IMG/VR virus record: IMGVR_UViG_3300020578_000044
DNA length: 64,000 nucleotides
Source: an uncultured virus (IMG/VR IMGVR_UViG_3300020578_000044)
Taxonomy: Duplodnaviria; Heunggongvirae; Uroviricota; Caudoviricetes
Strand: one strand, 5' to 3'
In this document: positions 1 to 64,000 of the stretch, piece after piece
How the letters are laid out: each line of letters opens with the position of its first letter
Numbering within the stretch: the stretch's first letter is position 1
Notes under the pieces: generated by a model
Database searches by the model: none
Told to the model about the DNA's origin: nothing
What the model saw: only the letters and a program-made list of their open reading frames with translations
Position numbers and translations under genes: made by a program

Positions 1-893
1 CTATAGAATGAAGCCAAACTGTCCATCTGAACAAGTGGAACATCGTCTCCTGTAACCTTTAGAATATTTACAGGTACATCATAGGAAACATAAGCCCAGG
101 CAAGCATGTTTTCATCTGCGCTTGATATATAATGATTAATATCGTAAAGGTTTAATTCATTATCAAAATTATCAAGAGTCTCTTGAACTAACGCTGTTAA
201 GAATTTTCCAGCTGTAGAACTCGGAACAAACAATGACGGTGTTGCAGGATTTTCTGAATCTGCAAACATATCTGTCCAAGTTGGAAACCTCTTTAATATA
301 TTTCTAGCGTGTTCGGAAGCAATAGCTGGAACTGGATCGTGTACCCCAACCTCTAAATAGAATAGAAGACCTAGATCATTAGTGTTTAATGTTTCAGTAA
401 ATATTTCTAGTTCTATTTTTATCCAAGGCTTACAATCTCTTATGAAAATTATATTTGAATCAAAAGATAATACAGACTTTAACCATGGACCGTCCGCAGA
501 GTCTGATTCATGCATTTGCAAATTAAATGTTGGAACCTCAGTTCCGGGAAGATTGGTGAAGACATGTCTATACGCCAATACATCTATTTTTGATGTAGTA
601 TCAACAAATCTTAATACAGAAGGAGTGGCCTGCTCGTAAACAATTTCACCAATATCAGTAACGTATAATGCGCTATTCGATAAAGGGGTAGCAAGTTCTG
701 CGGTATAAGATGGAGAGGTATATTCTAGCCCAACGTATATATTGTCGCCTATTGTGTTTAGGCCATATCTTGATCTCACATAGGAATAATTGGTAAAGGA
801 GTCATTTTTATATAGATTTATAGCATTACTTGTCCATGTGTTGCCGGACTTATTGAAGTCTCCGCTTTTTAAAAGTAACAAATACTGCTTCAT
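1..893 (-). CDS. Virion/baseplate-associated protein (partial, runs off left edge)
   Basis: Not in the ORF track. Read manually from ATG at 893 (MKQYLLLLKSGDFNKSGNTWTS...), open to the window edge, AAGGA-type SD upstream, directly follows baseplate J gene. Confidence 0.75.
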   Translation of the reverse strand, partial: MKQYLLLLKSGDFNKSGNTWTSNAINLYKNDSFTNYSYVRSRYGLNTIGDNIYVGLEYTSPSYTAELATPLSNSALYVTDIGEIVYEQATPSVLRFVDTTSKIDVLAYRHVFTNLPGTEVPTFNLQMHESDSADGPWLKSVLSFDSNIIFIRDCKPWIKIELEIFTETLNTNDLGLLFYLEVGVHDPVPAIASEHARNILKRFPTWTDMFADSENPATPSLFVPSSTAGKFLTALVQETLDNFDNELNLYDINHYISSADENMLAWAYVSYDVPVNILKVTGDDVPLVQMDSLASFY

Positions 894-922
894 CAATCAT
901 CCTTAAAATATTAATTTATAAA

Positions 923-2092
923 TTAATAATTAGTTCCACCCATTATAACAGAACTCACACTTATCGCACCTGCTACTGGATATTTTTTAACTGTATCTAA
1001 TGAGAAATCTGCAATTGGGAGAACTGAACCATCGGCTAACATTGCCGTTATATAGCATCCGCGAATATAATCTGATGATAACTTAATCTGCCTTTCAATT
1101 TCAGAAACTAATACTACATCTCCTACGGTTAATGAATTTAGATACCTCTTTACAAAAAGTGAAGCCTGATTTCTAATTCCACTAGCAAGATTTTCACTTA
1201 AGCCCATTGGTAAACTAACGGTTATCTCTACATTTATGCTAACTCGTTCGGCCATCCTAACATTAAATCTCACTCCAATTGGTTTGACAGCGCTAACTGC
1301 TATCATTACTCTTTGAGGTAAATTTGCCATATCAGTAGCTGTTTCTGGCACAATTATGACGTCACATGATCCAACTCCATATGTACCCTCCCTAATTCTA
1401 ACGTCCCTAACTCCTCTAACCGCTAAGGCTGCAAATCTAATTGACTCAGCTGTACCTGGAGCTTTTGCTTTTACAGAAGCTATGATTCTTCTTCTAAAAT
1501 TAGTATCTGATTCTGCGCTCGTGTTAGAGTGAACCTCTTTTGGATTGGAGCAAAATAATATTACTCCAGCCGGAGAAAAAGCATTGTGTTTAGTTAAAGT
1601 GCTAACTGGCGCAACATAAGCGTTGTCTGTGAAATTTGGATCAACTCTTCCATAGGCCCTGGTGGATCCTTTGCCAATAATTACATCTCCAGCTAATTTA
1701 TATGTGTATTGCTTTGTGATAAAATTAGATACATCATTATAAACTAATGTTCCAGACGGTATTGTCACATCTGTACTATGCGGTTTATCAATAAAAAATT
1801 GAATATTAAAAGATTCACGATCCTGGCTTGAATAGTCGCTAACATTTCTTCTAGTTATACCATACAAATCGCCTATAAGATCTAAATTTCTCCCGGATGC
1901 GGTCATAAGATCTCCCTGCATAAGGTTGAATCTCAGTGCCTCATACAAGTCCGACACTTCACTGGTGAAGGCTTCAGCAAAAGCTCTAGCTATAGAGCCT
2001 GGATAAACAGCCGATATGCCTGCATTTTTTTGTAAACCATTTAAAACGCTGACTAATATGTCAGCTTTATTTTTTATTCCGTACATTGGCAT
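923..2092 (-). CDS. Baseplate J-like wedge protein
   Basis: 389 aa; GSIARAF, A.GRNLDLIG.LYGITR, ESDTNFRRRI, GT.ESI....L.V.GV motifs typical of gpJ; follows gp25-like gene. Confidence 0.9.
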   Translation of the reverse strand: MPMYGIKNKADILVSVLNGLQKNAGISAVYPGSIARAFAEAFTSEVSDLYEALRFNLMQGDLMTASGRNLDLIGDLYGITRRNVSDYSSQDRESFNIQFFIDKPHSTDVTIPSGTLVYNDVSNFITKQYTYKLAGDVIIGKGSTRAYGRVDPNFTDNAYVAPVSTLTKHNAFSPAGVILFCSNPKEVHSNTSAESDTNFRRRIIASVKAKAPGTAESIRFAALAVRGVRDVRIREGTYGVGSCDVIIVPETATDMANLPQRVMIAVSAVKPIGVRFNVRMAERVSINVEITVSLPMGLSENLASGIRNQASLFVKRYLNSLTVGDVVLVSEIERQIKLSSDYIRGCYITAMLADGSVLPIADFSLDTVKKYPVAGAISVSSVIMGGTNY

Positions 2093-2093
2093 C

Positions 2094-2474
2094 TCATGCT
2101 CCTAAAGTTTGGCTAACGGAAAGAATAATGGGCTCATTGATATCTGATATGATGTGAATATCAAATCTGATTATATCCCTACTTGTTGGGACTGCCTTAA
2201 TTTGAATACCCCTACCCTTAAAAAGACCTTCTTTTTGAATACCAGCCATTATTAAGGCTTTGCCAAATTCAGCTGTTTCCTTGGTTTGTGGCATTCCATA
2301 GAGTCTTGAAAGATCCACCCCTAACTGTGGATAAATATAGAAATCTCCAGGTTCAGTCATAATTCTTAAGTAAATCTGCTGGACATCCTCATGCATAGAG
2401 GATGGAGCTAGGGCAATATCCCTATTACCATCAAGCATCAGGTCTCCATTTAATGTCAAATACAAATCACTCAT
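2094..2474 (-). CDS. Baseplate wedge subunit (gp25/gpW-like)
   Basis: 126 aa; GDL..D...DI, QQIYLRIMTEPGD...YPQLGVDL pattern; position immediately before gpJ. Confidence 0.8.
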   Translation of the reverse strand: MSDLYLTLNGDLMLDGNRDIALAPSSMHEDVQQIYLRIMTEPGDFYIYPQLGVDLSRLYGMPQTKETAEFGKALIMAGIQKEGLFKGRGIQIKAVPTSRDIIRFDIHIISDINEPIILSVSQTLGA

Positions 2475-3111
2475 TTGTTTCCTTTAATGCAAGATTATGA
2501 GCTTGCTCAAAACTACTTCCATCTTTTATTAACTGAATCATCAACAATATATGCTCTTTGGAGTGATCCGTCTGATATATCTCAAGTAGAGCTATTTGCT
2601 CATCGGTTAGCCCAGCTAAATCATATTCCGATTCATATGATTGTTGAGTTTGCTCTTGTTTTTTGGCAAAACCAAACTCACCTACTATAGTAATAGGAAT
2701 TTGTGTTTCTTGATCTGCATATTCTTGAGCATTATTTAAATAATAGGCAACACCGTTAGTTGCTGAATGAATATTTTTATGATTAATCTTTACTAAAGTT
2801 GGCTCTATATAAGAGGAGGCGCAATAGTTAAAGTTGTAGCTATTCCATCTTAGCCCGTCTTCTTTTGTAAATAATCTTACAGAATCTCCAAATAAAGAAA
2901 TAGATTTGGACTTTGCACTTATAACGATACCAACACCAGGCGCAGCAAATATTTCTATATCGCCACGATCATTTAATCTTATAAAACTAGATAGATCTGG
3001 ATGAGTTAGCCCAACTTCTCTTTCGGAAAACTCTTTTCTTTTTCTAATCTCAACCCCTACGGGAACCGTAGGTTGCTGATAGTTATCTCTTTGTATCGAT
3101 TCTTTAGTCAT
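2467..3111 (-). CDS. Putative baseplate spike-associated protein
   Basis: 214 aa; short beta-strand repeats (SFIRLNDRGDIEIFA..GIVISA..KSISLFGD) resembling a gpV/gp5 beta-helix; baseplate context. Confidence 0.5.
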   Translation of the reverse strand: MTKESIQRDNYQQPTVPVGVEIRKRKEFSEREVGLTHPDLSSFIRLNDRGDIEIFAAPGVGIVISAKSKSISLFGDSVRLFTKEDGLRWNSYNFNYCASSYIEPTLVKINHKNIHSATNGVAYYLNNAQEYADQETQIPITIVGEFGFAKKQEQTQQSYESEYDLAGLTDEQIALLEIYQTDHSKEHILLMIQLIKDGSSFEQAHNLALKETNE

Positions 3112-3479
3112 GAGCTAACCATAAAATTAGGAATTCCAGTATTAACAGTATTGTAATATCTATAATTCCCCATATTACCTGCATCATTATAAAAGTTTAT
3201 AATATATGGCTTTGTTTCATTGCTGTCGCGAAAACCAATTAAACATCTACTGCCTGGAGTGGGAGCCACAGCCTGAACGCCATTGGTTACTGGACAAACA
3301 ACATTTTTTATAATATTACCTATATTTTGAGAATACTGATCTTCCAATACAACTACAGCCGTGTTTTGATGTTTGTCATAAGATGCTATAATACCAGGCC
3401 TATTCCTGGCTTTTTGCATTTCAGTGGCATCTATTTGATCTTGTATTTTTTTATCGAATTTAGGGTAATTAACTGGCAT
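3108..3479 (-). CDS. Putative baseplate spike OB-fold (gpV N-terminal-like)
   Basis: 123 aa; GIIASYD...TAVV, P..G..CLIGF...KPYII pattern of spike OB domains. Confidence 0.6.
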   Translation of the reverse strand: MPVNYPKFDKKIQDQIDATEMQKARNRPGIIASYDKHQNTAVVVLEDQYSQNIGNIIKNVVCPVTNGVQAVAPTPGSRCLIGFRDSNETKPYIINFYNDAGNMGNYRYYNTVNTGIPNFMVSS

Positions 3480-3487
3480 TTTTGCTC

Positions 3488-5830
3488 CTAACTATCTCCA
3501 TTTGCGTATTGTCTTGGGAATACTTCTCCGCTAATCCATCTTTCTATATATTTAGCTGAGTAGTTTGCTACTACTGGCAAAAATACAGATGGATCATTGG
3601 CGTATACATTTCTTATCCACCTTTTTAAATGTTCTGCTGTTTTACCCGTTTTATCAGTATATACGTCTACTGCGTCCTGAAACTTGACTCCGCTATTCAT
3701 CCAACCGTAAGCTTTGTATCCATCTCCCCAAACCTGAAATTGATATCCATCAAGTTTAGGTTCTCCAAAAGTTGGAAGTCTTCCTGTACGAGCAGTATAG
3801 GCTAACCAAGCCTGATTTCTAGGTATCCACAATCTTCTGTCCACCAATGGTCTCATCTCTTCTACTACCTTATTACTGGAATTACCGTTGTAAAATAAAG
3901 ATAGATGATATTTATCATTTATAATTTTATTATACGTATCTTGAGTTGGCCTAGTTTCGCCTGGATAAACTGAGTCCCAATTAGCTGAAGCTATGAGCCA
4001 TCCCTGCATCTGCGTCTTTCCATTTGTATCTGTTAATTCATAGGTTTTAGTTCCATGCGCCAAACCAGAACTTCTCGTATACCTTGGGGTACCACCAGAA
4101 TATCCAAATCCACCAGCACCCATATTAATCTGTAAAAAGCCTAAAGAAATAAAATCTGTATCACCAATATAAAATCCAGTAGGCCTACAATTACTTTCTC
4201 TTACAGCTACTGCTGCCAAACATGCTGCAAGTTCGGGTGTGCACCATGTTTGGGTCAAAACATCATAAACTCCATCTAAACCTAAACTAAAATCCCATTG
4301 CCCATAATAGTTTTGATCTAACGAACTAGCTGTAGTGCCGGGGTATAATCCTCTTTCAATTTGACGCTCCAAACTATCTACGGCACCAGGAAATCCAGAT
4401 GGACGCGAGGTAACACTGCCACCGGAAACATTTGTCCCAGAAACTGTCATAGCTCCACCAGGACCAACATATTTACCAGCTCTCATTCCGCTAAAGCTTA
4501 AGTGTATGTGATCTCTATGACCTGAATCAGCGTGAAAGTTTAAATATTGTAAATATGGTCTATTAAGTTTTATCGCAGCAGTCACTGGTTCTAAATCATC
4601 AATTATTCCCATATCAGTCTTAAGTCTATCGCTAATGACAATTAGATCTGGGATAAGGTACTGGGGAACCTCGGATAAAGCTTCTAGTAATATATCTAAA
4701 GCAGAACCATATATAGTCACATGATTTGGTGAACTATGAGTTGTTTCTACGTCAAACGCTTCTTCATTAATTCTTCCAACTTTTCTTATATCTATAGCTC
4801 TACCGAAAGTATGATCTCCGGGAATAAATTTATCTGGCTTAATGTATTTTTCCTGATCTGGATCTCTTCCCGCACCAAGACCACCAGATATATAGTAGTT
4901 TTTTTCGTGCAGGAGTATTAATAATTCTATCAAAGATGCTGATAAAAATGCGTTTGCAACACCCAAAGTAGGATTTTGAACTATTAGGTCGTCGCTCAAA
5001 ACTCTTTGGGTATTATCTACTTTAGCATCGGGGAAGTAAGTAAAAGATCCATTATAGACTTCTCTAGGGTCTGCTGCCCATTCATTCGGAATATCAAATC
5101 TAAATCCACCAATACTAGAGTAATCACCTATTTGTCCTTCATATTTTGTTCTAAGCAGATTCAACCTTTCTCTATACCAGCTTTTTTCTTCTTCTGTCAT
5201 TTCCGCTATTAAAGCAACATCCCTTCTTCCCGCACTTTGCATCTCACTAATACCCGGGGAACTTGATCCACCGGATCCTCTATTATTTTCTAACGGATTT
5301 CTGCTTTCAGAGGAAGTAATCATTGTATTTCTTATAATTTGCAAAGAATTTTCAACAAAAGTATTGCCAATATTTTTTCCGGCCATACTCTTAGATAGTA
5401 TTTTATTCCATGCCGCAGCTCCGGTTAGAGTGGCATTATTAGAGCCAGTAGGATCCCCCTCGGGGCCAACACTAAAATCTGTTGCTTCAGGGTTAGCTAT
5501 TGTAATGGTCGCATTTTCGGGAGTGGTAGCGGATGCAGCTGCAGCTCCGCCAGTAATCAAACCATTTAAAGATGCAGATACACTTGCATTCATGGCTGCT
5601 ATAGGATATTTTTTACTTCTATTTAAAACATCTCCAGCCATAACTCCAGTTACATCAAAAGAACTTAATGTTCTTCCTGTGGCAGGAGGCGCTAAAGAAG
5701 CGCTAGTGTTTAAAACTGGTGATTTTCCACCGGGGTAAAAATCCCCATGTATAGTTTTAGCAAAAGATGCGCTATCAGAAAGAGATTCATTATTAATATT
5801 AAATGACACAATAAACTCCCTATTGCCCAA
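3488..5830 (-). CDS. Virion-associated peptidoglycan hydrolase (M15-like Zn peptidase plus lysozyme-like transglycosylase)
   Basis: 780 aa; DHTFGRAIDI and HRDHIH (M15/LAS motifs); AVAVRES ... GFLQIN (SLT-like Glu-Ser and GxxQ motifs). Confidence 0.8.
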   Translation of the reverse strand: MGNREFIVSFNINNESLSDSASFAKTIHGDFYPGGKSPVLNTSASLAPPATGRTLSSFDVTGVMAGDVLNRSKKYPIAAMNASVSASLNGLITGGAAAASATTPENATITIANPEATDFSVGPEGDPTGSNNATLTGAAAWNKILSKSMAGKNIGNTFVENSLQIIRNTMITSSESRNPLENNRGSGGSSSPGISEMQSAGRRDVALIAEMTEEEKSWYRERLNLLRTKYEGQIGDYSSIGGFRFDIPNEWAADPREVYNGSFTYFPDAKVDNTQRVLSDDLIVQNPTLGVANAFLSASLIELLILLHEKNYYISGGLGAGRDPDQEKYIKPDKFIPGDHTFGRAIDIRKVGRINEEAFDVETTHSSPNHVTIYGSALDILLEALSEVPQYLIPDLIVISDRLKTDMGIIDDLEPVTAAIKLNRPYLQYLNFHADSGHRDHIHLSFSGMRAGKYVGPGGAMTVSGTNVSGGSVTSRPSGFPGAVDSLERQIERGLYPGTTASSLDQNYYGQWDFSLGLDGVYDVLTQTWCTPELAACLAAVAVRESNCRPTGFYIGDTDFISLGFLQINMGAGGFGYSGGTPRYTRSSGLAHGTKTYELTDTNGKTQMQGWLIASANWDSVYPGETRPTQDTYNKIINDKYHLSLFYNGNSSNKVVEEMRPLVDRRLWIPRNQAWLAYTARTGRLPTFGEPKLDGYQFQVWGDGYKAYGWMNSGVKFQDAVDVYTDKTGKTAEHLKRWIRNVYANDPSVFLPVVANYSAKYIERWISGEVFPRQYANGDS

Positions 5831-8800
5831 CTCTTGCGGGCATTATTGCTGATTCTTCGGCACTGATGACAGAATTCCCCTCAATTTGAAGCTGCTTAGT
5901 ATATACTGTAGCCAAGTTATTTGTTACCAATTCCCAATTTAGGGTAACAGGATGGCCATTTTCATAGTATTCATCCCAGAATATAGTAGGCCATTCTCTA
6001 GTTTTATTATAGGTAGATTCTAGTACTTTATACTGCACTAAATCGTTATACAATTTAATTGTTTCACTATTGGATAATCCATATTTAGTATTTGTATCGA
6101 GTGTTATGGATAGTGGCGAAGTGTAAACTAAGCCTAATGCTGAAAGCGCATTTAATATTGAGTCTTTCTTAACAAAAAGTGGTGAATCTTGATATATAGA
6201 GTTAAAGAATAATTGTTTTATTTTTTGCTCTGCGCCGGCGCCAATTTGATTATCTATAAAACATTTTTCAACAAAATCTTTTGCTGCCTGGACTATAGAC
6301 TCTGGCTGATAATACCATACTGTACCAAGGATTCTATTTGACTCTGTAACATCTTTAGTATAGTTTGCAACAGTATTTTGCTCTGCCCCAGCCTCGAAAT
6401 CAGATTCAGAAATAACAGAACTCGACGCTGCGTTGTTAATTCTTATTCTTAAAACTACTAATCTGTTTTCTAATTTAGATTGTACGAATATCTTAGCTTT
6501 ACCACCAGGAGTATTGATTGCAGTCATTTTCGTTGATGGCGTTGAGTCATTACTATAGCTAACTCCTAAATCGCCATCATTTGATGTAACAGTAAATGTA
6601 TTAATTTCGCCAGAGTCTATTCCATCAAATCTGACAGTAAATTTTGCCCCAGAAATAACATCCTGTACATCAAATGTGTCACCATCTTTAAATTTTATAA
6701 CTTTAGCAATAACGCTAAATAGTGAAGGTTGGAGATTAGTTTTATCTGGACCTAGCCCACTTAATTGTAGCACTCTTGCATGAACTAGAGCATTCTCGTA
6801 ATCTATGTATCTTATTAGATCTGTTGTCTGCCTTTCTTGCCAACCTAAACTCTTCAAAAGATCGTCGCTTCTAATAAAAATATTTCCTTCTGGTGTTCTA
6901 ACTTTTGTCCTTGCACCGAGCAGGCCGGGGAGCAATACTTTAGAGTGATGCCTGCCAACAACCATACCCTGATTATAAGATAGTCCAGCATCCATCGGCT
7001 GACCATTCTTGCTAAGATATTGAACATAACATCCGTGTTGGTCAAGAACATTGTCTCTAATCCATTTCCAACCCTTCCATGCCAATTGACCAACTATTGG
7101 CACAGACAAACCCATAGCAAAGCCTGCTACTCCGGTAGCGCCAGCGCCAGCTGCAGCCGCTGCGATGCCCACTCCGCCAGTTAAGGCAGTAGTCATTCCC
7201 TGAAAAACAGATCTGCTAGCAGAAGAACCATATTGCTTAATCACAGCTTCTGCTTTTTGGGGAAGAGTTGTAGCTGTTTGATTTGCCATAATATCCTTAA
7301 TTAAAGCAGTAGATCCATGAGTGTATTGTAATCCACCAATCATCTGGGGGCTTAAGGCGTCGGATAAAGCATCTACTGATACCATTCCGCCTAAATTAAT
7401 GCCGCTGTTGGATGCCATTATATTATCCATATAGAAACGTGTATCATTTCTTAGGTTTTGCACAGTGAACCATGAGTTAATCCATGAGCTCAAAAACCAT
7501 CTGGCAGGATCGTTAACGGTCACCAAAGCATTTGGTGTAATCGATGTAATATAGCCCATTTCTGGAGTAAAGTGATGTACTATTTGTTCAACTTCAAAAA
7601 TGCCGTACATTCTTTCATAAACATCCGACAAGTAAACCAGGTCATGCGGACGTATATCAGCATTCCCGATTATAATTAATTCCCCACCATATATATCTTT
7701 AATTGATTCTCTCAGGTGCGCTAACGCTATTCTTCTAGCAGATAGTTCGTCAGGTGTGCCCTGAATATTTTTTGCTATACCCCTGACTGTTTCCAGGGGA
7801 TGCATTAGTGGATGCAGCACACCGAGAAATCCAGATCCAACGAAATTATCGTAATACAAACCTGTTTCAACAGTTTTTTCAGTTTGACGCTCTGCTGGCG
7901 CGCCTTTGTCTAGGGCTACTGTAATTGGATACTTGCCATCTGAGACAGCTGTAACAACAGTAGAAACTCCATTTAGGTTTTCTTGAATCTGATTAGATAT
8001 AATATGAGAAAATGAACTTAAATAATGCAATCTTTGGAATGATTGCCTAACTTCCACAACTGGCTCACCATACTCACGAGTAAACGGATTATCTACAGCC
8101 CTCAATAGGCTACCCTCTCTTCCAAGCGAATAATAAATAGAATCATTTAGAACTTTATTTAATATATGAGCTTGCCTACTAAAATTACCAACTTCGGTGA
8201 TAGCATATCCCATTTGCATCATGGCCAATTTAAACATACCTAAAAGACCAGAAAGACCGTCGCCTATTGCACTCATAATTGGCCCTATGTTTCTATCATA
8301 GAAATTACCAACGCTTTCTGATATTCCACTAATAAAAGTAGAAGAACCAGTTCCTTCCGATTTTGTGGAAACTAAAAGCTTCAGAAATTTATTTTTATCC
8401 TTAGCGTATTCACCATAAGGATTTATAAAAGCTTCAAAAATTTTATCAACAGGTTTGAATGACCATTGCCCCTCAGAACCGCCTCCACCACTTGTTATAA
8501 TTCCCCTTTTACGGTTGGGCTTTAATACTAACCATGCTCTACCATAAGCTGTACTCCAAAGATTTTGTCTAAATATTCCAACCATTAAAAGAAATAATTG
8601 TTTTGGAGTTTTAATTTTTTCACTTAGAGCAATAGCCTCTTCAGGATTTTTTTTATTTTCTAAAGCGTACTCTAATATCGAGTTTGTAACTCCAGACTCA
8701 AAAAAGTTTTCTTTGATTCCATTAAGAGCGTCAGCAATAGTAGCATTAAAAAATTGTATTATCCCTGTATCAGATTCTTTTTCTGCTGCTATTAAGTCTA

Positions 8801-11800
8801 TATAGTTTTTTCTTATAAACTCTACTGCGTTTCTTCTTTGAGTAGCGTTTGTTGACGGAACACCTTGACCACCCATCTGTGGATTATTGGGTATATTAAA
8901 ATAATCTGCACCTAACAAAATAGCTAATTCATCTACTGCGGTATTTTCAGTGTTAGATAAACCTGCGATTGGAATGTTTGAATCCTCAAAATTACTAAAT
9001 GAGTTTTCGTTTGAGGATCCTAATATTCTAGCAAATTCTTCTGGAAATGCGTCCGTTGAATCTGGGTCCATTCCATAAATTCTTGCAAAAATAGCTTTAA
9101 CGCTATCATATGTATGATAACCAAATCTGAACTGATCCCATATATCATTTGCTTGATTCAGATTTCTTCCATTACCAGCTATAACTGATACATTCGGGTC
9201 AAAATTTTCATCATAATAAGATCGAGCTTCAACTGAAACAGAGTCCAAAGGGTCATATACACTTAAGAATGCAGCTCTGCCCTTACTTGTCTTTACATCT
9301 CCGGTTGTACTCAGCTCTTCATCTAAAACGTCATATAAATAACTTCTAGAAAGTTGTTCATTTCCTACTAGATCGGAATCTTCACTTGATCCTAAACCAC
9401 CAGACTCTGCTGAGGAATTAAAGTTTGTAGCATCTAATAGTGCATTAAAGTAACCTATAAATGGTTTATCTCTTCCGTCTGGAACTGCTAAAGCATTGCC
9501 GCCAAAATCAAATCTGCTAGAAGATATTTCCGCATTTATAGGAATCCACTCCGAGAATATATTTGGAGGATCTACCATGTCCTCATCATAAACCTTAAAT
9601 CTAGAGCCAGCTCCACCTTGAAGTTCATTTATTAAATCCTGAGAAGTTGTGCGTCTTGCTGTCAGTTCTGATAACTGACCATCTTCTGTCATTGTGTAAT
9701 TTCCAAAACCAAGGATCATGCTGTCATCCGGAGATCTGGCTCCTCTTTCAAGGAATCTTTTTATCGGAGCTGCTGCTGAAGATATTACACCTACAGGAAC
9801 ATCGTCTGGCACAAATGCAAACATACATTCCACTGGCTGTGGATTTATACTTAATCCACTTTCATTTTCATAATTTAACTCATCTTCATTACCAAAAATA
9901 GATACATTTAATCTATCGGTAATTCTATTTCCTATATATATAGGAGCGCTAATATATTGCGAAACGTTTAAAGCATAACCAAGCGCAGTGCCTGCAGCGC
10001 TGCCTACAGCGCCAGCTGCACTTGCCATTGTATTTATCCATGATGGCAATTGGTTTAATATATCGGATTCCTCTGAGTTAGCGGTTAATTTAAAACTTAA
10101 ATTTTTTGATATGAAGTTACCCAAATACCATGCAGCGTCTGGAGAAACTACAGCTGCCGCCGTATCATCATCATCTCCCCATAGGAAATATGCTGGAGCG
10201 CAAACAACAGCCCTATTAGTTCTGGGACTATAAACTAAGACTTTTCTCTTTTTATAATCTTCTGCTGTTCCATATAAATCCGTAAATCCATACTTTTCTT
10301 TGAACTTTTCCAATGTTTCATCATAGACAGTTATGTTATTAAAGCCCGAAGGAGCTTGCGTAGAAGAGAATCCAGGATTATATGGCCATTTCATAGCAAT
10401 GTAAAATTGTTCTGCCTCTGCTGCTGTTTGCTGAGAGGCAGGGAGGTCACCGGGAGATCCCCATTCTTCATAAGATATCTGATTTGATATCTCATACTCA
10501 AACGAATAATCATCAGCATTTCTCTTTGCCTCAGAAGAGCTAACTGAGTATTGTGTAATTGCAGCTGGGTCAACAGATATGCTTAATCTATTAGCTAAAA
10601 CAGAGGGCAGAGGCATTCTTACATACTTTGTATTTGCTCCACCAATAAAAGACAAACCATCTACATCAATAATATTATCAATAAAAGTTGAGAACCCCAA
10701 AGGACGATCTAACTCTAATATTCCAGAAGATGGCACTAGAGTTAGTTCATTATTTAAAATGAACTTGCTTTCATACTGAAGCAGGGTAAACATGTTGGCC
10801 ATAAAAGTTGCGCCACCAAAAGATCTTCTATCTTCTGCCATTGCCTCATTGACAAACCCTTGAAATTCTTCGGCGTCCATTGGAACTTCGCCTTCATTAT
10901 CTAGAAACTTTCTTCCAGATTTGCCAATATCCTTAAAATGACTGGCTGCGTTCTGAAAAACTCCGCCGTCTCTAATACTATAAGATGTAGAGTCTAATAT
11001 AATAGTTTCATTGATTGTGTAAAACGGGTACCTAAATCTTGGCGGAAGATTATCCAACTGAGCATGGGCTTTTGTCATTGGAGCAATAGTTGTAGTCGGA
11101 TCTCCAACAGGAAGGTGGAAACCAACTCTTGTTAAGCCAACTACTGTTGGTAGTTTTGCTACTACCACTTTAGTTCCGTCGTCTTGTGTTTCAGAAAAGC
11201 TTGAAGCTAATGGTGAGTTAAAGTTAATTAATTTTTCTTTCAAAAATGCCGTAGGCTTATAAATGCCCTGTGAATTAACTTGATCACTAGCTAAGCTTGC
11301 CATTGTATCTGACAGTTCATTAGATCTTTTAAATGCTTCATAATCAGCAAGTGTGTTACTGGATCTATTTATATTACTCATAATATTTTGAATATCTTCA
11401 TCTGCCGAACGATATTTTGGATAGCCAGGTAATTCTAGTTCAGAGCCTCTTTGCGTACTAGGAAAACCAGTAGTTACAGGTACTACGCCCGAAGTGTAAA
11501 GCCAGTGAGGCTTACCATAAAATATTGTAGATCTATCTTCAAAAGGTCTAATGGCTACAATATAATTGGGTAACAATCTAGCGCAAACCTGGAATAAATC
11601 CCATACAGTTCTCATATATGTTTGAGCCCTGAAGGAGACTTCGTCAAAACCTGGTAGGTCATCATCATCGTTTGGTGAAATAATACCCATTGTTCGGAAA
11701 AGATTGGTGCCACCTCTTCCTCTTAATATTCCAAATAATCCACCACCAGCTATTCCAGAACCTATAGCAAAATTTACTCCAGGTATTAGACCTACAGCTC

Positions 11801-14800
11801 CAGCCAATCCACCCATAAGTATATTTTTAGTTGCGTTTGCCCTACCCTCACTAGATACTAGTTGATTTCCGGCAGTCATTGTTGAAATTGCTGTTTTGGC
11901 TGACACGGACTCATTTTGAGCTTCTACTATAAGACGATTCCAAGATCTGTCTCCGGCTCTTTCCAAATACGCTTGTCCTTTTAGTTTTTTACTATCTTCC
12001 TCCACTAAAGACGAAGCTGTCAACCATCCATCATCTATGTCTCCACCAAGGAACTGAGCAAAGCCTGTTCCATTTCCTGGATAAATATTTCTTTTGAAAA
12101 TTTCTAAATCAACCTCTGCACAGAAGTTAGACATTAACTGCCCCATGCTAGTCATTATTCTTCCATCTCCAAAGAATGTGCTAACAGGGTTTCTTGTAAA
12201 AACATTAGTTGCCAACTTGAATGATGCCGCATTGGCAGCTCCGCCAACATCTCCTTGACCAAGATTAGAATAAACGCTTGCTACAACATTTCTTATTCCA
12301 TCAGCTCTTGCCCTCTCTGATTCGCTTAATGGTTCGTATAGTGTTGAGCCAAAATGTCTAATACCAAATCTATTTTCAGAAAAGACTGTTCCATTTGTAG
12401 CTCTAGCAAAAGCTTCCCTAAATCTTGATGCGCCCATTGAAAGCAATCTAACCATTAGGTCTCTAGGTTCAGACAAATACATGCCAGTATCTACGCCACC
12501 ATCTATTTTACCTGTGTCGCCTTTTTTATTTGTAGAGTTAACTATTGCACTAAGCTCAATTGCATCAGACTGTGCTGTTACTGTAACAATTTCACCTTGC
12601 TCCACATTTGTTATCACACCATTGAAAACTGTTTGCAAAGAGTTTGGATTAGCACCATATCCAACCCTAAGATGAACGCGAACTCCAGGCTTTAATCTAA
12701 TATTATTAATATCTACAACATAATCATTTCTCATTCCTGAGACAATATTTTTAGCTATATTCAAAGTTCTATCCAAAATAGATTCAATACCTTGAGTAAA
12801 GTCTATTGGAGCATCATTTGGTTGGTTATCTCTAGAATTAAAAATTTCAGTAGAAGGACGTGTAGTCAATTTTGAATACATATTTGATACTCTAAATATT
12901 AAAGTATCACCCAAGAGATCCTCTGAGGAAACAACGGAAAAATCTACTATAGACTGCAACCCATAAAAGTTATCGAATAATTTAACACCAGCAAAAAAAC
13001 CACCTTCGTCAATTAACCATAACATGTAGGTGGGAAATGCCCTGATCATTCTTCCAGATATATCTCTATACTGTACATCGTTCATCATCTTTTGAATATG
13101 GCTACCAAAGGATCCATCATAAGCTTTTTGATACTTATTTAATGACTGAACACCTTCTACGCCGGTAAGGGCATTTTTGCAACCTCTATCTGGCGTTTGT
13201 GTATCCTCAACCTGATTCTCTACTAGTCTCTTGTCTCCATGGTCATCTATCAAAACATTGGCTCCATCAACTGTTAAATAAAATCTTCCATTGTCTTTAT
13301 TAATATAGCCAAAATGAGTCCCTAATGCTGATTGCATCATTGCCGGAATGTCTGATCCGGATCCAGCTTCTTGCGGATTTGTTGCTGGAATCAAGTATAT
13401 AACTTTATGAAAATCAACTTCATCTGGATTAAAGCTGACTTCTGTTTCAGTTGCTAAATGAGAATTTGTCAAAACCTGTTTGATTAAATTTAGCGTTTCT
13501 GCACTACTATAATTTACATTACCAACGGAATAACCGGCTCCAGAAATTTCTTCAAATACTGGATTATCTTCAGTTGATTGTGCAGAAATAAAAACATAAT
13601 CGGTTAATAAGGCTTGCTTTTCTGAAGTTTGAAACTCAGAAGTTTCTGCTTGTACCACTTCTTGGAAAAGACTAATAAAGTTATGAACGCTTATGCCGCT
13701 ACTGTTCACATAGTCTATGATTTCGTCAATTAATATTTTATTATTATTTGCTCTTAAAAGCTGCGGCAATGGCTCATTGGCAATATCCTTATAAGCGTAT
13801 CTTCTAAGAAAATCTGTAATTCTATTTTTAACTTGATTTTTTCTTATTTCTATACCACGCGCATCTCCCAGCTTAGCCCAATTATCACTATAATCAAATT
13901 TAAAATCTTTTGTTATATCTGGTTGATAAGTAAAGTTATTAATGACATCTCTGTCAAACATTTCAAAACTTCTAAAATAGAAGTCTGGATCCAAATTGCC
14001 AACTATTTCATTTTCTTTATCACGAACTTCCAGCGGCATATCGGGATATGCATTAAATGCTCCCCACAACTGCTTAATTCTTAAAAATGGATTTCTTTTT
14101 GACCCAAAGTGGTCAATAAAATCTTTTTGCTGCTTTGATGAAAGCTTTTCTCTTTTTTGCTGAAATATGTCAAAGTCAACAAAACTTAATTGAACATTGT
14201 AAACATGTGGATAATTTGGTATTGTATCGACTTTGAAGTTTAATGGAATAACATATTTGATTCCACATAGTGCGCTAATAATATTTTTAATTCCAAGGAA
14301 ACCAATAACTCCCGTAGAGTGTTCAAGCCTTGCTAATGAATTGATATGATCAAAAATTGCTCTAATTTTATAAAGCTCTCTTTCACCAAAAACAGTCATT
14401 GATATATTGACATATGAATCTTTTCCACCTATATACTGATATGTTGGTTCCTCCTGCATTTGCACTTGCAACTTCGAAAGGTTGTTTCCAAGACTTACGC
14501 TTACACCATTAACTATAGCTTTTTTAGGGTCTAAATCAACTCTGTTCATTGGGACTTCCCATTCCTGGAAATGGTAATCTCCCTCCCTTAAACGCTTTGC
14601 CTCCATAAGATTTTGGATATAGCCATCAGAAAAAAAGCGATCATACAGTGATAATAAGAATGCATCAGTTACTTGTTGACGAATTTTTTTTTCGTCAGGC
14701 ACGGCTGTTTCGGTGCCTAAAACTTTTCTTTTTTCAATCTCTTCGACAATCAAAGTTTCAATAATATTACCAGAAGAATAAACTGAATCCCAAATACTTT

Positions 14801-16976
14801 TTTTGATAAAGTTTAAACTAACACTATTATTTTTATTATTGAAAACTGGATCATTCAATATATATGATCCTTCTGTTGGATATAGGGTAAAGTAGTCTAC
14901 ATCAAATGGCATTTGGTCTGGAGTTAGGTAATTCAACAACCATTCTTTTTCTTGTGTCGTCAACTTTAATATGTTGCTTGATATAAATGACTGTACCTTG
15001 TATTTATAGATTCCAGCCCTGTAGTCACTTTGATTAATACCAGCAGTAATTATATCTACAGATTGCCTAACAGCTGTCTTAATAGAAGGGGGGAATGTTG
15101 GCTCTAGAGAAAGAGACTTGATTTGATCTAAATCACGAATTGCTGGTGTATTTGGAGAAATTTCAATTCCGAATTTTGCCAGCAAACCATTCCACAGTCC
15201 AAAACTTTGTTGATTAAGAATTTTTTCCTGCTCACTTCTGAAAGAAGAAGTATCAGGTAAGAACATTTTTGTTTGAGTTTCAGCTGGAGTATAAAAAGTT
15301 AAGTTACTACCGTCTCTCCACTGAGCAACTATATTGGTATATAAAACATCATTTTCATACGTGTTAAGCAGTTCTACTGTGTCATCCGTTAAAGAAGAAT
15401 CTACTAGCGCAGATTCATCGATTAAAATAGGTCCATGTGGATTTTTCTGATATATATATGAGTCACTACGAATTATTCCAGTATTATCTTCTGTCTCTTG
15501 GACATTTTTATTATCGGACGTCTTTAGTAAGAAGGATTCGTTTGCGTATTTATGCATTGCACCCGCTGCTTTACCCATGTACTGCCTGTATTTACCCCAA
15601 TGAATTGCTTGATTAAAGTCTTTGAGCATTGGCAAAAATGGTTTGTGATTATAAGCGAGCAGCTCTAAATCAACCATTAAAGAAAATGGATAATTAGGAA
15701 CTGTAGAAACAGACATAGAAGATAATGCCACAGCTGAAATTCCATGGACAGAATTTATATAATCATTTTTTATTGGAAGTATTGGAGAGTATTTAAATGC
15801 TGCTACTAATCCACGCAAAGAAGAAAGAAACTTATCTATTTTTTCTTCCGAATCTCCAGTATTCTTAAAATCTATTTTAAAATTTTCCTTAAGATCTATT
15901 GCCGAAGCATCGCTTATATGCATGCCCCATATTTCTTCATAGTTTGGAAAGAATAATCTTAAAGAGATTGAAGTTTCTTTATAGCCAGCATTATATTTGG
16001 GAGTATTTCTTTGTCTGATTGCTCCGCCAGTAAGTGATCCAGTTTTAAATGCAGAATTAACCGTGATAGAAATAGGCGGTACATAAAAATTAGCTGCGCC
16101 TAAACGCAAATGAAAAATATCAGGTTTTTTGGGAGGTATATGAGCTCTATATGGAAAGTCTTCTATTGCCTTACGAATTCTTTCGGAAGTGTTACCTCCA
16201 ATTCTAAAAGCCATAGTAAATATTGGCTCACCATTTGGAGCAAGACCAAAAGCTTTTTCCAATTCATCAATAGCATCCTCTTCCCTATTGAGGGTATCCT
16301 CTTTTCCGCCACCCTTGCCTGCATTTGAGTAGTCGCCTGTTACAGCCAACGCATCAAAAACAAACGTCATTAAACCCGGCAGGTAGTGATTTATAATAGA
16401 GAAAGATATAGGATCCGCTTGAAGATTGTAAACTACTTGGCTTAATAAAGTAAGCCATTCGGTATCAACCGCTGGATCTATGTGATAATCTAAAGACTTT
16501 TGTGTAATATACACATTTTGTAGTCTTTTCTTGCCCAATTCACTTATTTCATAGGCGAATGATGCTAGATATAGTAGGCCGGTAGATTCTAGCCTTTTAT
16601 ACAAATTTACCAGAAGAGTATTGTCGTCAATGATTGAAGACAATGTGCCCCCAAGCGTAAAAACTCTAGTAGTAGCTTCTACCCTTTTCTGATAGTTATC
16701 TTTCGCTTCTTCCAGACCAGATGAATAATCTGCAAGGGTTGCATAATGATCTATATCAAGTATGGGAAGAATTTCAGGCCTAGTTAAAGAAAAAAACCTT
16801 TCAAAAGCTTCTTCTGAGTTTTTGTACCGAGACTTAGGTAAATAATCATCGGTTAGATTAAGCGGACCAACCGTCATCATATTCACAAAAGCTTTTTGAC
16901 TGTAATTATATGACAATGGGTCTGCGGAGTTTAAATTCTGTTCTTCTTGATTTTCCGATTGTTCGATATTAGACAT
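5820..16976 (-). CDS. Giant baseplate hub protein (gp27/gpD-like) with RlpA-like insert and C-terminal SNase-like nuclease
   Basis: 3718 aa; LKPGVRVHLRVGYG...VFNGVITNV and GELIIIGNADIRPHD...FEVEQIVHHF hub motifs; KDGDT/VRFDGIDSGE/RILG/NWELV..NLA.VY thermonuclease motifs. Confidence 0.75.
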   Translation of the reverse strand: MSNIEQSENQEEQNLNSADPLSYNYSQKAFVNMMTVGPLNLTDDYLPKSRYKNSEEAFERFFSLTRPEILPILDIDHYATLADYSSGLEEAKDNYQKRVEATTRVFTLGGTLSSIIDDNTLLVNLYKRLESTGLLYLASFAYEISELGKKRLQNVYITQKSLDYHIDPAVDTEWLTLLSQVVYNLQADPISFSIINHYLPGLMTFVFDALAVTGDYSNAGKGGGKEDTLNREEDAIDELEKAFGLAPNGEPIFTMAFRIGGNTSERIRKAIEDFPYRAHIPPKKPDIFHLRLGAANFYVPPISITVNSAFKTGSLTGGAIRQRNTPKYNAGYKETSISLRLFFPNYEEIWGMHISDASAIDLKENFKIDFKNTGDSEEKIDKFLSSLRGLVAAFKYSPILPIKNDYINSVHGISAVALSSMSVSTVPNYPFSLMVDLELLAYNHKPFLPMLKDFNQAIHWGKYRQYMGKAAGAMHKYANESFLLKTSDNKNVQETEDNTGIIRSDSYIYQKNPHGPILIDESALVDSSLTDDTVELLNTYENDVLYTNIVAQWRDGSNLTFYTPAETQTKMFLPDTSSFRSEQEKILNQQSFGLWNGLLAKFGIEISPNTPAIRDLDQIKSLSLEPTFPPSIKTAVRQSVDIITAGINQSDYRAGIYKYKVQSFISSNILKLTTQEKEWLLNYLTPDQMPFDVDYFTLYPTEGSYILNDPVFNNKNNSVSLNFIKKSIWDSVYSSGNIIETLIVEEIEKRKVLGTETAVPDEKKIRQQVTDAFLLSLYDRFFSDGYIQNLMEAKRLREGDYHFQEWEVPMNRVDLDPKKAIVNGVSVSLGNNLSKLQVQMQEEPTYQYIGGKDSYVNISMTVFGERELYKIRAIFDHINSLARLEHSTGVIGFLGIKNIISALCGIKYVIPLNFKVDTIPNYPHVYNVQLSFVDFDIFQQKREKLSSKQQKDFIDHFGSKRNPFLRIKQLWGAFNAYPDMPLEVRDKENEIVGNLDPDFYFRSFEMFDRDVINNFTYQPDITKDFKFDYSDNWAKLGDARGIEIRKNQVKNRITDFLRRYAYKDIANEPLPQLLRANNNKILIDEIIDYVNSSGISVHNFISLFQEVVQAETSEFQTSEKQALLTDYVFISAQSTEDNPVFEEISGAGYSVGNVNYSSAETLNLIKQVLTNSHLATETEVSFNPDEVDFHKVIYLIPATNPQEAGSGSDIPAMMQSALGTHFGYINKDNGRFYLTVDGANVLIDDHGDKRLVENQVEDTQTPDRGCKNALTGVEGVQSLNKYQKAYDGSFGSHIQKMMNDVQYRDISGRMIRAFPTYMLWLIDEGGFFAGVKLFDNFYGLQSIVDFSVVSSEDLLGDTLIFRVSNMYSKLTTRPSTEIFNSRDNQPNDAPIDFTQGIESILDRTLNIAKNIVSGMRNDYVVDINNIRLKPGVRVHLRVGYGANPNSLQTVFNGVITNVEQGEIVTVTAQSDAIELSAIVNSTNKKGDTGKIDGGVDTGMYLSEPRDLMVRLLSMGASRFREAFARATNGTVFSENRFGIRHFGSTLYEPLSESERARADGIRNVVASVYSNLGQGDVGGAANAASFKLATNVFTRNPVSTFFGDGRIMTSMGQLMSNFCAEVDLEIFKRNIYPGNGTGFAQFLGGDIDDGWLTASSLVEEDSKKLKGQAYLERAGDRSWNRLIVEAQNESVSAKTAISTMTAGNQLVSSEGRANATKNILMGGLAGAVGLIPGVNFAIGSGIAGGGLFGILRGRGGTNLFRTMGIISPNDDDDLPGFDEVSFRAQTYMRTVWDLFQVCARLLPNYIVAIRPFEDRSTIFYGKPHWLYTSGVVPVTTGFPSTQRGSELELPGYPKYRSADEDIQNIMSNINRSSNTLADYEAFKRSNELSDTMASLASDQVNSQGIYKPTAFLKEKLINFNSPLASSFSETQDDGTKVVVAKLPTVVGLTRVGFHLPVGDPTTTIAPMTKAHAQLDNLPPRFRYPFYTINETIILDSTSYSIRDGGVFQNAASHFKDIGKSGRKFLDNEGEVPMDAEEFQGFVNEAMAEDRRSFGGATFMANMFTLLQYESKFILNNELTLVPSSGILELDRPLGFSTFIDNIIDVDGLSFIGGANTKYVRMPLPSVLANRLSISVDPAAITQYSVSSSEAKRNADDYSFEYEISNQISYEEWGSPGDLPASQQTAAEAEQFYIAMKWPYNPGFSSTQAPSGFNNITVYDETLEKFKEKYGFTDLYGTAEDYKKRKVLVYSPRTNRAVVCAPAYFLWGDDDDTAAAVVSPDAAWYLGNFISKNLSFKLTANSEESDILNQLPSWINTMASAAGAVGSAAGTALGYALNVSQYISAPIYIGNRITDRLNVSIFGNEDELNYENESGLSINPQPVECMFAFVPDDVPVGVISSAAAPIKRFLERGARSPDDSMILGFGNYTMTEDGQLSELTARRTTSQDLINELQGGAGSRFKVYDEDMVDPPNIFSEWIPINAEISSSRFDFGGNALAVPDGRDKPFIGYFNALLDATNFNSSAESGGLGSSEDSDLVGNEQLSRSYLYDVLDEELSTTGDVKTSKGRAAFLSVYDPLDSVSVEARSYYDENFDPNVSVIAGNGRNLNQANDIWDQFRFGYHTYDSVKAIFARIYGMDPDSTDAFPEEFARILGSSNENSFSNFEDSNIPIAGLSNTENTAVDELAILLGADYFNIPNNPQMGGQGVPSTNATQRRNAVEFIRKNYIDLIAAEKESDTGIIQFFNATIADALNGIKENFFESGVTNSILEYALENKKNPEEAIALSEKIKTPKQLFLLMVGIFRQNLWSTAYGRAWLVLKPNRKRGIITSGGGGSEGQWSFKPVDKIFEAFINPYGEYAKDKNKFLKLLVSTKSEGTGSSTFISGISESVGNFYDRNIGPIMSAIGDGLSGLLGMFKLAMMQMGYAITEVGNFSRQAHILNKVLNDSIYYSLGREGSLLRAVDNPFTREYGEPVVEVRQSFQRLHYLSSFSHIISNQIQENLNGVSTVVTAVSDGKYPITVALDKGAPAERQTEKTVETGLYYDNFVGSGFLGVLHPLMHPLETVRGIAKNIQGTPDELSARRIALAHLRESIKDIYGGELIIIGNADIRPHDLVYLSDVYERMYGIFEVEQIVHHFTPEMGYITSITPNALVTVNDPARWFLSSWINSWFTVQNLRNDTRFYMDNIMASNSGINLGGMVSVDALSDALSPQMIGGLQYTHGSTALIKDIMANQTATTLPQKAEAVIKQYGSSASRSVFQGMTTALTGGVGIAAAAAGAGATGVAGFAMGLSVPIVGQLAWKGWKWIRDNVLDQHGCYVQYLSKNGQPMDAGLSYNQGMVVGRHHSKVLLPGLLGARTKVRTPEGNIFIRSDDLLKSLGWQERQTTDLIRYIDYENALVHARVLQLSGLGPDKTNLQPSLFSVIAKVIKFKDGDTFDVQDVISGAKFTVRFDGIDSGEINTFTVTSNDGDLGVSYSNDSTPSTKMTAINTPGGKAKIFVQSKLENRLVVLRIRINNAASSSVISESDFEAGAEQNTVANYTKDVTESNRILGTVWYYQPESIVQAAKDFVEKCFIDNQIGAGAEQKIKQLFFNSIYQDSPLFVKKDSILNALSALGLVYTSPLSITLDTNTKYGLSNSETIKLYNDLVQYKVLESTYNKTREWPTIFWDEYYENGHPVTLNWELVTNNLATVYTKQLQIEGNSVISAEESAIMPARVGQ

Positions 16977-16984
16977 GCTTCACC

Positions 16985-17431
16985 TTAGGTAAACGTCATA
17001 TTATTTTTGATAATCTTAGACAATCTTTCACTAGAAGAATCTTTCATAGTGGAAGAACTATAATTATCTATTATACTACTTCTTGTTTCTTTTGTAAAAG
17101 AATTAAAGTTAAAATTACCACTTAATTTTGTATTAAAATTTTTAGAATATCTAGCCTTTTGATGTCTCTTGCCACTATAACCACTTTCATCCATCAAAAT
17201 ATGTGCGGGAGATGAATTCTCTAAACCCTCAAAAGAGCCCCTAACCTTATCCGACTGACCAGATGCTTGAATCTTTTGGCGTGACTCAGACACAACATTC
17301 TTAGTAGGGCTTTTACTCGAAGCTATTTTTGCTGCATACTTATTAGCTGTAATGCTTCTATGAGATGTATCTTTTGGCTGTTTTGCAGCGGAGGCTAAAG
17401 TTTTATTTTGATCTTTAACACTTAATATCAT
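16985..17431 (-). CDS. Small basic Ser/Lys-rich hypothetical protein
   Basis: 148 aa ORF filling the gap between two giant genes on the coding strand. Confidence 0.6.
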   Translation of the reverse strand: MILSVKDQNKTLASAAKQPKDTSHRSITANKYAAKIASSKSPTKNVVSESRQKIQASGQSDKVRGSFEGLENSSPAHILMDESGYSGKRHQKARYSKNFNTKLSGNFNFNSFTKETRSSIIDNYSSSTMKDSSSERLSKIIKNNMTFT

Positions 17432-17441
17432 CTAATCAACC

Positions 17442-20400
17442 TTAAAATGAGCTAGCGAGCTGCTGATATGGATCAGACGTCACACTTGGGATCCTATTAT
17501 ACATAGTACTGTTAATCGGTCCATTAGTAAGTCCAGAAGCTGCTTGTTGAAATCTTTCAACATCCTGCCTAGAACCATATAAGGAAACCTTGTAACTCAT
17601 TCCAGAAGCAGATGCCTGTCCACCAATTTGGGGAACAGAAACATTAGAAGTTGGATATCCCTGCTCATAAGCTGATCCACCAGGAAGAAGCGGAGGACCC
17701 GCAGCGTCTTCTGTTGTTTTATCTTTTTTATTTTGATATAAAAAGCTTCCCGCTATCAATAGTCCTGCTGCGATGGCAGTTTTTTGAACAGATGGCTTAG
17801 AAAACTGCTCTGTTAAATAATCCATATCTAAACGTTTAAATTTAGATGGATTTACATTGGATGGAGATTGATCTTCAAGATCTCTCAAAACATTACCAAC
17901 TATACCCTTTGGTTTATCTTTGCGTCCGACGACTTTATCTGCAGATATTTGACCATTCAAAAAATCGTCTATTGCGGGATCCAAAATGTCTCTTTCATAT
18001 AGAGCCCTAGATCTTATGGCATTAGATATGGTTTTTATAGTTTCATCTGTAGTATCTTCCACACCTTTTCCTACAGCTTGACTTAATTGTTGCATGTCGA
18101 TACCTAAATCTGCAAACATTCCAGAAACATCGCCATATTGAGAAAGGTCTAAAGCCCTTTGTTTGGTGTTGCCTTCAATAATATCCGTAAGCAGTAACTC
18201 CCTCGTGGATGATGTGGCGCTAAAGAAATTGTCAACAATATTTTTGACTTGTAAATTTGAAGTTGCCTTTGTGTAGGCTGCTTTATTCCTTTTCGCCATG
18301 TTAAGTCTGGCAAAAAGATTAGCAAATTCTTCATTTGAATCCTCGGTAAGATCAGTTAACTGCTCAAAAACATATGAGCTCATTCCACGATCTGAAGCTT
18401 CTAATTGAAGTGCATTTAATAAATTAAATCCAGTTAAAGGTCTTTGTGATCTAACTTCATCAATTCCTCTTAATAAATTGTCTCCTAATTCAGTTTTTAA
18501 TATTTCAGCTCTTAATCGAGCCTGTTCAAAGCCCATAGATAGCTCTTGCCTTCTGGCAGCATCGATAAACTGTCCATCCTCTATGCCTTCTCTAAATAAT
18601 TTTTGTGCGTCTCTATAAGCTGCATTGGCTTCCATAAGTTCGTCAAAAATATTCTGATTTGCATCTAAAATAGCTTTTGCAGATAATTGTGCTTCAGTAG
18701 CGTTTTTGCCCATGCCAGCAGTAAGCGTATCTCTTAGTTCTTTCATATTATCGCCAAATCTTTTTCTCGCTGCGTTGAAACTATCTTGAGCTTGCTGAGC
18801 AATTTCAATTGTTTTAGAAAGATTACCTCTACCAATAACTCCTATATCTGTTAGGGCCGTTATTATTTTAGCTTTAGAAGGGGCATCTCCGCCTTCAAAC
18901 AGATTCTTTAATTTACTAAGATCTTCATCAGTTTGTATTCCTTCAGCAATCCTAGCCTCAGCGCCCTTTATATAACTCTCAGCAAAAGCTGTAAGGTCAT
19001 CTTTGTTTAACTTTCCAAAATCAATGAGAGCCTTGTCGAGAACAAACTGTTGCCCCCCTCTATGTTGTAGATATCCGAACATTTCCCCATATTGACTCAC
19101 AGCTTCTGCGCCGCTTGTTTCTAGATCAAAATTATTTCCATACATTCTTCTAAAAATATCCATGCCATATCTAGTATCTGCTGCTGCTTCTGCCTCCATT
19201 TTTAATTTCAGTCTTCCAGAAGTAAATGTTTGGGTCATGTCTACTGCGGTTTCCGATGATGGAAAACCTACCAATAGCCCTTTCCCATTGTCATATCGCC
19301 TAAGTGCATCGTTAATTGCTTGATCAGATCCAAAAGCTTTTTCAAATTGAGCCAAACCATCTGCAATTACCGTAGCTCTGTTAACATGCTTACCAAGATT
19401 GTTAGCGTTTTCCGTAGATGCTTTTTCCATGCTTTCAAGATAGAATTTATTAAATGCAATAGCTTTTTTATTTTTATCTAATTGAAAACTATCTAAAGTT
19501 TCACGAAAAGCTTTTGAAGCTTTCTTTATATCTGCCTGTGCCTGTTCTAATGCCGCCAGCTGCACTGGATCATCGTAAACAGAACCAGGTATAAACTGAC
19601 CGGAATATGCCGGACCTTTTAATGCTTGTATCTGATCTCTGATAGCACCTAGTTGCGTTTTTTGCTGATCTGTCATAAGATGCTCATACATCCGATAAAT
19701 ATCATCTTCAAGATTCATTTCCATAACTTCAGTCTTTAACTTTTGAAAGCCAAGGGAAGTTAAGCCCGGATCAACGCCAGCAAAATCAACTAATCTAGAT
19801 CCTGCAAAAAAATCAACTGTACTAGCACCCTGCTTTAGGACGCCTAGTGATTCGAAATATGCTCTATCAAAAGTTCTTGCTTTTCCACCATACAATCTAT
19901 CTCTAACATCTATAATTGTTTCCTCAAGTTCATCTAATAATGCAGACTGATCAATTCGTGTCATTTCTTCTGATGTGAATTTTCCAGATAAATTTTGCTG
20001 TAAAATATTTAATCTGTCTAAGGTTGGAGAACTACCAGAACCTGCCAATTTTTCTTTTTCATCTAAAATCATTTGATCTAAAGTTTTCATAAAATCTGCG
20101 TTATGACCAAATAATTCTTGATAACTTTCTATATCATTAAAGCGAACAAACCCAATCATTTCGCCTGCACCCGTGGGCTGACGAGCCATGGCCATAGCCA
20201 AACGTCTTTTGCCATTAGACATGTAGGTTCCCAAAACTGGTAGCCCTTTGTCGTCAAGGTCGAATCCACCAAGAGCATGGTGGAACCTAATAACATCCCT
20301 TTCGCTCATTAATAAGTTGTGATTAGAAAATCTTACACGAGTTGTACTGAGACTGAATCCTTCATCCATCATTATATTTTGATCAGTCATATCCAAGAAC

Positions 20401-22517
20401 ATTCTGCCACTTGATATACCAATCTGGGTAGATTCTGCGTTCAAAGCAAATCTATACACATCGGGCATTACTGGTAGTGGTATTCCCTTTTTAATCTTAA
20501 AAAATTCTTTTTGAGCAAAATCTATAATTCTATTCATAGCCCTGGGATGCTGATCTAGCGGAATGCCACTTCTATGGATTTCAAGTATCTCTTGCGCCAT
20601 ATTCCTATTCATTAGTTGAGAAAATTGCTGAGTGTCTAATATATCTTCAGATTGGAAATTTGCAGCGCTTAATAGGGATTGATAAAATTTTCCATTCTCA
20701 TCAATCCTATTTGCTTTTAACATCTCGTTAAATTCTTTTTGTAAAGCAAGAGAATACTCTCTACCCAATTGTTGCGATTGTGGCGAACCAAATACTGCTG
20801 CATGAAACGCATCAAGCATAGGATCGGCATAGACTGCACCTTTAGACTCTCCGGTACCAGAAATGTTTAGAATGTCTGTTAAACCAGATATTCTAGTTTC
20901 TCTTTTCGTTGTTGCCTTTGGTGCAATAATAGAATATTTTGTATATCTTCCAGTAAACTCAACACTCATTGCTGCGCCTTTTAGAGAGAATATTCTAGCG
21001 GGGCGCGCTTGATCTCCCGCATCAAAGACAACATTTCCACGAACAGTTATTTGAGACAAGCCCTTAGATTTATCTAATTGGCTCGAGGATCTCTGAATTT
21101 CTCTTTTTTTCAAAAGAATATCTTGTTTTTCTAATCTACTAGTAGCCTGTGCATACTGTTTATCTAATTCATCTATCTCAGATTGATACCCTTTTCGAAT
21201 AGCTTTAGTATAGGAATCATTTATCAACATAGAACCATCTGACCCCTTTTCCATCTCATCAAGTAAAACGTCAATAATGTTAAACTTTTTATCTATTTCA
21301 CTTAAAGCCTTTTCATCGCCAGCTGCACCTTTTTCTAACCTATCTTTCAATAAACCAAGCTTACTTTTCAAAACATCTGTACCATATTTGCCAACAGTAA
21401 TATCTACATCTCCACTGTCTATAGCGTCTTGCATAGCTATCTTTAGATAATTGCCAATATCAGAATATACTTCAGTTTTTATTGGCCCTGGCCCAGTCTG
21501 TCCACGAATTACCTCATCTAAAATTATTTTATAAAAATCCTTAGATCTATCTTGACCCCCAATCATCCAAGAATCTCTTATTCTTTGCGCTGCGTCTGCG
21601 GCTTTTTCTGCATTGTTCATTCCTGAAACATTTTTCAATGTATCAATATCTAGAGCTAACCCCAGTGCCTCAAAAACTGGATCAGTGTTAAGAATTGAAT
21701 CAGCGAATGATAACCCAGGCTTACCAACTTCATCCAATATTGATTCTAGAGCACCACCAGAAACAGAAACCTCTCTTGGAGACAAAACGCCACGCAATCT
21801 TTTATCCAACTTTTGAATTAAAGAAGCTACTTTTTTATTTCCCGACCTCAAAGCGTCCTCTAAAACATCTGGATCTATAGCAGATACATTTGCTGCCTGC
21901 ATCACTTCCAATGTTTGATCTAAACCTAGAACTTGTTTTTTGCCAGCAATTGTCGCAACCAAGTTCAAAGCAATTCCGCCATCATCCGTAGGTAAGAGTA
22001 AACCATAGCCTTTTTGCTTCTGTGCATCAAAAAAGGCTTTTAGCGCTTCAGTGCCCTGCTGAGTATCTAGTCCACCTTTATGAATAGCGATATTCATCTC
22101 TAAAGCTTCTATACCAAAAAGATTTTGCTGTATGGCGACTTTTTCCATATCCCTTAAAACCTGACCATATCCCCTATATACAACGGGGACATCATCTTTT
22201 GATAATCTGTAAACTTCAGTAATATGCAGCGAAGAAAAATATTCTATAGCGTCGTTAACAGAGTTAAATACTTTCCTGCCTTCATCTGGATCAAAATAAG
22301 ATGACCTATATTTTAAAATGTTATCTGCTGGATCGACAAACGGTTCTATTAACCTTTTTTGGCCAGTAGGTATTTTTCCTATTATTCTTCTAGCTGCTCT
22401 AACTTGTTTCTCTGGAGATAAAGGAGACAAGTACGCAGACAAATAGTCGCTAAAGGATTCATACTCAGGAATCTCTTGTCTTCGTTTTTCTAGAAAACTA
22501 GCTATTTTCCCCAACAT
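17442..22517 (-). CDS. Candidate single-subunit double-psi-beta-barrel RNA polymerase, probably virion-associated
   Basis: 1691 aa; GSDGSMLI (aa ~426), QITVRG (R~493), SLKG (K~513), LGGFDLDD (aa ~750-756), ARQP (~779); C-terminal hydrophobic helix. The ORF is certain; the function is inferred from motifs. Confidence 0.6.
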   Translation of the reverse strand: MLGKIASFLEKRRQEIPEYESFSDYLSAYLSPLSPEKQVRAARRIIGKIPTGQKRLIEPFVDPADNILKYRSSYFDPDEGRKVFNSVNDAIEYFSSLHITEVYRLSKDDVPVVYRGYGQVLRDMEKVAIQQNLFGIEALEMNIAIHKGGLDTQQGTEALKAFFDAQKQKGYGLLLPTDDGGIALNLVATIAGKKQVLGLDQTLEVMQAANVSAIDPDVLEDALRSGNKKVASLIQKLDKRLRGVLSPREVSVSGGALESILDEVGKPGLSFADSILNTDPVFEALGLALDIDTLKNVSGMNNAEKAADAAQRIRDSWMIGGQDRSKDFYKIILDEVIRGQTGPGPIKTEVYSDIGNYLKIAMQDAIDSGDVDITVGKYGTDVLKSKLGLLKDRLEKGAAGDEKALSEIDKKFNIIDVLLDEMEKGSDGSMLINDSYTKAIRKGYQSEIDELDKQYAQATSRLEKQDILLKKREIQRSSSQLDKSKGLSQITVRGNVVFDAGDQARPARIFSLKGAAMSVEFTGRYTKYSIIAPKATTKRETRISGLTDILNISGTGESKGAVYADPMLDAFHAAVFGSPQSQQLGREYSLALQKEFNEMLKANRIDENGKFYQSLLSAANFQSEDILDTQQFSQLMNRNMAQEILEIHRSGIPLDQHPRAMNRIIDFAQKEFFKIKKGIPLPVMPDVYRFALNAESTQIGISSGRMFLDMTDQNIMMDEGFSLSTTRVRFSNHNLLMSERDVIRFHHALGGFDLDDKGLPVLGTYMSNGKRRLAMAMARQPTGAGEMIGFVRFNDIESYQELFGHNADFMKTLDQMILDEKEKLAGSGSSPTLDRLNILQQNLSGKFTSEEMTRIDQSALLDELEETIIDVRDRLYGGKARTFDRAYFESLGVLKQGASTVDFFAGSRLVDFAGVDPGLTSLGFQKLKTEVMEMNLEDDIYRMYEHLMTDQQKTQLGAIRDQIQALKGPAYSGQFIPGSVYDDPVQLAALEQAQADIKKASKAFRETLDSFQLDKNKKAIAFNKFYLESMEKASTENANNLGKHVNRATVIADGLAQFEKAFGSDQAINDALRRYDNGKGLLVGFPSSETAVDMTQTFTSGRLKLKMEAEAAADTRYGMDIFRRMYGNNFDLETSGAEAVSQYGEMFGYLQHRGGQQFVLDKALIDFGKLNKDDLTAFAESYIKGAEARIAEGIQTDEDLSKLKNLFEGGDAPSKAKIITALTDIGVIGRGNLSKTIEIAQQAQDSFNAARKRFGDNMKELRDTLTAGMGKNATEAQLSAKAILDANQNIFDELMEANAAYRDAQKLFREGIEDGQFIDAARRQELSMGFEQARLRAEILKTELGDNLLRGIDEVRSQRPLTGFNLLNALQLEASDRGMSSYVFEQLTDLTEDSNEEFANLFARLNMAKRNKAAYTKATSNLQVKNIVDNFFSATSSTRELLLTDIIEGNTKQRALDLSQYGDVSGMFADLGIDMQQLSQAVGKGVEDTTDETIKTISNAIRSRALYERDILDPAIDDFLNGQISADKVVGRKDKPKGIVGNVLRDLEDQSPSNVNPSKFKRLDMDYLTEQFSKPSVQKTAIAAGLLIAGSFLYQNKKDKTTEDAAGPPLLPGGSAYEQGYPTSNVSVPQIGGQASASGMSYKVSLYGSRQDVERFQQAASGLTNGPINSTMYNRIPSVTSDPYQQLASSF

Positions 22518-22519
22518 TT

Positions 22520-25500
22520 TTATCTAACCCCTGCACTTATGTCAATTTGTTGACCACCAAATGGATTCATTACCGGAGTAACAGAACCGCTAACTCCCAT
22601 GCCATTCATTAAAGAGCGCAACCTATATGACACATCAGCATTGGAGTTCGAAGAGTAGTCAAACCGAGGATAACTCGGATTAGCCAAATTAGCTTCTCTT
22701 ATTTGTTGAGGATAGTAACCCATTTGAGACATTTCAAGACCCATGTGCTGACCTATTTTAATCTTAACAGAGTCCATATTTGTATTGGGATGCCAGCCCT
22801 CCCACCCCTCACCGGGAAGTTCGTGTCTACTAAAATAATCTGTTAACTCTGGACGCTTCTCAACAGGCATCCCCCATGCTGCTTCGTATATTCTTCTTTC
22901 TAATCTTCCAGCTGTAGAAAGTATCCTTTCCCTATCTTCTTCTGGAGCATTAATCATTGCCTTAAAATGCTCTCTCTTCCTTTTTGGAATCGCTAAAGAT
23001 AAAGATTCTACATCACTTCCATATTTACCTGTACCAATAGCTTCTATTGGTGCTCCATACATTGTTCTTTTTGCTGCTGATCTAAACTGAAAAGCTGCTG
23101 CTGCGTCTCCGGAAGATTCTGCCATGTTAGCTAACCTTGTATTTTTTACATAACTTAGAATATCAGCATACTCTTCAAGGGCTAATTCCTTTTTTCTTTC
23201 TATTGGTATAAATCTATCTCCAGTTATTGCCTCTTGAAGATTTGCCCCAGTAGAAGCTACTAAACCAGTCGCGGCACCTAGGCCAGACATGACTAATTTT
23301 CCAGGCTGCGTTCTACCTGCAAAGAGTCCGAAAGCAGCTAAGCTTGCAGAAGCAGCTAATGGATTTCTATCTGCAGCTTTGTTAAGCATTGGTTCTATAA
23401 AGCTTTCAAATGGCCTTTGCCATTCGGGGAATGTAGCCCCATAAACATTATTTCTTTCCCAATCTTCTACTGCTGTCTGTTTATTAATAAATTTTCTATT
23501 GATAAAAGTATCTCTGTGAGCAATGTATTCTGCAGCTCTGGATAGATTGTGGACTAATGGATTAGTTCCAGCTTCTTGAGCGGTTTTGCCCACATGACTG
23601 TATTCAGAAAAGCTTTCCTTCTGCTGTATAGATGCCACTCTCTCTCTAATGCTGTCTGCTTGCAGTCTTTCTGATGGATCATCTAAATAGCTGTTAATTT
23701 TTTTATCTAAATATCTATACTGCTTAGAATATGGAGCGACATCACCAAGTATTTTAAACTGATCCAATAAACCATATCTTCCAGTTTCGTCTGAATGTAA
23801 CTGGTTTAATCTTTCATAAGCGACTCCGGGTAAACGCAATTCGCCTTCTTGAACTTTTGTAAAAGGATCTCCCCTAGTAAAATCTAAATAATATTCTGGT
23901 CCTGGCAAAAATGGATACTGTTTGCCCATGGTGTTTTGTATTGGATTAAGGTAATCCACACCAGTTCTTTCTTTTGGTATAAATCTTCTAGTTATTTCGG
24001 AAAATTCTATCGAACCAAAATTTCTTCCACCCAACATTGGAACGTCGCCAAGTCCACCAAGATTATAATCCCAGAACTGCCTACTCATACCGTATGCTTT
24101 AGAGGCAGACTGTAGAACAGCTCTTTGTGGTTCAAAGTCTCCTTGACCATATCCAAAAGATTCTCTGAATGTTGCGCTAGCAAAACCATAGATACCTAAG
24201 GCCTCTTGGGTTCTGTACCCAAATTCTTGAAGCTGCACCTGTGGATCGCTAACTGAAATTGGCGAACCTGCACCAACAATTCTTGGCGGCATCATCCCAG
24301 GAGTTTTTGGTGGACCATATGCCATCTGAGTATACTGATTATTTATTTGACCTATATTTTGCATAGTCGAATATTTAGCAGTATTTAAAGCTCCTGCCCT
24401 GCCTGCCAACTGAGCATTTATTGATGCCTGCATTCCTGGTCCGGGCCCACCAGAAGAAACACCCATTGACATCATAGGCATTCCCCCCTGCGCTGATCCG
24501 CCAATAAAAGCTTGACCAGATTGCTGCTGCGCAGCTTGCCCTGGCAGCATTGGCATGGCTGCTTGCTGCAAATAAGCGCTTGCATCATATGCTCCAGACT
24601 GCCCTGCTGGAGCATAGTTTGATAAGGCTTGGGAAACTTCTTGTTCGTGCATTTTTACTTGAGGCTTTAATACTCTACCCAAAGTGGCATTTAGAGCAGG
24701 AGTTAGCGGACCAAAAGGACCAGAAAAATACTCTCCACTCACAGGATAAGGTCTGTCCTCATAATGTTTTCTTTCAAAACGATATGGATCCAATGGACGC
24801 AGTGGAGATACATCTGTATAAAATAACGCTCTTTCAATAGGTGAACCATACGTGTCAGAAGTAAACATCGACCCTGTTTCAATCTTACGATAAATGCTAG
24901 GCCTATAATACATTATCTTTCCGCCCATAAAAGGCGTATTACCTAATGGCCAAAAACGACCTTGTCTTATGGGTACTTCGCCCTCAAAAAGCTGTTCTCT
25001 TTTTTCTTCATAGCTCATTCCGCCAGGCATAATTCCCGCACCTAATGCATGAACTTCGCCTACAGCTTTTGCGGCAGCGCCAACAAAGAATGGAGAATAA
25101 ACCCTTTCTCCTCTTGCATCTTTTTCGTTTACCATTCCACCAATTGTTCTATCAGCAGTCATAAACGCTAATCCACCGGCATATAGTGGTAATACTCTTT
25201 TGCCTATCATACCTCGCGCAAAAAGATCCAATGGAGAGCCATACTGATTTACGTCTAGTTGCAAACCAACTGTGCCAAAATATTTATTTAATCTTTCCAC
25301 ACCATGAGAAACTGCGGCAGAGAGATTAGAATAATTTTCCGGACTACTATAAGTATTTATCCCTGCAACACTCTTTAATGCGCCTACAGGATTTCTAGAA
25401 AATACGCTACCAAAAGTAGGAACCAATAAAACGTCTGCTCCAGGCCCAGTAGCAGAACCCAGTGGGTCTGTAGCTAAATGAGATATCTTAAACGATGCGG

Positions 25501-28500
25501 TGCTTAGTGAGGGATATAATAATTTTTTAGCTAAACCCAGCTTACCTATTTCTCCAACTCTTTCAATTGAACCTGTTGCAAATGGCTGAATTAGTTCAGG
25601 GGCAGCTTCTAATGATTCTATTGTATTTGCAAGTGCTCTTCTTTGAACCTGAATTTCTTTTAGAAAGGATCTGTTAGCTCTTACTGAGTTTAGATTGGTT
25701 AGAGCTCCAAATGCTGCGGCTTGTGCTTCGGCCAATTCGCCAGCTGGCATTTCTTTAGCCATCTGTGCTAAAGCTTGGTTTATTTTAATAAAATTTTGAC
25801 CAAATGTTTGACTCGTACTATTTGCAATTAATTCATTTCTTTGAATTAAAAACTTAAATAATTCGTTTGTTAACTCATCTTCTCTTGTAATAATTGTTGG
25901 GCTAACCGAACGAATTTGTGAACCAGATAAAAGATCTGATTCTTCTAATACTTTCCTAATTCTAGATTCACTTTGGTACAACGTTGCGGGATCAATGCCC
26001 TGTCTTCTTAAAACATTTGCATCTCTTTCGATATTTCTAAGTAAGACATTAGCGAAGTCTATTTTGTCTTGCACATTCTGAAGATCAGTTATTCTCCTAC
26101 CATTAAATGTAGCTAAGGCCGGATCTGCTACTTCAATTTTTTGCATTGCACGTCGAGAAAAACCGGCTTTAAATGTTCTTCTTCTAAAACCTTCAAAAGC
26201 TTCTAGCAAAGCTTTTTCTGAAACCATTTCTTGACCAGTTTCGGCATTGATTACATTTACCTTTTGAACATTGCCATCTACATCTTTAATGATGTTCCTT
26301 CTTAAGGTGCCGGCTTTTGTGATGATATCTTTTCCGGCTATTACTTCTGCAAAAAATCTAGGATTTTCTGGATCGATATTTCTTCTAGAAAATCTAGACA
26401 TGAAACCAAATATTGAGTTTGGCTGGTCATAGTTTATATCAAAAGCTTGTCTAAATCTCAATTCTTTTTCTGGCGTTACACCAAATCTAGATAGAGCAGA
26501 AAAGAATTTACTTCTAAATGTATTTTCCTGATAGTTTAAAGAGTTAAGTGACTCAGCATCTCTTTCGGCAGCAGCGTTTCTGGCTGCACGAGTTAAAAGC
26601 TGCGAACTGTTTTTCTTTAAAGGTCTAAAAGTTCCATCTAATGTTCTAGAAGTGTATTGTTGAGCCATGACGTTGTAATTAAACGCCATAACATTGCCTT
26701 TGGTTTTTCCACCACTAAAAAATAAATAGAAGTCAGCAGATTTATCTGCTTCCTGCAAAAACGGCTGAGAAATTTTACCTTGGATAAATTGGAATGGTGC
26801 TCGTCCAGACATTTCATTAAACGACTGCTTAGCGGCTAAATCTGCTGGATTAAAACCAAGAACTGGTATTCTTAAATCATTAGCTAAAAAGTTTCCAACA
26901 TTTCTTACAGACTGTTTTATTCCAGAAACATCTAAAATATTACCTGTTTTAGTGATAAAGATATCAGGAAGAACAGAAACACTCGAAGCTGTTTTTGTTG
27001 GATCAGCCCTAACCATACTGGATGATAATTGATTAATAAAACTTTGAGTTTCCTCATCTAGATTTGCGAACACTCCACGTTGAGTTGCCTCGTCAACAGT
27101 TATTTGCCTTAAACCTAAAAGATTAAAACCGCTAGCAAAAACACCAGAGCTTATTTGCTTTTCTCTAACAAGAAAACTTCTTAGCTGACCAAGGTTTTTT
27201 ACATCAAGACCAACCTTACCTAAAGACTCCCCTAACTCACCCCTAGTTAAGTCTGTGCCATCAGCTGATTTTAGTTTCATTCCTAATCTTTGAGCAGATC
27301 TTTTAATTAGAAAATCTTTTTGTGCGTAAGATAAGTTATCCAAATCAAGAAAATCTTCAAAATCTGCTTTCTTAGTTTTTAAAACTTTTCCAGCTACCTT
27401 AAACATTCCTTGTTCCTGGAATGCCTTATACCCCTTTGTGGCTTTAGCTTTTATGGCGGCCTGAAACTCTGCTCCTGCGAAGAGTCTGTTTGCATCAATG
27501 ATTGATTGCTGTAGAACATCAGAATTGCCAACTTTTTGAACAAATTCATCTGCTCTATTTTTTGATAAAGTTCCTTTAAATCTATTTATTATTTCGTCAA
27601 ATGGCTCATCGCCATCAAGGAGTATTTTAGTTTCGCCTATAGTTATTCTTCTTGATGGCTCCATAGCGGTTTTATTGATATCTATATCGTCAATAAACTT
27701 TGCTATAGTTTTTGCAAAATCATCTCTATCTGACGTTGCAGTTTTTTCCATCAAAGATCTATATAAGACCTTCTTATACTCGGTTTGCTCTATTCCCTTA
27801 TAGAACTCTGACGAATAAAAACTCTCAGAACCCATTGGTCCACCAAATGTTCTAGCCATTTTGCTAGCCATAGTGGCCATTCTATTGGAAGAGTTAGCTT
27901 GAAGATTTTCTATAATTCCTTTTAGCTGCCTTCTGTAGGCGTCAGGATTTGCAGCGCCATATTTTTGAACAGCAGCATCAAAGTCAATGGCTCTAGTTAC
28001 GACATCGTAACCTTGACCTACTTTACGGAATTGATTTATACCCTGTCTAACGGCACTGCCAACGCCTCTAAGTCCAGGAAATAAATCTATATATCCAGAA
28101 TTTCCATTAACGTCATTACCAAATGCGTATTGGGTCGCTACATTTCTTGCCCTTTTAAGCTTAGACCCCTTGGAATCTTCATAGATTTGCTTTGCTCTAA
28201 GATTTCTTGTTCTTGAAAGAATCGTATTAATATCAACTCTTTGTTGATTATATTCTGTAGTAGCAGCTTTTATCGCTCCACTGGTTTGAGCAGAAACTTT
28301 TATAGCTTTTTGAGTTATATTTGCTAAATCATGACCAACTTCAGACATAATATCTGCCAAATTAACAAACATTCTTGAAGAAGTTGTTTTCAGATCTGTC
28401 GTGCCAGTCGACCTTGCCAAGTCTGACATTGAATATCTAAAATTAGACAGTGAAGATCTAGCATTCCCGATGGCAGCGCCACCGACTTCGAACGGAATCA

Positions 28501-29215
28501 TCATTGAGACTAGGTTAATTGTGGAATCTTTAACAAAATCTGTAACTACGTCAACAGGATTATACCATTTAACCTTAGAATCGTCTCTACCGCCAAAAAT
28601 TGGATCAACTATAGCTTTCTGACCAACATACATCGCCGGCAGTTCGTAGGGCATTCTACGGGCCATAGAGACTAAGCGAGACTGAGATTCCTCTCGGAAA
28701 CCCCATACTCCAGCTGTCTCATACTCTATCCCTTTTCCACTTCTTCTAATTTCTCCAGCAGTCCAGTGATAACCTCTGTCTGTGTGCTTGATCACGCCGG
28801 TAGTAAGCTTGCCTTCTGCTGTCTCAAAGACAAGTCGGGAATACGGATCTAGTTGATCGGGAGTATTCCCATCAATCATTCGGCTAACACCAGAAAGCTC
28901 GTCTAACTCTTTTCTGATTTTAGGAAATACATTAACAATATTAGAAGAAAATCTGCTAGCACCACTGTCAGCTCTATCCTGAACAGTCTTGGCCAGCCTT
29001 AGTCCACCCTCTTTTGTTAGCTTTGACAAAACAAAAGCCGAAGCCATTGTTGTTGCTGCAGTAGATATAAATCTTAGAACAGGGTGATCATTTAAAGCTT
29101 TTGTAATAAAAGACGAATTAGGGGCATCTCCCCTTTCTTCATCAACCATAGTTGGGACGTCTCTAGACGTCACGCTGTAGCCTAGATTATGAATAGGTCC
29201 CGGATCTCTAATCAA
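22520..29215 (-). CDS. Tape-measure-like large tail protein
   Basis: 2231 aa, largely helical/Gly-Ala composition with hydrophobic segments; immediately downstream of the tail chaperones. Confidence 0.6.
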   Translation of the reverse strand: MIRDPGPIHNLGYSVTSRDVPTMVDEERGDAPNSSFITKALNDHPVLRFISTAATTMASAFVLSKLTKEGGLRLAKTVQDRADSGASRFSSNIVNVFPKIRKELDELSGVSRMIDGNTPDQLDPYSRLVFETAEGKLTTGVIKHTDRGYHWTAGEIRRSGKGIEYETAGVWGFREESQSRLVSMARRMPYELPAMYVGQKAIVDPIFGGRDDSKVKWYNPVDVVTDFVKDSTINLVSMMIPFEVGGAAIGNARSSLSNFRYSMSDLARSTGTTDLKTTSSRMFVNLADIMSEVGHDLANITQKAIKVSAQTSGAIKAATTEYNQQRVDINTILSRTRNLRAKQIYEDSKGSKLKRARNVATQYAFGNDVNGNSGYIDLFPGLRGVGSAVRQGINQFRKVGQGYDVVTRAIDFDAAVQKYGAANPDAYRRQLKGIIENLQANSSNRMATMASKMARTFGGPMGSESFYSSEFYKGIEQTEYKKVLYRSLMEKTATSDRDDFAKTIAKFIDDIDINKTAMEPSRRITIGETKILLDGDEPFDEIINRFKGTLSKNRADEFVQKVGNSDVLQQSIIDANRLFAGAEFQAAIKAKATKGYKAFQEQGMFKVAGKVLKTKKADFEDFLDLDNLSYAQKDFLIKRSAQRLGMKLKSADGTDLTRGELGESLGKVGLDVKNLGQLRSFLVREKQISSGVFASGFNLLGLRQITVDEATQRGVFANLDEETQSFINQLSSSMVRADPTKTASSVSVLPDIFITKTGNILDVSGIKQSVRNVGNFLANDLRIPVLGFNPADLAAKQSFNEMSGRAPFQFIQGKISQPFLQEADKSADFYLFFSGGKTKGNVMAFNYNVMAQQYTSRTLDGTFRPLKKNSSQLLTRAARNAAAERDAESLNSLNYQENTFRSKFFSALSRFGVTPEKELRFRQAFDINYDQPNSIFGFMSRFSRRNIDPENPRFFAEVIAGKDIITKAGTLRRNIIKDVDGNVQKVNVINAETGQEMVSEKALLEAFEGFRRRTFKAGFSRRAMQKIEVADPALATFNGRRITDLQNVQDKIDFANVLLRNIERDANVLRRQGIDPATLYQSESRIRKVLEESDLLSGSQIRSVSPTIITREDELTNELFKFLIQRNELIANSTSQTFGQNFIKINQALAQMAKEMPAGELAEAQAAAFGALTNLNSVRANRSFLKEIQVQRRALANTIESLEAAPELIQPFATGSIERVGEIGKLGLAKKLLYPSLSTASFKISHLATDPLGSATGPGADVLLVPTFGSVFSRNPVGALKSVAGINTYSSPENYSNLSAAVSHGVERLNKYFGTVGLQLDVNQYGSPLDLFARGMIGKRVLPLYAGGLAFMTADRTIGGMVNEKDARGERVYSPFFVGAAAKAVGEVHALGAGIMPGGMSYEEKREQLFEGEVPIRQGRFWPLGNTPFMGGKIMYYRPSIYRKIETGSMFTSDTYGSPIERALFYTDVSPLRPLDPYRFERKHYEDRPYPVSGEYFSGPFGPLTPALNATLGRVLKPQVKMHEQEVSQALSNYAPAGQSGAYDASAYLQQAAMPMLPGQAAQQQSGQAFIGGSAQGGMPMMSMGVSSGGPGPGMQASINAQLAGRAGALNTAKYSTMQNIGQINNQYTQMAYGPPKTPGMMPPRIVGAGSPISVSDPQVQLQEFGYRTQEALGIYGFASATFRESFGYGQGDFEPQRAVLQSASKAYGMSRQFWDYNLGGLGDVPMLGGRNFGSIEFSEITRRFIPKERTGVDYLNPIQNTMGKQYPFLPGPEYYLDFTRGDPFTKVQEGELRLPGVAYERLNQLHSDETGRYGLLDQFKILGDVAPYSKQYRYLDKKINSYLDDPSERLQADSIRERVASIQQKESFSEYSHVGKTAQEAGTNPLVHNLSRAAEYIAHRDTFINRKFINKQTAVEDWERNNVYGATFPEWQRPFESFIEPMLNKAADRNPLAASASLAAFGLFAGRTQPGKLVMSGLGAATGLVASTGANLQEAITGDRFIPIERKKELALEEYADILSYVKNTRLANMAESSGDAAAAFQFRSAAKRTMYGAPIEAIGTGKYGSDVESLSLAIPKRKREHFKAMINAPEEDRERILSTAGRLERRIYEAAWGMPVEKRPELTDYFSRHELPGEGWEGWHPNTNMDSVKIKIGQHMGLEMSQMGYYPQQIREANLANPSYPRFDYSSNSNADVSYRLRSLMNGMGVSGSVTPVMNPFGGQQIDISAGVR

Positions 29216-29228
29216 TTTCTTTCCCTAC

Positions 29229-29858
29229 TTATCTTATACCCCACAGCTTTTGGGCAATAGGATCTTCATATACAGCCTCGCCATCTTTCTTGGAAAGATT
29301 ATGTCTAGCTGCAGAAATCTTCTGTTTTTGCTCTTCTTCTTCGGGATCTATCAACTGAATCTTTAAGTCAGTAGATTCCATACCATTAGCATTTTGTTTT
29401 ATTTCAATTATCTTTTCAGATAAAGCTACTTTTTCTGCTAATTCAGAGAAAGTCATATTCTCCAAATCTTCTGGAGTATATGATGTTATAGTAGCTAAAA
29501 CAAATGCTTTCATTAAATTTTTAACTTCAGTTGCTTCAAACCTTTTTTCATCAAGAATTCTCTTAGCAATTGAAGCACTGAAGAAGCCAGATATATCTAA
29601 TATTTCGGAAGACAAGTTGGCAACAATACCCGGGGGTATCGTCATCGTATCGAAACCCTCCGGGTATATTACGGCAAATTCGAGAATAATATCTTCGATG
29701 TCAGAAGAGTCAACATCTTCTAGGGTTTTTAGATAAAGAATTTTATCGTATTCTTTGAAGGTTAATTCTCTGAAAACAACAGTTTCATTTTTTATATTAA
29801 CACTATAAATGTTGCCGTATTTATTTTTCAAAGAAAAAATAAAATCAGCTGTTAACAT
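29229..29858 (-). CDS. Tail assembly chaperone (paralog 2)
   Basis: 209 aa; KNKYGNIY, VVFRELTFKEY, GIVANLSSEILDISGF; lies between tube genes and TMP. Confidence 0.7.
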   Translation of the reverse strand: MLTADFIFSLKNKYGNIYSVNIKNETVVFRELTFKEYDKILYLKTLEDVDSSDIEDIILEFAVIYPEGFDTMTIPPGIVANLSSEILDISGFFSASIAKRILDEKRFEATEVKNLMKAFVLATITSYTPEDLENMTFSELAEKVALSEKIIEIKQNANGMESTDLKIQLIDPEEEEQKQKISAARHNLSKKDGEAVYEDPIAQKLWGIR

Positions 29859-29859
29859 T

Positions 29860-30417
29860 TTATAACTGTCTTACCTCTAGCGCTACGAATCCAGAAGCCT
29901 CTAATACCTCCTGGGATATTAGTGATGGCAAGCCAGCCATAAACCCTACTGCATTGGTCTTATCAAATCTAGGGTAGAGCATACACAGTTCAGCTATAGT
30001 TTCTTCGTTCCAAAGATTAGCCTCAGCTGTAGATAACTGACCAGACTGAACCAATTGCTCCATCTTCTTAACAATTTGCTTGTATTCAGCTCTATTAAGA
30101 ACACGCCACACAACATGCTTATCATATGTGATTGAGGTGACATAAATGTCGCCGTACTGCTTTTTCCACTCTTTGACAATACCGGCTTTAGGACCGTCTT
30201 TCCAGATTTCTTCTTCGTCTGGGACCTGTTCTATGTCGGTATACTGCTTTTGTTCCTCTTCAGCGATATCTGCCAAAAACTGCTCATCATCTTCCAATTC
30301 AACATCCATAGAATTTATATCATCAGATCCTGAAAGGGTAAAATTAATTTCCTGAGAAGTATTTGTATCTTCTATTTCTAGATTCTGTAAAACAACTTTT
30401 CTTTTATTTTCCATCAT
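29860..30417 (-). CDS. Tail assembly chaperone (paralog 1)
   Basis: 185 aa; WKKQYGDIY, VVWRVLNRAEY, GLPSLISQEVLEASGF; acidic N-terminus. Confidence 0.7.
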   Translation of the reverse strand: MMENKRKVVLQNLEIEDTNTSQEINFTLSGSDDINSMDVELEDDEQFLADIAEEEQKQYTDIEQVPDEEEIWKDGPKAGIVKEWKKQYGDIYVTSITYDKHVVWRVLNRAEYKQIVKKMEQLVQSGQLSTAEANLWNEETIAELCMLYPRFDKTNAVGFMAGLPSLISQEVLEASGFVALEVRQL

Positions 30418-30441
30418 ATCTCCTTGAACTAATCATTATAC

Positions 30442-30450
30442 ATTATATCA
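30442..30450 (-). promoter_or_regulatory. Extended -10 promoter element (TGATATAAT)
   Basis: Perfect TGnTATAAT 25 nt upstream of the chaperone start at 30417, in an intergenic gap, with an AAGGAG SD. Confidence 0.6.
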
Positions 30451-30453
30451 TAA

Positions 30454-31455
30454 TCATATTATAGGAGCTAAACCACCTAGTGTTTGACCCAAATTTGTTA
30501 CATAATTTAAATTCTCCGCAATTGCCAAAGGTGCCAACGGACCAGAAGAAACATTTTCAGCCGAAGCTCTCTTTATAAAAGTTGTGTCTACCTCTGTGAA
30601 ATAATGATCTCTTGCCATAAATTGATAAGTTTCCACAACTGGCTGCCCACCTGGGGCATATACTGTTGACATATTAATCAGGTTTACTTCTTGTATTACA
30701 ATTTTCATTGGAGAACTTAAAGAAGTGGATTTAACCACTCTTTGATTAACGTCAGAAAGCATTGTTCTAGAAAGATTATCTAAAGAACCATTAAATTCTA
30801 GATCATTTGTATCTGTCTGAAATAGGTTTTTGGGCGACAAAGCGACTTCCTCCATGCCATAAACTATAACAAGGTTAAAAGGAGGATGTGCGCTAAATAT
30901 ATTTCTATTAGAGTCTATGATATTCTTAAAATATGGATCATCTGTAATTCTGTCTAACTGACCTCTTTCCCAATATTTATCAATTAAAGCCTCATCTTCT
31001 TCTGTTTCTAATTGGCTTCTTAAATTAGATAGAACTCTGCCTGGAGCACTTTTGTTATTTGCTAGTGCAGATCTAGTTGATGCTGCCTTCTCTAGTAATT
31101 CCGTCATCCTTCTCGGGTATCTAGTGTATAAGGCTATTTCTCCAGTTATAATTCTAGTTCCATACATTATAGCATCGTAATTGTATGACCAAAATCCATA
31201 TAATGGCTGTTTTTCTTGACGTACATTGAAAGCAAAAGTTGCTATATCTAATTCATCATTGGGATCAAATAATCCATCAATAAAAATTTTGATATCCTCT
31301 CCGCTAAAGTAATAATCGTAATAGTTGCTAAATCTTCGATCTGTAGAATTACCACCACTCCAAGTTAAGTCTAGTCTTTCATTGATTGGATTAAATTCTT
31401 TTCTAGCGTTACTGGAAAAAATTCCAGGAAAAACCTGTGCAATTGGTGCTGGCAT
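30454..31455 (-). CDS. Tail tube-like protein (paralog 3)
   Basis: 333 aa; YFSGEDI, FNVRQEKQPLYG, GTRIITGEI, PPFNL shared with the other two tube genes. Confidence 0.7.
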   Translation of the reverse strand: MPAPIAQVFPGIFSSNARKEFNPINERLDLTWSGGNSTDRRFSNYYDYYFSGEDIKIFIDGLFDPNDELDIATFAFNVRQEKQPLYGFWSYNYDAIMYGTRIITGEIALYTRYPRRMTELLEKAASTRSALANNKSAPGRVLSNLRSQLETEEDEALIDKYWERGQLDRITDDPYFKNIIDSNRNIFSAHPPFNLVIVYGMEEVALSPKNLFQTDTNDLEFNGSLDNLSRTMLSDVNQRVVKSTSLSSPMKIVIQEVNLINMSTVYAPGGQPVVETYQFMARDHYFTEVDTTFIKRASAENVSSGPLAPLAIAENLNYVTNLGQTLGGLAPII

Positions 31456-31467
31456 GATATTACCTTT

Positions 31468-32265
31468 CTAGAGACGGAATCTTCGAGGAGGCACAACCTC
31501 AACCGGAACTGTTGGTCTATTGTAGTTTGTATTATAATATTCAGTTTCTTCAACTTGCTCCTGCAGAGCAGCTAGATCAGCAATAATTAAATCACCAAAA
31601 ACATTTGTACTGATTTGATCCCTAGCTTTCATCTCATCAGTGTAGGATGTGTCCCTGGAAACTGTACTATCATCAGGCATTCTGACCAGAGGTTGTATGC
31701 CCCTAGCCATATAGGTGTATGTTTGTTCGGTAATTAAGTCATCTATAGATAGAGTCTGCCCTTCATCGACTATTGTTACTCCAAATATTTTCATCTTTGA
31801 ACCAATACCATATTCATTGAAGAATGTTATAACAATATCAAATGGGGGCAACATATCTGCCAATGGAGCAAAGTACCCGGTTTTTCTTGCTAAATATTGC
31901 TTAAATTCTTTTATACGATAAAAAGCGTACTCGTTAAAAACTGTAAATATTAAGCTTCCAGCAATTGTTCTGCCACCTTTTATAAATCCCCTAACGTTAA
32001 CATGACCTAGCGTTCTTACTGGAGAATTCTCTCTGTGTATAGAATAGGAAATTGTTTGCAGTTCTCCAAGATTTATAGAATCTCCTTGAGACTCGACATT
32101 TCCATCTGGACCTATTACTGGTAAAACAATTGTGGCAACAGCGTCTGCGCCAGAATATGACATTGTAGATAAATATTTTTCCCAGTCATAAAGATCATTG
32201 CCACTTTGCGGAGCGGGTTCTTGTTGTTTACTTTTTCTAAAAGTATATGTTTTAATTTGTCCCAT
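31468..32265 (-). CDS. Tail tube-like protein (paralog 2)
   Basis: SYSGADA, ISYSIHRENSPVRTLG, GGRTIAGSLIF, PPFDI. Start moved to the ATG at 32265 (GGAG SD) because the ORF-track start lies inside a terminator hairpin. Confidence 0.75.
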   Translation of the reverse strand: MGQIKTYTFRKSKQQEPAPQSGNDLYDWEKYLSTMSYSGADAVATIVLPVIGPDGNVESQGDSINLGELQTISYSIHRENSPVRTLGHVNVRGFIKGGRTIAGSLIFTVFNEYAFYRIKEFKQYLARKTGYFAPLADMLPPFDIVITFFNEYGIGSKMKIFGVTIVDEGQTLSIDDLITEQTYTYMARGIQPLVRMPDDSTVSRDTSYTDEMKARDQISTNVFGDLIIADLAALQEQVEETEYYNTNYNRPTVPVEVVPPRRFRL

Positions 32266-32275
32266 TAAAATCTCC

Positions 32276-32320
32276 AAAAAATAAATAAATGCATGGAAGA
32301 TACCTCCCATGCACTTATTT
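32276..32320 (-). terminator. Rho-independent terminator after major tube gene
   Basis: Minus strand AAATAAGTGCATGGGAG-GTAT-CTTCCATGCATTTATTT followed by a T-run. Confidence 0.75.
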
Positions 32321-32338
32321 CGGCGACACTAGAAATTA

Positions 32339-33001
32339 TCAGGGTCTGATGATTGTTGTGTTCAATCCCTCAGGTGGTATTCCTGCCAAGTTAGTTGGAT
32401 CAACAAGAGTGTCATTTCTAATTGTGTACATGGGACCAAGTTCACGGGCAACATATGTCATTGTTTCTTCGATAACAATGTCATCCATTGAGGCGCCAGA
32501 ACCCTCGTTGAGAAGCTCTACACCGAAGATCGATCTAACGGCAGCCTGGCCATACTCATTGGCAAATGTTACAGTAATGTCAAAGGGTGGAATTTGGTCA
32601 GCGTAGAAAGGAACCTTTCTAACTACTCCAGTCTTCTGCTCGTTTACTTCAGCGATGCCTCTTCTATGGCCATTATCGCCAGGAAGGGTATTGTGACTTC
32701 TGGTATAGAAGTCCATAGGTCTGTTTTGCGAGTAGTTCTGATCTAACATCTTGTATAGAGCTGGGCGATCAAAGACTGTAAAAATTAATGAACCAGCGAT
32801 ACCTCTTTTGCCTCTCGAAAAAGAGCGTGGGTTAGGTGATCCCATGGTGTAGATTGGGGCCTTTTCTCTGGTGACCGAGAAAGTAATGCCGGAAAGGGCA
32901 CCTATTTCTACTCCACCAAATGTAGCTACAATGTCTGCACCTGAGAATGTGGTATAAGTATTAAGATACTTGTTAACTGATGTATATTCCTCTGCTGCCA
33001 T
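32339..33001 (-). CDS. Major tail tube protein
   Basis: 220 aa directly after sheath; TFSGADI, FSVTREKAPIY, GKRGIAGSLIF, PPFDI; strong AGGAGG SD; terminator downstream. Confidence 0.8.
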   Translation of the reverse strand: MAAEEYTSVNKYLNTYTTFSGADIVATFGGVEIGALSGITFSVTREKAPIYTMGSPNPRSFSRGKRGIAGSLIFTVFDRPALYKMLDQNYSQNRPMDFYTRSHNTLPGDNGHRRGIAEVNEQKTGVVRKVPFYADQIPPFDITVTFANEYGQAAVRSIFGVELLNEGSGASMDDIVIEETMTYVARELGPMYTIRNDTLVDPTNLAGIPPEGLNTTIIRP

Positions 33002-33029
33002 TTTGTTTTACCCTCCTAATCGGTAATTG

Positions 33030-34292
33030 TTATAGATTAATGGCTACTCTGACTTCGATCTCCTTGAGCTCGAAGGCAGGTGTTAAAATGAGGTCTACAA
33101 TCGCCTTGTTTTCGTTTGGTATGTATGATACTGTAAAGTCGCTACCAAGCAAGGCTCCTACGATTTGCATACCTCTCAAGCCAGAAGTGATAGCTGTTTC
33201 CATCGCATTTCTTGTTTGAATGTTTGATGGTTCGCCAACAAATCTCTGGCAAGCTTGTCTTACAATAGATGTTGCGTCGTCTATAATTCTCTTTGTTGAA
33301 AGACGAGTATAGTCTGATGTTGCCCAAGCAAATGTTAAGCCTTCTCCGAATACTGGAATCTTATTAAAGTTTATAATAACAGTATTTACGCCCTTGCCTC
33401 CAAGAGTGCTCTGCTGAGTTCTTGAGGGGGCATAACGAACAGCCTCTACGTTGAAAAGAGCTTTATTTACTAGTGAACTAAATGAAGGAAGTAAACTTAG
33501 AGCGCCAGCTACATGGGCTGCACCGTTAGAGTAACCAAACTCTGTTGTACCAGACTGGTAATTTACAGGCTTAATCTCTGCTGCGACTACAACAACATAT
33601 GGTCCAGTTTCCTTGAAAAGCGCGCTAGCGTTTCTGTTAGGTAGGTCTGTCAAAGCTAAGTGCGCAGAAACCTGACCGGGTGTCATAACCTCTGTTGTGC
33701 TGTAGTATGGCTTTATGCCCATAATTGCAATGCAAGGATTAATATTTTCTGAGATATCCTTAACTTTTGCGGCGACCTGGTAAGCCCAGTTGCTTAGAAC
33801 TGTTGAGGTATTGTCTGCAACGAAGCCGTATGATGCATCATCGCTGGGTGTAGCTGGGTTTTGCCAGTCGTTTGGATGAGCCCCTCTACCCCAAGGAATA
33901 ATCATGTCTGGGATAGCAGCTTCGGCAGCAGTAAATGCTGCATCGAAAACTGATCCACCATAAGAAGAACTTGTTACAGTTCCTGTGGCTGCAGGGCTAG
34001 TGGGGTCGGTATCCCATTTGGTGTCAGAAGGAAGTGGAACAATAAAAATTCTTCCAGCTCCAGCTAAAACAAGCTCCAAATAAGCTCGGTGAGCGTCTGA
34101 GCCGTCACCAAATGCGGTGATAGCATCTGCCTCATTGGTAACTCTGACGACGTCAAGATCTGCTACTGAACCAGTATTATTTGCTGTGCTACGACGTGCT
34201 ATTGCAACTATTCTAGGACCAACAGGTGTATCCTGACGTGATACACTGTAGAAGCGATCTCTAATTAATGTTTTTACTCCAGGTATAGCCAT
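33030..34292 (-). CDS. Tail sheath protein
   Basis: 420 aa; N-terminal PGV, C-terminal SDYTRLSTKRII...FVGEPSN...LILTPAFELKEIEV sheath signature. Confidence 0.85.
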   Translation of the reverse strand: MAIPGVKTLIRDRFYSVSRQDTPVGPRIVAIARRSTANNTGSVADLDVVRVTNEADAITAFGDGSDAHRAYLELVLAGAGRIFIVPLPSDTKWDTDPTSPAATGTVTSSSYGGSVFDAAFTAAEAAIPDMIIPWGRGAHPNDWQNPATPSDDASYGFVADNTSTVLSNWAYQVAAKVKDISENINPCIAIMGIKPYYSTTEVMTPGQVSAHLALTDLPNRNASALFKETGPYVVVVAAEIKPVNYQSGTTEFGYSNGAAHVAGALSLLPSFSSLVNKALFNVEAVRYAPSRTQQSTLGGKGVNTVIINFNKIPVFGEGLTFAWATSDYTRLSTKRIIDDATSIVRQACQRFVGEPSNIQTRNAMETAITSGLRGMQIVGALLGSDFTVSYIPNENKAIVDLILTPAFELKEIEVRVAINL

Positions 34293-34335
34293 ATTAGTTT
34301 CAATCCTCCAAATAATAAACTTTTTTGAATCTTCA

Positions 34336-34345
34336 ATTATAGTAA
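34336..34345 (-). promoter_or_regulatory. Putative phage late promoter (TTACTATAAT)
   Basis: TACTAT motif in the intergenic region upstream of sheath; recurs upstream of other structural genes. Confidence 0.55.
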
Positions 34346-34404
34346 CACATAACTTATAAAAACAACTACAAAGTTACCTTCAGAGCGTTTTTATATATAC
34401 CATT

Positions 34405-35268
34405 TCACGTGTTTGGAGTTGCCGTCTGGAACAGATCTATTATATTACCACTTGTACCTCGATAATTGGGCGTTGCTAGCTGATTCACTAACAGCTCCTT
34501 CTCGTAGGCCATCCAAGTTCTTGCATCAACAACAATTTTTTCGATTCTTCTATTGGACATCGCAAATGTTTTTTCTGTTGTCAACATATAGGTCACAGTT
34601 CTTTTATGAACGTCTTTAGCATCTCTGTTAATTTCAGAGTCAGATAAACGCCTAGAGTAAACTAATTCAGAAGCGCCTGCAGCTTTAAAAATAGATGTAT
34701 ATTCTAACATAAAATTCTCAAATGCCTCAATTACCTGATCACATAAAACCGCTGCATCAAGGTCATCTCTGGTAGTTAAGCCATTGGCGCCTTGGAAAGT
34801 GCCAACTTTAGACATAACGGTAAAACCAATAATGTTTTGAAAACGCTGGCCATAAATGGTCACAGTGTTAGATAATACATTTTGCCTCATTCTTGGTTTG
34901 GGTTCAGTTGTATGTGCTTTTCTTAACTCTAAATGATATCCTATGATTGCGGGGAATTCATCAAGACCAACATAGGTCGAAGATGGAGCGGAAGATAGAT
35001 CCCCAGAGGTGACATCTGTCCCGCCATTATCTTTATAGGTCACATAAGTTTCTCTATTTACACTCGATGGAAGTATGGGTATTGCTGGATAGCTTTCTTC
35101 CCATATTTTCTTAACTAAACCAATAAATTCTAAATAACTTAAATTACCAGAATAAATTTCCTCAATACCATGTTCATCTAGTCTTCTGTACCCAGGTGCC
35201 TGCAACTGAGGATATGCATATCTAAGGTTTTCGGAAAAACTAGGAAAATCTCTATTAATATATCCCAT
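34405..35268 (-). CDS. Putative tail completion/terminator protein
   Basis: 287 aa between neck and sheath genes; assignment is positional. Confidence 0.45.
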   Translation of the reverse strand: MGYINRDFPSFSENLRYAYPQLQAPGYRRLDEHGIEEIYSGNLSYLEFIGLVKKIWEESYPAIPILPSSVNRETYVTYKDNGGTDVTSGDLSSAPSSTYVGLDEFPAIIGYHLELRKAHTTEPKPRMRQNVLSNTVTIYGQRFQNIIGFTVMSKVGTFQGANGLTTRDDLDAAVLCDQVIEAFENFMLEYTSIFKAAGASELVYSRRLSDSEINRDAKDVHKRTVTYMLTTEKTFAMSNRRIEKIVVDARTWMAYEKELLVNQLATPNYRGTSGNIIDLFQTATPNT

Positions 35269-35269
35269 T

Positions 35270-36865
35270 TTAAGCTCCTGGACCAGCTGCTAAAGAAAAG
35301 TTAATTTTCTTAAGAGCAAAATATGATATTAATTCTATATCAAAAATTAATTTACCTTTTGTTGAATCAGAGAACTTTGCATTAAAAGAATAGTCTAAAA
35401 TAGCTTTATTAGTCTTTAGAAATTGCAAATATTTCTTTGACTCATCAATAATATTATCAAATGCCAATAAATCATGACCAGCTGCTGCAATACCTTTTAT
35501 TTCGCTAACAACTGCTGCAACTAATCTCATTTGGAATAGTTTACTAAAAACAGAATCTTGATTTGCCATAGTATATTCATTAGTTGCATAAGTTTCAAAA
35601 GGAATAGCTCTTCTAGTTTTTCTTCCCCTGTAAACTGTATTTATCCCTAGAGTTTCCAATCTTTCATATTCCAAATAAGTTAGATCTGAACCAAATAGCG
35701 ATAATGCGCCAGGTATTCTAGTTCTGATTAATGCTTTTGCCTGTTGATTTGCCGCAACCATCCCAGCGTAAGCTGCAGCTGCAGCTGACGTGTAGCTAAT
35801 TTTAAGTTGTGGATGTTGAAAAACCAATTCGCCATAAATAGGTATCACATACCTACCTTTATCCGATGATATTTGTCCGTCCAAATAGGTGGTAAATTTA
35901 TTGGTAAATAATGAATTAGCTTCTAAGATATCTATATCAGATGGCTTTATTCCATCTGATCTTGAACCAATAATCCCCATCTGAACAAATCCCGTAGAAT
36001 TATGAAAAGACGAACAATAGTTTGCCAGTTGAGTAATAAAATCAACTCCACCAGTATTCATAATACTAGTCTCCAATGGTACAACTATATCAACAAAATC
36101 TAAATCGATTATATCCTCATATGTTTGAGTCAATCTATCATAGTATCTTTCATAAAAAGTACTCTGAGTGCCTGGTGTAGCATCATTGATGGCAAAAACT
36201 GTGGTTGATAAATTTTTTTGAGCGTAACCCTCTACATATTCTGACATTGGCGCAACAGCACAAATCATAATATCCCTAGCGCCACAGGAATAGGCATCTA
36301 GCACTCCCCTCAAAAGGGGACTATTGGTATTTGCACCTATTAAATCTACTGCATGTTGAATGGAATTAATTCTAATTGGGTAGTTTAATTGCATTCCATC
36401 AGCGTGACCGAGAAGTAGTATAGTGCTTGTATTTCTTTTGTCCAATTGCTGATAAGTTGGCTTGTAGTTTATGACAGAAGATTTTGGTGAGGCAATAGTC
36501 ACTGATGAAACTTCATTTGTGGAGTTTTTTACTTGAAAAGTTGCTGTTGCATTTATATTTTGAACAGTGCTACTTGTTCTAGCTATAATAGTATAAACGT
36601 ATTCATATAAGTTTTGTGGAACCTTATAGGTAAACGTGTACTCACCAACTGCAGATCTAACTATAGAATTATTATTTTGATTTGCATTGTCTAGCAATAA
36701 TGAGAAGGGTCCATCGATTACTGGCCCAGAGCCAGTATCTCCCCTGAGAACATAAACAACAACATCTACCGGAGTAGACAAATTGCCAGGATCATAAATA
36801 GATCCATCATAATCAGTAAAAACAAATTTAAATTCTGCTGTCTGTCCTTTTGATAAAACTATCAT
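35270..36865 (-). CDS. Second sheath-like protein with N-terminal Ig-like (BppU-like) domain
   Basis: 531 aa; LLLGHAD, LLRGVLDAY..GA, LETLGIN, C-terminal FDIELISYFALKKINF sheath-like end; N-terminal beta-sandwich (VGEYTFTY). Confidence 0.65.
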   Translation of the reverse strand: MIVLSKGQTAEFKFVFTDYDGSIYDPGNLSTPVDVVVYVLRGDTGSGPVIDGPFSLLLDNANQNNNSIVRSAVGEYTFTYKVPQNLYEYVYTIIARTSSTVQNINATATFQVKNSTNEVSSVTIASPKSSVINYKPTYQQLDKRNTSTILLLGHADGMQLNYPIRINSIQHAVDLIGANTNSPLLRGVLDAYSCGARDIMICAVAPMSEYVEGYAQKNLSTTVFAINDATPGTQSTFYERYYDRLTQTYEDIIDLDFVDIVVPLETSIMNTGGVDFITQLANYCSSFHNSTGFVQMGIIGSRSDGIKPSDIDILEANSLFTNKFTTYLDGQISSDKGRYVIPIYGELVFQHPQLKISYTSAAAAAYAGMVAANQQAKALIRTRIPGALSLFGSDLTYLEYERLETLGINTVYRGRKTRRAIPFETYATNEYTMANQDSVFSKLFQMRLVAAVVSEIKGIAAAGHDLLAFDNIIDESKKYLQFLKTNKAILDYSFNAKFSDSTKGKLIFDIELISYFALKKINFSLAAGPGA

Positions 36866-36866
36866 C

Positions 36867-37238
36867 TTATTTCTCTCTTGTAGCGCCTACAATCCAATAG
36901 CTTACCTTACCCATACGCCCTCTTACCGCAGTAACAGCATCTATTGTAAACATGGTATATTTTTTGTTTACTTTCAAAGAAAAATTTTCGTATATTCTGT
37001 CACCCTCTTTGGGGCTAATATTATCTTCGAAATAATATACGGCATCGTATTTTGTGAATAGCCCATCTTGGGCTTCTGAGGCTGAAAGAGAATTGGTTAC
37101 ACCTGATTGACCTACCTGCCTAGTCGTGACTCTTTCAAATTTATTAGAATGATTTCCATTTAATAATATTCTTTGAATATAGATATCATGACCCCATTCT
37201 CGAAGAACTTTTTTAAAACTCCTTTTTACATCAATCAT
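36867..37238 (-). CDS. Head-closure/neck protein
   Basis: Likely start at MIDVKRS (37238), overlapping the upstream stop; YYFE...PKEGDRIYE pattern of head-tail joining proteins. Confidence 0.55.
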   Translation of the reverse strand: MIDVKRSFKKVLREWGHDIYIQRILLNGNHSNKFERVTTRQVGQSGVTNSLSASEAQDGLFTKYDAVYYFEDNISPKEGDRIYENFSLKVNKKYTMFTIDAVTAVRGRMGKVSYWIVGATREK

Positions 37239-38133
37239 ACTTCTTGAGGCCCCTTCTTGGCATAGGGTCATCTTGAGGCGGAACACTTCTTCCTGGTCCA
37301 TACAGTTCTCTGTCTGAGAGATAAACTATCTTTCCAGTTTCCACTTCTGGAATTTTTCCGGATGTTACCGCAAATCCGCTACCAGGAAGACCCTTCATTT
37401 GGAATCCCTTAGGGCCAACTTTTCCGGCTAATATTTCTTTTCTCAAAGATGCCGCTATTTGGCACCATGTAGTTGCATTATCCCTTGTTACCTTAGATCT
37501 AGGAATGGATTTATTTGTTAATGAAAAATCACCTAATTTAACTGACATTTCGTCGTCTCCACCAAAACCATACGTTCTACTAAGTTCACACGCAGTTGAT
37601 GCCTTAATATACTCTAATACAGTGAATGATAAGCCGGATCCATTTTCATCATCTAAAAGATTGTATAGAGCCTTAACTTCATTGGAATAATTATGCACTA
37701 TCTCGCCTATTTCTAGCAATGAAGCGTCTGGAAAATATGGTAAAAGTTCTTCTGGGTTAAGATATAAAGGAGCAAGATCAGGAGCAAAAATAATTATTTC
37801 TTCAGACTTAAGTGTGATTTTTGGCTGATATTCCGTAACAGTCGAGCTAACATATAATTTTTGGTTAACAACAACAGAGTTGCCGCTGTTTAAAAGACCA
37901 GTAAATTTAACAGAGTATGTATCAGCTGAAGTTGGAGTAAAATCATATGTATATACAGAAGAAGAACTTGCAGTAGCGTTTCCCGATTCAACTGTATTAC
38001 TTTCTGAATTTTTAATAATAACCGTTACAGGTGCCACTGGTACTAAATCAACTTCATTGCCGGAACTGTCTATATCTTTAAATTTAACAGTTATTCTTAC
38101 TGTATCATTTATAACAATTTTATCTGTAGACAT
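37231..38133 (-). CDS. Head-tail adaptor with N-terminal Ig-like domain
   Basis: 300 aa; beta-rich N-half; C-half with SVKLGDFSL neck-like motif; position after capsid genes. Confidence 0.55.
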   Translation of the reverse strand: MSTDKIVINDTVRITVKFKDIDSSGNEVDLVPVAPVTVIIKNSESNTVESGNATASSSSVYTYDFTPTSADTYSVKFTGLLNSGNSVVVNQKLYVSSTVTEYQPKITLKSEEIIIFAPDLAPLYLNPEELLPYFPDASLLEIGEIVHNYSNEVKALYNLLDDENGSGLSFTVLEYIKASTACELSRTYGFGGDDEMSVKLGDFSLTNKSIPRSKVTRDNATTWCQIAASLRKEILAGKVGPKGFQMKGLPGSGFAVTSGKIPEVETGKIVYLSDRELYGPGRSVPPQDDPMPRRGLKKYD

Positions 38134-38149
38134 AAAACCCCTTATATAT

Positions 38150-38602
38150 TTATGCGTTAGATATTATAGTAATATCTATTGTTCCAGCAGAATTTTTATC
38201 AAAAACTATAGTATCGGCTGTAGCAAATGCGTAAGATTCATTTTTATCTACGGATATAGCAACATAACCAGAACTCTCGGCGTCAATCCCCTGGGAGCTT
38301 GCTATAGCATATGCTTCTGCATTTATTTTATCAAATTCTATTGATCCATATCCATCAAATGCAGCAAATTCTAGGGAAGATGATGTTTCAGAATTTTCTA
38401 TAACACCCGTTGGAATTATTAATGATGAAGATGGAAGAAAAACTAATGTACTGGTAATAGAAGGTGGCTTTAAAACAATTACTTTTAGTAAATTTAAATT
38501 ACCAAAATTTAGTGTCAAACCAAATGACTGCGGAGATACTACATATAAGCCATTATATTGATAATGCTCTTGGCTATATGCTATATCTCCATCATATTTC
38601 AT
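38150..38602 (-). CDS. Hypothetical structural protein
   Basis: 150 aa ORF in the structural operon. Confidence 0.55.
   Translation of the reverse strand: MKYDGDIAYSQEHYQYNGLYVVSPQSFGLTLNFGNLNLLKVIVLKPPSITSTLVFLPSSSLIIPTGVIENSETSSSLEFAAFDGYGSIEFDKINAEAYAIASSQGIDAESSGYVAISVDKNESYAFATADTIVFDKNSAGTIDITIISNA
38163..38172 (-). promoter_or_regulatory. Putative phage late promoter (TTACTATAAT)
   Basis: TACTAT motif 30 nt upstream of the 38133 start. Confidence 0.5.
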
Positions 38603-38615
38603 TTAAATCTCTTTA

Positions 38616-40544
38616 TCAGAAGGTTCCACAATCTATAGTTATGCCATCAATTGACCCACCAGTAATTGAAACGTTATTTGAGTTTTGTGTTGCAATAGTT
38701 CCTAGACTTAGGGTGCTTCTTGCTGCTGCTGCATCTACATCGTCTATAAGTGAACGACCAAATGATGTGAAGGTTGCCAGTTCAGCAGTACCCGAACCAG
38801 TAAAGTATGGAAGTTTATCTGATGCAGATGTGAGTCCGGCAATTGCTGCCAACTCTGCATCATATCCCTGAACATCAGTTCCTATAGCTAACCCTAGATT
38901 AGTTCTAGCAGTTCCAGCATCTGTTGCCCCAGTACCGCCATTGGCAATCGCAATAGCGGTACCGTTCCATGTGCCAGTTGAAATTGTTCCAACAGATGTT
39001 AAGCTTGAAGCGGTTACTCCAGAACCAAGTGTAGTTGAACTTAAAACAGATGTTCCATTAATTTTAAATTCTTTACCAGTCAACAAATTCAGGTGTTCAG
39101 ATGAAGTCCACGAATCTGTAGCATCAACCCAGTTAAAAGTCTTGTCGGTAGCGCCTTTAAGAGTAATACCGCCGCCGTCAGCACTTGCGTCAGTTGGAGA
39201 GTCTATAGAACCGAGCTCCAAGTTTTTATCATCAACTGTGATTGTTGTTGAGTTGACAGTTGTTGTAGTTCCATTTACTGTTAGGTTTCCAGTAATTGTT
39301 ACGTCTCCACCTGCAGATACGTTATTAAACTGAACATTACTATTTGTTGCCACTGCTTGACCAATTGCAATTGTTGCATTTGATCCTTCGCCTGGAGTAT
39401 GGGTAATGGTTACGCCTGTTCCAGCAGTAAGGTCTGACATATAGTTGCCAGTAGTATCTGTACCAAGAGCTATTGTGCCAAGAAGAGCTACTGTTCCAGT
39501 TGCATTTGGTATAGTTATAGTCCTATCTGCAGTTGGATCAGTAACCGTTATGGTTGTTTCGTGATCGTCTGAACTTGACCCCTCAAAAACTACAGAAGAA
39601 CCATTTATGGTTAGCCCTGCAAATGTTGGCGAATCAGAGGTGGCAACTGCTTGACCTATAGCAATTGTTGGAGTTGCCGTCTCCCCTGAGTTGTTGCTGA
39701 GTGTTACGCCAGTTCCAGCAACAAGAGATGCAACATAATCACCACTTGTGTCTGCCCCTAAGGCAACTGAGTTTGCAGCTATTGTTGCTGTTAATGTTGC
39801 GTTGCCGAGGTTTGTAACAGTAGCACTACCGCTAAGGTCTCCTCCTAATGTTATTGTAAAGTCGGCAACATCAAAATCTAATGTATTATCAGTATCGTCG
39901 TAGCTTACGTTAATTCCAGATTCTGTGTTTGAAGACACCATTGCTCCAACAACGTCTGCTACAGCTTCATTAAAGTCTGTAACTGCTGTAGATGCTATTG
40001 CAATATTTGTTGCTCCGGCAGTTGTTAAACGACCCTGTGCATCAACAGTAAATGTTGCTACTGCCGTAGCTGAACCATATGAGGCTGCTGTTACTGCTGT
40101 ATTATCAAGATTGATTGTAACTGTATCTGTTGCAGAAGCGACTGATGTAAGACCTGTACCGCCAGAAATGGTCAAAGTGTCTGTGCCAGAAGTTATCGTT
40201 TGGTTAGCGCCACTGTCTGCAGCTACCGTAAACGACGTTGCAACGGCTCCAACAGCAGTATCGACATATCCTTTTGTTACAGCGTGTGTGCTGGAACTGG
40301 GAGCCGGAACTATTACTGTCCCTGAAAATGTTTTATTACCAGAAATTGTCTGAGTGCCAGTTAGTGTTGCAAAAGCTCCGGGACCGGCTATTGCAAGGAC
40401 GGACGTTGCATCTCCGCCCGAGTCACCTTTGCCATAATAAAGTGTTTCATCAACCTCGTTAAATGCTAATTCAGCATTTTTTAAACCAGACGGAGCGCCA
40501 GATGCTCCACTTGTTCTTCTTTTAATTCTAATTGTATTAGCCAT
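38616..40544 (-). CDS. Fiber protein (head/collar or tail fiber)
   Basis: 642 aa, Thr/Gly/Ala-rich; [18 protein letters not shown] fiber N-terminus; internal ~50-aa repeat; C-terminal DCGTF. Confidence 0.8.
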
Positions 40545-40883
40545 TTAAAAATTTCCTCCATCCGTAACTTCTTTTTCAGGCGCATTGACCCAAACAGCTC
40601 CGTTATATCTTAATATATCATTGTTCGCAACTGAACTGATAGTAACATCAGTTAAACCATTTAAAACTGATTGTGTAGTTATAGCTGATTCTGCTGCTAT
40701 AATTCTATCTTTAACTGTTAAATGCGATCCAGCTGGACTAAGACCCAAAACTGTCTCAATAGCTTCTACTGCATCATTTAGGTCAGCATGCTGCTGATGA
40801 TGTGGCACTGTAGCTGAGTTTAGTTTATCTGTTGAAGTTGGATTAACAAAATTATCCAATGTACCAGGATATAGCGTAGGCAT
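40545..40883 (-). CDS. Small fiber-associated structural protein
   Basis: 112 aa; LNGLTDVTI...NDILRYNG.VWVN fiber-type segment; ends DGGNF. Confidence 0.65.
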   Translation of the reverse strand: MPTLYPGTLDNFVNPTSTDKLNSATVPHHQQHADLNDAVEAIETVLGLSPAGSHLTVKDRIIAAESAITTQSVLNGLTDVTISSVANNDILRYNGAVWVNAPEKEVTDGGNF

Positions 40884-40891
40884 TGTTCTCC

Positions 40892-41305
40892 TTATAGGCT
40901 AAATATTTTATATTGGTCATTGTTCCAGTTAATTGTAACTGAAATAGTTTCTGCTGTAGCAGATATGGGCAAACCAGTGGCTGTATCAATATAAGCTATT
41001 AATCTAGATGTTGAGGCAACACCTGTATCTCTGTAAATAACTAGATATGCAAAACCAGAATTGCCATAATCTTCTATTGTTATATTATCTGCGTCAAAAA
41101 TACCAAGAGAAGTTGATTTTTCAGTTAAAATACTTGAAGTTGCAGCAATAGCATCATTAGATATATCTGATAAAAATTGATCGGTATTTAAGTTAACAGA
41201 ATAATTATTTTTTACTAAAGCAATTTTTATTGTATTATCAGTTAGATCCAATAAACCCTCAAGTAAAGCTTCTTTGGCTTTGGCATAAAGTGCATTGGCC
41301 ATCAT
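40892..41305 (-). CDS. Conserved phage structural protein
   Basis: 137 aa; MANALY..AKE.LL....DL..NTIKIALV...FDAD pattern common in phage structural regions. Confidence 0.65.
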   Translation of the reverse strand: MMANALYAKAKEALLEGLLDLTDNTIKIALVKNNYSVNLNTDQFLSDISNDAIAATSSILTEKSTSLGIFDADNITIEDYGNSGFAYLVIYRDTGVASTSRLIAYIDTATGLPISATAETISVTINWNNDQYKIFSL

Positions 41306-42075
41306 GGGCCAACTTCTGAAGAAACAATTAACCTATACTTATAACCTGATTCAAAGTATTCTTTATTATCAGTATTATAAACTGGAGTAGCGTCATCGGA
41401 TGGAAAATCTATGTATACATCAGCTTTCCATGAATGCATTGATATTTCTGTATCTACAGTTTCCCATCTACATGGTGTTTTCTGTATTTTCTTTTTTTGA
41501 GCCTTAAAATACTTTGAGGTCAAAAAGTTTGAAGCTGGGCGAGAGCTAAAGCTTATAGTAACTCTTCCGTTGTTTTCATCATTATAGATATAAAAACTAC
41601 CAGTTAAAGGATCTGTTGAAATTATGTAAAAATCTGGATTTTTTGCTAAAATCTGATAACCAGTCTCTATATCCACCCTAACTGATTTATCTTCAACTAA
41701 AACCTCATTAAGAACAGTACCCTGAACCTCCTGGAGAATAGATGGTGTAGCGGAATTGGTCTGACTCGCAAAATTAATTTGTTCTTCTGGAATAGTTAAA
41801 CCAGAAGAATCTACTAAATTAGCTACTTTTATAATATAATCTGAACCAGAAGATAGTACAACATTCCAATAAAGAGTTAAAGTTCTACTAATCTGATTAT
41901 AATCAGTTATTGTATTTATAGTTCTAAAAGCAGAACTAATTTCAACTGGTGTAGCAGCATCAGTAAATAATTTAAAGTTAGCGTTTACTAAAGAAGCTAT
42001 TTTTATTGTTCTACCAAATTTAATATTAACTGTATTAACAGTTACGGTAGCGTTGTCTATTAAATACAAGCTCAC
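41302..42075 (-). CDS. Ig-like beta-rich structural protein
   Basis: 257 aa, two beta-sandwich-like halves, directly after the MCP terminator. Confidence 0.6.
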   Translation of the reverse strand: MSLYLIDNATVTVNTVNIKFGRTIKIASLVNANFKLFTDAATPVEISSAFRTINTITDYNQISRTLTLYWNVVLSSGSDYIIKVANLVDSSGLTIPEEQINFASQTNSATPSILQEVQGTVLNEVLVEDKSVRVDIETGYQILAKNPDFYIISTDPLTGSFYIYNDENNGRVTISFSSRPASNFLTSKYFKAQKKKIQKTPCRWETVDTEISMHSWKADVYIDFPSDDATPVYNTDNKEYFESGYKYRLIVSSEVGP

Positions 42076-42103
42076 TCAGTACACTCCATTAATAAAACCT
42101 AAT

Positions 42104-42113
42104 TTAATAGTAA
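42104..42113 (-). promoter_or_regulatory. Putative phage late promoter (TTACTATTAA)
   Basis: 29 nt upstream of the 42075 start, just past the MCP terminator. Confidence 0.6.
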
Positions 42114-42120
42114 CAAACCA

Positions 42121-42168
42121 AAACAAATAAAAGCATAGGGGGTAGCAGATTTCTCTACTACCCCCTAG
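42121..42168 (-). terminator. Rho-independent terminator after major capsid gene
   Basis: Minus strand TAGGGGGTAGTAGA-GAAA-TCTGCTACCCCCTA then GCTTTTATTTGTTT; a second weaker hairpin at ~42172-42201. Confidence 0.85.
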
Positions 42169-42208
42169 CTATAGGGTTAAATCGCAACTATAACAACCCT
42201 AAGGTCTA

Positions 42209-43267
42209 TCAGGTTGCCTCGTTGGTAACCATGATTTCGTAGTTACGGCTTAGTCTGACATTCTTGGCTACAGTAATACCTTCACCATCACCTAGCATTA
42301 CGATGTCATAGCGCTCCTTCATCTTCAACGAACGAAGATCGCGGCTTGGATCATCGAATTGGTCGGTGCTCATGTCGTCCTTAACCAGTAGTGTACCTAC
42401 CTCGTTACGGTCAATCAGGAACAAATCTGACTTAGCTGCATTTGCACCACTCTTAGCGGTAAAGCTTACGAATGGCGAAACAAGGACGTTTAATCCCATT
42501 GGGGCTGTTGCATTAAGAGCGCCCTGAGCTGACTGAGGACGGTAACCCCAACTTGTGCCAACAGCAGAAGCTGCACCGCCGGCGTGGAAGATGGAATCCT
42601 TAAGGAATACCGACCACATTAGGGGGTGAAGAATAAAGTCTGTTGGTACATGATTTTCAGCCATCAGAACAGCAGCCATATCTACAATGTTATCCCAGGT
42701 AATTGTCTTATTGGCAACGCCGTTAATGTCAAAACCTGTTGTATCATCATATGAACCACTATCATTGTCAAAAACGATAGTAGCTGCGTCCTTAAAGCGA
42801 CTAAGTGCTATTTGCTCTTTCAAGCGAGCCATGGCACGACCGGCTGCACGAACATGTAGACCGACAATGTCCCAAAGTGAATCGGCAATTACCTCTTCTG
42901 TAAAGGCGAGCTTAACGCCTTTCTTTGAAACCTTACCTTCTACCTGCTTTGCAAAAGCGAGTGCTTGCTCTGGATACTCTTGTCCTTCTGGGATCTCTGC
43001 TGCTTGGATTGCATTGACTGCTGGGAACTCCAAAGAGCGCCCCTTGCCGAGGCGAACTGTAGAAAGAAGAGGCGTAACCAGCAATTGTGGCTCAGCTGCT
43101 TCTCTTAGCGTACGAGAGAGAACTTTGGGGAAAAGAGCTGCTGCGTCTGGTGAAGCAAAAGCCTCCTTAATGGTTACTCTATTGTCTGCATCGATATACC
43201 CGTCCTCAGTCATTGCAGTCTCCCAAGCTGGGAGACCACAGAGGAGCTCTTGGATTGTCTTACTCAT
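42209..43267 (-). CDS. Major capsid protein (HK97 fold)
   Basis: 352 aa; AEIPEGQEYPE, KKGVKLAFTEEVIADS, PTDFILHP, KMKERY; strong AGGAGG SD; terminator downstream. Confidence 0.9.
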   Translation of the reverse strand: MSKTIQELLCGLPAWETAMTEDGYIDADNRVTIKEAFASPDAAALFPKVLSRTLREAAEPQLLVTPLLSTVRLGKGRSLEFPAVNAIQAAEIPEGQEYPEQALAFAKQVEGKVSKKGVKLAFTEEVIADSLWDIVGLHVRAAGRAMARLKEQIALSRFKDAATIVFDNDSGSYDDTTGFDINGVANKTITWDNIVDMAAVLMAENHVPTDFILHPLMWSVFLKDSIFHAGGAASAVGTSWGYRPQSAQGALNATAPMGLNVLVSPFVSFTAKSGANAAKSDLFLIDRNEVGTLLVKDDMSTDQFDDPSRDLRSLKMKERYDIVMLGDGEGITVAKNVRLSRNYEIMVTNEAT

Positions 43268-43300
43268 CTTAGGAATATTCCTCCTGTGTTATTGTTTTGA

Positions 43301-44071
43301 TTAGAGTGTCAAATTGACGCGGAAAGCACCAGTGACATTATATACATCTAGGTTGGCACGGATACCGAGCTTGCCCTTATGGCTTCCGCTACGAGTAAGT
43401 TCGTATACGGTTTTTAGTGCACCTGGATCTGATGGGAGCTGCATGTAGCTAAGGAGGCCATCATCGAAGTTTGTAGCAAACTTCTCAACCTCAATAACCT
43501 TACCGACCTGTAGGTAGGCGTATACAGCTGAACTGTTATAAAAATCAGCTGCAGCTGCAGCCACTGGACGTCCCATAAAATCAGAACGGATTAGTGACCC
43601 AACTGTTACATCGTCATTGATACCAGCAACCATGGGGTACTCTACATAACCATGGGTGATAAAGCCAGCACCTTGTGATGTGCCCTTATCAAATGGCCTA
43701 TAGAGATCATATTGTGCGCAACCGATAGGAATTGAACGAGCCGGAACTGTGACTGTGTCACTTGAACCAGTTGTTGATGTTGGTGTAGCACCGTCTAGTG
43801 GATTCCAGCTTGGCATTACATCACCATAGCTCTTGCTAGATGATGTACCATTCGCTGGTACCACACGGGCATCACCGTTGCTATCGGCAACCACGGAAAG
43901 AATGGTACCCTTAGGAATAACAATCTCGAAACGATCATCTTCGCTATCTAGATACCATGTTGGCAAACCAGGGTGGGGAAGCAGGTATGCACTGGGGGCT
44001 ATGCCCTCAGAAACAACAAACCGGCCAGCGCCTGTCTTGCTATGAACCTTACGGAACTTTGCTAAACTCAT
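43301..44071 (-). CDS. Capsid decoration/cement protein
   Basis: 256 aa between protease/scaffold and MCP; IVIPKGTIL..V....VVPANG; elevated GC like the MCP. Confidence 0.65.
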   Translation of the reverse strand: MSLAKFRKVHSKTGAGRFVVSEGIAPSAYLLPHPGLPTWYLDSEDDRFEIVIPKGTILSVVADSNGDARVVPANGTSSSKSYGDVMPSWNPLDGATPTSTTGSSDTVTVPARSIPIGCAQYDLYRPFDKGTSQGAGFITHGYVEYPMVAGINDDVTVGSLIRSDFMGRPVAAAAADFYNSSAVYAYLQVGKVIEVEKFATNFDDGLLSYMQLPSDPGALKTVYELTRSGSHKGKLGIRANLDVYNVTGAFRVNLTL

Positions 44072-44089
44072 TTTCTATCTCCTTAATTA

Positions 44090-45709
44090 TTAAAGTTTAC
44101 GTCTGCCCATTAGAGCATCTACTAAAACCTGTTCAAAAGAATCTACGGAAGAAACAGGCTTGCCAATTTCTTCTTCTTTACCAAGAGTCAAAACATTATC
44201 CTCTAACTTATTTACCTCTGCCTCAGAAGTAACTTCTGGCATTCCAACAAAATTAGAAAGTCTTTTATTAAGTTTTGCAGGAGTCTTAGCCAAATCTCTA
44301 AGAGTATCAGCTAGTGATGAGGCCGTGCGAGCAACGTGCTCTTCGATCAACTTTTCGCGATCATCAACAGACTCAAAACCTAGACTAATCTTGGTATCGA
44401 CAACTCTTTCAACCAAAGTTCTATGTAAAGCACTCTTAAGCTTTGCATTTTCTTCTTCAAGAAGCTCAATTCTAGCCTTAAGTGGATTGATGTCTTGCTC
44501 AACGCCCTCTTTGTTATCGCTGAGCTGATCAATCTCTTCGGCCTCTTCTTGATTCTCATCAGTCATTTCGACCAATGACTCTTCTGGCTTTTCAGCATTT
44601 TCGGAATCTACAATCTGTACATCCGCCTCTTCTGAATCGTCAGCTGAGTTCTTTTCTTGCGAATCTGTTGAAGCAGACTCTTCTGAAACCTCTTCCGCTT
44701 TCTCTTCTGAAAACCCTTCGGCAACGTCTTGATCGGTTGCCCCTAAAGTGTCTTCGGAAGAAGAAGCTGCTATATTAGAGAGATCCTCGCTTAAGCCTTT
44801 GGCTACAGCCAGAATATCCTCTTCTTTATTAACATCTTTCATGCTATGAGTCTCCTCAGAATTATTTTTTTCAGAATCTTCATTGGATAGTAATGAATTA
44901 GAATTAATTATATAACTTTCACTTTCTTGAAGGGCTAGCGCTGTTAAAAATGCACCCTTTAAGTGTAGATAAATTGGTTTAGATTCTTTCTTTTTCATAT
45001 CTGAAAAAATTGATCTATTTTCCTCAATTGAGACAATATCTTCATTATCCATACTTAAAATAAAAGCAGAGCTTTTTGCCATCCAGTCATCGGAATCTGA
45101 AAGCTCTGCTTTACCGTCTTGAATCTTTGTAGATCTAACTCCAGATTTTTGATCTGCTGGTTGATTAACAAATGAATACTCTTTAAATGATATATCTTGC
45201 ATATCAATGTAGGCAAGTTTGCCTTTGTAAACCTTACCTCTTTTAAACTTTGGCATACGAGGACGACCGGAATCATCTTCGGTAGCTAGATCGTCACCAG
45301 ATATGCTGCAAACAGCTTTTGCAGCTCTTCCCCCAACTGAGCCAGTTAAATATCTTTTATCAACAACTTTTTGAGCTGCGACAGGATCAGTGATTGCAAT
45401 TTGCAATCTTACAAATGCACTTCCGTCCGACTCTTTATCCATTTTAGCTGCCATGACCCTGCCAATTGGCTCTGCGTTTAAATCGTGGTTAAGAATGATG
45501 GGTTTTGGATAAGGCTCAACCCATGACTGCAAAGCTTTTTCTAACTCTAAAGCTGAATAGTGGTTATAATTAGCAGTCAAACCCTCGTGTATTGCGGCAA
45601 CCTCGATTATTAAACCGTGCTTGGAGTTAAATGACTCCGAAAAATCTATATCTGATTTCGAAAAATCAGGAAGCTGTAATATAAAGTTTTCCACAAAATC
45701 AAAAGACAT
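44090..45709 (-). CDS. Prohead maturation protease fused to scaffold
   Basis: 539 aa; PIILNHD, PIGRV, YLTGSVG, EYSFVNQPAD protease motifs; acidic and coiled-coil C-terminal half. Confidence 0.85.
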   Translation of the reverse strand: MSFDFVENFILQLPDFSKSDIDFSESFNSKHGLIIEVAAIHEGLTANYNHYSALELEKALQSWVEPYPKPIILNHDLNAEPIGRVMAAKMDKESDGSAFVRLQIAITDPVAAQKVVDKRYLTGSVGGRAAKAVCSISGDDLATEDDSGRPRMPKFKRGKVYKGKLAYIDMQDISFKEYSFVNQPADQKSGVRSTKIQDGKAELSDSDDWMAKSSAFILSMDNEDIVSIEENRSIFSDMKKKESKPIYLHLKGAFLTALALQESESYIINSNSLLSNEDSEKNNSEETHSMKDVNKEEDILAVAKGLSEDLSNIAASSSEDTLGATDQDVAEGFSEEKAEEVSEESASTDSQEKNSADDSEEADVQIVDSENAEKPEESLVEMTDENQEEAEEIDQLSDNKEGVEQDINPLKARIELLEEENAKLKSALHRTLVERVVDTKISLGFESVDDREKLIEEHVARTASSLADTLRDLAKTPAKLNKRLSNFVGMPEVTSEAEVNKLEDNVLTLGKEEEIGKPVSSVDSFEQVLVDALMGRRKL

Positions 45710-45736
45710 GAATTCCCCTATTGATTAATATCTATT

Positions 45737-45746
45737 TTAATAGTAA
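45737..45746 (-). promoter_or_regulatory. Putative phage late promoter (TTACTATTAA)
   Basis: 28 nt upstream of the protease start, intergenic. Confidence 0.6.
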
Positions 45747-45785
45747 GTTTGTTTTTATAACATTGAACAATTTTATATAAATATA

Positions 45786-46565
45786 TCACACTTTAGCATA
45801 GTTTTCAAAAATTAATTCAGATCTCTCATCTCCATGCTTTAGATATTGACGGTACATCACTTCAGACATTATATGTGGAGCATATATATAAGAGGCACAG
45901 TACAAATTATACCCTGCCTCTTTACAAGACCATGACCAACTAACATCTTCGCCCTGCTCATGGATTCTATAGTTTATACTAGAGTATACTTTTTTGCTCA
46001 TCATTTTTGCTGCCATAATTACATCAGACTTAAAATAAGTTCCAAGAGAATACTGCTCTTGTCTAAAAGCTTTTCCGGGGACATCTGATCTCCATGTCAT
46101 AACACTGGGGTACATTGTTCCAAACGGAGTCATGAACATTAGTGGATTAACGGCATCTGCGCCAGATTTAATATGAGCTATTAATAATTCTATTGTGTTT
46201 GGATTGACTAGAAGTATATCTGAATCTAAACTAAAATAATAATCAGGATTGATATCTCTTACTGTTTTTAATAAAGAATTTCTTAGTGACACCATATTTT
46301 CATATTTAGAAATAGTCCATTGTCTTCCATTGTTTTCATGCTGGAAATGAGGTATGTCTTCTCTTATGTTTATATAAAAATAAGGTATTCTATTATCGTA
46401 TTTCTTCCAAGCTTCAAGACAATTTATTGTTTCTGTATCATCTGGTGAAACTTCAAATACAAAACCAATATCCTTAAGTGAAACAGACTGGCTAGCAATA
46501 CATCGGATCCAGTCAGGCAATATCCAGGATCTCTTATACATTGGGCAACCTATTAAAAGCTTCAT
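45786..46565 (-). CDS. GT-A fold glycosyltransferase (GT2-like)
   Basis: 259 aa; KLLIGCP N-terminal strand, YYFSLDSDILL (DxD), GEDVSW. Confidence 0.85.
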   Translation of the reverse strand: MKLLIGCPMYKRSWILPDWIRCIASQSVSLKDIGFVFEVSPDDTETINCLEAWKKYDNRIPYFYINIREDIPHFQHENNGRQWTISKYENMVSLRNSLLKTVRDINPDYYFSLDSDILLVNPNTIELLIAHIKSGADAVNPLMFMTPFGTMYPSVMTWRSDVPGKAFRQEQYSLGTYFKSDVIMAAKMMSKKVYSSINYRIHEQGEDVSWSWSCKEAGYNLYCASYIYAPHIMSEVMYRQYLKHGDERSELIFENYAKV

Positions 46566-46927
46566 TGGGGATTTTTAGTCTCCTCAGCCTTCATCTCGGC
46601 ATCCTTTGCTTCTTCGATTACAGGCATATCGTCCTTTTTTACCTCTTCTTTGACATAAGACTGCATAGGCTGGTCTAGTACGATGGGCTCTTTATCTTGC
46701 GTATTTTCAGGTGCATCAGCTTCATTATAAATACTATTATCAACTGAATAAACAATATCTTCTAAATCCATAACTCTTTGTGTTAATTCAGAAACAAGAT
46801 CCAAAACGACTTGAAGAGCAAGTCTTGTTTGACCATTTTCTACGGCTTTCTCTAAGGCTTCAATCGAATCATCTGTTGCCAAATAAGCTACTAACTGTTC
46901 ATTCTTGAGTGTTGGGTTGATCGACAT
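46562..46927 (-). CDS. Acidic hypothetical protein
   Basis: 121 aa; overlaps the portal and glycosyltransferase genes; AAGGA SD. Confidence 0.65.
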   Translation of the reverse strand: MSINPTLKNEQLVAYLATDDSIEALEKAVENGQTRLALQVVLDLVSELTQRVMDLEDIVYSVDNSIYNEADAPENTQDKEPIVLDQPMQSYVKEEVKKDDMPVIEEAKDAEMKAEETKNPQ

Positions 46928-48563
46928 GATTATATTCCTTTTCCTCTTTTGTATAAACTATAGTATACTCTGATTCAAGGGCATTTTCAACTAATGTCAG
47001 CCATGTATTATCGGATCTTCTTATGTTTGGTGAAATATTTCTACCTTGCTGATTTGCGGGACGAGTTGCATTGCCAACTCCTCTTCTGTTATTTGGTAGA
47101 TTTCTTTGACCCTTTTGTGCAGAAGGCTGTTTATCGCCATCTCTTAGCACATCTTTTGGTTCCGCCTTAGTCATTGTCAGCTCAGCTTGATTTTTTGCTA
47201 AATCCATCTGCACTTTACCCTGTATAGCGGCAAACATTTCCTCTTGTTCATAATCAGGATTTAATCCCAGTTCTAATCTTGCTTCTTTTATGGAAATCAT
47301 ATTATTGACATATTTTTGTATAACATGTGTTTCCTTTTTAACCTGGGTATCAACATCAATCTCGTTAAACTTAAAATAACACCTATCAGATAAACCTTCT
47401 TCTAGCGGAGTGGTTACGGGATCAAATCCGCCTTCAAGTAAAAGTTCATTGAATATATGCACCCTAATCATTTCTGCAACTATTTTTTGATACTGTTTAA
47501 TCTTATCGTACAGAGCGGTGTCGAGACGATCTGACACTGCTCTGTTTCCGCCATTCATCGTCATACCCAGGTGATGAGGGGCAACACCCAAACCAACAGC
47601 AACTCTTTCCTTGAAATGCTCCAGGTACTTTGAGGCATCTAGTGCGGTATTGTTTGCTCCAATTACCTCAATATTATGTCTATAAGGAAGTATTAAACCC
47701 CCCTCCGATCTTAGGGACTCTATCTCGGACGCAGCGTTAGAGATTTCTTGCGGCTCTGCTGGTTGATCTGCTGTACCTATAATATATTTGTATAATGGAA
47801 ATAGTTCTCTATGAACTAAATTTTGGATATCCTCCTCTATTTGACGCAAAGCTACAACATCGTCTAAAACCGAACTTAAGAACGGCGTGCCAAAAGCTCT
47901 TCCAGATTTTTTATCCAAATACATATGTATGACACGATCAGCTGACCACACAGGGTCTCGTTCTGACGGCATATAGGTTAATGGATCCGTAGCCTGCTGA
48001 TATGATCTTGGTCTATTAAACTTATCTCTTAAAATTCTTACCTGTTCTGTTGGAATTAAGTAATAACCAACTACTGGTTGAGCTGCATTGACGCCTGATA
48101 TTGATATTGGGAAATATTCAGATATATCACCCCTAGCTTTAACAATAAACACATTTGCATATTTAACAATATGTTCTGTAATTTCAATAAGAAAATCTAG
48201 AAATGGTCTTTTCATAGCCATTTCCATATAATCTATTCTTTGATATAAATACGATACAGCTTCTGGATTTTCGCCTACTATTGACCAGTTTTCCTTCCAG
48301 AATAATTCCTTATATTTATTTATTGCCTGCTTCACATAAGAATCCGTATCAGCTGCTTGCATAATCCTATCAAAATCATAGGGAGAAGGCTCAAAGGTAG
48401 CTCTATTATTATAATAATAGGTGTTACCCTGGAAACCAAGTGCGAGAGCAGCCACTTTCATAGCTTTGTTGATGGAACTTATCTCTTCTGGCTTTAGAGC
48501 TTTTGCTACAAAGTTATTTTTTTTATCGACTTGCCTAAAAGGCAAGAAATCAGCAACTGCCAT
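46899..48563 (-). CDS. Portal protein
   Basis: 554 aa; DSYVKQAINKY, VIH.....GRAFGTPFL..VLDD, LGVAPHHLG, ISIKEARLELG; upstream of the protease. Confidence 0.88.
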   Translation of the reverse strand: MAVADFLPFRQVDKKNNFVAKALKPEEISSINKAMKVAALALGFQGNTYYYNNRATFEPSPYDFDRIMQAADTDSYVKQAINKYKELFWKENWSIVGENPEAVSYLYQRIDYMEMAMKRPFLDFLIEITEHIVKYANVFIVKARGDISEYFPISISGVNAAQPVVGYYLIPTEQVRILRDKFNRPRSYQQATDPLTYMPSERDPVWSADRVIHMYLDKKSGRAFGTPFLSSVLDDVVALRQIEEDIQNLVHRELFPLYKYIIGTADQPAEPQEISNAASEIESLRSEGGLILPYRHNIEVIGANNTALDASKYLEHFKERVAVGLGVAPHHLGMTMNGGNRAVSDRLDTALYDKIKQYQKIVAEMIRVHIFNELLLEGGFDPVTTPLEEGLSDRCYFKFNEIDVDTQVKKETHVIQKYVNNMISIKEARLELGLNPDYEQEEMFAAIQGKVQMDLAKNQAELTMTKAEPKDVLRDGDKQPSAQKGQRNLPNNRRGVGNATRPANQQGRNISPNIRRSDNTWLTLVENALESEYTIVYTKEEKEYNHVDQPNTQE

Positions 48564-48590
48564 ATGTGTTCTCCAATATAAAAGCTACTG

Positions 48591-48599
48591 TAATAGTAG
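48591..48599 (-). promoter_or_regulatory. Putative phage late promoter (CTACTATTA)
   Basis: 28 nt upstream of the portal start, with an A-tract further upstream. Confidence 0.5.
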
Positions 48600-48622
48600 C
48601 TCTCTGGATTTTTTTTTATAAG

Positions 48623-48835
48623 TTACTGGCCAGATTGCTGTGATCTAGCAAATGCGTTATTTAAAATGAGGGCTTTGACAGATTCCATCCAGAAAATAGT
48701 TTCTGCTTCATTAAAATCACTCTTATATTGTAGGTTTGCATCTGAAATCTTAATTTCAATTGTAAACTCTTTTTTCGCTTCAGTTGCTTCTGGTACCTCT
48801 GTTGCCTCTGTTATCTGTGACATTTTTATCCTCAC
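48623..48835 (-). CDS. Small hypothetical protein
   Basis: 70 aa on the coding strand; real start may be the internal MSQ. Confidence 0.6.
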   Translation of the reverse strand: MRIKMSQITEATEVPEATEAKKEFTIEIKISDANLQYKSDFNEAETIFWMESVKALILNNAFARSQQSGQ

Positions 48836-49017
48836 TTAAACTCTTCTGGTTTATCTACTTTTGTTTGTTTTACTGGCTTTACGTTTTCAGTTAACTGCTG
48901 AATCTGTGCTGTCAACTGCTTAATTGTTGCCTCTTTAATAACTATTTCAGTCATCATTTGAGACATACGCTCATTAAATACTTGAATCAATATATTAATA
49001 TCAAGATCATTATTCAT
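48832..49017 (-). CDS. Small coiled-coil protein
   Basis: 61 aa with heptad pattern; AGGAG SD; follows the fiber gene. Confidence 0.65.
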   Translation of the reverse strand: MNNDLDINILIQVFNERMSQMMTEIVIKEATIKQLTAQIQQLTENVKPVKQTKVDKPEEFK

Positions 49018-49021
49018 GATT

Positions 49022-49049
49022 ACTCCTTAAATAGGAGTCTATTATATCA
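49022..49049 (-). promoter_or_regulatory. Extended -10 (TGATATAAT) plus SD-sequestering hairpin
   Basis: Minus strand TGATATAAT-AG-ACTCCT-ATTTA-AGGAGT-AATC-ATG. Confidence 0.55.
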
Positions 49050-50993
49050 CTTATTTTCTAGAATTTCTAATCTTTCTATTATTTCCTTAACAGCTGAAGA
49101 TAATAGTGTTGTTATCATACTATAGTTCAACGCTTGATGAACTGGTTGACCATCTTCTGATATTTTATCTTTCACACCTACCACTGCGTAGGGCATTATT
49201 TCCTGAACTTCGTGGGCTATAAAACCAATTGCTTGCTCTTCTGGTTTATGTAGATAGGTAAACCTTAAGGGGTTCAATTTTTTCACTAAACTACATGAGT
49301 CAATAATAGATTCAAAATTTTCCTTTATTCTATAATCGGAAAACGTAATAAATGCCTTTGCATAAACATTAACCCCCACAGCATTATTCAAACCTTCTGT
49401 AAAATATAGGGCGTCGCTGCCACCTAATCTAATTTGAGCAGAATATGTTCCATTCTGTGCTTTAAAACCTAATGAAACATTAGCATTGGATGTATTCATG
49501 ATTACATTGGCACTGTTGACATCTGCTGCATTTGCAGCTGTATCTAGATGAAGGTCTGATGCAATAATTCTAACATTTGTTGTGTCGTTATAATTTCTAA
49601 AATAGAAAAAATTAGCACCGCCGCCAGAACGTATTTGACCCGTATCGTTATCAGTGGTCCCTCTAAAGGCTATTGAACAGTTTCCAGTTGTATCAGCTCT
49701 GGCTATAATATTAGCGGTTCTCCAATCTGTGGTTACATTTTTTCTTACATCTATGGTTCCATCTAAGACTTGTAAATATGCTCCAGCTTCTAATCTTACT
49801 CCAGTTGTTCCAATATCTCCAGGATAGTAACCAATACTCATTGTTGAACCTTGAGCGCTCACTTTGATAGCACCAGTACTAGTTATTAATCCATAATCTG
49901 TTGAGCTGGCTGGATTAAAAGTAATAGTTGATGTATCACCGGAACCAGAAGAATATAAGTTGAATGAAGTCTCACTGAGAACAATTCTTTTGCCACTAGA
50001 TGCAGTTTGAACTGTTCCGCCTGTTACTGTTGCACCAGATATTGTACCACCAGATATTGTGCCACTTGCTGTAATTGTTCCGGTAAATGTTCCTGAGCTA
50101 GCATTAATTTCACCACTGACAGTAACTCCAGTAGCAGTTAGCGCACCTGAGCTAGAAACTTTAAAAGGTGCGGAAGCGTAGCTTGCATTACCTAGCCACA
50201 TGTTACCATTTGCATCTACATGAAAGGATGTTGAATCTGATCCACCTATATCAATAGTTGCACCGACAACCGCTCCCCTGACTGTAACATTATTAAATTC
50301 AGCTAAACCATCACCTCTAATTAACCAACCAGTTGAACCAGACTGATAATTAGATGTTCTTAATACAGCCATATTTGCTGGTGGAGTATAAGAGTATGTA
50401 GTTCCTGGCTGAGTTAGAATGATTTCATGTGCACCGATTGTTCCTGCAGTTATTTTTGCTGCGGTGAGTGAGCCAATGAATTCCTCATCAATAAGAGGAG
50501 TATCACCAGAAGCTACAATAGAAGTCCAATCACTAATATTTCCTGCGCTATCTATTGCGCGAACCCTTCCGTAGTATTTAACTGGATTGGTTACAGAAGA
50601 AGTGCTGGTAGTTGCGCTGTTATCATCGACTGATACTAGAAAAACATTTGTTTGCACAAAGCCAGTTCTATGGGGAGTTAGCGGAGTTGCAGCAGAAATA
50701 ACTTGATACCCGCCTCCAACACTTTCTATTTGCTCCTGCTTATAAAGTTCGTATTCGTATTTAGCTGTATCTTCGTCAACACTATCAGTATATTTAAATA
50801 AAACATTTAAGAATGACGCCGCTAAAACTAGGTTGGTTGGAGCATTTGGAATAGTAGAATCTGTTGGTGTAGAAAATCTTACAGAATCAGTATATGCCGA
50901 AACAACATTGACATCATTGTTCTTGCTTCTAACTGTAACAATATATTCTTTATTTGGTTTTAGATTTTCTATATTTACAGGTATAATAGCCAT
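49047..50993 (-). CDS. Tail fiber/spike with FN3-like N-terminus and C-terminal intramolecular chaperone (peptidase S74-like)
   Basis: 648 aa; NLKPNKEYIVTVRS and YYGRVRAIDSAGN.S.W (FN3); LTAAKITAGTI; SDYRIKEN...GFIAHEV..IMP.AV...LNYS (S74). Confidence 0.85.
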   Translation of the reverse strand: MAIIPVNIENLKPNKEYIVTVRSKNNDVNVVSAYTDSVRFSTPTDSTIPNAPTNLVLAASFLNVLFKYTDSVDEDTAKYEYELYKQEQIESVGGGYQVISAATPLTPHRTGFVQTNVFLVSVDDNSATTSTSSVTNPVKYYGRVRAIDSAGNISDWTSIVASGDTPLIDEEFIGSLTAAKITAGTIGAHEIILTQPGTTYSYTPPANMAVLRTSNYQSGSTGWLIRGDGLAEFNNVTVRGAVVGATIDIGGSDSTSFHVDANGNMWLGNASYASAPFKVSSSGALTATGVTVSGEINASSGTFTGTITASGTISGGTISGATVTGGTVQTASSGKRIVLSETSFNLYSSGSGDTSTITFNPASSTDYGLITSTGAIKVSAQGSTMSIGYYPGDIGTTGVRLEAGAYLQVLDGTIDVRKNVTTDWRTANIIARADTTGNCSIAFRGTTDNDTGQIRSGGGANFFYFRNYNDTTNVRIIASDLHLDTAANAADVNSANVIMNTSNANVSLGFKAQNGTYSAQIRLGGSDALYFTEGLNNAVGVNVYAKAFITFSDYRIKENFESIIDSCSLVKKLNPLRFTYLHKPEEQAIGFIAHEVQEIMPYAVVGVKDKISEDGQPVHQALNYSMITTLLSSAVKEIIERLEILENK

Positions 50994-51931
50994 TATCTAA
51001 GCCCACCTATCTTTGTAAAACTATTATCTATTTGATTTATTAATTCGGTTCCGACTTTAAGATAAAGATTATAGCTAAAAGAATATTTAGATATTTTAAT
51101 ATTATTTCCTCTAGAACCAATATTTTTTTCATATAATACTTCTAGTTCAGCTACGTGATCTTTTTCTTCAAAATCTAATTTTGAAAATAATTCTATATTA
51201 TCTGAAAAACTTGAAGAAAAACAATCTATTGTTTGCCAATCTAATGCAAGCACTGCTGGTGTTTCGGCATTTTGTAATGCTGTAAATTTAATTCTAAATT
51301 TTCCATAGTTAATTCCCTTTGAACCATACAACGTAAACTTTGGCCCAGAAAAATTAATATATAATTTAGATCCGGGTTTATTTGACAAGCCATTGTCCCA
51401 ATCTGTCATTGAATTAATGAAAGAAAAATTATAACTTGAATCTGAATTTAAATTAACTTCATATTGATCTGTTGAAACTTCAGAGTAAAGTCCGCAATAT
51501 GGATTAGGAGGTGATAAATTAACTTGATAATCATTAGTTCCAGCATTATCAACTTCATTAAGCTTTCTAAGATTTGGCGTTGCATAATAAACAAAGTAGC
51601 TACCTTGAATTTCATTTACGGCTGTATGTTCTTCTGCTGTTTCGAAATATATATAGTCTCCATTAATAACTGTTTTAACAGGATTAAAAGTTATACCTTT
51701 TTCATACACAACAACATAAGAATTGGCGTCTTCCAAAGTTTCCAGCGTTGAACTTTTGTATGTATTTATATTTAAATCTTTTATATTTGCAAAAAGCCAA
51801 AAATCAGCAGACAACGTATCCCTGGGTGTAAATTTAGAAATAGCCCTTTTACAGTAGGGATATGAATAGCTATAATTAGGAGTTGCAGAACTAATGCTTT
51901 GATCTAACTTAAAATATTTAAACCACGCCAT
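50993..51931 (-). CDS. Beta-rich structural protein (possible carbohydrate-binding jelly-roll)
   Basis: 312 aa; FSGPKFTLYGSKG..YGKF.I ... IDCF ... H..ELEV pattern. Confidence 0.55.
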   Translation of the reverse strand: MAWFKYFKLDQSISSATPNYSYSYPYCKRAISKFTPRDTLSADFWLFANIKDLNINTYKSSTLETLEDANSYVVVYEKGITFNPVKTVINGDYIYFETAEEHTAVNEIQGSYFVYYATPNLRKLNEVDNAGTNDYQVNLSPPNPYCGLYSEVSTDQYEVNLNSDSSYNFSFINSMTDWDNGLSNKPGSKLYINFSGPKFTLYGSKGINYGKFRIKFTALQNAETPAVLALDWQTIDCFSSSFSDNIELFSKLDFEEKDHVAELEVLYEKNIGSRGNNIKISKYSFSYNLYLKVGTELINQIDNSFTKIGGLR

Positions 51932-51932
51932 A

Positions 51933-53714
51933 TTAAGTTACTTCCGTATAAATAATTTCATATTCATAATTATCTATTATATCATCAACTACTTCTATAT
52001 TCAGAACTGCATCACACCTAGGTAAACCATTAACAATATCTACAATAAATTGGCTGACACTTATTGATACTGGCTTCTTCGCAGCATCTAGGCTATAATC
52101 TACACTTCTAGCCAAACTATAATCAATATCCAAAGAAGATATCTTCTTAGAGCCATCTGCGCCAGTATGCGCATGATCACTTAGGTCTACTCCATCTATA
52201 GTAATACCTTCTGCAACTTCTATATCACCAATAATTTTCCCACCATCTTTTAATAAATATTGAGGATGATCATTTTGATCTAATCCAGATAAAAGTTGGT
52301 GATCTGATTGAACTACATCTTTTCTTGTTAAGGAAATAATTGCTCCATCAAATATTTGAGCATATACGTCATTATCTACATTCAGCAGAACATTTGGCTT
52401 TGGCAACCCCTTAACGGAAAGCTGAGATATATAGTTGGCATATTTTCTTTTTTCATGAATTAACTGCATAAGGGAATCTGTTTTTCCCATAACTATATGA
52501 TGTCTATCTACAACATCAGCCATGATTGAAGTAAAATTACCCTTTAAAAGAATTGAAGCCAGTAACATTTCTTCAGTTAAAAATGGAAATCTTTTCTTAA
52601 AAGAAGTTGTTTCATAATCCAAATCAAAGGGACTTCCTATTTCAGAAGAAAATTTTAATCCAGGAGCTAAATATCTTGTATAAAAAATTACAGAGTTCTC
52701 TTCTAAATCTCTCTTTAATGATTGTAATATGTCTTCTATTTCTGAATCTACAGCGTTTAATTTAATCGCAAAAAAAGCTTGAAATTTTGCGGCATGTTCT
52801 TTTGAGATTTTATCCAATTCGGTTGAGGGAATCGCTCCTGGTTTGGATACGATTGTTTTTGCAATCCTGCTCGAATAATGTTTGGCCGTTTTACACCATG
52901 AGTCGTAGTGCGATGCGACTTTTTGCTGCAGTTCGTTTTCATAAACCTCCCTAAAATCTTGGTTTAAAGATAATTGTATTGCATATACTTCTCTCTGAAG
53001 AGACTTTAATAATTTTCTGAATTGTAGAAAATATGAAAAGGTAGAGTGAGCTATAGAATAATAAAACTCTTCTAAAAATTTTCTTGAAGAGGTAGAGTTT
53101 AACTTTTCCGCAAACATTATTTGTTGAAAATTGATATGACCAGGAATTGGTATTCTCAACTTTACCATTTCGTCTTTACGATCTTTGTACACATCGCTGT
53201 TTGGAGGTGGATAAGGAAGTATTGTAGCAATGTCATCAGATTCTTCTAGATCTTTTTCTGACACATCTATTTCATTTGATTGTGGTAAATTTTGCGATGA
53301 ATTTATCTTTAAAGAATCTGCTACACGCTGATTATAAACTGCTACAGCTTGAGGCTGTGTTGTATAAAGGTTTCTATGCAGTTCGTTCCAAAGATTTTGA
53401 TGTGCCACCAAAAGATCATTATTGATATTAGGATTAATATAAACTTTTTTCATCAAGTTTTCAATATCATTAATCGTGTCAGTTATGAGCATCTGAGCTG
53501 ATTCTGATTCTTTTCTAACAAAATCTATAGGTATAGAATATGCCTGTTTAATTCCAGATTCTGCTGTTCTATTATAGGCTTTTTCTCCTACAGCTTTATA
53601 GGCTTCTGCTCCTGTGGGATTTGTAAATGGAGCATCTTGGAATTTATAATCCCCATAAATATTATTTGGAACTTGTGAATAAGATTCCTGATAATTTACA
53701 CCAATATCACTCAT
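51933..53714 (-). CDS. Putative virion structural protein
   Basis: 593 aa; helical body; C-terminal DHQLLSGL..NDHPQYL and DHAHTGADGS fiber-like motifs. Confidence 0.55.
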   Translation of the reverse strand: MSDIGVNYQESYSQVPNNIYGDYKFQDAPFTNPTGAEAYKAVGEKAYNRTAESGIKQAYSIPIDFVRKESESAQMLITDTINDIENLMKKVYINPNINNDLLVAHQNLWNELHRNLYTTQPQAVAVYNQRVADSLKINSSQNLPQSNEIDVSEKDLEESDDIATILPYPPPNSDVYKDRKDEMVKLRIPIPGHINFQQIMFAEKLNSTSSRKFLEEFYYSIAHSTFSYFLQFRKLLKSLQREVYAIQLSLNQDFREVYENELQQKVASHYDSWCKTAKHYSSRIAKTIVSKPGAIPSTELDKISKEHAAKFQAFFAIKLNAVDSEIEDILQSLKRDLEENSVIFYTRYLAPGLKFSSEIGSPFDLDYETTSFKKRFPFLTEEMLLASILLKGNFTSIMADVVDRHHIVMGKTDSLMQLIHEKRKYANYISQLSVKGLPKPNVLLNVDNDVYAQIFDGAIISLTRKDVVQSDHQLLSGLDQNDHPQYLLKDGGKIIGDIEVAEGITIDGVDLSDHAHTGADGSKKISSLDIDYSLARSVDYSLDAAKKPVSISVSQFIVDIVNGLPRCDAVLNIEVVDDIIDNYEYEIIYTEVT

Positions 53715-55570
53715 TAAAACATCCTTCTTACTCTTTTAGAAGAAGTAGATCTACGAAAACCTGTTGAAGGATTCAGTGCATCAACTCGACCACTAATTAT
53801 AACTTTATTTTTTTCATCATCTTCTTTATCTACTTTTTTATTGTCTGGAACAAAAAAATGATTAGAGAAAGTTTCAGTATTTGTTGCATACTGCCCCTGA
53901 GAAAACTCTCCATAATTTTGCGTAATAGCCAACAAGGCTAGCATTAAAGCATCGTGTGCGTGATCCATCGCAGATCCTGCAGCCTCAAAAACTGGTCGAC
54001 CAGTTTGAGTTGTGCGAACAACAACATAAGATATTAGCTGCATATATAGCTCTTCGTCAGAGTCTGGAATCATTAATTTTTCTTTTTCCAAAAACTGTCT
54101 AAGGTTATCGACCATAAATGGTTTCATTTCCTTTTTAACCATTAACTTAGTATATGGATCTCTTACGTCAATACTTTCACCAAATGCAACACCTTTTATT
54201 TTTTCTTTCAATCCGGATCTAGGGTTCTCAACACCATGTTTCTTCAAAAGCTCTACTTGTACCTCTCCATATCCACGGTCTACATAAATGTGTTTTGGAT
54301 TAAATATTTGATTAAGTTCAATAATTCTATCTACCGCTTTAGTCAAAGTATATTCTGATCTAGCAATTTCTTCTCGATAACAAATTTTTGTTTTGCCTCT
54401 AAATGTAGAATTTTCATAATTCTCAGAACATACCTCTACAACAACAATATTTGTTCCGGCACCGTATTTATCCCAGTCAACGCCAATTGTATGAAATGAT
54501 CTAGCAGATGTTATTTCTGGAGTATAATTCCAGGAAGGAGAAATAAAAGCCCTATCAACAAACTTTCTAGGATAAACACCTTCGGAATCTTCGCCCCAAT
54601 CAGCCTCAATTTCATGCCTATATCCATTGGGCGAATATTGCTCCCTAAATTCTTCTTCTTGCTCTTTAGAAAAATATGGATTGCAATAACTCGGAAACCA
54701 AAATTCGGTAAACCTAGGTGATCTACACCATTCCCAAAATCTTTCCCGCCTTCCAGTTGGAGTAGATGCTCCAATCATCACTTTATCAGGTTGATCTTCT
54801 GCTGTTTTTTGAAGCATGGCGTATAGGGCATCGAGATCATCTGCATGCATATAGTCCATTTCATCAAGAATAATTAAATGCGCTTCTTGACCACGAGCAA
54901 CATCTGACTTGCCTCCTGATTTCATTCCTGAAGTGAAAAATCTAATTGTAGAACCATTTGAGAATTGAATCATAAATTGAGGACTAGTTACTTTTCTTGT
55001 TATAGAATCTATAACAACTTCATTCTTAGAGGCAATTCTAAGAATCTCCTGATAGATAAGTTCTACTTGCGTTTTCATTGGTGCAATAACTAAAGATCTA
55101 CCATCTTTATGAGTATAACTGTAATGCAATAGCTGCACTGCTAGGCTAAATGTTTTACCTAAACGACGACCAGCTCTTAAAACTTTTCTTAAAGAAGGGT
55201 CTCTTAATATTAATATTTGATACACACGAAGGTTGGCTTCCAAAAATTGTTTTGCCCAAACTACAGGGTCTTTAGAAACATGTAACTGTCGTTGATGATC
55301 TGCGCTAATTCCATCTGCCAATAAATCTAAATCAATTTCAAATGGTTCATCAATTAAAAGAGCTAATTCTCTGTTGGTTATTTCTCTTTCTATAACAGGC
55401 ATTCCGTTGTTCCACGATAGGTGAGATAATTTATTTTTAAATACCCATTCAATTCTGTTGACTTGCTTAATAAGTTCAGGATCTTGGATGCGAATTATTT
55501 CAAGTAAATCTTCTCTAGACAATTTTTGTAAGGCACTTCTAAATTCTTGTGTTTTTGTAAATATACTCAT
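53714..55570 (-). CDS. terL: Terminase large subunit
   Basis: 618 aa; AGRRLGKT (Walker A), ARG, IILDE (Walker B), ASTP (motif C), IGVDW and DHAHDA (RNase H nuclease). Confidence 0.95.
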   Translation of the reverse strand: MSIFTKTQEFRSALQKLSREDLLEIIRIQDPELIKQVNRIEWVFKNKLSHLSWNNGMPVIEREITNRELALLIDEPFEIDLDLLADGISADHQRQLHVSKDPVVWAKQFLEANLRVYQILILRDPSLRKVLRAGRRLGKTFSLAVQLLHYSYTHKDGRSLVIAPMKTQVELIYQEILRIASKNEVVIDSITRKVTSPQFMIQFSNGSTIRFFTSGMKSGGKSDVARGQEAHLIILDEMDYMHADDLDALYAMLQKTAEDQPDKVMIGASTPTGRRERFWEWCRSPRFTEFWFPSYCNPYFSKEQEEEFREQYSPNGYRHEIEADWGEDSEGVYPRKFVDRAFISPSWNYTPEITSARSFHTIGVDWDKYGAGTNIVVVEVCSENYENSTFRGKTKICYREEIARSEYTLTKAVDRIIELNQIFNPKHIYVDRGYGEVQVELLKKHGVENPRSGLKEKIKGVAFGESIDVRDPYTKLMVKKEMKPFMVDNLRQFLEKEKLMIPDSDEELYMQLISYVVVRTTQTGRPVFEAAGSAMDHAHDALMLALLAITQNYGEFSQGQYATNTETFSNHFFVPDNKKVDKEDDEKNKVIISGRVDALNPSTGFRRSTSSKRVRRMF

Positions 55571-55572
55571 AA

Positions 55573-57051
55573 TTATCCATAATGCGCAGCCATCATTGCG
55601 CCCTCTGTACCTAGCATGCTTCTTGCGTTTAGTCTAGAATTTTGTATTGCCTGAACACCTCTAGCTCTAGAAGTTGCTGCAGCTTCGGTATCCCTAAAGC
55701 CCATTCCAAATGTTGGTTTGGCTATAGAACCTTGTAAAGATTTATTTGCATCTCTTGTAAAATTGATTCCACTCTTAACTAATTCTCCGCCGAGCCGAGC
55801 AAGGTCGTATGCCAATGATGCTGCAGCGACGACCTGAAGACCGGGCATTGCTAGTGCAGCCCCTCTCATTGCCATCATTCCAGCTGCGCCCTTACCACCA
55901 AGCTTTAATGCTGTCCTTGCTCCAACTTGAGAGAAAAACTTTTCTCCTCCAGTTGATCTAAGAAATGATACCGCTTCGTCTGCTCCTTTTAAAACCTGAC
56001 CACTTGCTAACTTTATTCCATCGTCACCAAAAGATTGAACAGCTTTAGCAAATGCATCTTCTGCTGCCTTTGCACCTTGTGCTGCTCTGCCAACTAATCC
56101 AGGTTGACCACCAAAACCTAGTGCACCACGAGAATATCCGGCTAAATATCCCGTTGCTGCACCCGCTAGAGCAGAAGCTTGAAGATTACCACGAACACCA
56201 AGAGCGCCGGCTCCTGTAGCTGCGTTATATCCCCCTAAGCCAACTGCTGTTTGAGCTGCTGTTTGTCCAGCCGGAGCGACAATTCCCATACCCATACTTT
56301 TAGGTATAATCCGCCCAAACTGTCCACCAGAAACAGTTAAGCCTGCTGGTGAATTTATTCTTAAAAGCGAGGAAGTGGCAGTATCTATTTTTCCAAGTTT
56401 TGCTGCGGCCCGAGAAGATCCTTTAAGTGCTCTTCTTTCTAAAGCGTCTGTTTTAACTCCTGCGGATATGCCGGAAAGCAGTCCTGGACCAAAAGCCTTT
56501 TCTCCTTCAACTAGAGGATTGTTACCTAAAATTTTGCCAGCTAGCCTTTGTCCATGCTTACTGTTCAAGAGCTTATATCCACCAAACATTGAATATGCTC
56601 CAGCTTTTTCTCCAGCAAAAATAGTTTGAGAATGACCTCTAAAGAAAGCTCTAGGATTTGCTGTTATATTATTAACTCTTGAAGATCTTAAAAATGGAGT
56701 TTTTCCTGCAGCTCTAGCGCTAGTTTGTCTTGATGAAGAGCCCATAAAATGAGAATCCATGGCGTCAGACATGTGTCCGCCAACCATAATCCTGTGCTTA
56801 GAAGCTCTTTTGGCTAATCTTTTTTGACGTCTTGCACTTAAAACTTTTTGAGGATCACCAAGATCATCCATGAATCCGCCATACATCATTGTATTTGAGC
56901 CTCTCATGGAACCAAATGCAATAGTTGTACTCAAACCAGGTAGATGTTCCATCATCCTAAAGCCCAAAGGAACATCAGGGGTATCAACAAAAGTTGACTC
57001 GTTTAATGGGCCTATTGACTGACTATATCCAGTTGGATCACCTAAGGGCAT
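55573..57051 (-). CDS. Gly/Ala-rich basic protein, putative internal/ejected virion protein
   Basis: 492 aa; low-complexity Gly/Ala, amphipathic and hydrophobic segments. Confidence 0.55.
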   Translation of the reverse strand: MPLGDPTGYSQSIGPLNESTFVDTPDVPLGFRMMEHLPGLSTTIAFGSMRGSNTMMYGGFMDDLGDPQKVLSARRQKRLAKRASKHRIMVGGHMSDAMDSHFMGSSSRQTSARAAGKTPFLRSSRVNNITANPRAFFRGHSQTIFAGEKAGAYSMFGGYKLLNSKHGQRLAGKILGNNPLVEGEKAFGPGLLSGISAGVKTDALERRALKGSSRAAAKLGKIDTATSSLLRINSPAGLTVSGGQFGRIIPKSMGMGIVAPAGQTAAQTAVGLGGYNAATGAGALGVRGNLQASALAGAATGYLAGYSRGALGFGGQPGLVGRAAQGAKAAEDAFAKAVQSFGDDGIKLASGQVLKGADEAVSFLRSTGGEKFFSQVGARTALKLGGKGAAGMMAMRGAALAMPGLQVVAAASLAYDLARLGGELVKSGINFTRDANKSLQGSIAKPTFGMGFRDTEAAATSRARGVQAIQNSRLNARSMLGTEGAMMAAHYG

Positions 57052-57917
57052 CAGTATCCCCTTCTAGAGTTATGCATTCCGAGAACAATATCTCCACTAG
57101 CGTTCAATGTGCTCTGAGTATTTCTTGTTGTGGAGTATGGCGAATTTTGAAAAAACTCTCTGTTATTATTCATATAAGCTCCGACGCCAAGTGCTGGCAA
57201 AACTACTCCCACGTTTGCCCCAACAAAACCACCAACTAATCCGCCACTAATTTTTCCTATTTTAGATCCAGTTTTACCAAATGCAGAACCTAAAAATGCT
57301 CCAGCTGCTACTCCCATCGTTCCAGTAACTGGACCGGTTGCAGTTCTTGCTGCAACCATAGCGGCACTAAACGTATCTGAATTTATTGGTGGATTCGCAG
57401 CAAAATAATCCCCTGGGGCAGTCGCCTGTAACATGCGTCCACCAACTCCACCCATTAGTGTTCCAGCTAAAAATCTAGCATCTAGGTCTCTTCCAGTAAA
57501 ATATCTATCTGCTTCAGTATCATTAAAAGCTGCTTCAAACGCAGCATCTTTTACAGCTGGACCGACAGAAGAACCAAAGCCGATTGCGCCAGCGCCAATT
57601 GTCACACCAGCTATCCCGGCCCTACTTGAAGCAACTTCGCCTAGGGCTCCCCCTAAACCAGCTGCTGCTCCACGAGCAGCCCTTCCGGTACGGCCTTGAG
57701 CAAAACCTTGAGCTGTTCCTTGTAATTTTGGAATAAGCTCTTCATCTATTCTTTTGCCAACTGATTCAGAAACGTCATCAAACGTTTGCCTTGCTCTGCC
57801 GCGTAAACCAGCTGTTCTTGCAGAAGCTGATGCCCTTTGACTTTCAGCCATTGGCTTTATGGTATCATTAAATAAAGATGTAACTCTTTTACCTAAAGAA
57901 CCCAAATTAACTGGCAT
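57051..57917 (-). CDS. Gly-zipper membrane-like protein, putative ejected protein
   Basis: 288 aa; GxxxG-rich hydrophobic helices (GIAGVTIGAGAIGFG; GGLVGGFVGANVGVVLPALGVG). Confidence 0.55.
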   Translation of the reverse strand: MPVNLGSLGKRVTSLFNDTIKPMAESQRASASARTAGLRGRARQTFDDVSESVGKRIDEELIPKLQGTAQGFAQGRTGRAARGAAAGLGGALGEVASSRAGIAGVTIGAGAIGFGSSVGPAVKDAAFEAAFNDTEADRYFTGRDLDARFLAGTLMGGVGGRMLQATAPGDYFAANPPINSDTFSAAMVAARTATGPVTGTMGVAAGAFLGSAFGKTGSKIGKISGGLVGGFVGANVGVVLPALGVGAYMNNNREFFQNSPYSTTRNTQSTLNASGDIVLGMHNSRRGY

Positions 57918-57919
57918 TA

Positions 57920-60900
57920 TTACTGCCCTCCATAAAGATGATTATATTTATTGTTTCCCATTTTTGTATGTCCAATTTTATTTCTATCTAGATTTCCGAC
58001 AACACCAGCAGTAACCAATGGATCCCTCCTGGAGGAAGGCAACGAAGTCATGGAAGCAGTGTAGGTATTCGTAACACTATTTTGATTATAGTTTTCTAAT
58101 GGTTGCCGTTCAAGTGTTTCGTTATATAAATCTCTTTCTTCTTTTTTTCTAAACAGATAGTAACCACCAGCCATGGCTGCTGCACCCATAGCAATCAAAC
58201 CAGCGTGTGGTTTTATGTTATTGTATATTTCAACACTTTTTGAAATATCTTGCTTTCGAGTTCCAGCTTTAATATTTTGTAAAGCTGTTCTCAGCAGGTC
58301 GTTATCACCAGCAAGTCGTTCTGCTACATCATTAGCACCCTTCAATGAAGATCTAGCAATGGCATTCATATTTCTGGTAAATGTGGTTCCAGCTGGAGCA
58401 GTGGCTCTTGCTGTAGTTTCGTCAAAGAAAAATACTCTCAATAAATCAGTAGAATCATCTATTACATTACCAAGAATTCTATTTCCAGTATCTCTAGTTA
58501 AATCTACTCCCATGGATGAAGCATTTTGAACTAATCTAGCTATTGGGCTATCTACGCCAGTATCTTCTATAAATCCTGCTACAACTCCTCTTTTAGCTAA
58601 AGCTTCTAATTCTGCTACTGCAGACTCTTTACTTTTTTTCTCAAAAAGAACTTTTAAGTTTTCTATTTCAGCTCGCAAACGAGAATCTGGTTCTTTTATG
58701 ATATTCTTATAGTTATCTGTCTCAACAAAATCTTCATATAACTTTTCTGCTATTTTTTTTGAAGTAAGACCAGAATCATCTCTGCCCTCTTGCCAGGTTA
58801 GGTTTAACATATTGTGCACTGTATGTTGATTAGTTTTATCATCTTTTATTGCTGTTTCAATAAAACTAAGAGACATATTAACTTTACCCTCAGCCAAAGC
58901 TTTACCCATATCGGGTATGCTTGGATCTGAAGCTAGTTCAATTGATTTAAAGTACTCATAAGGAAGAATTAGCTTCTTTCCTAAAGATGACTGAGTTTGA
59001 GATTCCATAATTCTCAAAGATGATTGGAATTTAAAGTGCGATACACCAAACTGAGAAACAACATCACCTATCTCTTCAGATGCTCCATATCTCATTGAAG
59101 TTCTGAATTGAGATAAATATGAGTCACTTACACCAGCCTTTGGCTGGGTGCTTAAAGTCTGGAATCTTTCTCTAGCCACACCACCGGTTGCCCTTGACAT
59201 CATATCGCCAAAAGCCAATTCAGTAGGACCTAAGATAGAGTTAGCCATTCCTAAACCAGACATTGTCTGACCATGAGAAACATATTGAGCCAATATCTCA
59301 GAAGAACTGCGTGCATTCATATTGAATCCCATAGAGAACGTTGGTGTTTTTGAGGGATTCATTAAAGAGCGAATTTGCCCAACAACACCCCTGATTGTAC
59401 CAGGTGAATCTCCGCCTATTACCCTGGGATTATCTGCAAAGTTTTCATAAAAATTACCAACATTGTGAATATAAGAATCCACATCTACAGGACTAATATT
59501 TGTTGGCATGCCGATTTGATCTATTAGTTCTTGTGCTATTAGAATATTTGAATTTTCTCTTCTTGTTAAACCCAAGCTCATTATTTGTTTTTCAAATGGG
59601 TTTATTCTTCTCGTAATCGAAGGAGCTGCCCCTTGTGGGGTTAAATTAATTGTTTTGTCATACTGTGTATCTTGAGCTCCTGTAATGACACTTCTTAAAT
59701 ATTCTTTTGCTTGAACCTTATCTAATTCTATTGGGCTTCCTTGTCCAGTGAAAATCTTATACGAACCCTGATCATACTTTATAAAGCCTTTTTCAATATC
59801 TGCACCAAAATCTACACCAAAAGTCTTTTTTGCTTCCTGCGCATCAATCATAATGCTTGTGCTAGCCAGTCCCTCATCTGTTTGTATGTATCTAAGAGCT
59901 GCTTGAGACAACTGTCGCGGATCAGATATGTTTGCTTCTGGTACAATTGCTGAGGACTTTAGCGCTGTTAATCTCGCCATATCTATGATATCTTTAGATA
60001 TTTTTGCACCGGGCTCTTTTGTCTTCGGATTACGAAAATCTAATTTACCCTGATGTATATACTTCAACATGTAGTCCTGCATAATTGTGTCAGTTTCAGC
60101 TACGTGAGAACCTTCAAATATTTTTGCAAAAACCTCAGGCGCATGATCTTCGGCAGCTATTAAATCCAATAGATTTGTATTCATGATGAAGTTTTCCATA
60201 GCGGCATATGTAGCTTTTCCTCCACGAGAAATATCAGCTAAGGTTTCTTCCGCAAAAAAGCTTTTTATAAATCTATCTCCTCTAGCAATAGCATCATCAG
60301 GCGATAAACCTTCAGTTTGCTGAAATAGATTTCTCATATATTGACGACCAATTTCAAGTGTATCTATCATGAAATTGGGATTATTATCTACTCTATCTAA
60401 AAACTTATTAACTACCAGATTAAGTGAAGCATTCTGCTTGTAGCCCCTCATTGACCTAGCTGTATCGAGCAATGTATTTATGTCATACTGAATGTTGTGT
60501 CCAGTAAGAAAATCAACTTCAGATTCATCAGAAAGATAACCAAATAATTTTGTCATCCTTTCCATAAACTCATCTTCATTACCAATAATATTTCCTAATT
60601 TGTCAAACCCTTCTTGCTCAGCTATAAACTGGCTCAAAGTTTGACTATCACTAGCCAGAACACCCGCAAGTCTTGGTGAGTCATACATAAAATCCATGCC
60701 TTCTTCGGCAACCTTAACCATTTTAGCTGCCTCATCCAAACCAGTTCTCTGTATCAAAGAAACAGATCTAGCCTGAGAGCCAAACATTAGTCCAGTAGAT
60801 TCAATGTCTATCGTTGCTATTTTTGAAGTTTGAGTAAAAAGACTTCCATTAGCAATAGCAGATATCTGAGACATGTTTCTTTGTATCTGCGAGGAAGACA

Positions 60901-61432
60901 TGATGTTTTGCGTATTGAATGTCATGTCAGATATAGACTCAGACATAGGGTCAACGTTAAATATCATTTTATTTAAAACTGAAAAAACAGGATGTTCCAT
61001 TTTTTGGTTTATGTCAAACATTAAACCAACTCTTACATCATTAGCACCTTCTGGTAAGGCAATATTGGGGAAGCCAACATTTGATATTAGATCACCCAAT
61101 TTAACAACCTTAGTTCTATAATTAGATATTAATTCTTGTCTTGCCTGATAATTAAAATAAGATAAATCAATTTTACCCATTTTACGAAGATGCTCTACAT
61201 CTACAACGTTTACCATTCCAGGCTTAAGCTTTTCTGGATCAGACAACATCCTGTAATACATATTCTCAAACTCTTTTTGTGACTGCATAAACTCATCTGC
61301 AGTCCCGTATATGCCTGTTGCTGTTTGATCATTTAAGATCACTTCGCCAATACCTTTGTTTTTCTTAAAAGGAAAGGATTGAGTACTTTTGTCGACTAAT
61401 CTAGATAGTCTTTGAAAAAGCTCTTCTGACAT
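57920..61432 (-). CDS. Large protein with DEDDh 3'-5' exonuclease domain and C-terminal hydrophobic anchor
   Basis: 1170 aa; IDIESTGL (ExoI), GHNIQYD (ExoII), IDTL, SHVAETD (ExoIII); AGLIAMGAAAMAGGYYLFRKK near the C-terminus. Confidence 0.8.
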   Translation of the reverse strand: MSEELFQRLSRLVDKSTQSFPFKKNKGIGEVILNDQTATGIYGTADEFMQSQKEFENMYYRMLSDPEKLKPGMVNVVDVEHLRKMGKIDLSYFNYQARQELISNYRTKVVKLGDLISNVGFPNIALPEGANDVRVGLMFDINQKMEHPVFSVLNKMIFNVDPMSESISDMTFNTQNIMSSSQIQRNMSQISAIANGSLFTQTSKIATIDIESTGLMFGSQARSVSLIQRTGLDEAAKMVKVAEEGMDFMYDSPRLAGVLASDSQTLSQFIAEQEGFDKLGNIIGNEDEFMERMTKLFGYLSDESEVDFLTGHNIQYDINTLLDTARSMRGYKQNASLNLVVNKFLDRVDNNPNFMIDTLEIGRQYMRNLFQQTEGLSPDDAIARGDRFIKSFFAEETLADISRGGKATYAAMENFIMNTNLLDLIAAEDHAPEVFAKIFEGSHVAETDTIMQDYMLKYIHQGKLDFRNPKTKEPGAKISKDIIDMARLTALKSSAIVPEANISDPRQLSQAALRYIQTDEGLASTSIMIDAQEAKKTFGVDFGADIEKGFIKYDQGSYKIFTGQGSPIELDKVQAKEYLRSVITGAQDTQYDKTINLTPQGAAPSITRRINPFEKQIMSLGLTRRENSNILIAQELIDQIGMPTNISPVDVDSYIHNVGNFYENFADNPRVIGGDSPGTIRGVVGQIRSLMNPSKTPTFSMGFNMNARSSSEILAQYVSHGQTMSGLGMANSILGPTELAFGDMMSRATGGVARERFQTLSTQPKAGVSDSYLSQFRTSMRYGASEEIGDVVSQFGVSHFKFQSSLRIMESQTQSSLGKKLILPYEYFKSIELASDPSIPDMGKALAEGKVNMSLSFIETAIKDDKTNQHTVHNMLNLTWQEGRDDSGLTSKKIAEKLYEDFVETDNYKNIIKEPDSRLRAEIENLKVLFEKKSKESAVAELEALAKRGVVAGFIEDTGVDSPIARLVQNASSMGVDLTRDTGNRILGNVIDDSTDLLRVFFFDETTARATAPAGTTFTRNMNAIARSSLKGANDVAERLAGDNDLLRTALQNIKAGTRKQDISKSVEIYNNIKPHAGLIAMGAAAMAGGYYLFRKKEERDLYNETLERQPLENYNQNSVTNTYTASMTSLPSSRRDPLVTAGVVGNLDRNKIGHTKMGNNKYNHLYGGQ

Positions 61433-62148
61433 TAGTCGATGTCCTTTGGTGAATCTATTTCAATATAATCATCTTTATCATAAATGCCCAGTTTTTGTTT
61501 AAGAACTTTTTCTCTTTGATTCTCTAAAGACTGAACTTTATAAAGTATATCTGATATAGCTTGAGCGCTATCAAGCTGAGCTTGTCCAACCTTAGCTTTA
61601 GCTTCTCTTGTGGCAAGCAGTTGATTTCTTAGATCTTTTCTACGCTTATGTAATCTGTCTTCCAGTTCTACTGCAAGGTGTAGCTCTTTTTTAAGGATTG
61701 GCTGGCCATCACTATCAACGCCAATAATATTTTCTTGCACAAAATGTTCTTTAGCAAGAAGTTTTGTTTTGCGAATATATTGAACCTCTTGATCAACAAG
61801 ATCTCTAACCATAGAAACTTCAACCAAATTGTCTGGATGAACATCTAGCTGTTCCATGTATTCCTTGGTAAATTGTGCAACTATAGACATTTCTATAGGA
61901 CAGGGCTTTCCGCGTGGTGCTAGATTTTCCTTGAGGAGTGGACATGTGTCTGCAAAAGTGCATTTATGCGCCTCACAATTCATAGGAATAGAAGAAAACA
62001 TGGATGTTCTAGTTTTCTGAGGCCGGACTAATTCAACAGCCTTTTCTTTTTCTTCATCTGTCCAATTGTCAGGAAAAAACAAATCTGGACGCAGGGATTC
62101 AAAATCTTGTAAAAATTTTCCCTTGTCACTCTTTTCTATGTTGCTCAT
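61432..62148 (-). CDS. Cys-cluster/coiled-coil protein, possible terminase small subunit
   Basis: 238 aa; CxxxxCxxxxxCP...CP then long helices (LLATREAK); upstream of terL. TerS call is positional. Confidence 0.4.
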   Translation of the reverse strand: MSNIEKSDKGKFLQDFESLRPDLFFPDNWTDEEKEKAVELVRPQKTRTSMFSSIPMNCEAHKCTFADTCPLLKENLAPRGKPCPIEMSIVAQFTKEYMEQLDVHPDNLVEVSMVRDLVDQEVQYIRKTKLLAKEHFVQENIIGVDSDGQPILKKELHLAVELEDRLHKRRKDLRNQLLATREAKAKVGQAQLDSAQAISDILYKVQSLENQREKVLKQKLGIYDKDDYIEIDSPKDID

Positions 62149-62311
62149 TTAAATCAATCCACTCGCTATCATAGGAGCCATCAGAATGAAATCTTTCTAT
62201 TGTAGCACTTTTGCAGTAAGAACAATACATGTCTCTTGTTAAATATCTTTTTGAGAAATCAAAATATTCAGTTATAACTTGAACCATGCCGTTACATCTG
62301 GGACAATTCAT
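62126..62311 (-). CDS. Zn-ribbon protein
   Basis: 61 aa; CPRC...CSYC. Confidence 0.6.
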   Translation of the reverse strand: MNCPRCNGMVQVITEYFDFSKRYLTRDMYCSYCKSATIERFHSDGSYDSEWIDLNEQHRKE

Positions 62312-62714
62312 CTAGAGCTTTCATTAAACCCTTCTGTAGTTTACTGGCTACTTCTGCATTTTGAATTGCATTATAGAAAATGCCAACTTCTCTAATTTCA
62401 TCAGAGGTTAGATAAGGCGATATCCTGTATCTGGATCCCTTACATATTTCGCAATAAAAATCTTTTTCCTCATTAAAACAAGTGCACTTTTCAATTAAAT
62501 CAAAAAACTCTAATGAATCAGCTATTTCAAACCATTTTGACTTAAACAATTTTTTTGTCTGCTCTTTAAATGCTCTAAGCTTTTGCGGATCATTAGATAA
62601 TAATGTTCCCATATCTAAAGACTGTTTCATCAAATCATTTATTGTCTTATACAAAAAATTTGCTAACTGAAAATCACCATTAACATCTGTAAACTTCTTC
62701 CAATCATTCATCAT
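62292..62714 (-). CDS. Hypothetical Zn-binding protein
   Basis: 140 aa; CTC...CEICKGS. Confidence 0.65.
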   Translation of the reverse strand: MMNDWKKFTDVNGDFQLANFLYKTINDLMKQSLDMGTLLSNDPQKLRAFKEQTKKLFKSKWFEIADSLEFFDLIEKCTCFNEEKDFYCEICKGSRYRISPYLTSDEIREVGIFYNAIQNAEVASKLQKGLMKALDELSQM

Positions 62715-62733
62715 AATTCCTAACTATTATTTT

Positions 62734-63195
62734 TTAATATCTATACATTGACTGTCTTCCAGAGGAAGCGCCTTCTCCTCTTCTGTTCATTGCTACTCCA
62801 GCTGCAACACCAAGGCCAAGACCTATGCCCAAAAGACTTCTTTTACTCATTTTCATCCCCTTAGTAGTAACCGGGGGAACCGAGGGACCGTGCATCATTC
62901 CCGTGTCAACGCCACCTAATTTTGCAGCTGCCTGTCTCATTGATGACTGCCTTGCTCTTGCTGCATCAATTCCAGCCATTCTCTTTGGTGTCATAACTGT
63001 TCTTTTTGCATCTCTTGCTGACCCCGGTGCATTCGCTGGATTAAAACCTGGCAAAAAGGGTTGTCGCGGTCTTGATGGGCCCATGGTTACTGGAACTGGC
63101 CTTCTTGCTCGTGCATTTCTTGCAGCGGCGGAATGTGGCCCGACCATTGGCCCTCTCGTGGGTGTTTCAAATCCTGGTAATTGCATTTGTGGCAT
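62734..63195 (-). CDS. Basic disordered protein with C-terminal transmembrane-like helix
   Basis: 153 aa; Arg/Pro/Met-rich; LLGIGLGLGVAAGVAMNRR. Confidence 0.65.
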   Translation of the reverse strand: MPQMQLPGFETPTRGPMVGPHSAAARNARARRPVPVTMGPSRPRQPFLPGFNPANAPGSARDAKRTVMTPKRMAGIDAARARQSSMRQAAAKLGGVDTGMMHGPSVPPVTTKGMKMSKRSLLGIGLGLGVAAGVAMNRRGEGASSGRQSMYRY

Positions 63196-63211
63196 GTCTA
63201 TCGTTTTTCCT

Positions 63212-64000
63212 CTACTCTATATTTGCTTTTCTTTTTGTTGGCTTTTGAAAATCAAAAGTAAAACTATTATTAAGATAGTCAATATAAAATATAGTACCCT
63301 TTGGTATGCTGCTATTAACAATAGTTTTAGCAAGTGGTGTTTCTATAACATCACGTCTCACCTGAGAGATGCCTCGTGCGCCTTTAACTGTATCTATCCC
63401 TTTATCTATCAGGGCATTTATAACATTGTCAGTGTAAGCAATTGATAGCCCTTTTCTGGAAAGCTTGTCAGCTATAAGGCTCATTTCCATTTCTGCTATT
63501 TTTTGACAGTTTTCATAATTCAAATGATTAAATATAACAATTTTGTCTAATCGGTTAATTAGTTCTACTTTAAAATATTTATTAATAGCCTCGTGAGCGT
63601 TTCTTTGTACAACAGATCTTGGTGGTACTTCTTTTGTTTCTCTTTTAAAAACAACATTTCTTGTGAAGCCAGCACCAGTAGAAATTATATGATCAACTGT
63701 TTTATCGTTTCCTAGATTGGTCGTTAATATAATAATACAATTTCTGAAGTTAACGCTTTCACCTTTAGAATCTGTAACCATACCTTCATCAAATATTCTT
63801 AAGAAGGTGTTCCATATGTCAGCATGTGCTTTTTCGACTTCATCAATCAGCACAACGGTATTTGGATTTTTCTTGATTTGGTTAGTTAATTGACCCCCAT
63901 CATCATGACCTATGTAGCCCGGTGGTGAACCTAAAAGCTTTTGATTTTCATGTTTATGTTGATATTCTCCGCAGTCTATTCTAACCATGGAGGAATTGCT
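63212..64000 (-). CDS. Clp/Hsp100 family AAA+ ATPase, NBD2 region (partial, begins outside window)
   Basis: RIDCGEY..H...KLLGSPPGYIG...GGQLT, VVLIDEVEKAH, IIILTTN, ELINRLD, GAR; reading frame is open to the window edge. Confidence 0.9.
   Translation of the reverse strand, partial: SNSSMVRIDCGEYQHKHENQKLLGSPPGYIGHDDGGQLTNQIKKNPNTVVLIDEVEKAHADIWNTFLRIFDEGMVTDSKGESVNFRNCIIILTTNLGNDKTVDHIISTGAGFTRNVVFKRETKEVPPRSVVQRNAHEAINKYFKVELINRLDKIVIFNHLNYENCQKIAEMEMSLIADKLSRKGLSIAYTDNVINALIDKGIDTVKGARGISQVRRDVIETPLAKTIVNSSIPKGTIFYIDYLNNSFTFDFQKPTKRKANIE

Follow-up and report, generated by a model that had tools for sequence, protein, structure and literature searches.

The locus analyzed here raises the question of whether three otherwise unrelated proteins of one phage, each with a Gly/Ala-rich hydrophobic stretch followed by basic residues near the C-terminus, share a signal by which nucleic-acid enzymes would be loaded into the particle or tethered to the host membrane where DNA enters, as the initial annotation had it. 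To our knowledge, the passage of DNA and enzymes across the cytoplasmic membrane in contractile-tailed phages, once the wall has been pierced, is poorly understood, and injected enzymes are known in few phages only. The source is an uncultured, contractile-tailed phage of 180 kb, of which a 64-kb stretch (the window; 64,000 nucleotides) was studied; the minus strand holds every gene in it. The clade is one of 0305phi8-36-like myoviruses: the gene order around the terminase and in the tail module is that of phage 0305phi8-36 (GenBank EF583821; PMC2147016), and further BLASTP matches to this phage were obtained for the sheath, tube, capsid, protease, portal, terminase and chaperonins gp143/144. 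The late structural gene string encodes all three segment-bearing proteins:

17442..22517, minus strand: P0001, 1691 aa, in the tape-measure slot between gp145 and hub gp147 homologues, with a putative RNA-polymerase-like conserved core
17724..17780, minus strand: Gly/Ala hydrophobic segment plus basic residues of P0001, residues 1580–1598 (16/16 homologues)
57920..61432, minus strand: P0002, 1170 aa, with exonuclease body, C-terminal helix and invariant tail (homologues, AF2)
58142..58204, minus strand: Gly/Ala hydrophobic segment plus basic residues of P0002, residues 1077–1097 (end given initially as 58205)
62734..63195, minus strand: P0003, 153 aa, basic, with conserved C-terminal end
62779..62835, minus strand: glycine-zipper segment plus basic residues of P0003, residues 121–139 (start given initially as 62776)

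The segments were thus found where they had been described. Each is uncharged and 17–20 residues long, has K/R on both sides and contains 35–50% Gly+Ala; 95, 76 and 16 residues follow it up to the C-terminus in the 1691-, 1170- and 153-aa proteins, respectively. Conservation in homologues had been set beforehand as a test, and the segment is carried by 16/16, 85/85 and 62/62 members of the respective families.

The resemblance could be a compositional coincidence, the segments being ordinary low-complexity Gly/Ala stretches in three unrelated proteins. Under a loose definition (a single hydrophobic stretch free of charged residues within the C-terminal part, followed by K/R), 12 of 146 ORFs of at least 100 aa qualified, versus 7.2 ± 2.5 in residue-shuffled proteins, which is not significantly above expectation; moreover, no homology was detected among the three modules. 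When a Gly+Ala content of at least 35% was added, a definition picked after the data had been seen and applied to ORFs from a crude caller of our own, 6 of 146 ORFs qualified against 0.37 ± 0.59 after shuffling, and six was reached in 0 of 300 shuffles. Conservation is a stronger argument for a real feature than these chance statistics: the segments lie at a fixed distance from the C-terminal end in families otherwise 23–25% identical. Because of the conservation data, coincidence is largely refuted, and we consider it very improbable.

The status of the segments as membrane helices is borderline. Their Kyte–Doolittle 19-residue maxima are 1.23, 1.16 and 1.29 (1691-, 1170- and 153-aa proteins, in this order), below the usual cut-off of 1.6. 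Simple sums on the Hessa biological scale, with approximate scale values, are +6.4, +4.8 and +6.0 kcal/mol, worse than the usual cut-offs, and rank 50, 32 and 45 among 203 ORFs; 18 ORFs elsewhere in the genome have a sum of +1.5 or lower. So, judged by their residues, the segments appear too weakly hydrophobic for classical membrane anchors, while the AF2 model of the 1170-aa protein gives a projecting helix. Small residues (G/A/S) at positions i, i+4 and i+8 inside the hydrophobic stretch were found to a degree that differs per family. In the 153-aa family there are two complete interleaved small-xxx-small series (positions 1, 5, 9, 13 and 3, 7, 11), where the fraction of small residues is 0.9 or more; the 1691-aa family shows a single A-G-A series; and in the 1170-aa family the periodicity is only partial.

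When HMMs of the three C-terminal modules were searched against the six-frame translated genome, each matched its own gene alone, with cross matches at E ≥ 3.9. The modules are alike in composition only, and their tails differ by family. By these searches they are independent, family-specific modules, each with its own conserved tail, and the common signal postulated for the three proteins could not be upheld. The same kind of C-terminus was observed at genome positions 93411–94871, adjoining recA, and 170717–172321, among glycosyltransferases. Since these two proteins lie outside the structural module, the feature is not limited to candidate virion proteins.

Concerning the 1170-aa protein, two of its regions deserve separate mention:

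60041..60841, minus strand: DEDDh 3′-5′ exonuclease domain, residues 198–464 (motifs, fold)
57923..58030, minus strand: near-invariant last 36 residues, 1135–1170 (alignment)

An alignment of 47 homologues shows its residues D209, E211, N313, D317, H443 and D448 to be either invariant or conserved to at least 90%; they compose the DEDDh motifs Exo I (D-x-E), Exo II (N-x3-D) and Exo III (H-x4-D). With VIA-align, residues 198–464 matched the DinG exonuclease domain, 3′hExo, Pol III epsilon, ExoI and TREX1 with Z scores of 9.0–9.7 (167–190 residues aligned, rmsd 3.8–4.5), corresponding to the RNase H-like exonuclease fold, and Foldseek gave a probability of 0.99 to a TREX1 homologue (E 0.028). 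By motifs and predicted fold, P0002 is a DEDDh (DnaQ-like) 3′-5′ exonuclease, and its initial labeling as an exonuclease stands.

The homologues of P0002 comprise 85 proteins, down to 23% identity, and 225 IMG/VR relatives, and its C-terminal module has 259 cluster representatives at 50% identity. In 83 of the 85, no other window within the last 200 residues is as hydrophobic as the segment, which starts 87–99 residues before the end; in the remaining two it was seen in the alignment, which took in 33 of the 85 homologues and carries the segment in 33/33 rows. Residues 1133–1166 contain 12 invariant and 13 nearly invariant columns, while the mean column identity of the alignment of 47 homologues is 30%. 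The AF2 model (pLDDT 79, pTM 0.80) has a confident globular body; the segment lies within a predicted helix, 1063–1100, that projects from the body without packing on it (pLDDT below 50), and the tail is modeled without secondary structure. Such features may be expected of a region that depends on a membrane or on a partner.

The P0002-type module was found only at the extreme C-terminal end of the P0002 family or of short proteins at the same locus. Such are KLEB27-3 gp006 (257 aa) and Edson 1160 (194 aa), in which helix and tail of the exonuclease type occur and the exonuclease is missing; the HMM of the module matched KLEB27-3 gp006 at 3.2e-6 in a 19-sequence database. In Acinetobacter phage ME3, gp11 (529 aa) displays DEDD-type motifs and a C-terminal Gly/Ala stretch. 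Among the positional counterparts of this block in 0305phi8-36, gp113 is a protein of 194 aa which, unlike P0002, is without an exonuclease domain, and no significant similarity was found between gp113 and the exonuclease module.

In the 153-aa protein, the segment is followed by one conserved element:

62737..62778, minus strand: 14-residue tail with aromatic residues at the end, nearly invariant (62/62 homologues)

The N-terminal part is variable, basic and of low complexity, and conservation is confined to the last ~35 residues, i.e., segment and tail, in 62/62 homologues. Paralogue types with related tails occur in diverged relatives. Tail-anchored proteins and sortase or exosortase signals have a single hydrophobic stretch close to the C-terminal end followed by basic residues, and this layout is shared by the segments described here. 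However, 16, 76 and 95 residues come after them, so the segments are not at the extreme C-terminal end. Tail anchoring, with the segment within ~30 residues of the C-terminus, was discarded for the two large proteins (95 and 76 residues), and only P0003 fits this position. A sortase, exosortase or rhombosortase sorting signal was discarded too, conserved tails of 14–93 residues coming after the basic residues. The segments also differ from tail anchors and sorting signals in their too low hydrophobicity and their conserved, family-specific tails.

Concerning the 1691-aa protein, the features to be considered are the following:

20028..20450, minus strand: stretch of residues 690–830 with an invariant D-x-D-D loop and an R-x-P motif after the loop (16/16 members)
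17445..17723, minus strand: conserved tail, residues 1599–1691, with a proline/glycine-rich motif and then a short conserved domain (conservation)
22520..29215, minus strand: 2231-aa gp145 homologue with internal Gly/Ala hydrophobic stretches, e.g., residues 1952–1967, window 23315–23362 (BLASTP)
5820..16976, minus strand: 3718-aa baseplate-hub homologue, gp147-like, also with Gly-rich hydrophobic stretches (BLASTP 2.9e-24 to gp147; PHROG 20474 at 8e-121)

The segment is present in 16/16 members, down to 24% identity, and over this same range the C-terminal tail exceeds the protein body in conservation. AF2, at low confidence, models the segment as helical and the tail as mostly coil with low pLDDT. 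The gene order is the one required of a tape measure, with homologues of the tail chaperonins gp143/gp144 upstream and those of gp145 and gp147 flanking; a 148-aa ORF sits between the P0001 gene and the hub gene. The 2231-aa protein matched 0305phi8-36 gp145 in BLASTP at 1.7e-48, 4.9e-29 and 1.8e-20, and stretches like its own are seen in gp145 and in Moorella CDS26. P0001 itself had no match in Pfam, PHROG or PDB sequences and no BLASTP or HMM similarity to the 0305phi8-36 tape measure gp146, and its score of 0.81 to a tape-measure cluster of the ESM Atlas is at chance level. As tape measures diverge fast (PMC2147016), the missing similarity weighs little.

The initial naming of P0001 as an RNA polymerase is plausible, as a putative assignment from sequence motifs: the loop and the R-x-P motif are invariant, but the D-x-D-x-D metal loop canonical of two-barrel polymerases is absent, the loop being D-x-D-D, one residue short, in 16/16 members. 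Nothing was found with hhalign against P23-45 gp96 or 0305phi8-36 gp99.

The exonuclease gene and that of the 153-aa protein are part of a conserved late cluster, situated immediately upstream of the terminase, that also includes:

63212..64000, minus strand: C-terminal part of a 469-aa AAA+ protein resembling the second ATPase domain of Hsp100 (ClpB/ClpA/ClpV), first gene of the leftward late string (Pfam AAA_2, ClpB_D2-small)
62292..62714, minus strand: g140, 140-aa Cys-rich member (60–96% identity across tabulated related loci)
61432..62148, minus strand: g238, 238 aa, 0305phi8-36 gp112 homologue, with its stop overlapping the P0002 start (BLASTP 1.1e-21)
57051..57917, minus strand: g288, 288-aa Gly-rich protein in the gp114 position, hydrophobic stretch at residues 226–246, window 57180–57242 (family profile)
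55573..57051, minus strand: g492, 492-aa Gly/Ala-rich protein in the gp115 position, hydrophobic stretch at residues 397–415, window 55807–55863 (family profile)
53714..55570, minus strand: large terminase, downstream end of the cluster (Pfam and PHROG terminase matches)

The AAA+ protein matched NCBIfam ClpB at 1.3e-92 over profile positions 546–852. The g288 profile matched KLEB27-3 gp008 (1.1e-8), Edson 1140 (9.8e-6) and gp114 (0.002) in the 19-sequence database; the link to gp114 is weak (BLASTP 0.046), and g288 also weakly matches the glycine zipper 2TM family of Pfam. The g492 profile matched Moorella MTATph1 CDS252 (2.5e-10), KLEB27-3 gp009 (2.2e-9) and Edson 1130 (1.3e-8). Conservation of the cluster was counted over 76 related IMG/VR loci. 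The terminase is downstream of the exonuclease gene in 76/76, g492 is present in 72/76 and g288 in 57/76; g238, ~80% identical where the P0002 body is only ~25%, is the immediate upstream neighbor of the exonuclease gene in 50 of the 51 loci with enough upstream DNA. Both the AAA+ ATPase and a g140-like gene were detected in 46/76 loci, and in 46/46 of these the interval between the two contains one or more small ORFs sharing the C-terminal feature. Tight, overlapping junctions join the cluster genes to the terminase string. The analysis defines a widespread conserved cluster in which an Hsp100-like ATPase is joined by small basic zipper proteins (one to three), by the invariant-tailed DEDDh exonuclease and, adjoining the terminase, by two Gly-rich proteins. 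The polymerase-like protein of the tape-measure slot, encoded apart from the cluster, has a C-terminal helix of the same kind.

The positional counterparts of the exonuclease block in 0305phi8-36 are gp113, gp114 and gp116. Together with gp145 and gp146, these are virion proteins by mass spectrometry, according to the notes of GenBank EF583821. Several proteins of the gp113–gp116/gp145/gp146 set have Gly/Ala-rich hydrophobic stretches too, that of the tape measure gp146 lying ~135 residues before the end. The similarity of the small proteins to their counterparts is weak or undetectable.

The counterparts bear on an alternative in which the proteins would be made late, stay unpackaged and be anchored by the C-terminal helix in the membrane of the producer cell, either to tether head assembly or DNA packaging there or, in the case of the exonuclease, to destroy the injected DNA of competing phages. 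The genes adjoin the terminase as well as g238, which is highly conserved, the 153-aa protein has tail-anchor geometry, and two non-structural proteins of the genome have the same kind of end. In addition, T4 and SPN3US heads assemble on the inner membrane (PMC9026906), and the membrane-bound host nuclease SNIPE is described (bioRxiv 10.1101/2025.11.03.685801) as cleaving phage DNA during injection and associating with tape measure proteins. Nevertheless, the segments fall far short in hydrophobicity of the 18 clear membrane segments found elsewhere in the genome, the 76 and 95 residues after the helix in the large proteins are unlike classical tail anchors, the exonuclease gene is fixed in the late structural string in 76/76 loci, which is unusual for exclusion genes, and the 0305phi8-36 counterparts were found in virions. 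We regard anchoring in the producer cell as somewhat unlikely.

The explanation preferred, with a probability of roughly 45%, is that the particle carries all three proteins, docked in the virion by small-residue zipper helices that would act on the host membrane during infection. It starts from the observed positions, conservation, zipper periodicity, exonuclease motifs and fold, and synteny, and it is more secure for the 1691-aa protein than for the exonuclease and the 153-aa protein. The distal helix and tail of P0001 would correspond to the working end typical of tape measures, which sits at the hub within the tail tube; once contraction has driven it out, this end could enter the cytoplasmic membrane and line the DNA path. 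Should the P0001 core prove to be an RNA polymerase, like that of P23-45 gp96, its C-terminal end would tether the enzyme on arrival at the entry site. The exonuclease and the 153-aa protein would be carried in the particle like gp113, gp114 and gp116, a presence in virions that gene position suggests. Their zipper helices would be soluble or chaperoned in the producing cell and, after ejection, would oligomerize and insert into the host membrane, while the invariant tails would dock both proteins to a conserved partner. Membrane insertion and function at the entry site are what we infer from this scheme, and the marginal hydrophobicity fits proteins that must avoid the membrane of the producer cell. 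So, the three segments look like separate membrane-active or docking modules of putative particle-borne proteins, with no shared address label, and the tethering of nucleic-acid enzymes at the DNA entry site is possible.

The marginal hydrophobicity and the 35–50% Gly/Ala would also suit helices that never enter a bilayer and serve in assembly as protein–protein zippers, either binding the tail chaperones or the Hsp100-like ATPase or forming bundles inside the tail tube or head. The helix sequence is near-invariant, more than a plain anchor needs, and a ClpB/ClpV-like ATPase is linked to the cluster. Furthermore, chaperone recruitment rather than membrane insertion is favored for the hydrophobic regions of the tape measure of the lactococcal phage TP901-1 (PMC5099701), and this counts against the preferred explanation. 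Against a purely proteinaceous role, K/R around an uncharged stretch of 17–20 residues is the usual signature of a membrane span, and ejection proteins and tape measures with comparable stretches have been described as getting to membranes: lipid membranes take up N4 gp51/gp52, the partners of the virion RNA polymerase gp50 (PMC13434306), and membrane domains are depicted in the P23-45 tape measure (PMC10770324). A role as protein–protein zippers is judged unlikely.

A bolder proposal, which we consider doubtful, extends the preferred explanation: the clade, a large one, would inject a pre-assembled membrane-tethered complex made up of the RNA polymerase in the tape-measure slot, the DEDDh exonuclease and one to three small basic proteins, each inserted in the host membrane through its own glycine-zipper helix. 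The Hsp100-like unfoldase, encoded first in the late operon, would maintain the solubility of these hydrophobic proteins and load them into the particle, the invariant 36-residue exonuclease tail would be the loading or docking handle, and the exonuclease body would be a swappable passenger; this body is missing from the short versions in Bacillus phages and occurs in Acinetobacter phage ME3. Injection of the exonuclease would make it phage cargo of a new class; otherwise, the cluster suggests that head assembly or packaging is tethered to the membrane in this lineage. The idea is directly testable in cultured relatives, since Acinetobacter phage ME3 and Bacillus phages KLEB27-3, Edson and 0305phi8-36 each have some of the cluster.

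Among known systems, Thermus phage P23-45 offers gp96, in which a tape measure and a two-barrel virion RNA polymerase form a single protein (Nat Commun 2024, PMC10770324). Like P0001, gp96 is giant, occupies the tape-measure slot and has a polymerase-type acidic loop; hydrophobic "transmembrane" regions have been described in it (PMC10770324), and it has a Gly/Ala hydrophobic stretch at residues 4905–4931 of 5002, ~70 residues from the C-terminal end, compared to 95 in P0001. On the other hand, P23-45 is a siphovirus, the polymerase of the 5002-residue gp96 is N-terminal, its metal loop is the canonical DFDGD rather than D-x-D-D followed by R-x-P, and it has a metallopeptidase domain for which P0001 gave no Pfam match; no sequence similarity between them was detected.

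The Agrobacterium type VI secretion DNase Tde1 resembles the exonuclease in being a nuclease with a glycine zipper delivered by a contractile machine; its GxxxG repeats permeabilize the target cytoplasmic membrane and are needed for entry (EMBO Rep 2023, PMC10240207). It differs in that the zipper is N-terminal, the nuclease is of another family and the protein is a bacterial toxin rather than a phage protein.

The podovirus ejection proteins differ in that their phages are short-tailed and no sequence or fold similarity to the proteins studied here was found; in Foldseek, the sole row to a pre-ejectosome chain had a probability of 0.08. Besides those of N4, they include the pilot proteins T7 gp14–16 and P22 gp7/20/16. 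No exonuclease is among the ejection proteins named in the abstract of PMC13434306. Ejection proteins are stored in the particle, leave it ahead of the DNA or together with it, insert into host membranes and build a short-lived conduit on which the virion polymerase gains its activity (PMC13434306). They are the closest working model for the early-infection complex of the initial annotation.

The segments considered here, each a Gly/Ala-rich hydrophobic stretch with basic residues near a C-terminus, belong to three proteins of 1691 aa (P0001, called RNAP in the initial annotation), 1170 aa (P0002, the exonuclease) and 153 aa (P0003, small and basic). The three peptides were present where that annotation had placed them, on the minus strand, which carries all the noteworthy ORFs of the window:

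17724-17780, minus strand, segment of the 1691-aa protein, followed by 95 residues
58142-58204, minus strand, segment of the 1170-aa protein, followed by 76 residues
62779-62835, minus strand, segment of the 153-aa protein, followed by 16 residues

Each segment consists of 17-20 uncharged residues, with a Gly plus Ala content of 35-50% and K/R on both sides. Judged within a single genome, the pattern is weak. A loose definition of the C-terminal stretch selected 12 of 146 ORFs versus 7.2 ± 2.5 in shuffles, and the addition of Gly+Ala ≥ 35%, a post hoc criterion, left 6 of 146 versus 0.37 ± 0.59, six being reached in 0 of 300 shuffles. The segments are taken as real because they are conserved in homologues. 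Comparable Gly/Ala C-termini occur in a 486-aa protein adjoining recA (genome 93411-94871, plus strand; L016:4412-5872, L-numbers being DNA pieces), and in a 534-aa Pro/Thr-repeat protein among glycosyltransferases (genome 170717-172321, minus strand; L021:10718-12322). In both, basic and acidic residues follow the stretch, and both C-termini are kept in relatives (64-90% and 76% identity, respectively).

The window spans bases 26740-90739 of one 179,608-bp contig, in which the terminase, portal, HK97-type capsid, sheath, baseplate J and tail fibres were recognised with Pfam and PHROGs. Comparison of the portal gave identities of 28-40% with the portals of phages 0305phi8-36, Edson, WH1 and KLEB27-3 (all of Bacillus), MTATph1 (Moorella) and ME3 (Acinetobacter). 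The structural modules are collinear with 0305phi8-36, as judged by BLASTP against 44 of its proteins (gp numbers refer to this phage unless another is named). The counterparts comprise the sheath, two tube paralogues, the "tail chaperonins" gp143/144, gp145 (E 1.7e-48), the hub gp147 (E 2.9e-24), the baseplate proteins gpV-like, gp149, gp150 and gpJ-like, and the capsid, protease/scaffold, portal, terminase and gp112 (E 1.1e-21). The remaining genome codes for RecA, SSB, RNR, ThyX, a WhiB-like factor and many glycosyltransferases. From the WhiB-like transcription factor gene (genome 131473-131922; L018:12474-12923; Pfam 2.9e-11), an actinobacterial host may be suspected. Also observed were a homologue of tryptophan halogenase (Pfam 1.4e-100) and two proteins with collagen repeats (genome 159318-160793, 165531-167732 and 151813-153006). 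ORFs beyond the tool lists came from an in-house crude caller (207 ORFs), and feature coordinates other than those of the three segments were derived by hand from residue numbers.

General searches with the three proteins gave no match: tblastn against 50,697 phage records, as well as Pfam, PHROGs and NCBIfam, returned nothing for any of them, ESM Atlas scores (0.80-0.81) were at chance level, and profile searches of PDB sequences found nothing for the 1691-aa or the 1170-aa family.

Concerning the 1691-aa protein, its family has 16 members with identities down to 24%, and all 16 have retained the segment with its basic residues, along with a motif rich in Pro/Gly and, at the terminus, a short conserved domain; the C-terminal end is nearly identical in a 62%-identical relative. 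The gene lies between the gp145 and gp147 homologues, i.e. in the position of gp146, the tape measure of 0305phi8-36, so that its slot is that of a tape measure, a kind of protein in which a hydrophobic helix at the distal end is an expected feature. There was no detectable similarity to gp146 itself. A by-eye alignment of the two tails was dropped because hidden Markov models (HMMs) of the three C-terminal modules (segment plus conserved tail) gave nothing significant against the 44 proteins of 0305phi8-36. The polymerase label is plausible. A D-x-D-D loop, with an R-x-P motif about 25 residues further on, is invariant in 16/16 members (residues 690-830, window 20028-20450). Hhalign of the core of the 1691-aa protein against gp99 and the N-terminal 1150 residues of P23-45 gp96, a Thermus phage tape measure fused to a virion RNA polymerase, gave probabilities below 1%. 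P23-45 gp96 has a Gly/Ala hydrophobic stretch of its own at residues 4905-4931 of 5002. AF2 modelled the C-terminal 332 residues of the 1691-aa protein at a confidence (pLDDT 56) too low for a fold search; the segment is helical in this model. Internal Gly/Ala-rich hydrophobic stretches were observed in the neighbouring 3718-aa hub homologue (window 5820-16976) and 2231-aa gp145 homologue (22520-29215), and likewise in gp145 and gp147 of 0305phi8-36 and in Moorella CDS26 and CDS32.

The family of the 1170-aa protein is larger (85 members, identities down to 23%). In 83 of the 85, no window of the last 200 residues is more hydrophobic than the segment, which starts 87-99 residues from the end; the other two also show it in the alignment, the segment alignment having taken in 33 of the 85 members. 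The last 36 residues are almost invariant, with 12 invariant and 13 nearly invariant columns within residues 1133-1166, compared with a mean column identity of 30%. When the last 105 residues were compared by phmmer with 1.84 billion representatives, 259 proteins reached E ≤ 0.001. Among the 150 of these that were listed, the match extends to the C-terminal end of the protein as far as they were read, and lengths are 43-1413 residues, mostly about 950-1250; the short ones look like fragments. The exonuclease label of the initial annotation holds, since the DEDDh residues are invariant and residues 198-464 of the AF2 model match DEDDh exonucleases with Z 9.0-9.7 in a VIA search, with weak Foldseek support. 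Foldseek with the whole 1170-residue model gave nothing at E ≤ 0.001, and a wide VIA search resolved the exonuclease domain alone, the remaining body being barely covered. In that model (47-sequence alignment, pLDDT 79, pTM 0.80) the body is confident up to residue ~1060, the helix 1063-1100 sticks out from it with pLDDT < 50, and the tail is unstructured.

In the family of the 153-aa protein, the N-terminal part is basic, of low complexity and variable, and in all 62 members the last ~35 residues, comprising segment and tail, are nearly invariant. In diverged relatives, two or three small basic proteins (63-134 aa) stand in place of the single gene (L031:7596-8550, L041:4973-5518, L054:7918-8561, L083:7984-8549, and others), each of which carries a Gly/Ala stretch near its C-terminus and a short conserved tail, the tails being of two or three kinds. 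A holin or spanin identity was rejected on the grounds that candidate lysis genes lie elsewhere and that the 153-aa gene is fixed in the packaging cluster. A likely lysis cassette is located at genome 116228-117908 (L017:12229-13909), apart from the exonuclease cluster; its members are two SLT/lysozyme-like proteins, each with a hydrophobic stretch at the N-terminus, and a protein of 178 aa in which several segments are strongly hydrophobic.

The initial annotation had proposed that the three segments are one common signal. This was rejected, since each module HMM, run against the six-frame genome, picked out only the gene from which it came (hits between modules E ≥ 3.9) and the conserved tails of the three modules are wholly different. 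Therefore, the shared element is one of architecture and composition and not a homologous tag. A sortase-type sorting signal was rejected on the geometry of the segments. A separate observation concerns a 641-aa protein (genome 167871-169796; L021:7872-9797) that begins with a hydrophobic stretch resembling a signal and also contains a PA14 domain and long runs of Thr/Pro. At its extreme C-terminus it carries a hydrophobic stretch with a basic end; compared with the three segments, this looks closer to a true sorting signal for the cell surface.

The surroundings of the exonuclease gene were followed by scanning IMG/VR with the family alignment of the 1170-aa protein, which gave 225 relatives; 80 loci were retained and 76 examined. 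The terminase lies downstream of the exonuclease gene in 76/76 loci, a g492-like gene is present in 72/76 and a g288-like gene in 57/76 (BLASTP 1e-4 for g288); g238, g140, g288 and g492 designate cluster genes by protein length. Upstream DNA extends over at least 1.2 kb in 51 loci, and 50 of these have a g238-like gene immediately before the exonuclease gene. Wherever g140 and an Hsp100-like ATPase gene are both present (46 loci), one to three small ORFs lie in between, and in each of these loci at least one such ORF bears a Gly/Ala stretch near its C-terminus with K/R after it (1/1 in 16 loci, 1/2 in 14, 2/2 in 12 and 3/3 in 4). Two or three types of paralogue can be told apart among these small ORFs; their short tails are related and end in aromatic residues, and the 153-aa protein is one of the types.

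Two neighbours deserve description. The Hsp100-like ATPase (469 aa, single-ring AAA+; window 63212-64000, the gene running on to genome 91360; L016:952-2361) resembles ClpB/ClpA/ClpV in their second nucleotide-binding domain (NCBIfam 1.3e-92), and its N-terminal stretch of 130 residues is unique; its gene heads the leftward late string and, in related loci, was seen immediately upstream of the small zipper proteins. Four cysteines are conserved in the g238 product (gp112-like, window 61432-62148). No other cluster protein is as well conserved across the clade: it is about 80% identical where the exonuclease body is about 25%, and it may be a small terminase or other packaging factor. A predicted complex between g238 and exonuclease residues 1055-1170 scored 0.00, a result that speaks neither for nor against binding. 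The ME3 homologue of g238 is much longer, its extra part being read as an intein-like insertion.

The same locus was recognised in cultured phages: the order gp112-like gene, protein X, gp114-like gene, gp115-like gene and terminase is found in 0305phi8-36, MTATph1, KLEB27-3, Edson and ME3. In a database of 19 entries, the g492 profile matched MTATph1 252 (2.5e-10), KLEB27-3 009 (2.2e-9) and Edson 1130 (1.3e-8), and the g288 profile matched KLEB27-3 008 (1.1e-8), Edson 1140 (9.8e-6) and, at only 0.002, gp114. Protein X has 194-257 aa in the Bacillus phages, where these short versions came to light by reading the syntenic locus. KLEB27-3 gp006 and Edson 1160 have the exonuclease-type helix and tail motif without the exonuclease (module HMM 3.2e-6 and 0.009), and in ME3 gp11 (529 aa) DEDD-type motifs occur together with a Gly/Ala stretch near the C-terminus. 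Given this variation in X, the C-terminal module seems to be its older and fixed part, to which the enzymatic body was apparently added. The X of 0305phi8-36 is gp113, which tblastn found only in that phage itself; gp113, gp114 and gp116 are annotated as virion proteins by mass spectrometry.

As membrane helices, the three segments are marginal by classical measures: 19-residue Kyte-Doolittle maxima are 1.16-1.29 and the best simple 19-residue sums on the Hessa scale are +4.8 to +6.4 kcal/mol, while values of +1.5 or below are obtained on this scale for 18 other ORFs of the genome. Within the segments, small residues repeat at i, i+4 and i+8, the 153-aa family showing two complete interleaved series and the 1170-aa family the repeat only in part. 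Such series are the pattern of glycine-zipper helices, which pack into oligomers.

The preferred reading is that these are membrane-active ends of injected proteins, acting at the DNA entry site, to which we give a probability of about 0.45, somewhat short of even. The zipper helices, being weakly hydrophobic, would keep out of the membrane of the producer cell, dock within the particle and turn membrane-active once ejected. Membrane activity after ejection is a role proposed for tape measures. It seems the most economical account that the proteins are particle-borne, which is reasonably secure for the 1691-aa protein in the tape-measure slot and which we infer for the exonuclease and the 153-aa protein. 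Alternatively, the segments could be late membrane anchors beside the packaging genes; this is also reasonable, because T4-type heads assemble on the inner membrane (PMC9026906). Against membrane-active ends of injected proteins stand the comparable C-termini of the 486-aa and 534-aa proteins, which are outside the structural modules, and the weak or absent similarity to gp113 and gp114. Two reports also weigh against it: the hydrophobic regions of the TP901-1 tape measure are ascribed to chaperone recruitment and not to membrane insertion (PMC5099701), and host defence includes a membrane-bound nuclease that cuts incoming DNA (bioRxiv 10.1101/2025.11.03.685801).

Concerning known systems, a membrane-active role is reported as demonstrated for the podovirus ejection proteins N4 gp51/gp52 (PMC13434306). 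Tde1 of the type VI secretion system (T6SS) is a precedent for a nuclease that a contractile machine delivers and that crosses the target membrane by means of a glycine zipper (PMC10240207). Membrane segments of tape measures and of ejection proteins are known kinds; this analysis adds the C-terminal modules, one of which, conserved and locus-specific, is fused to an exonuclease.
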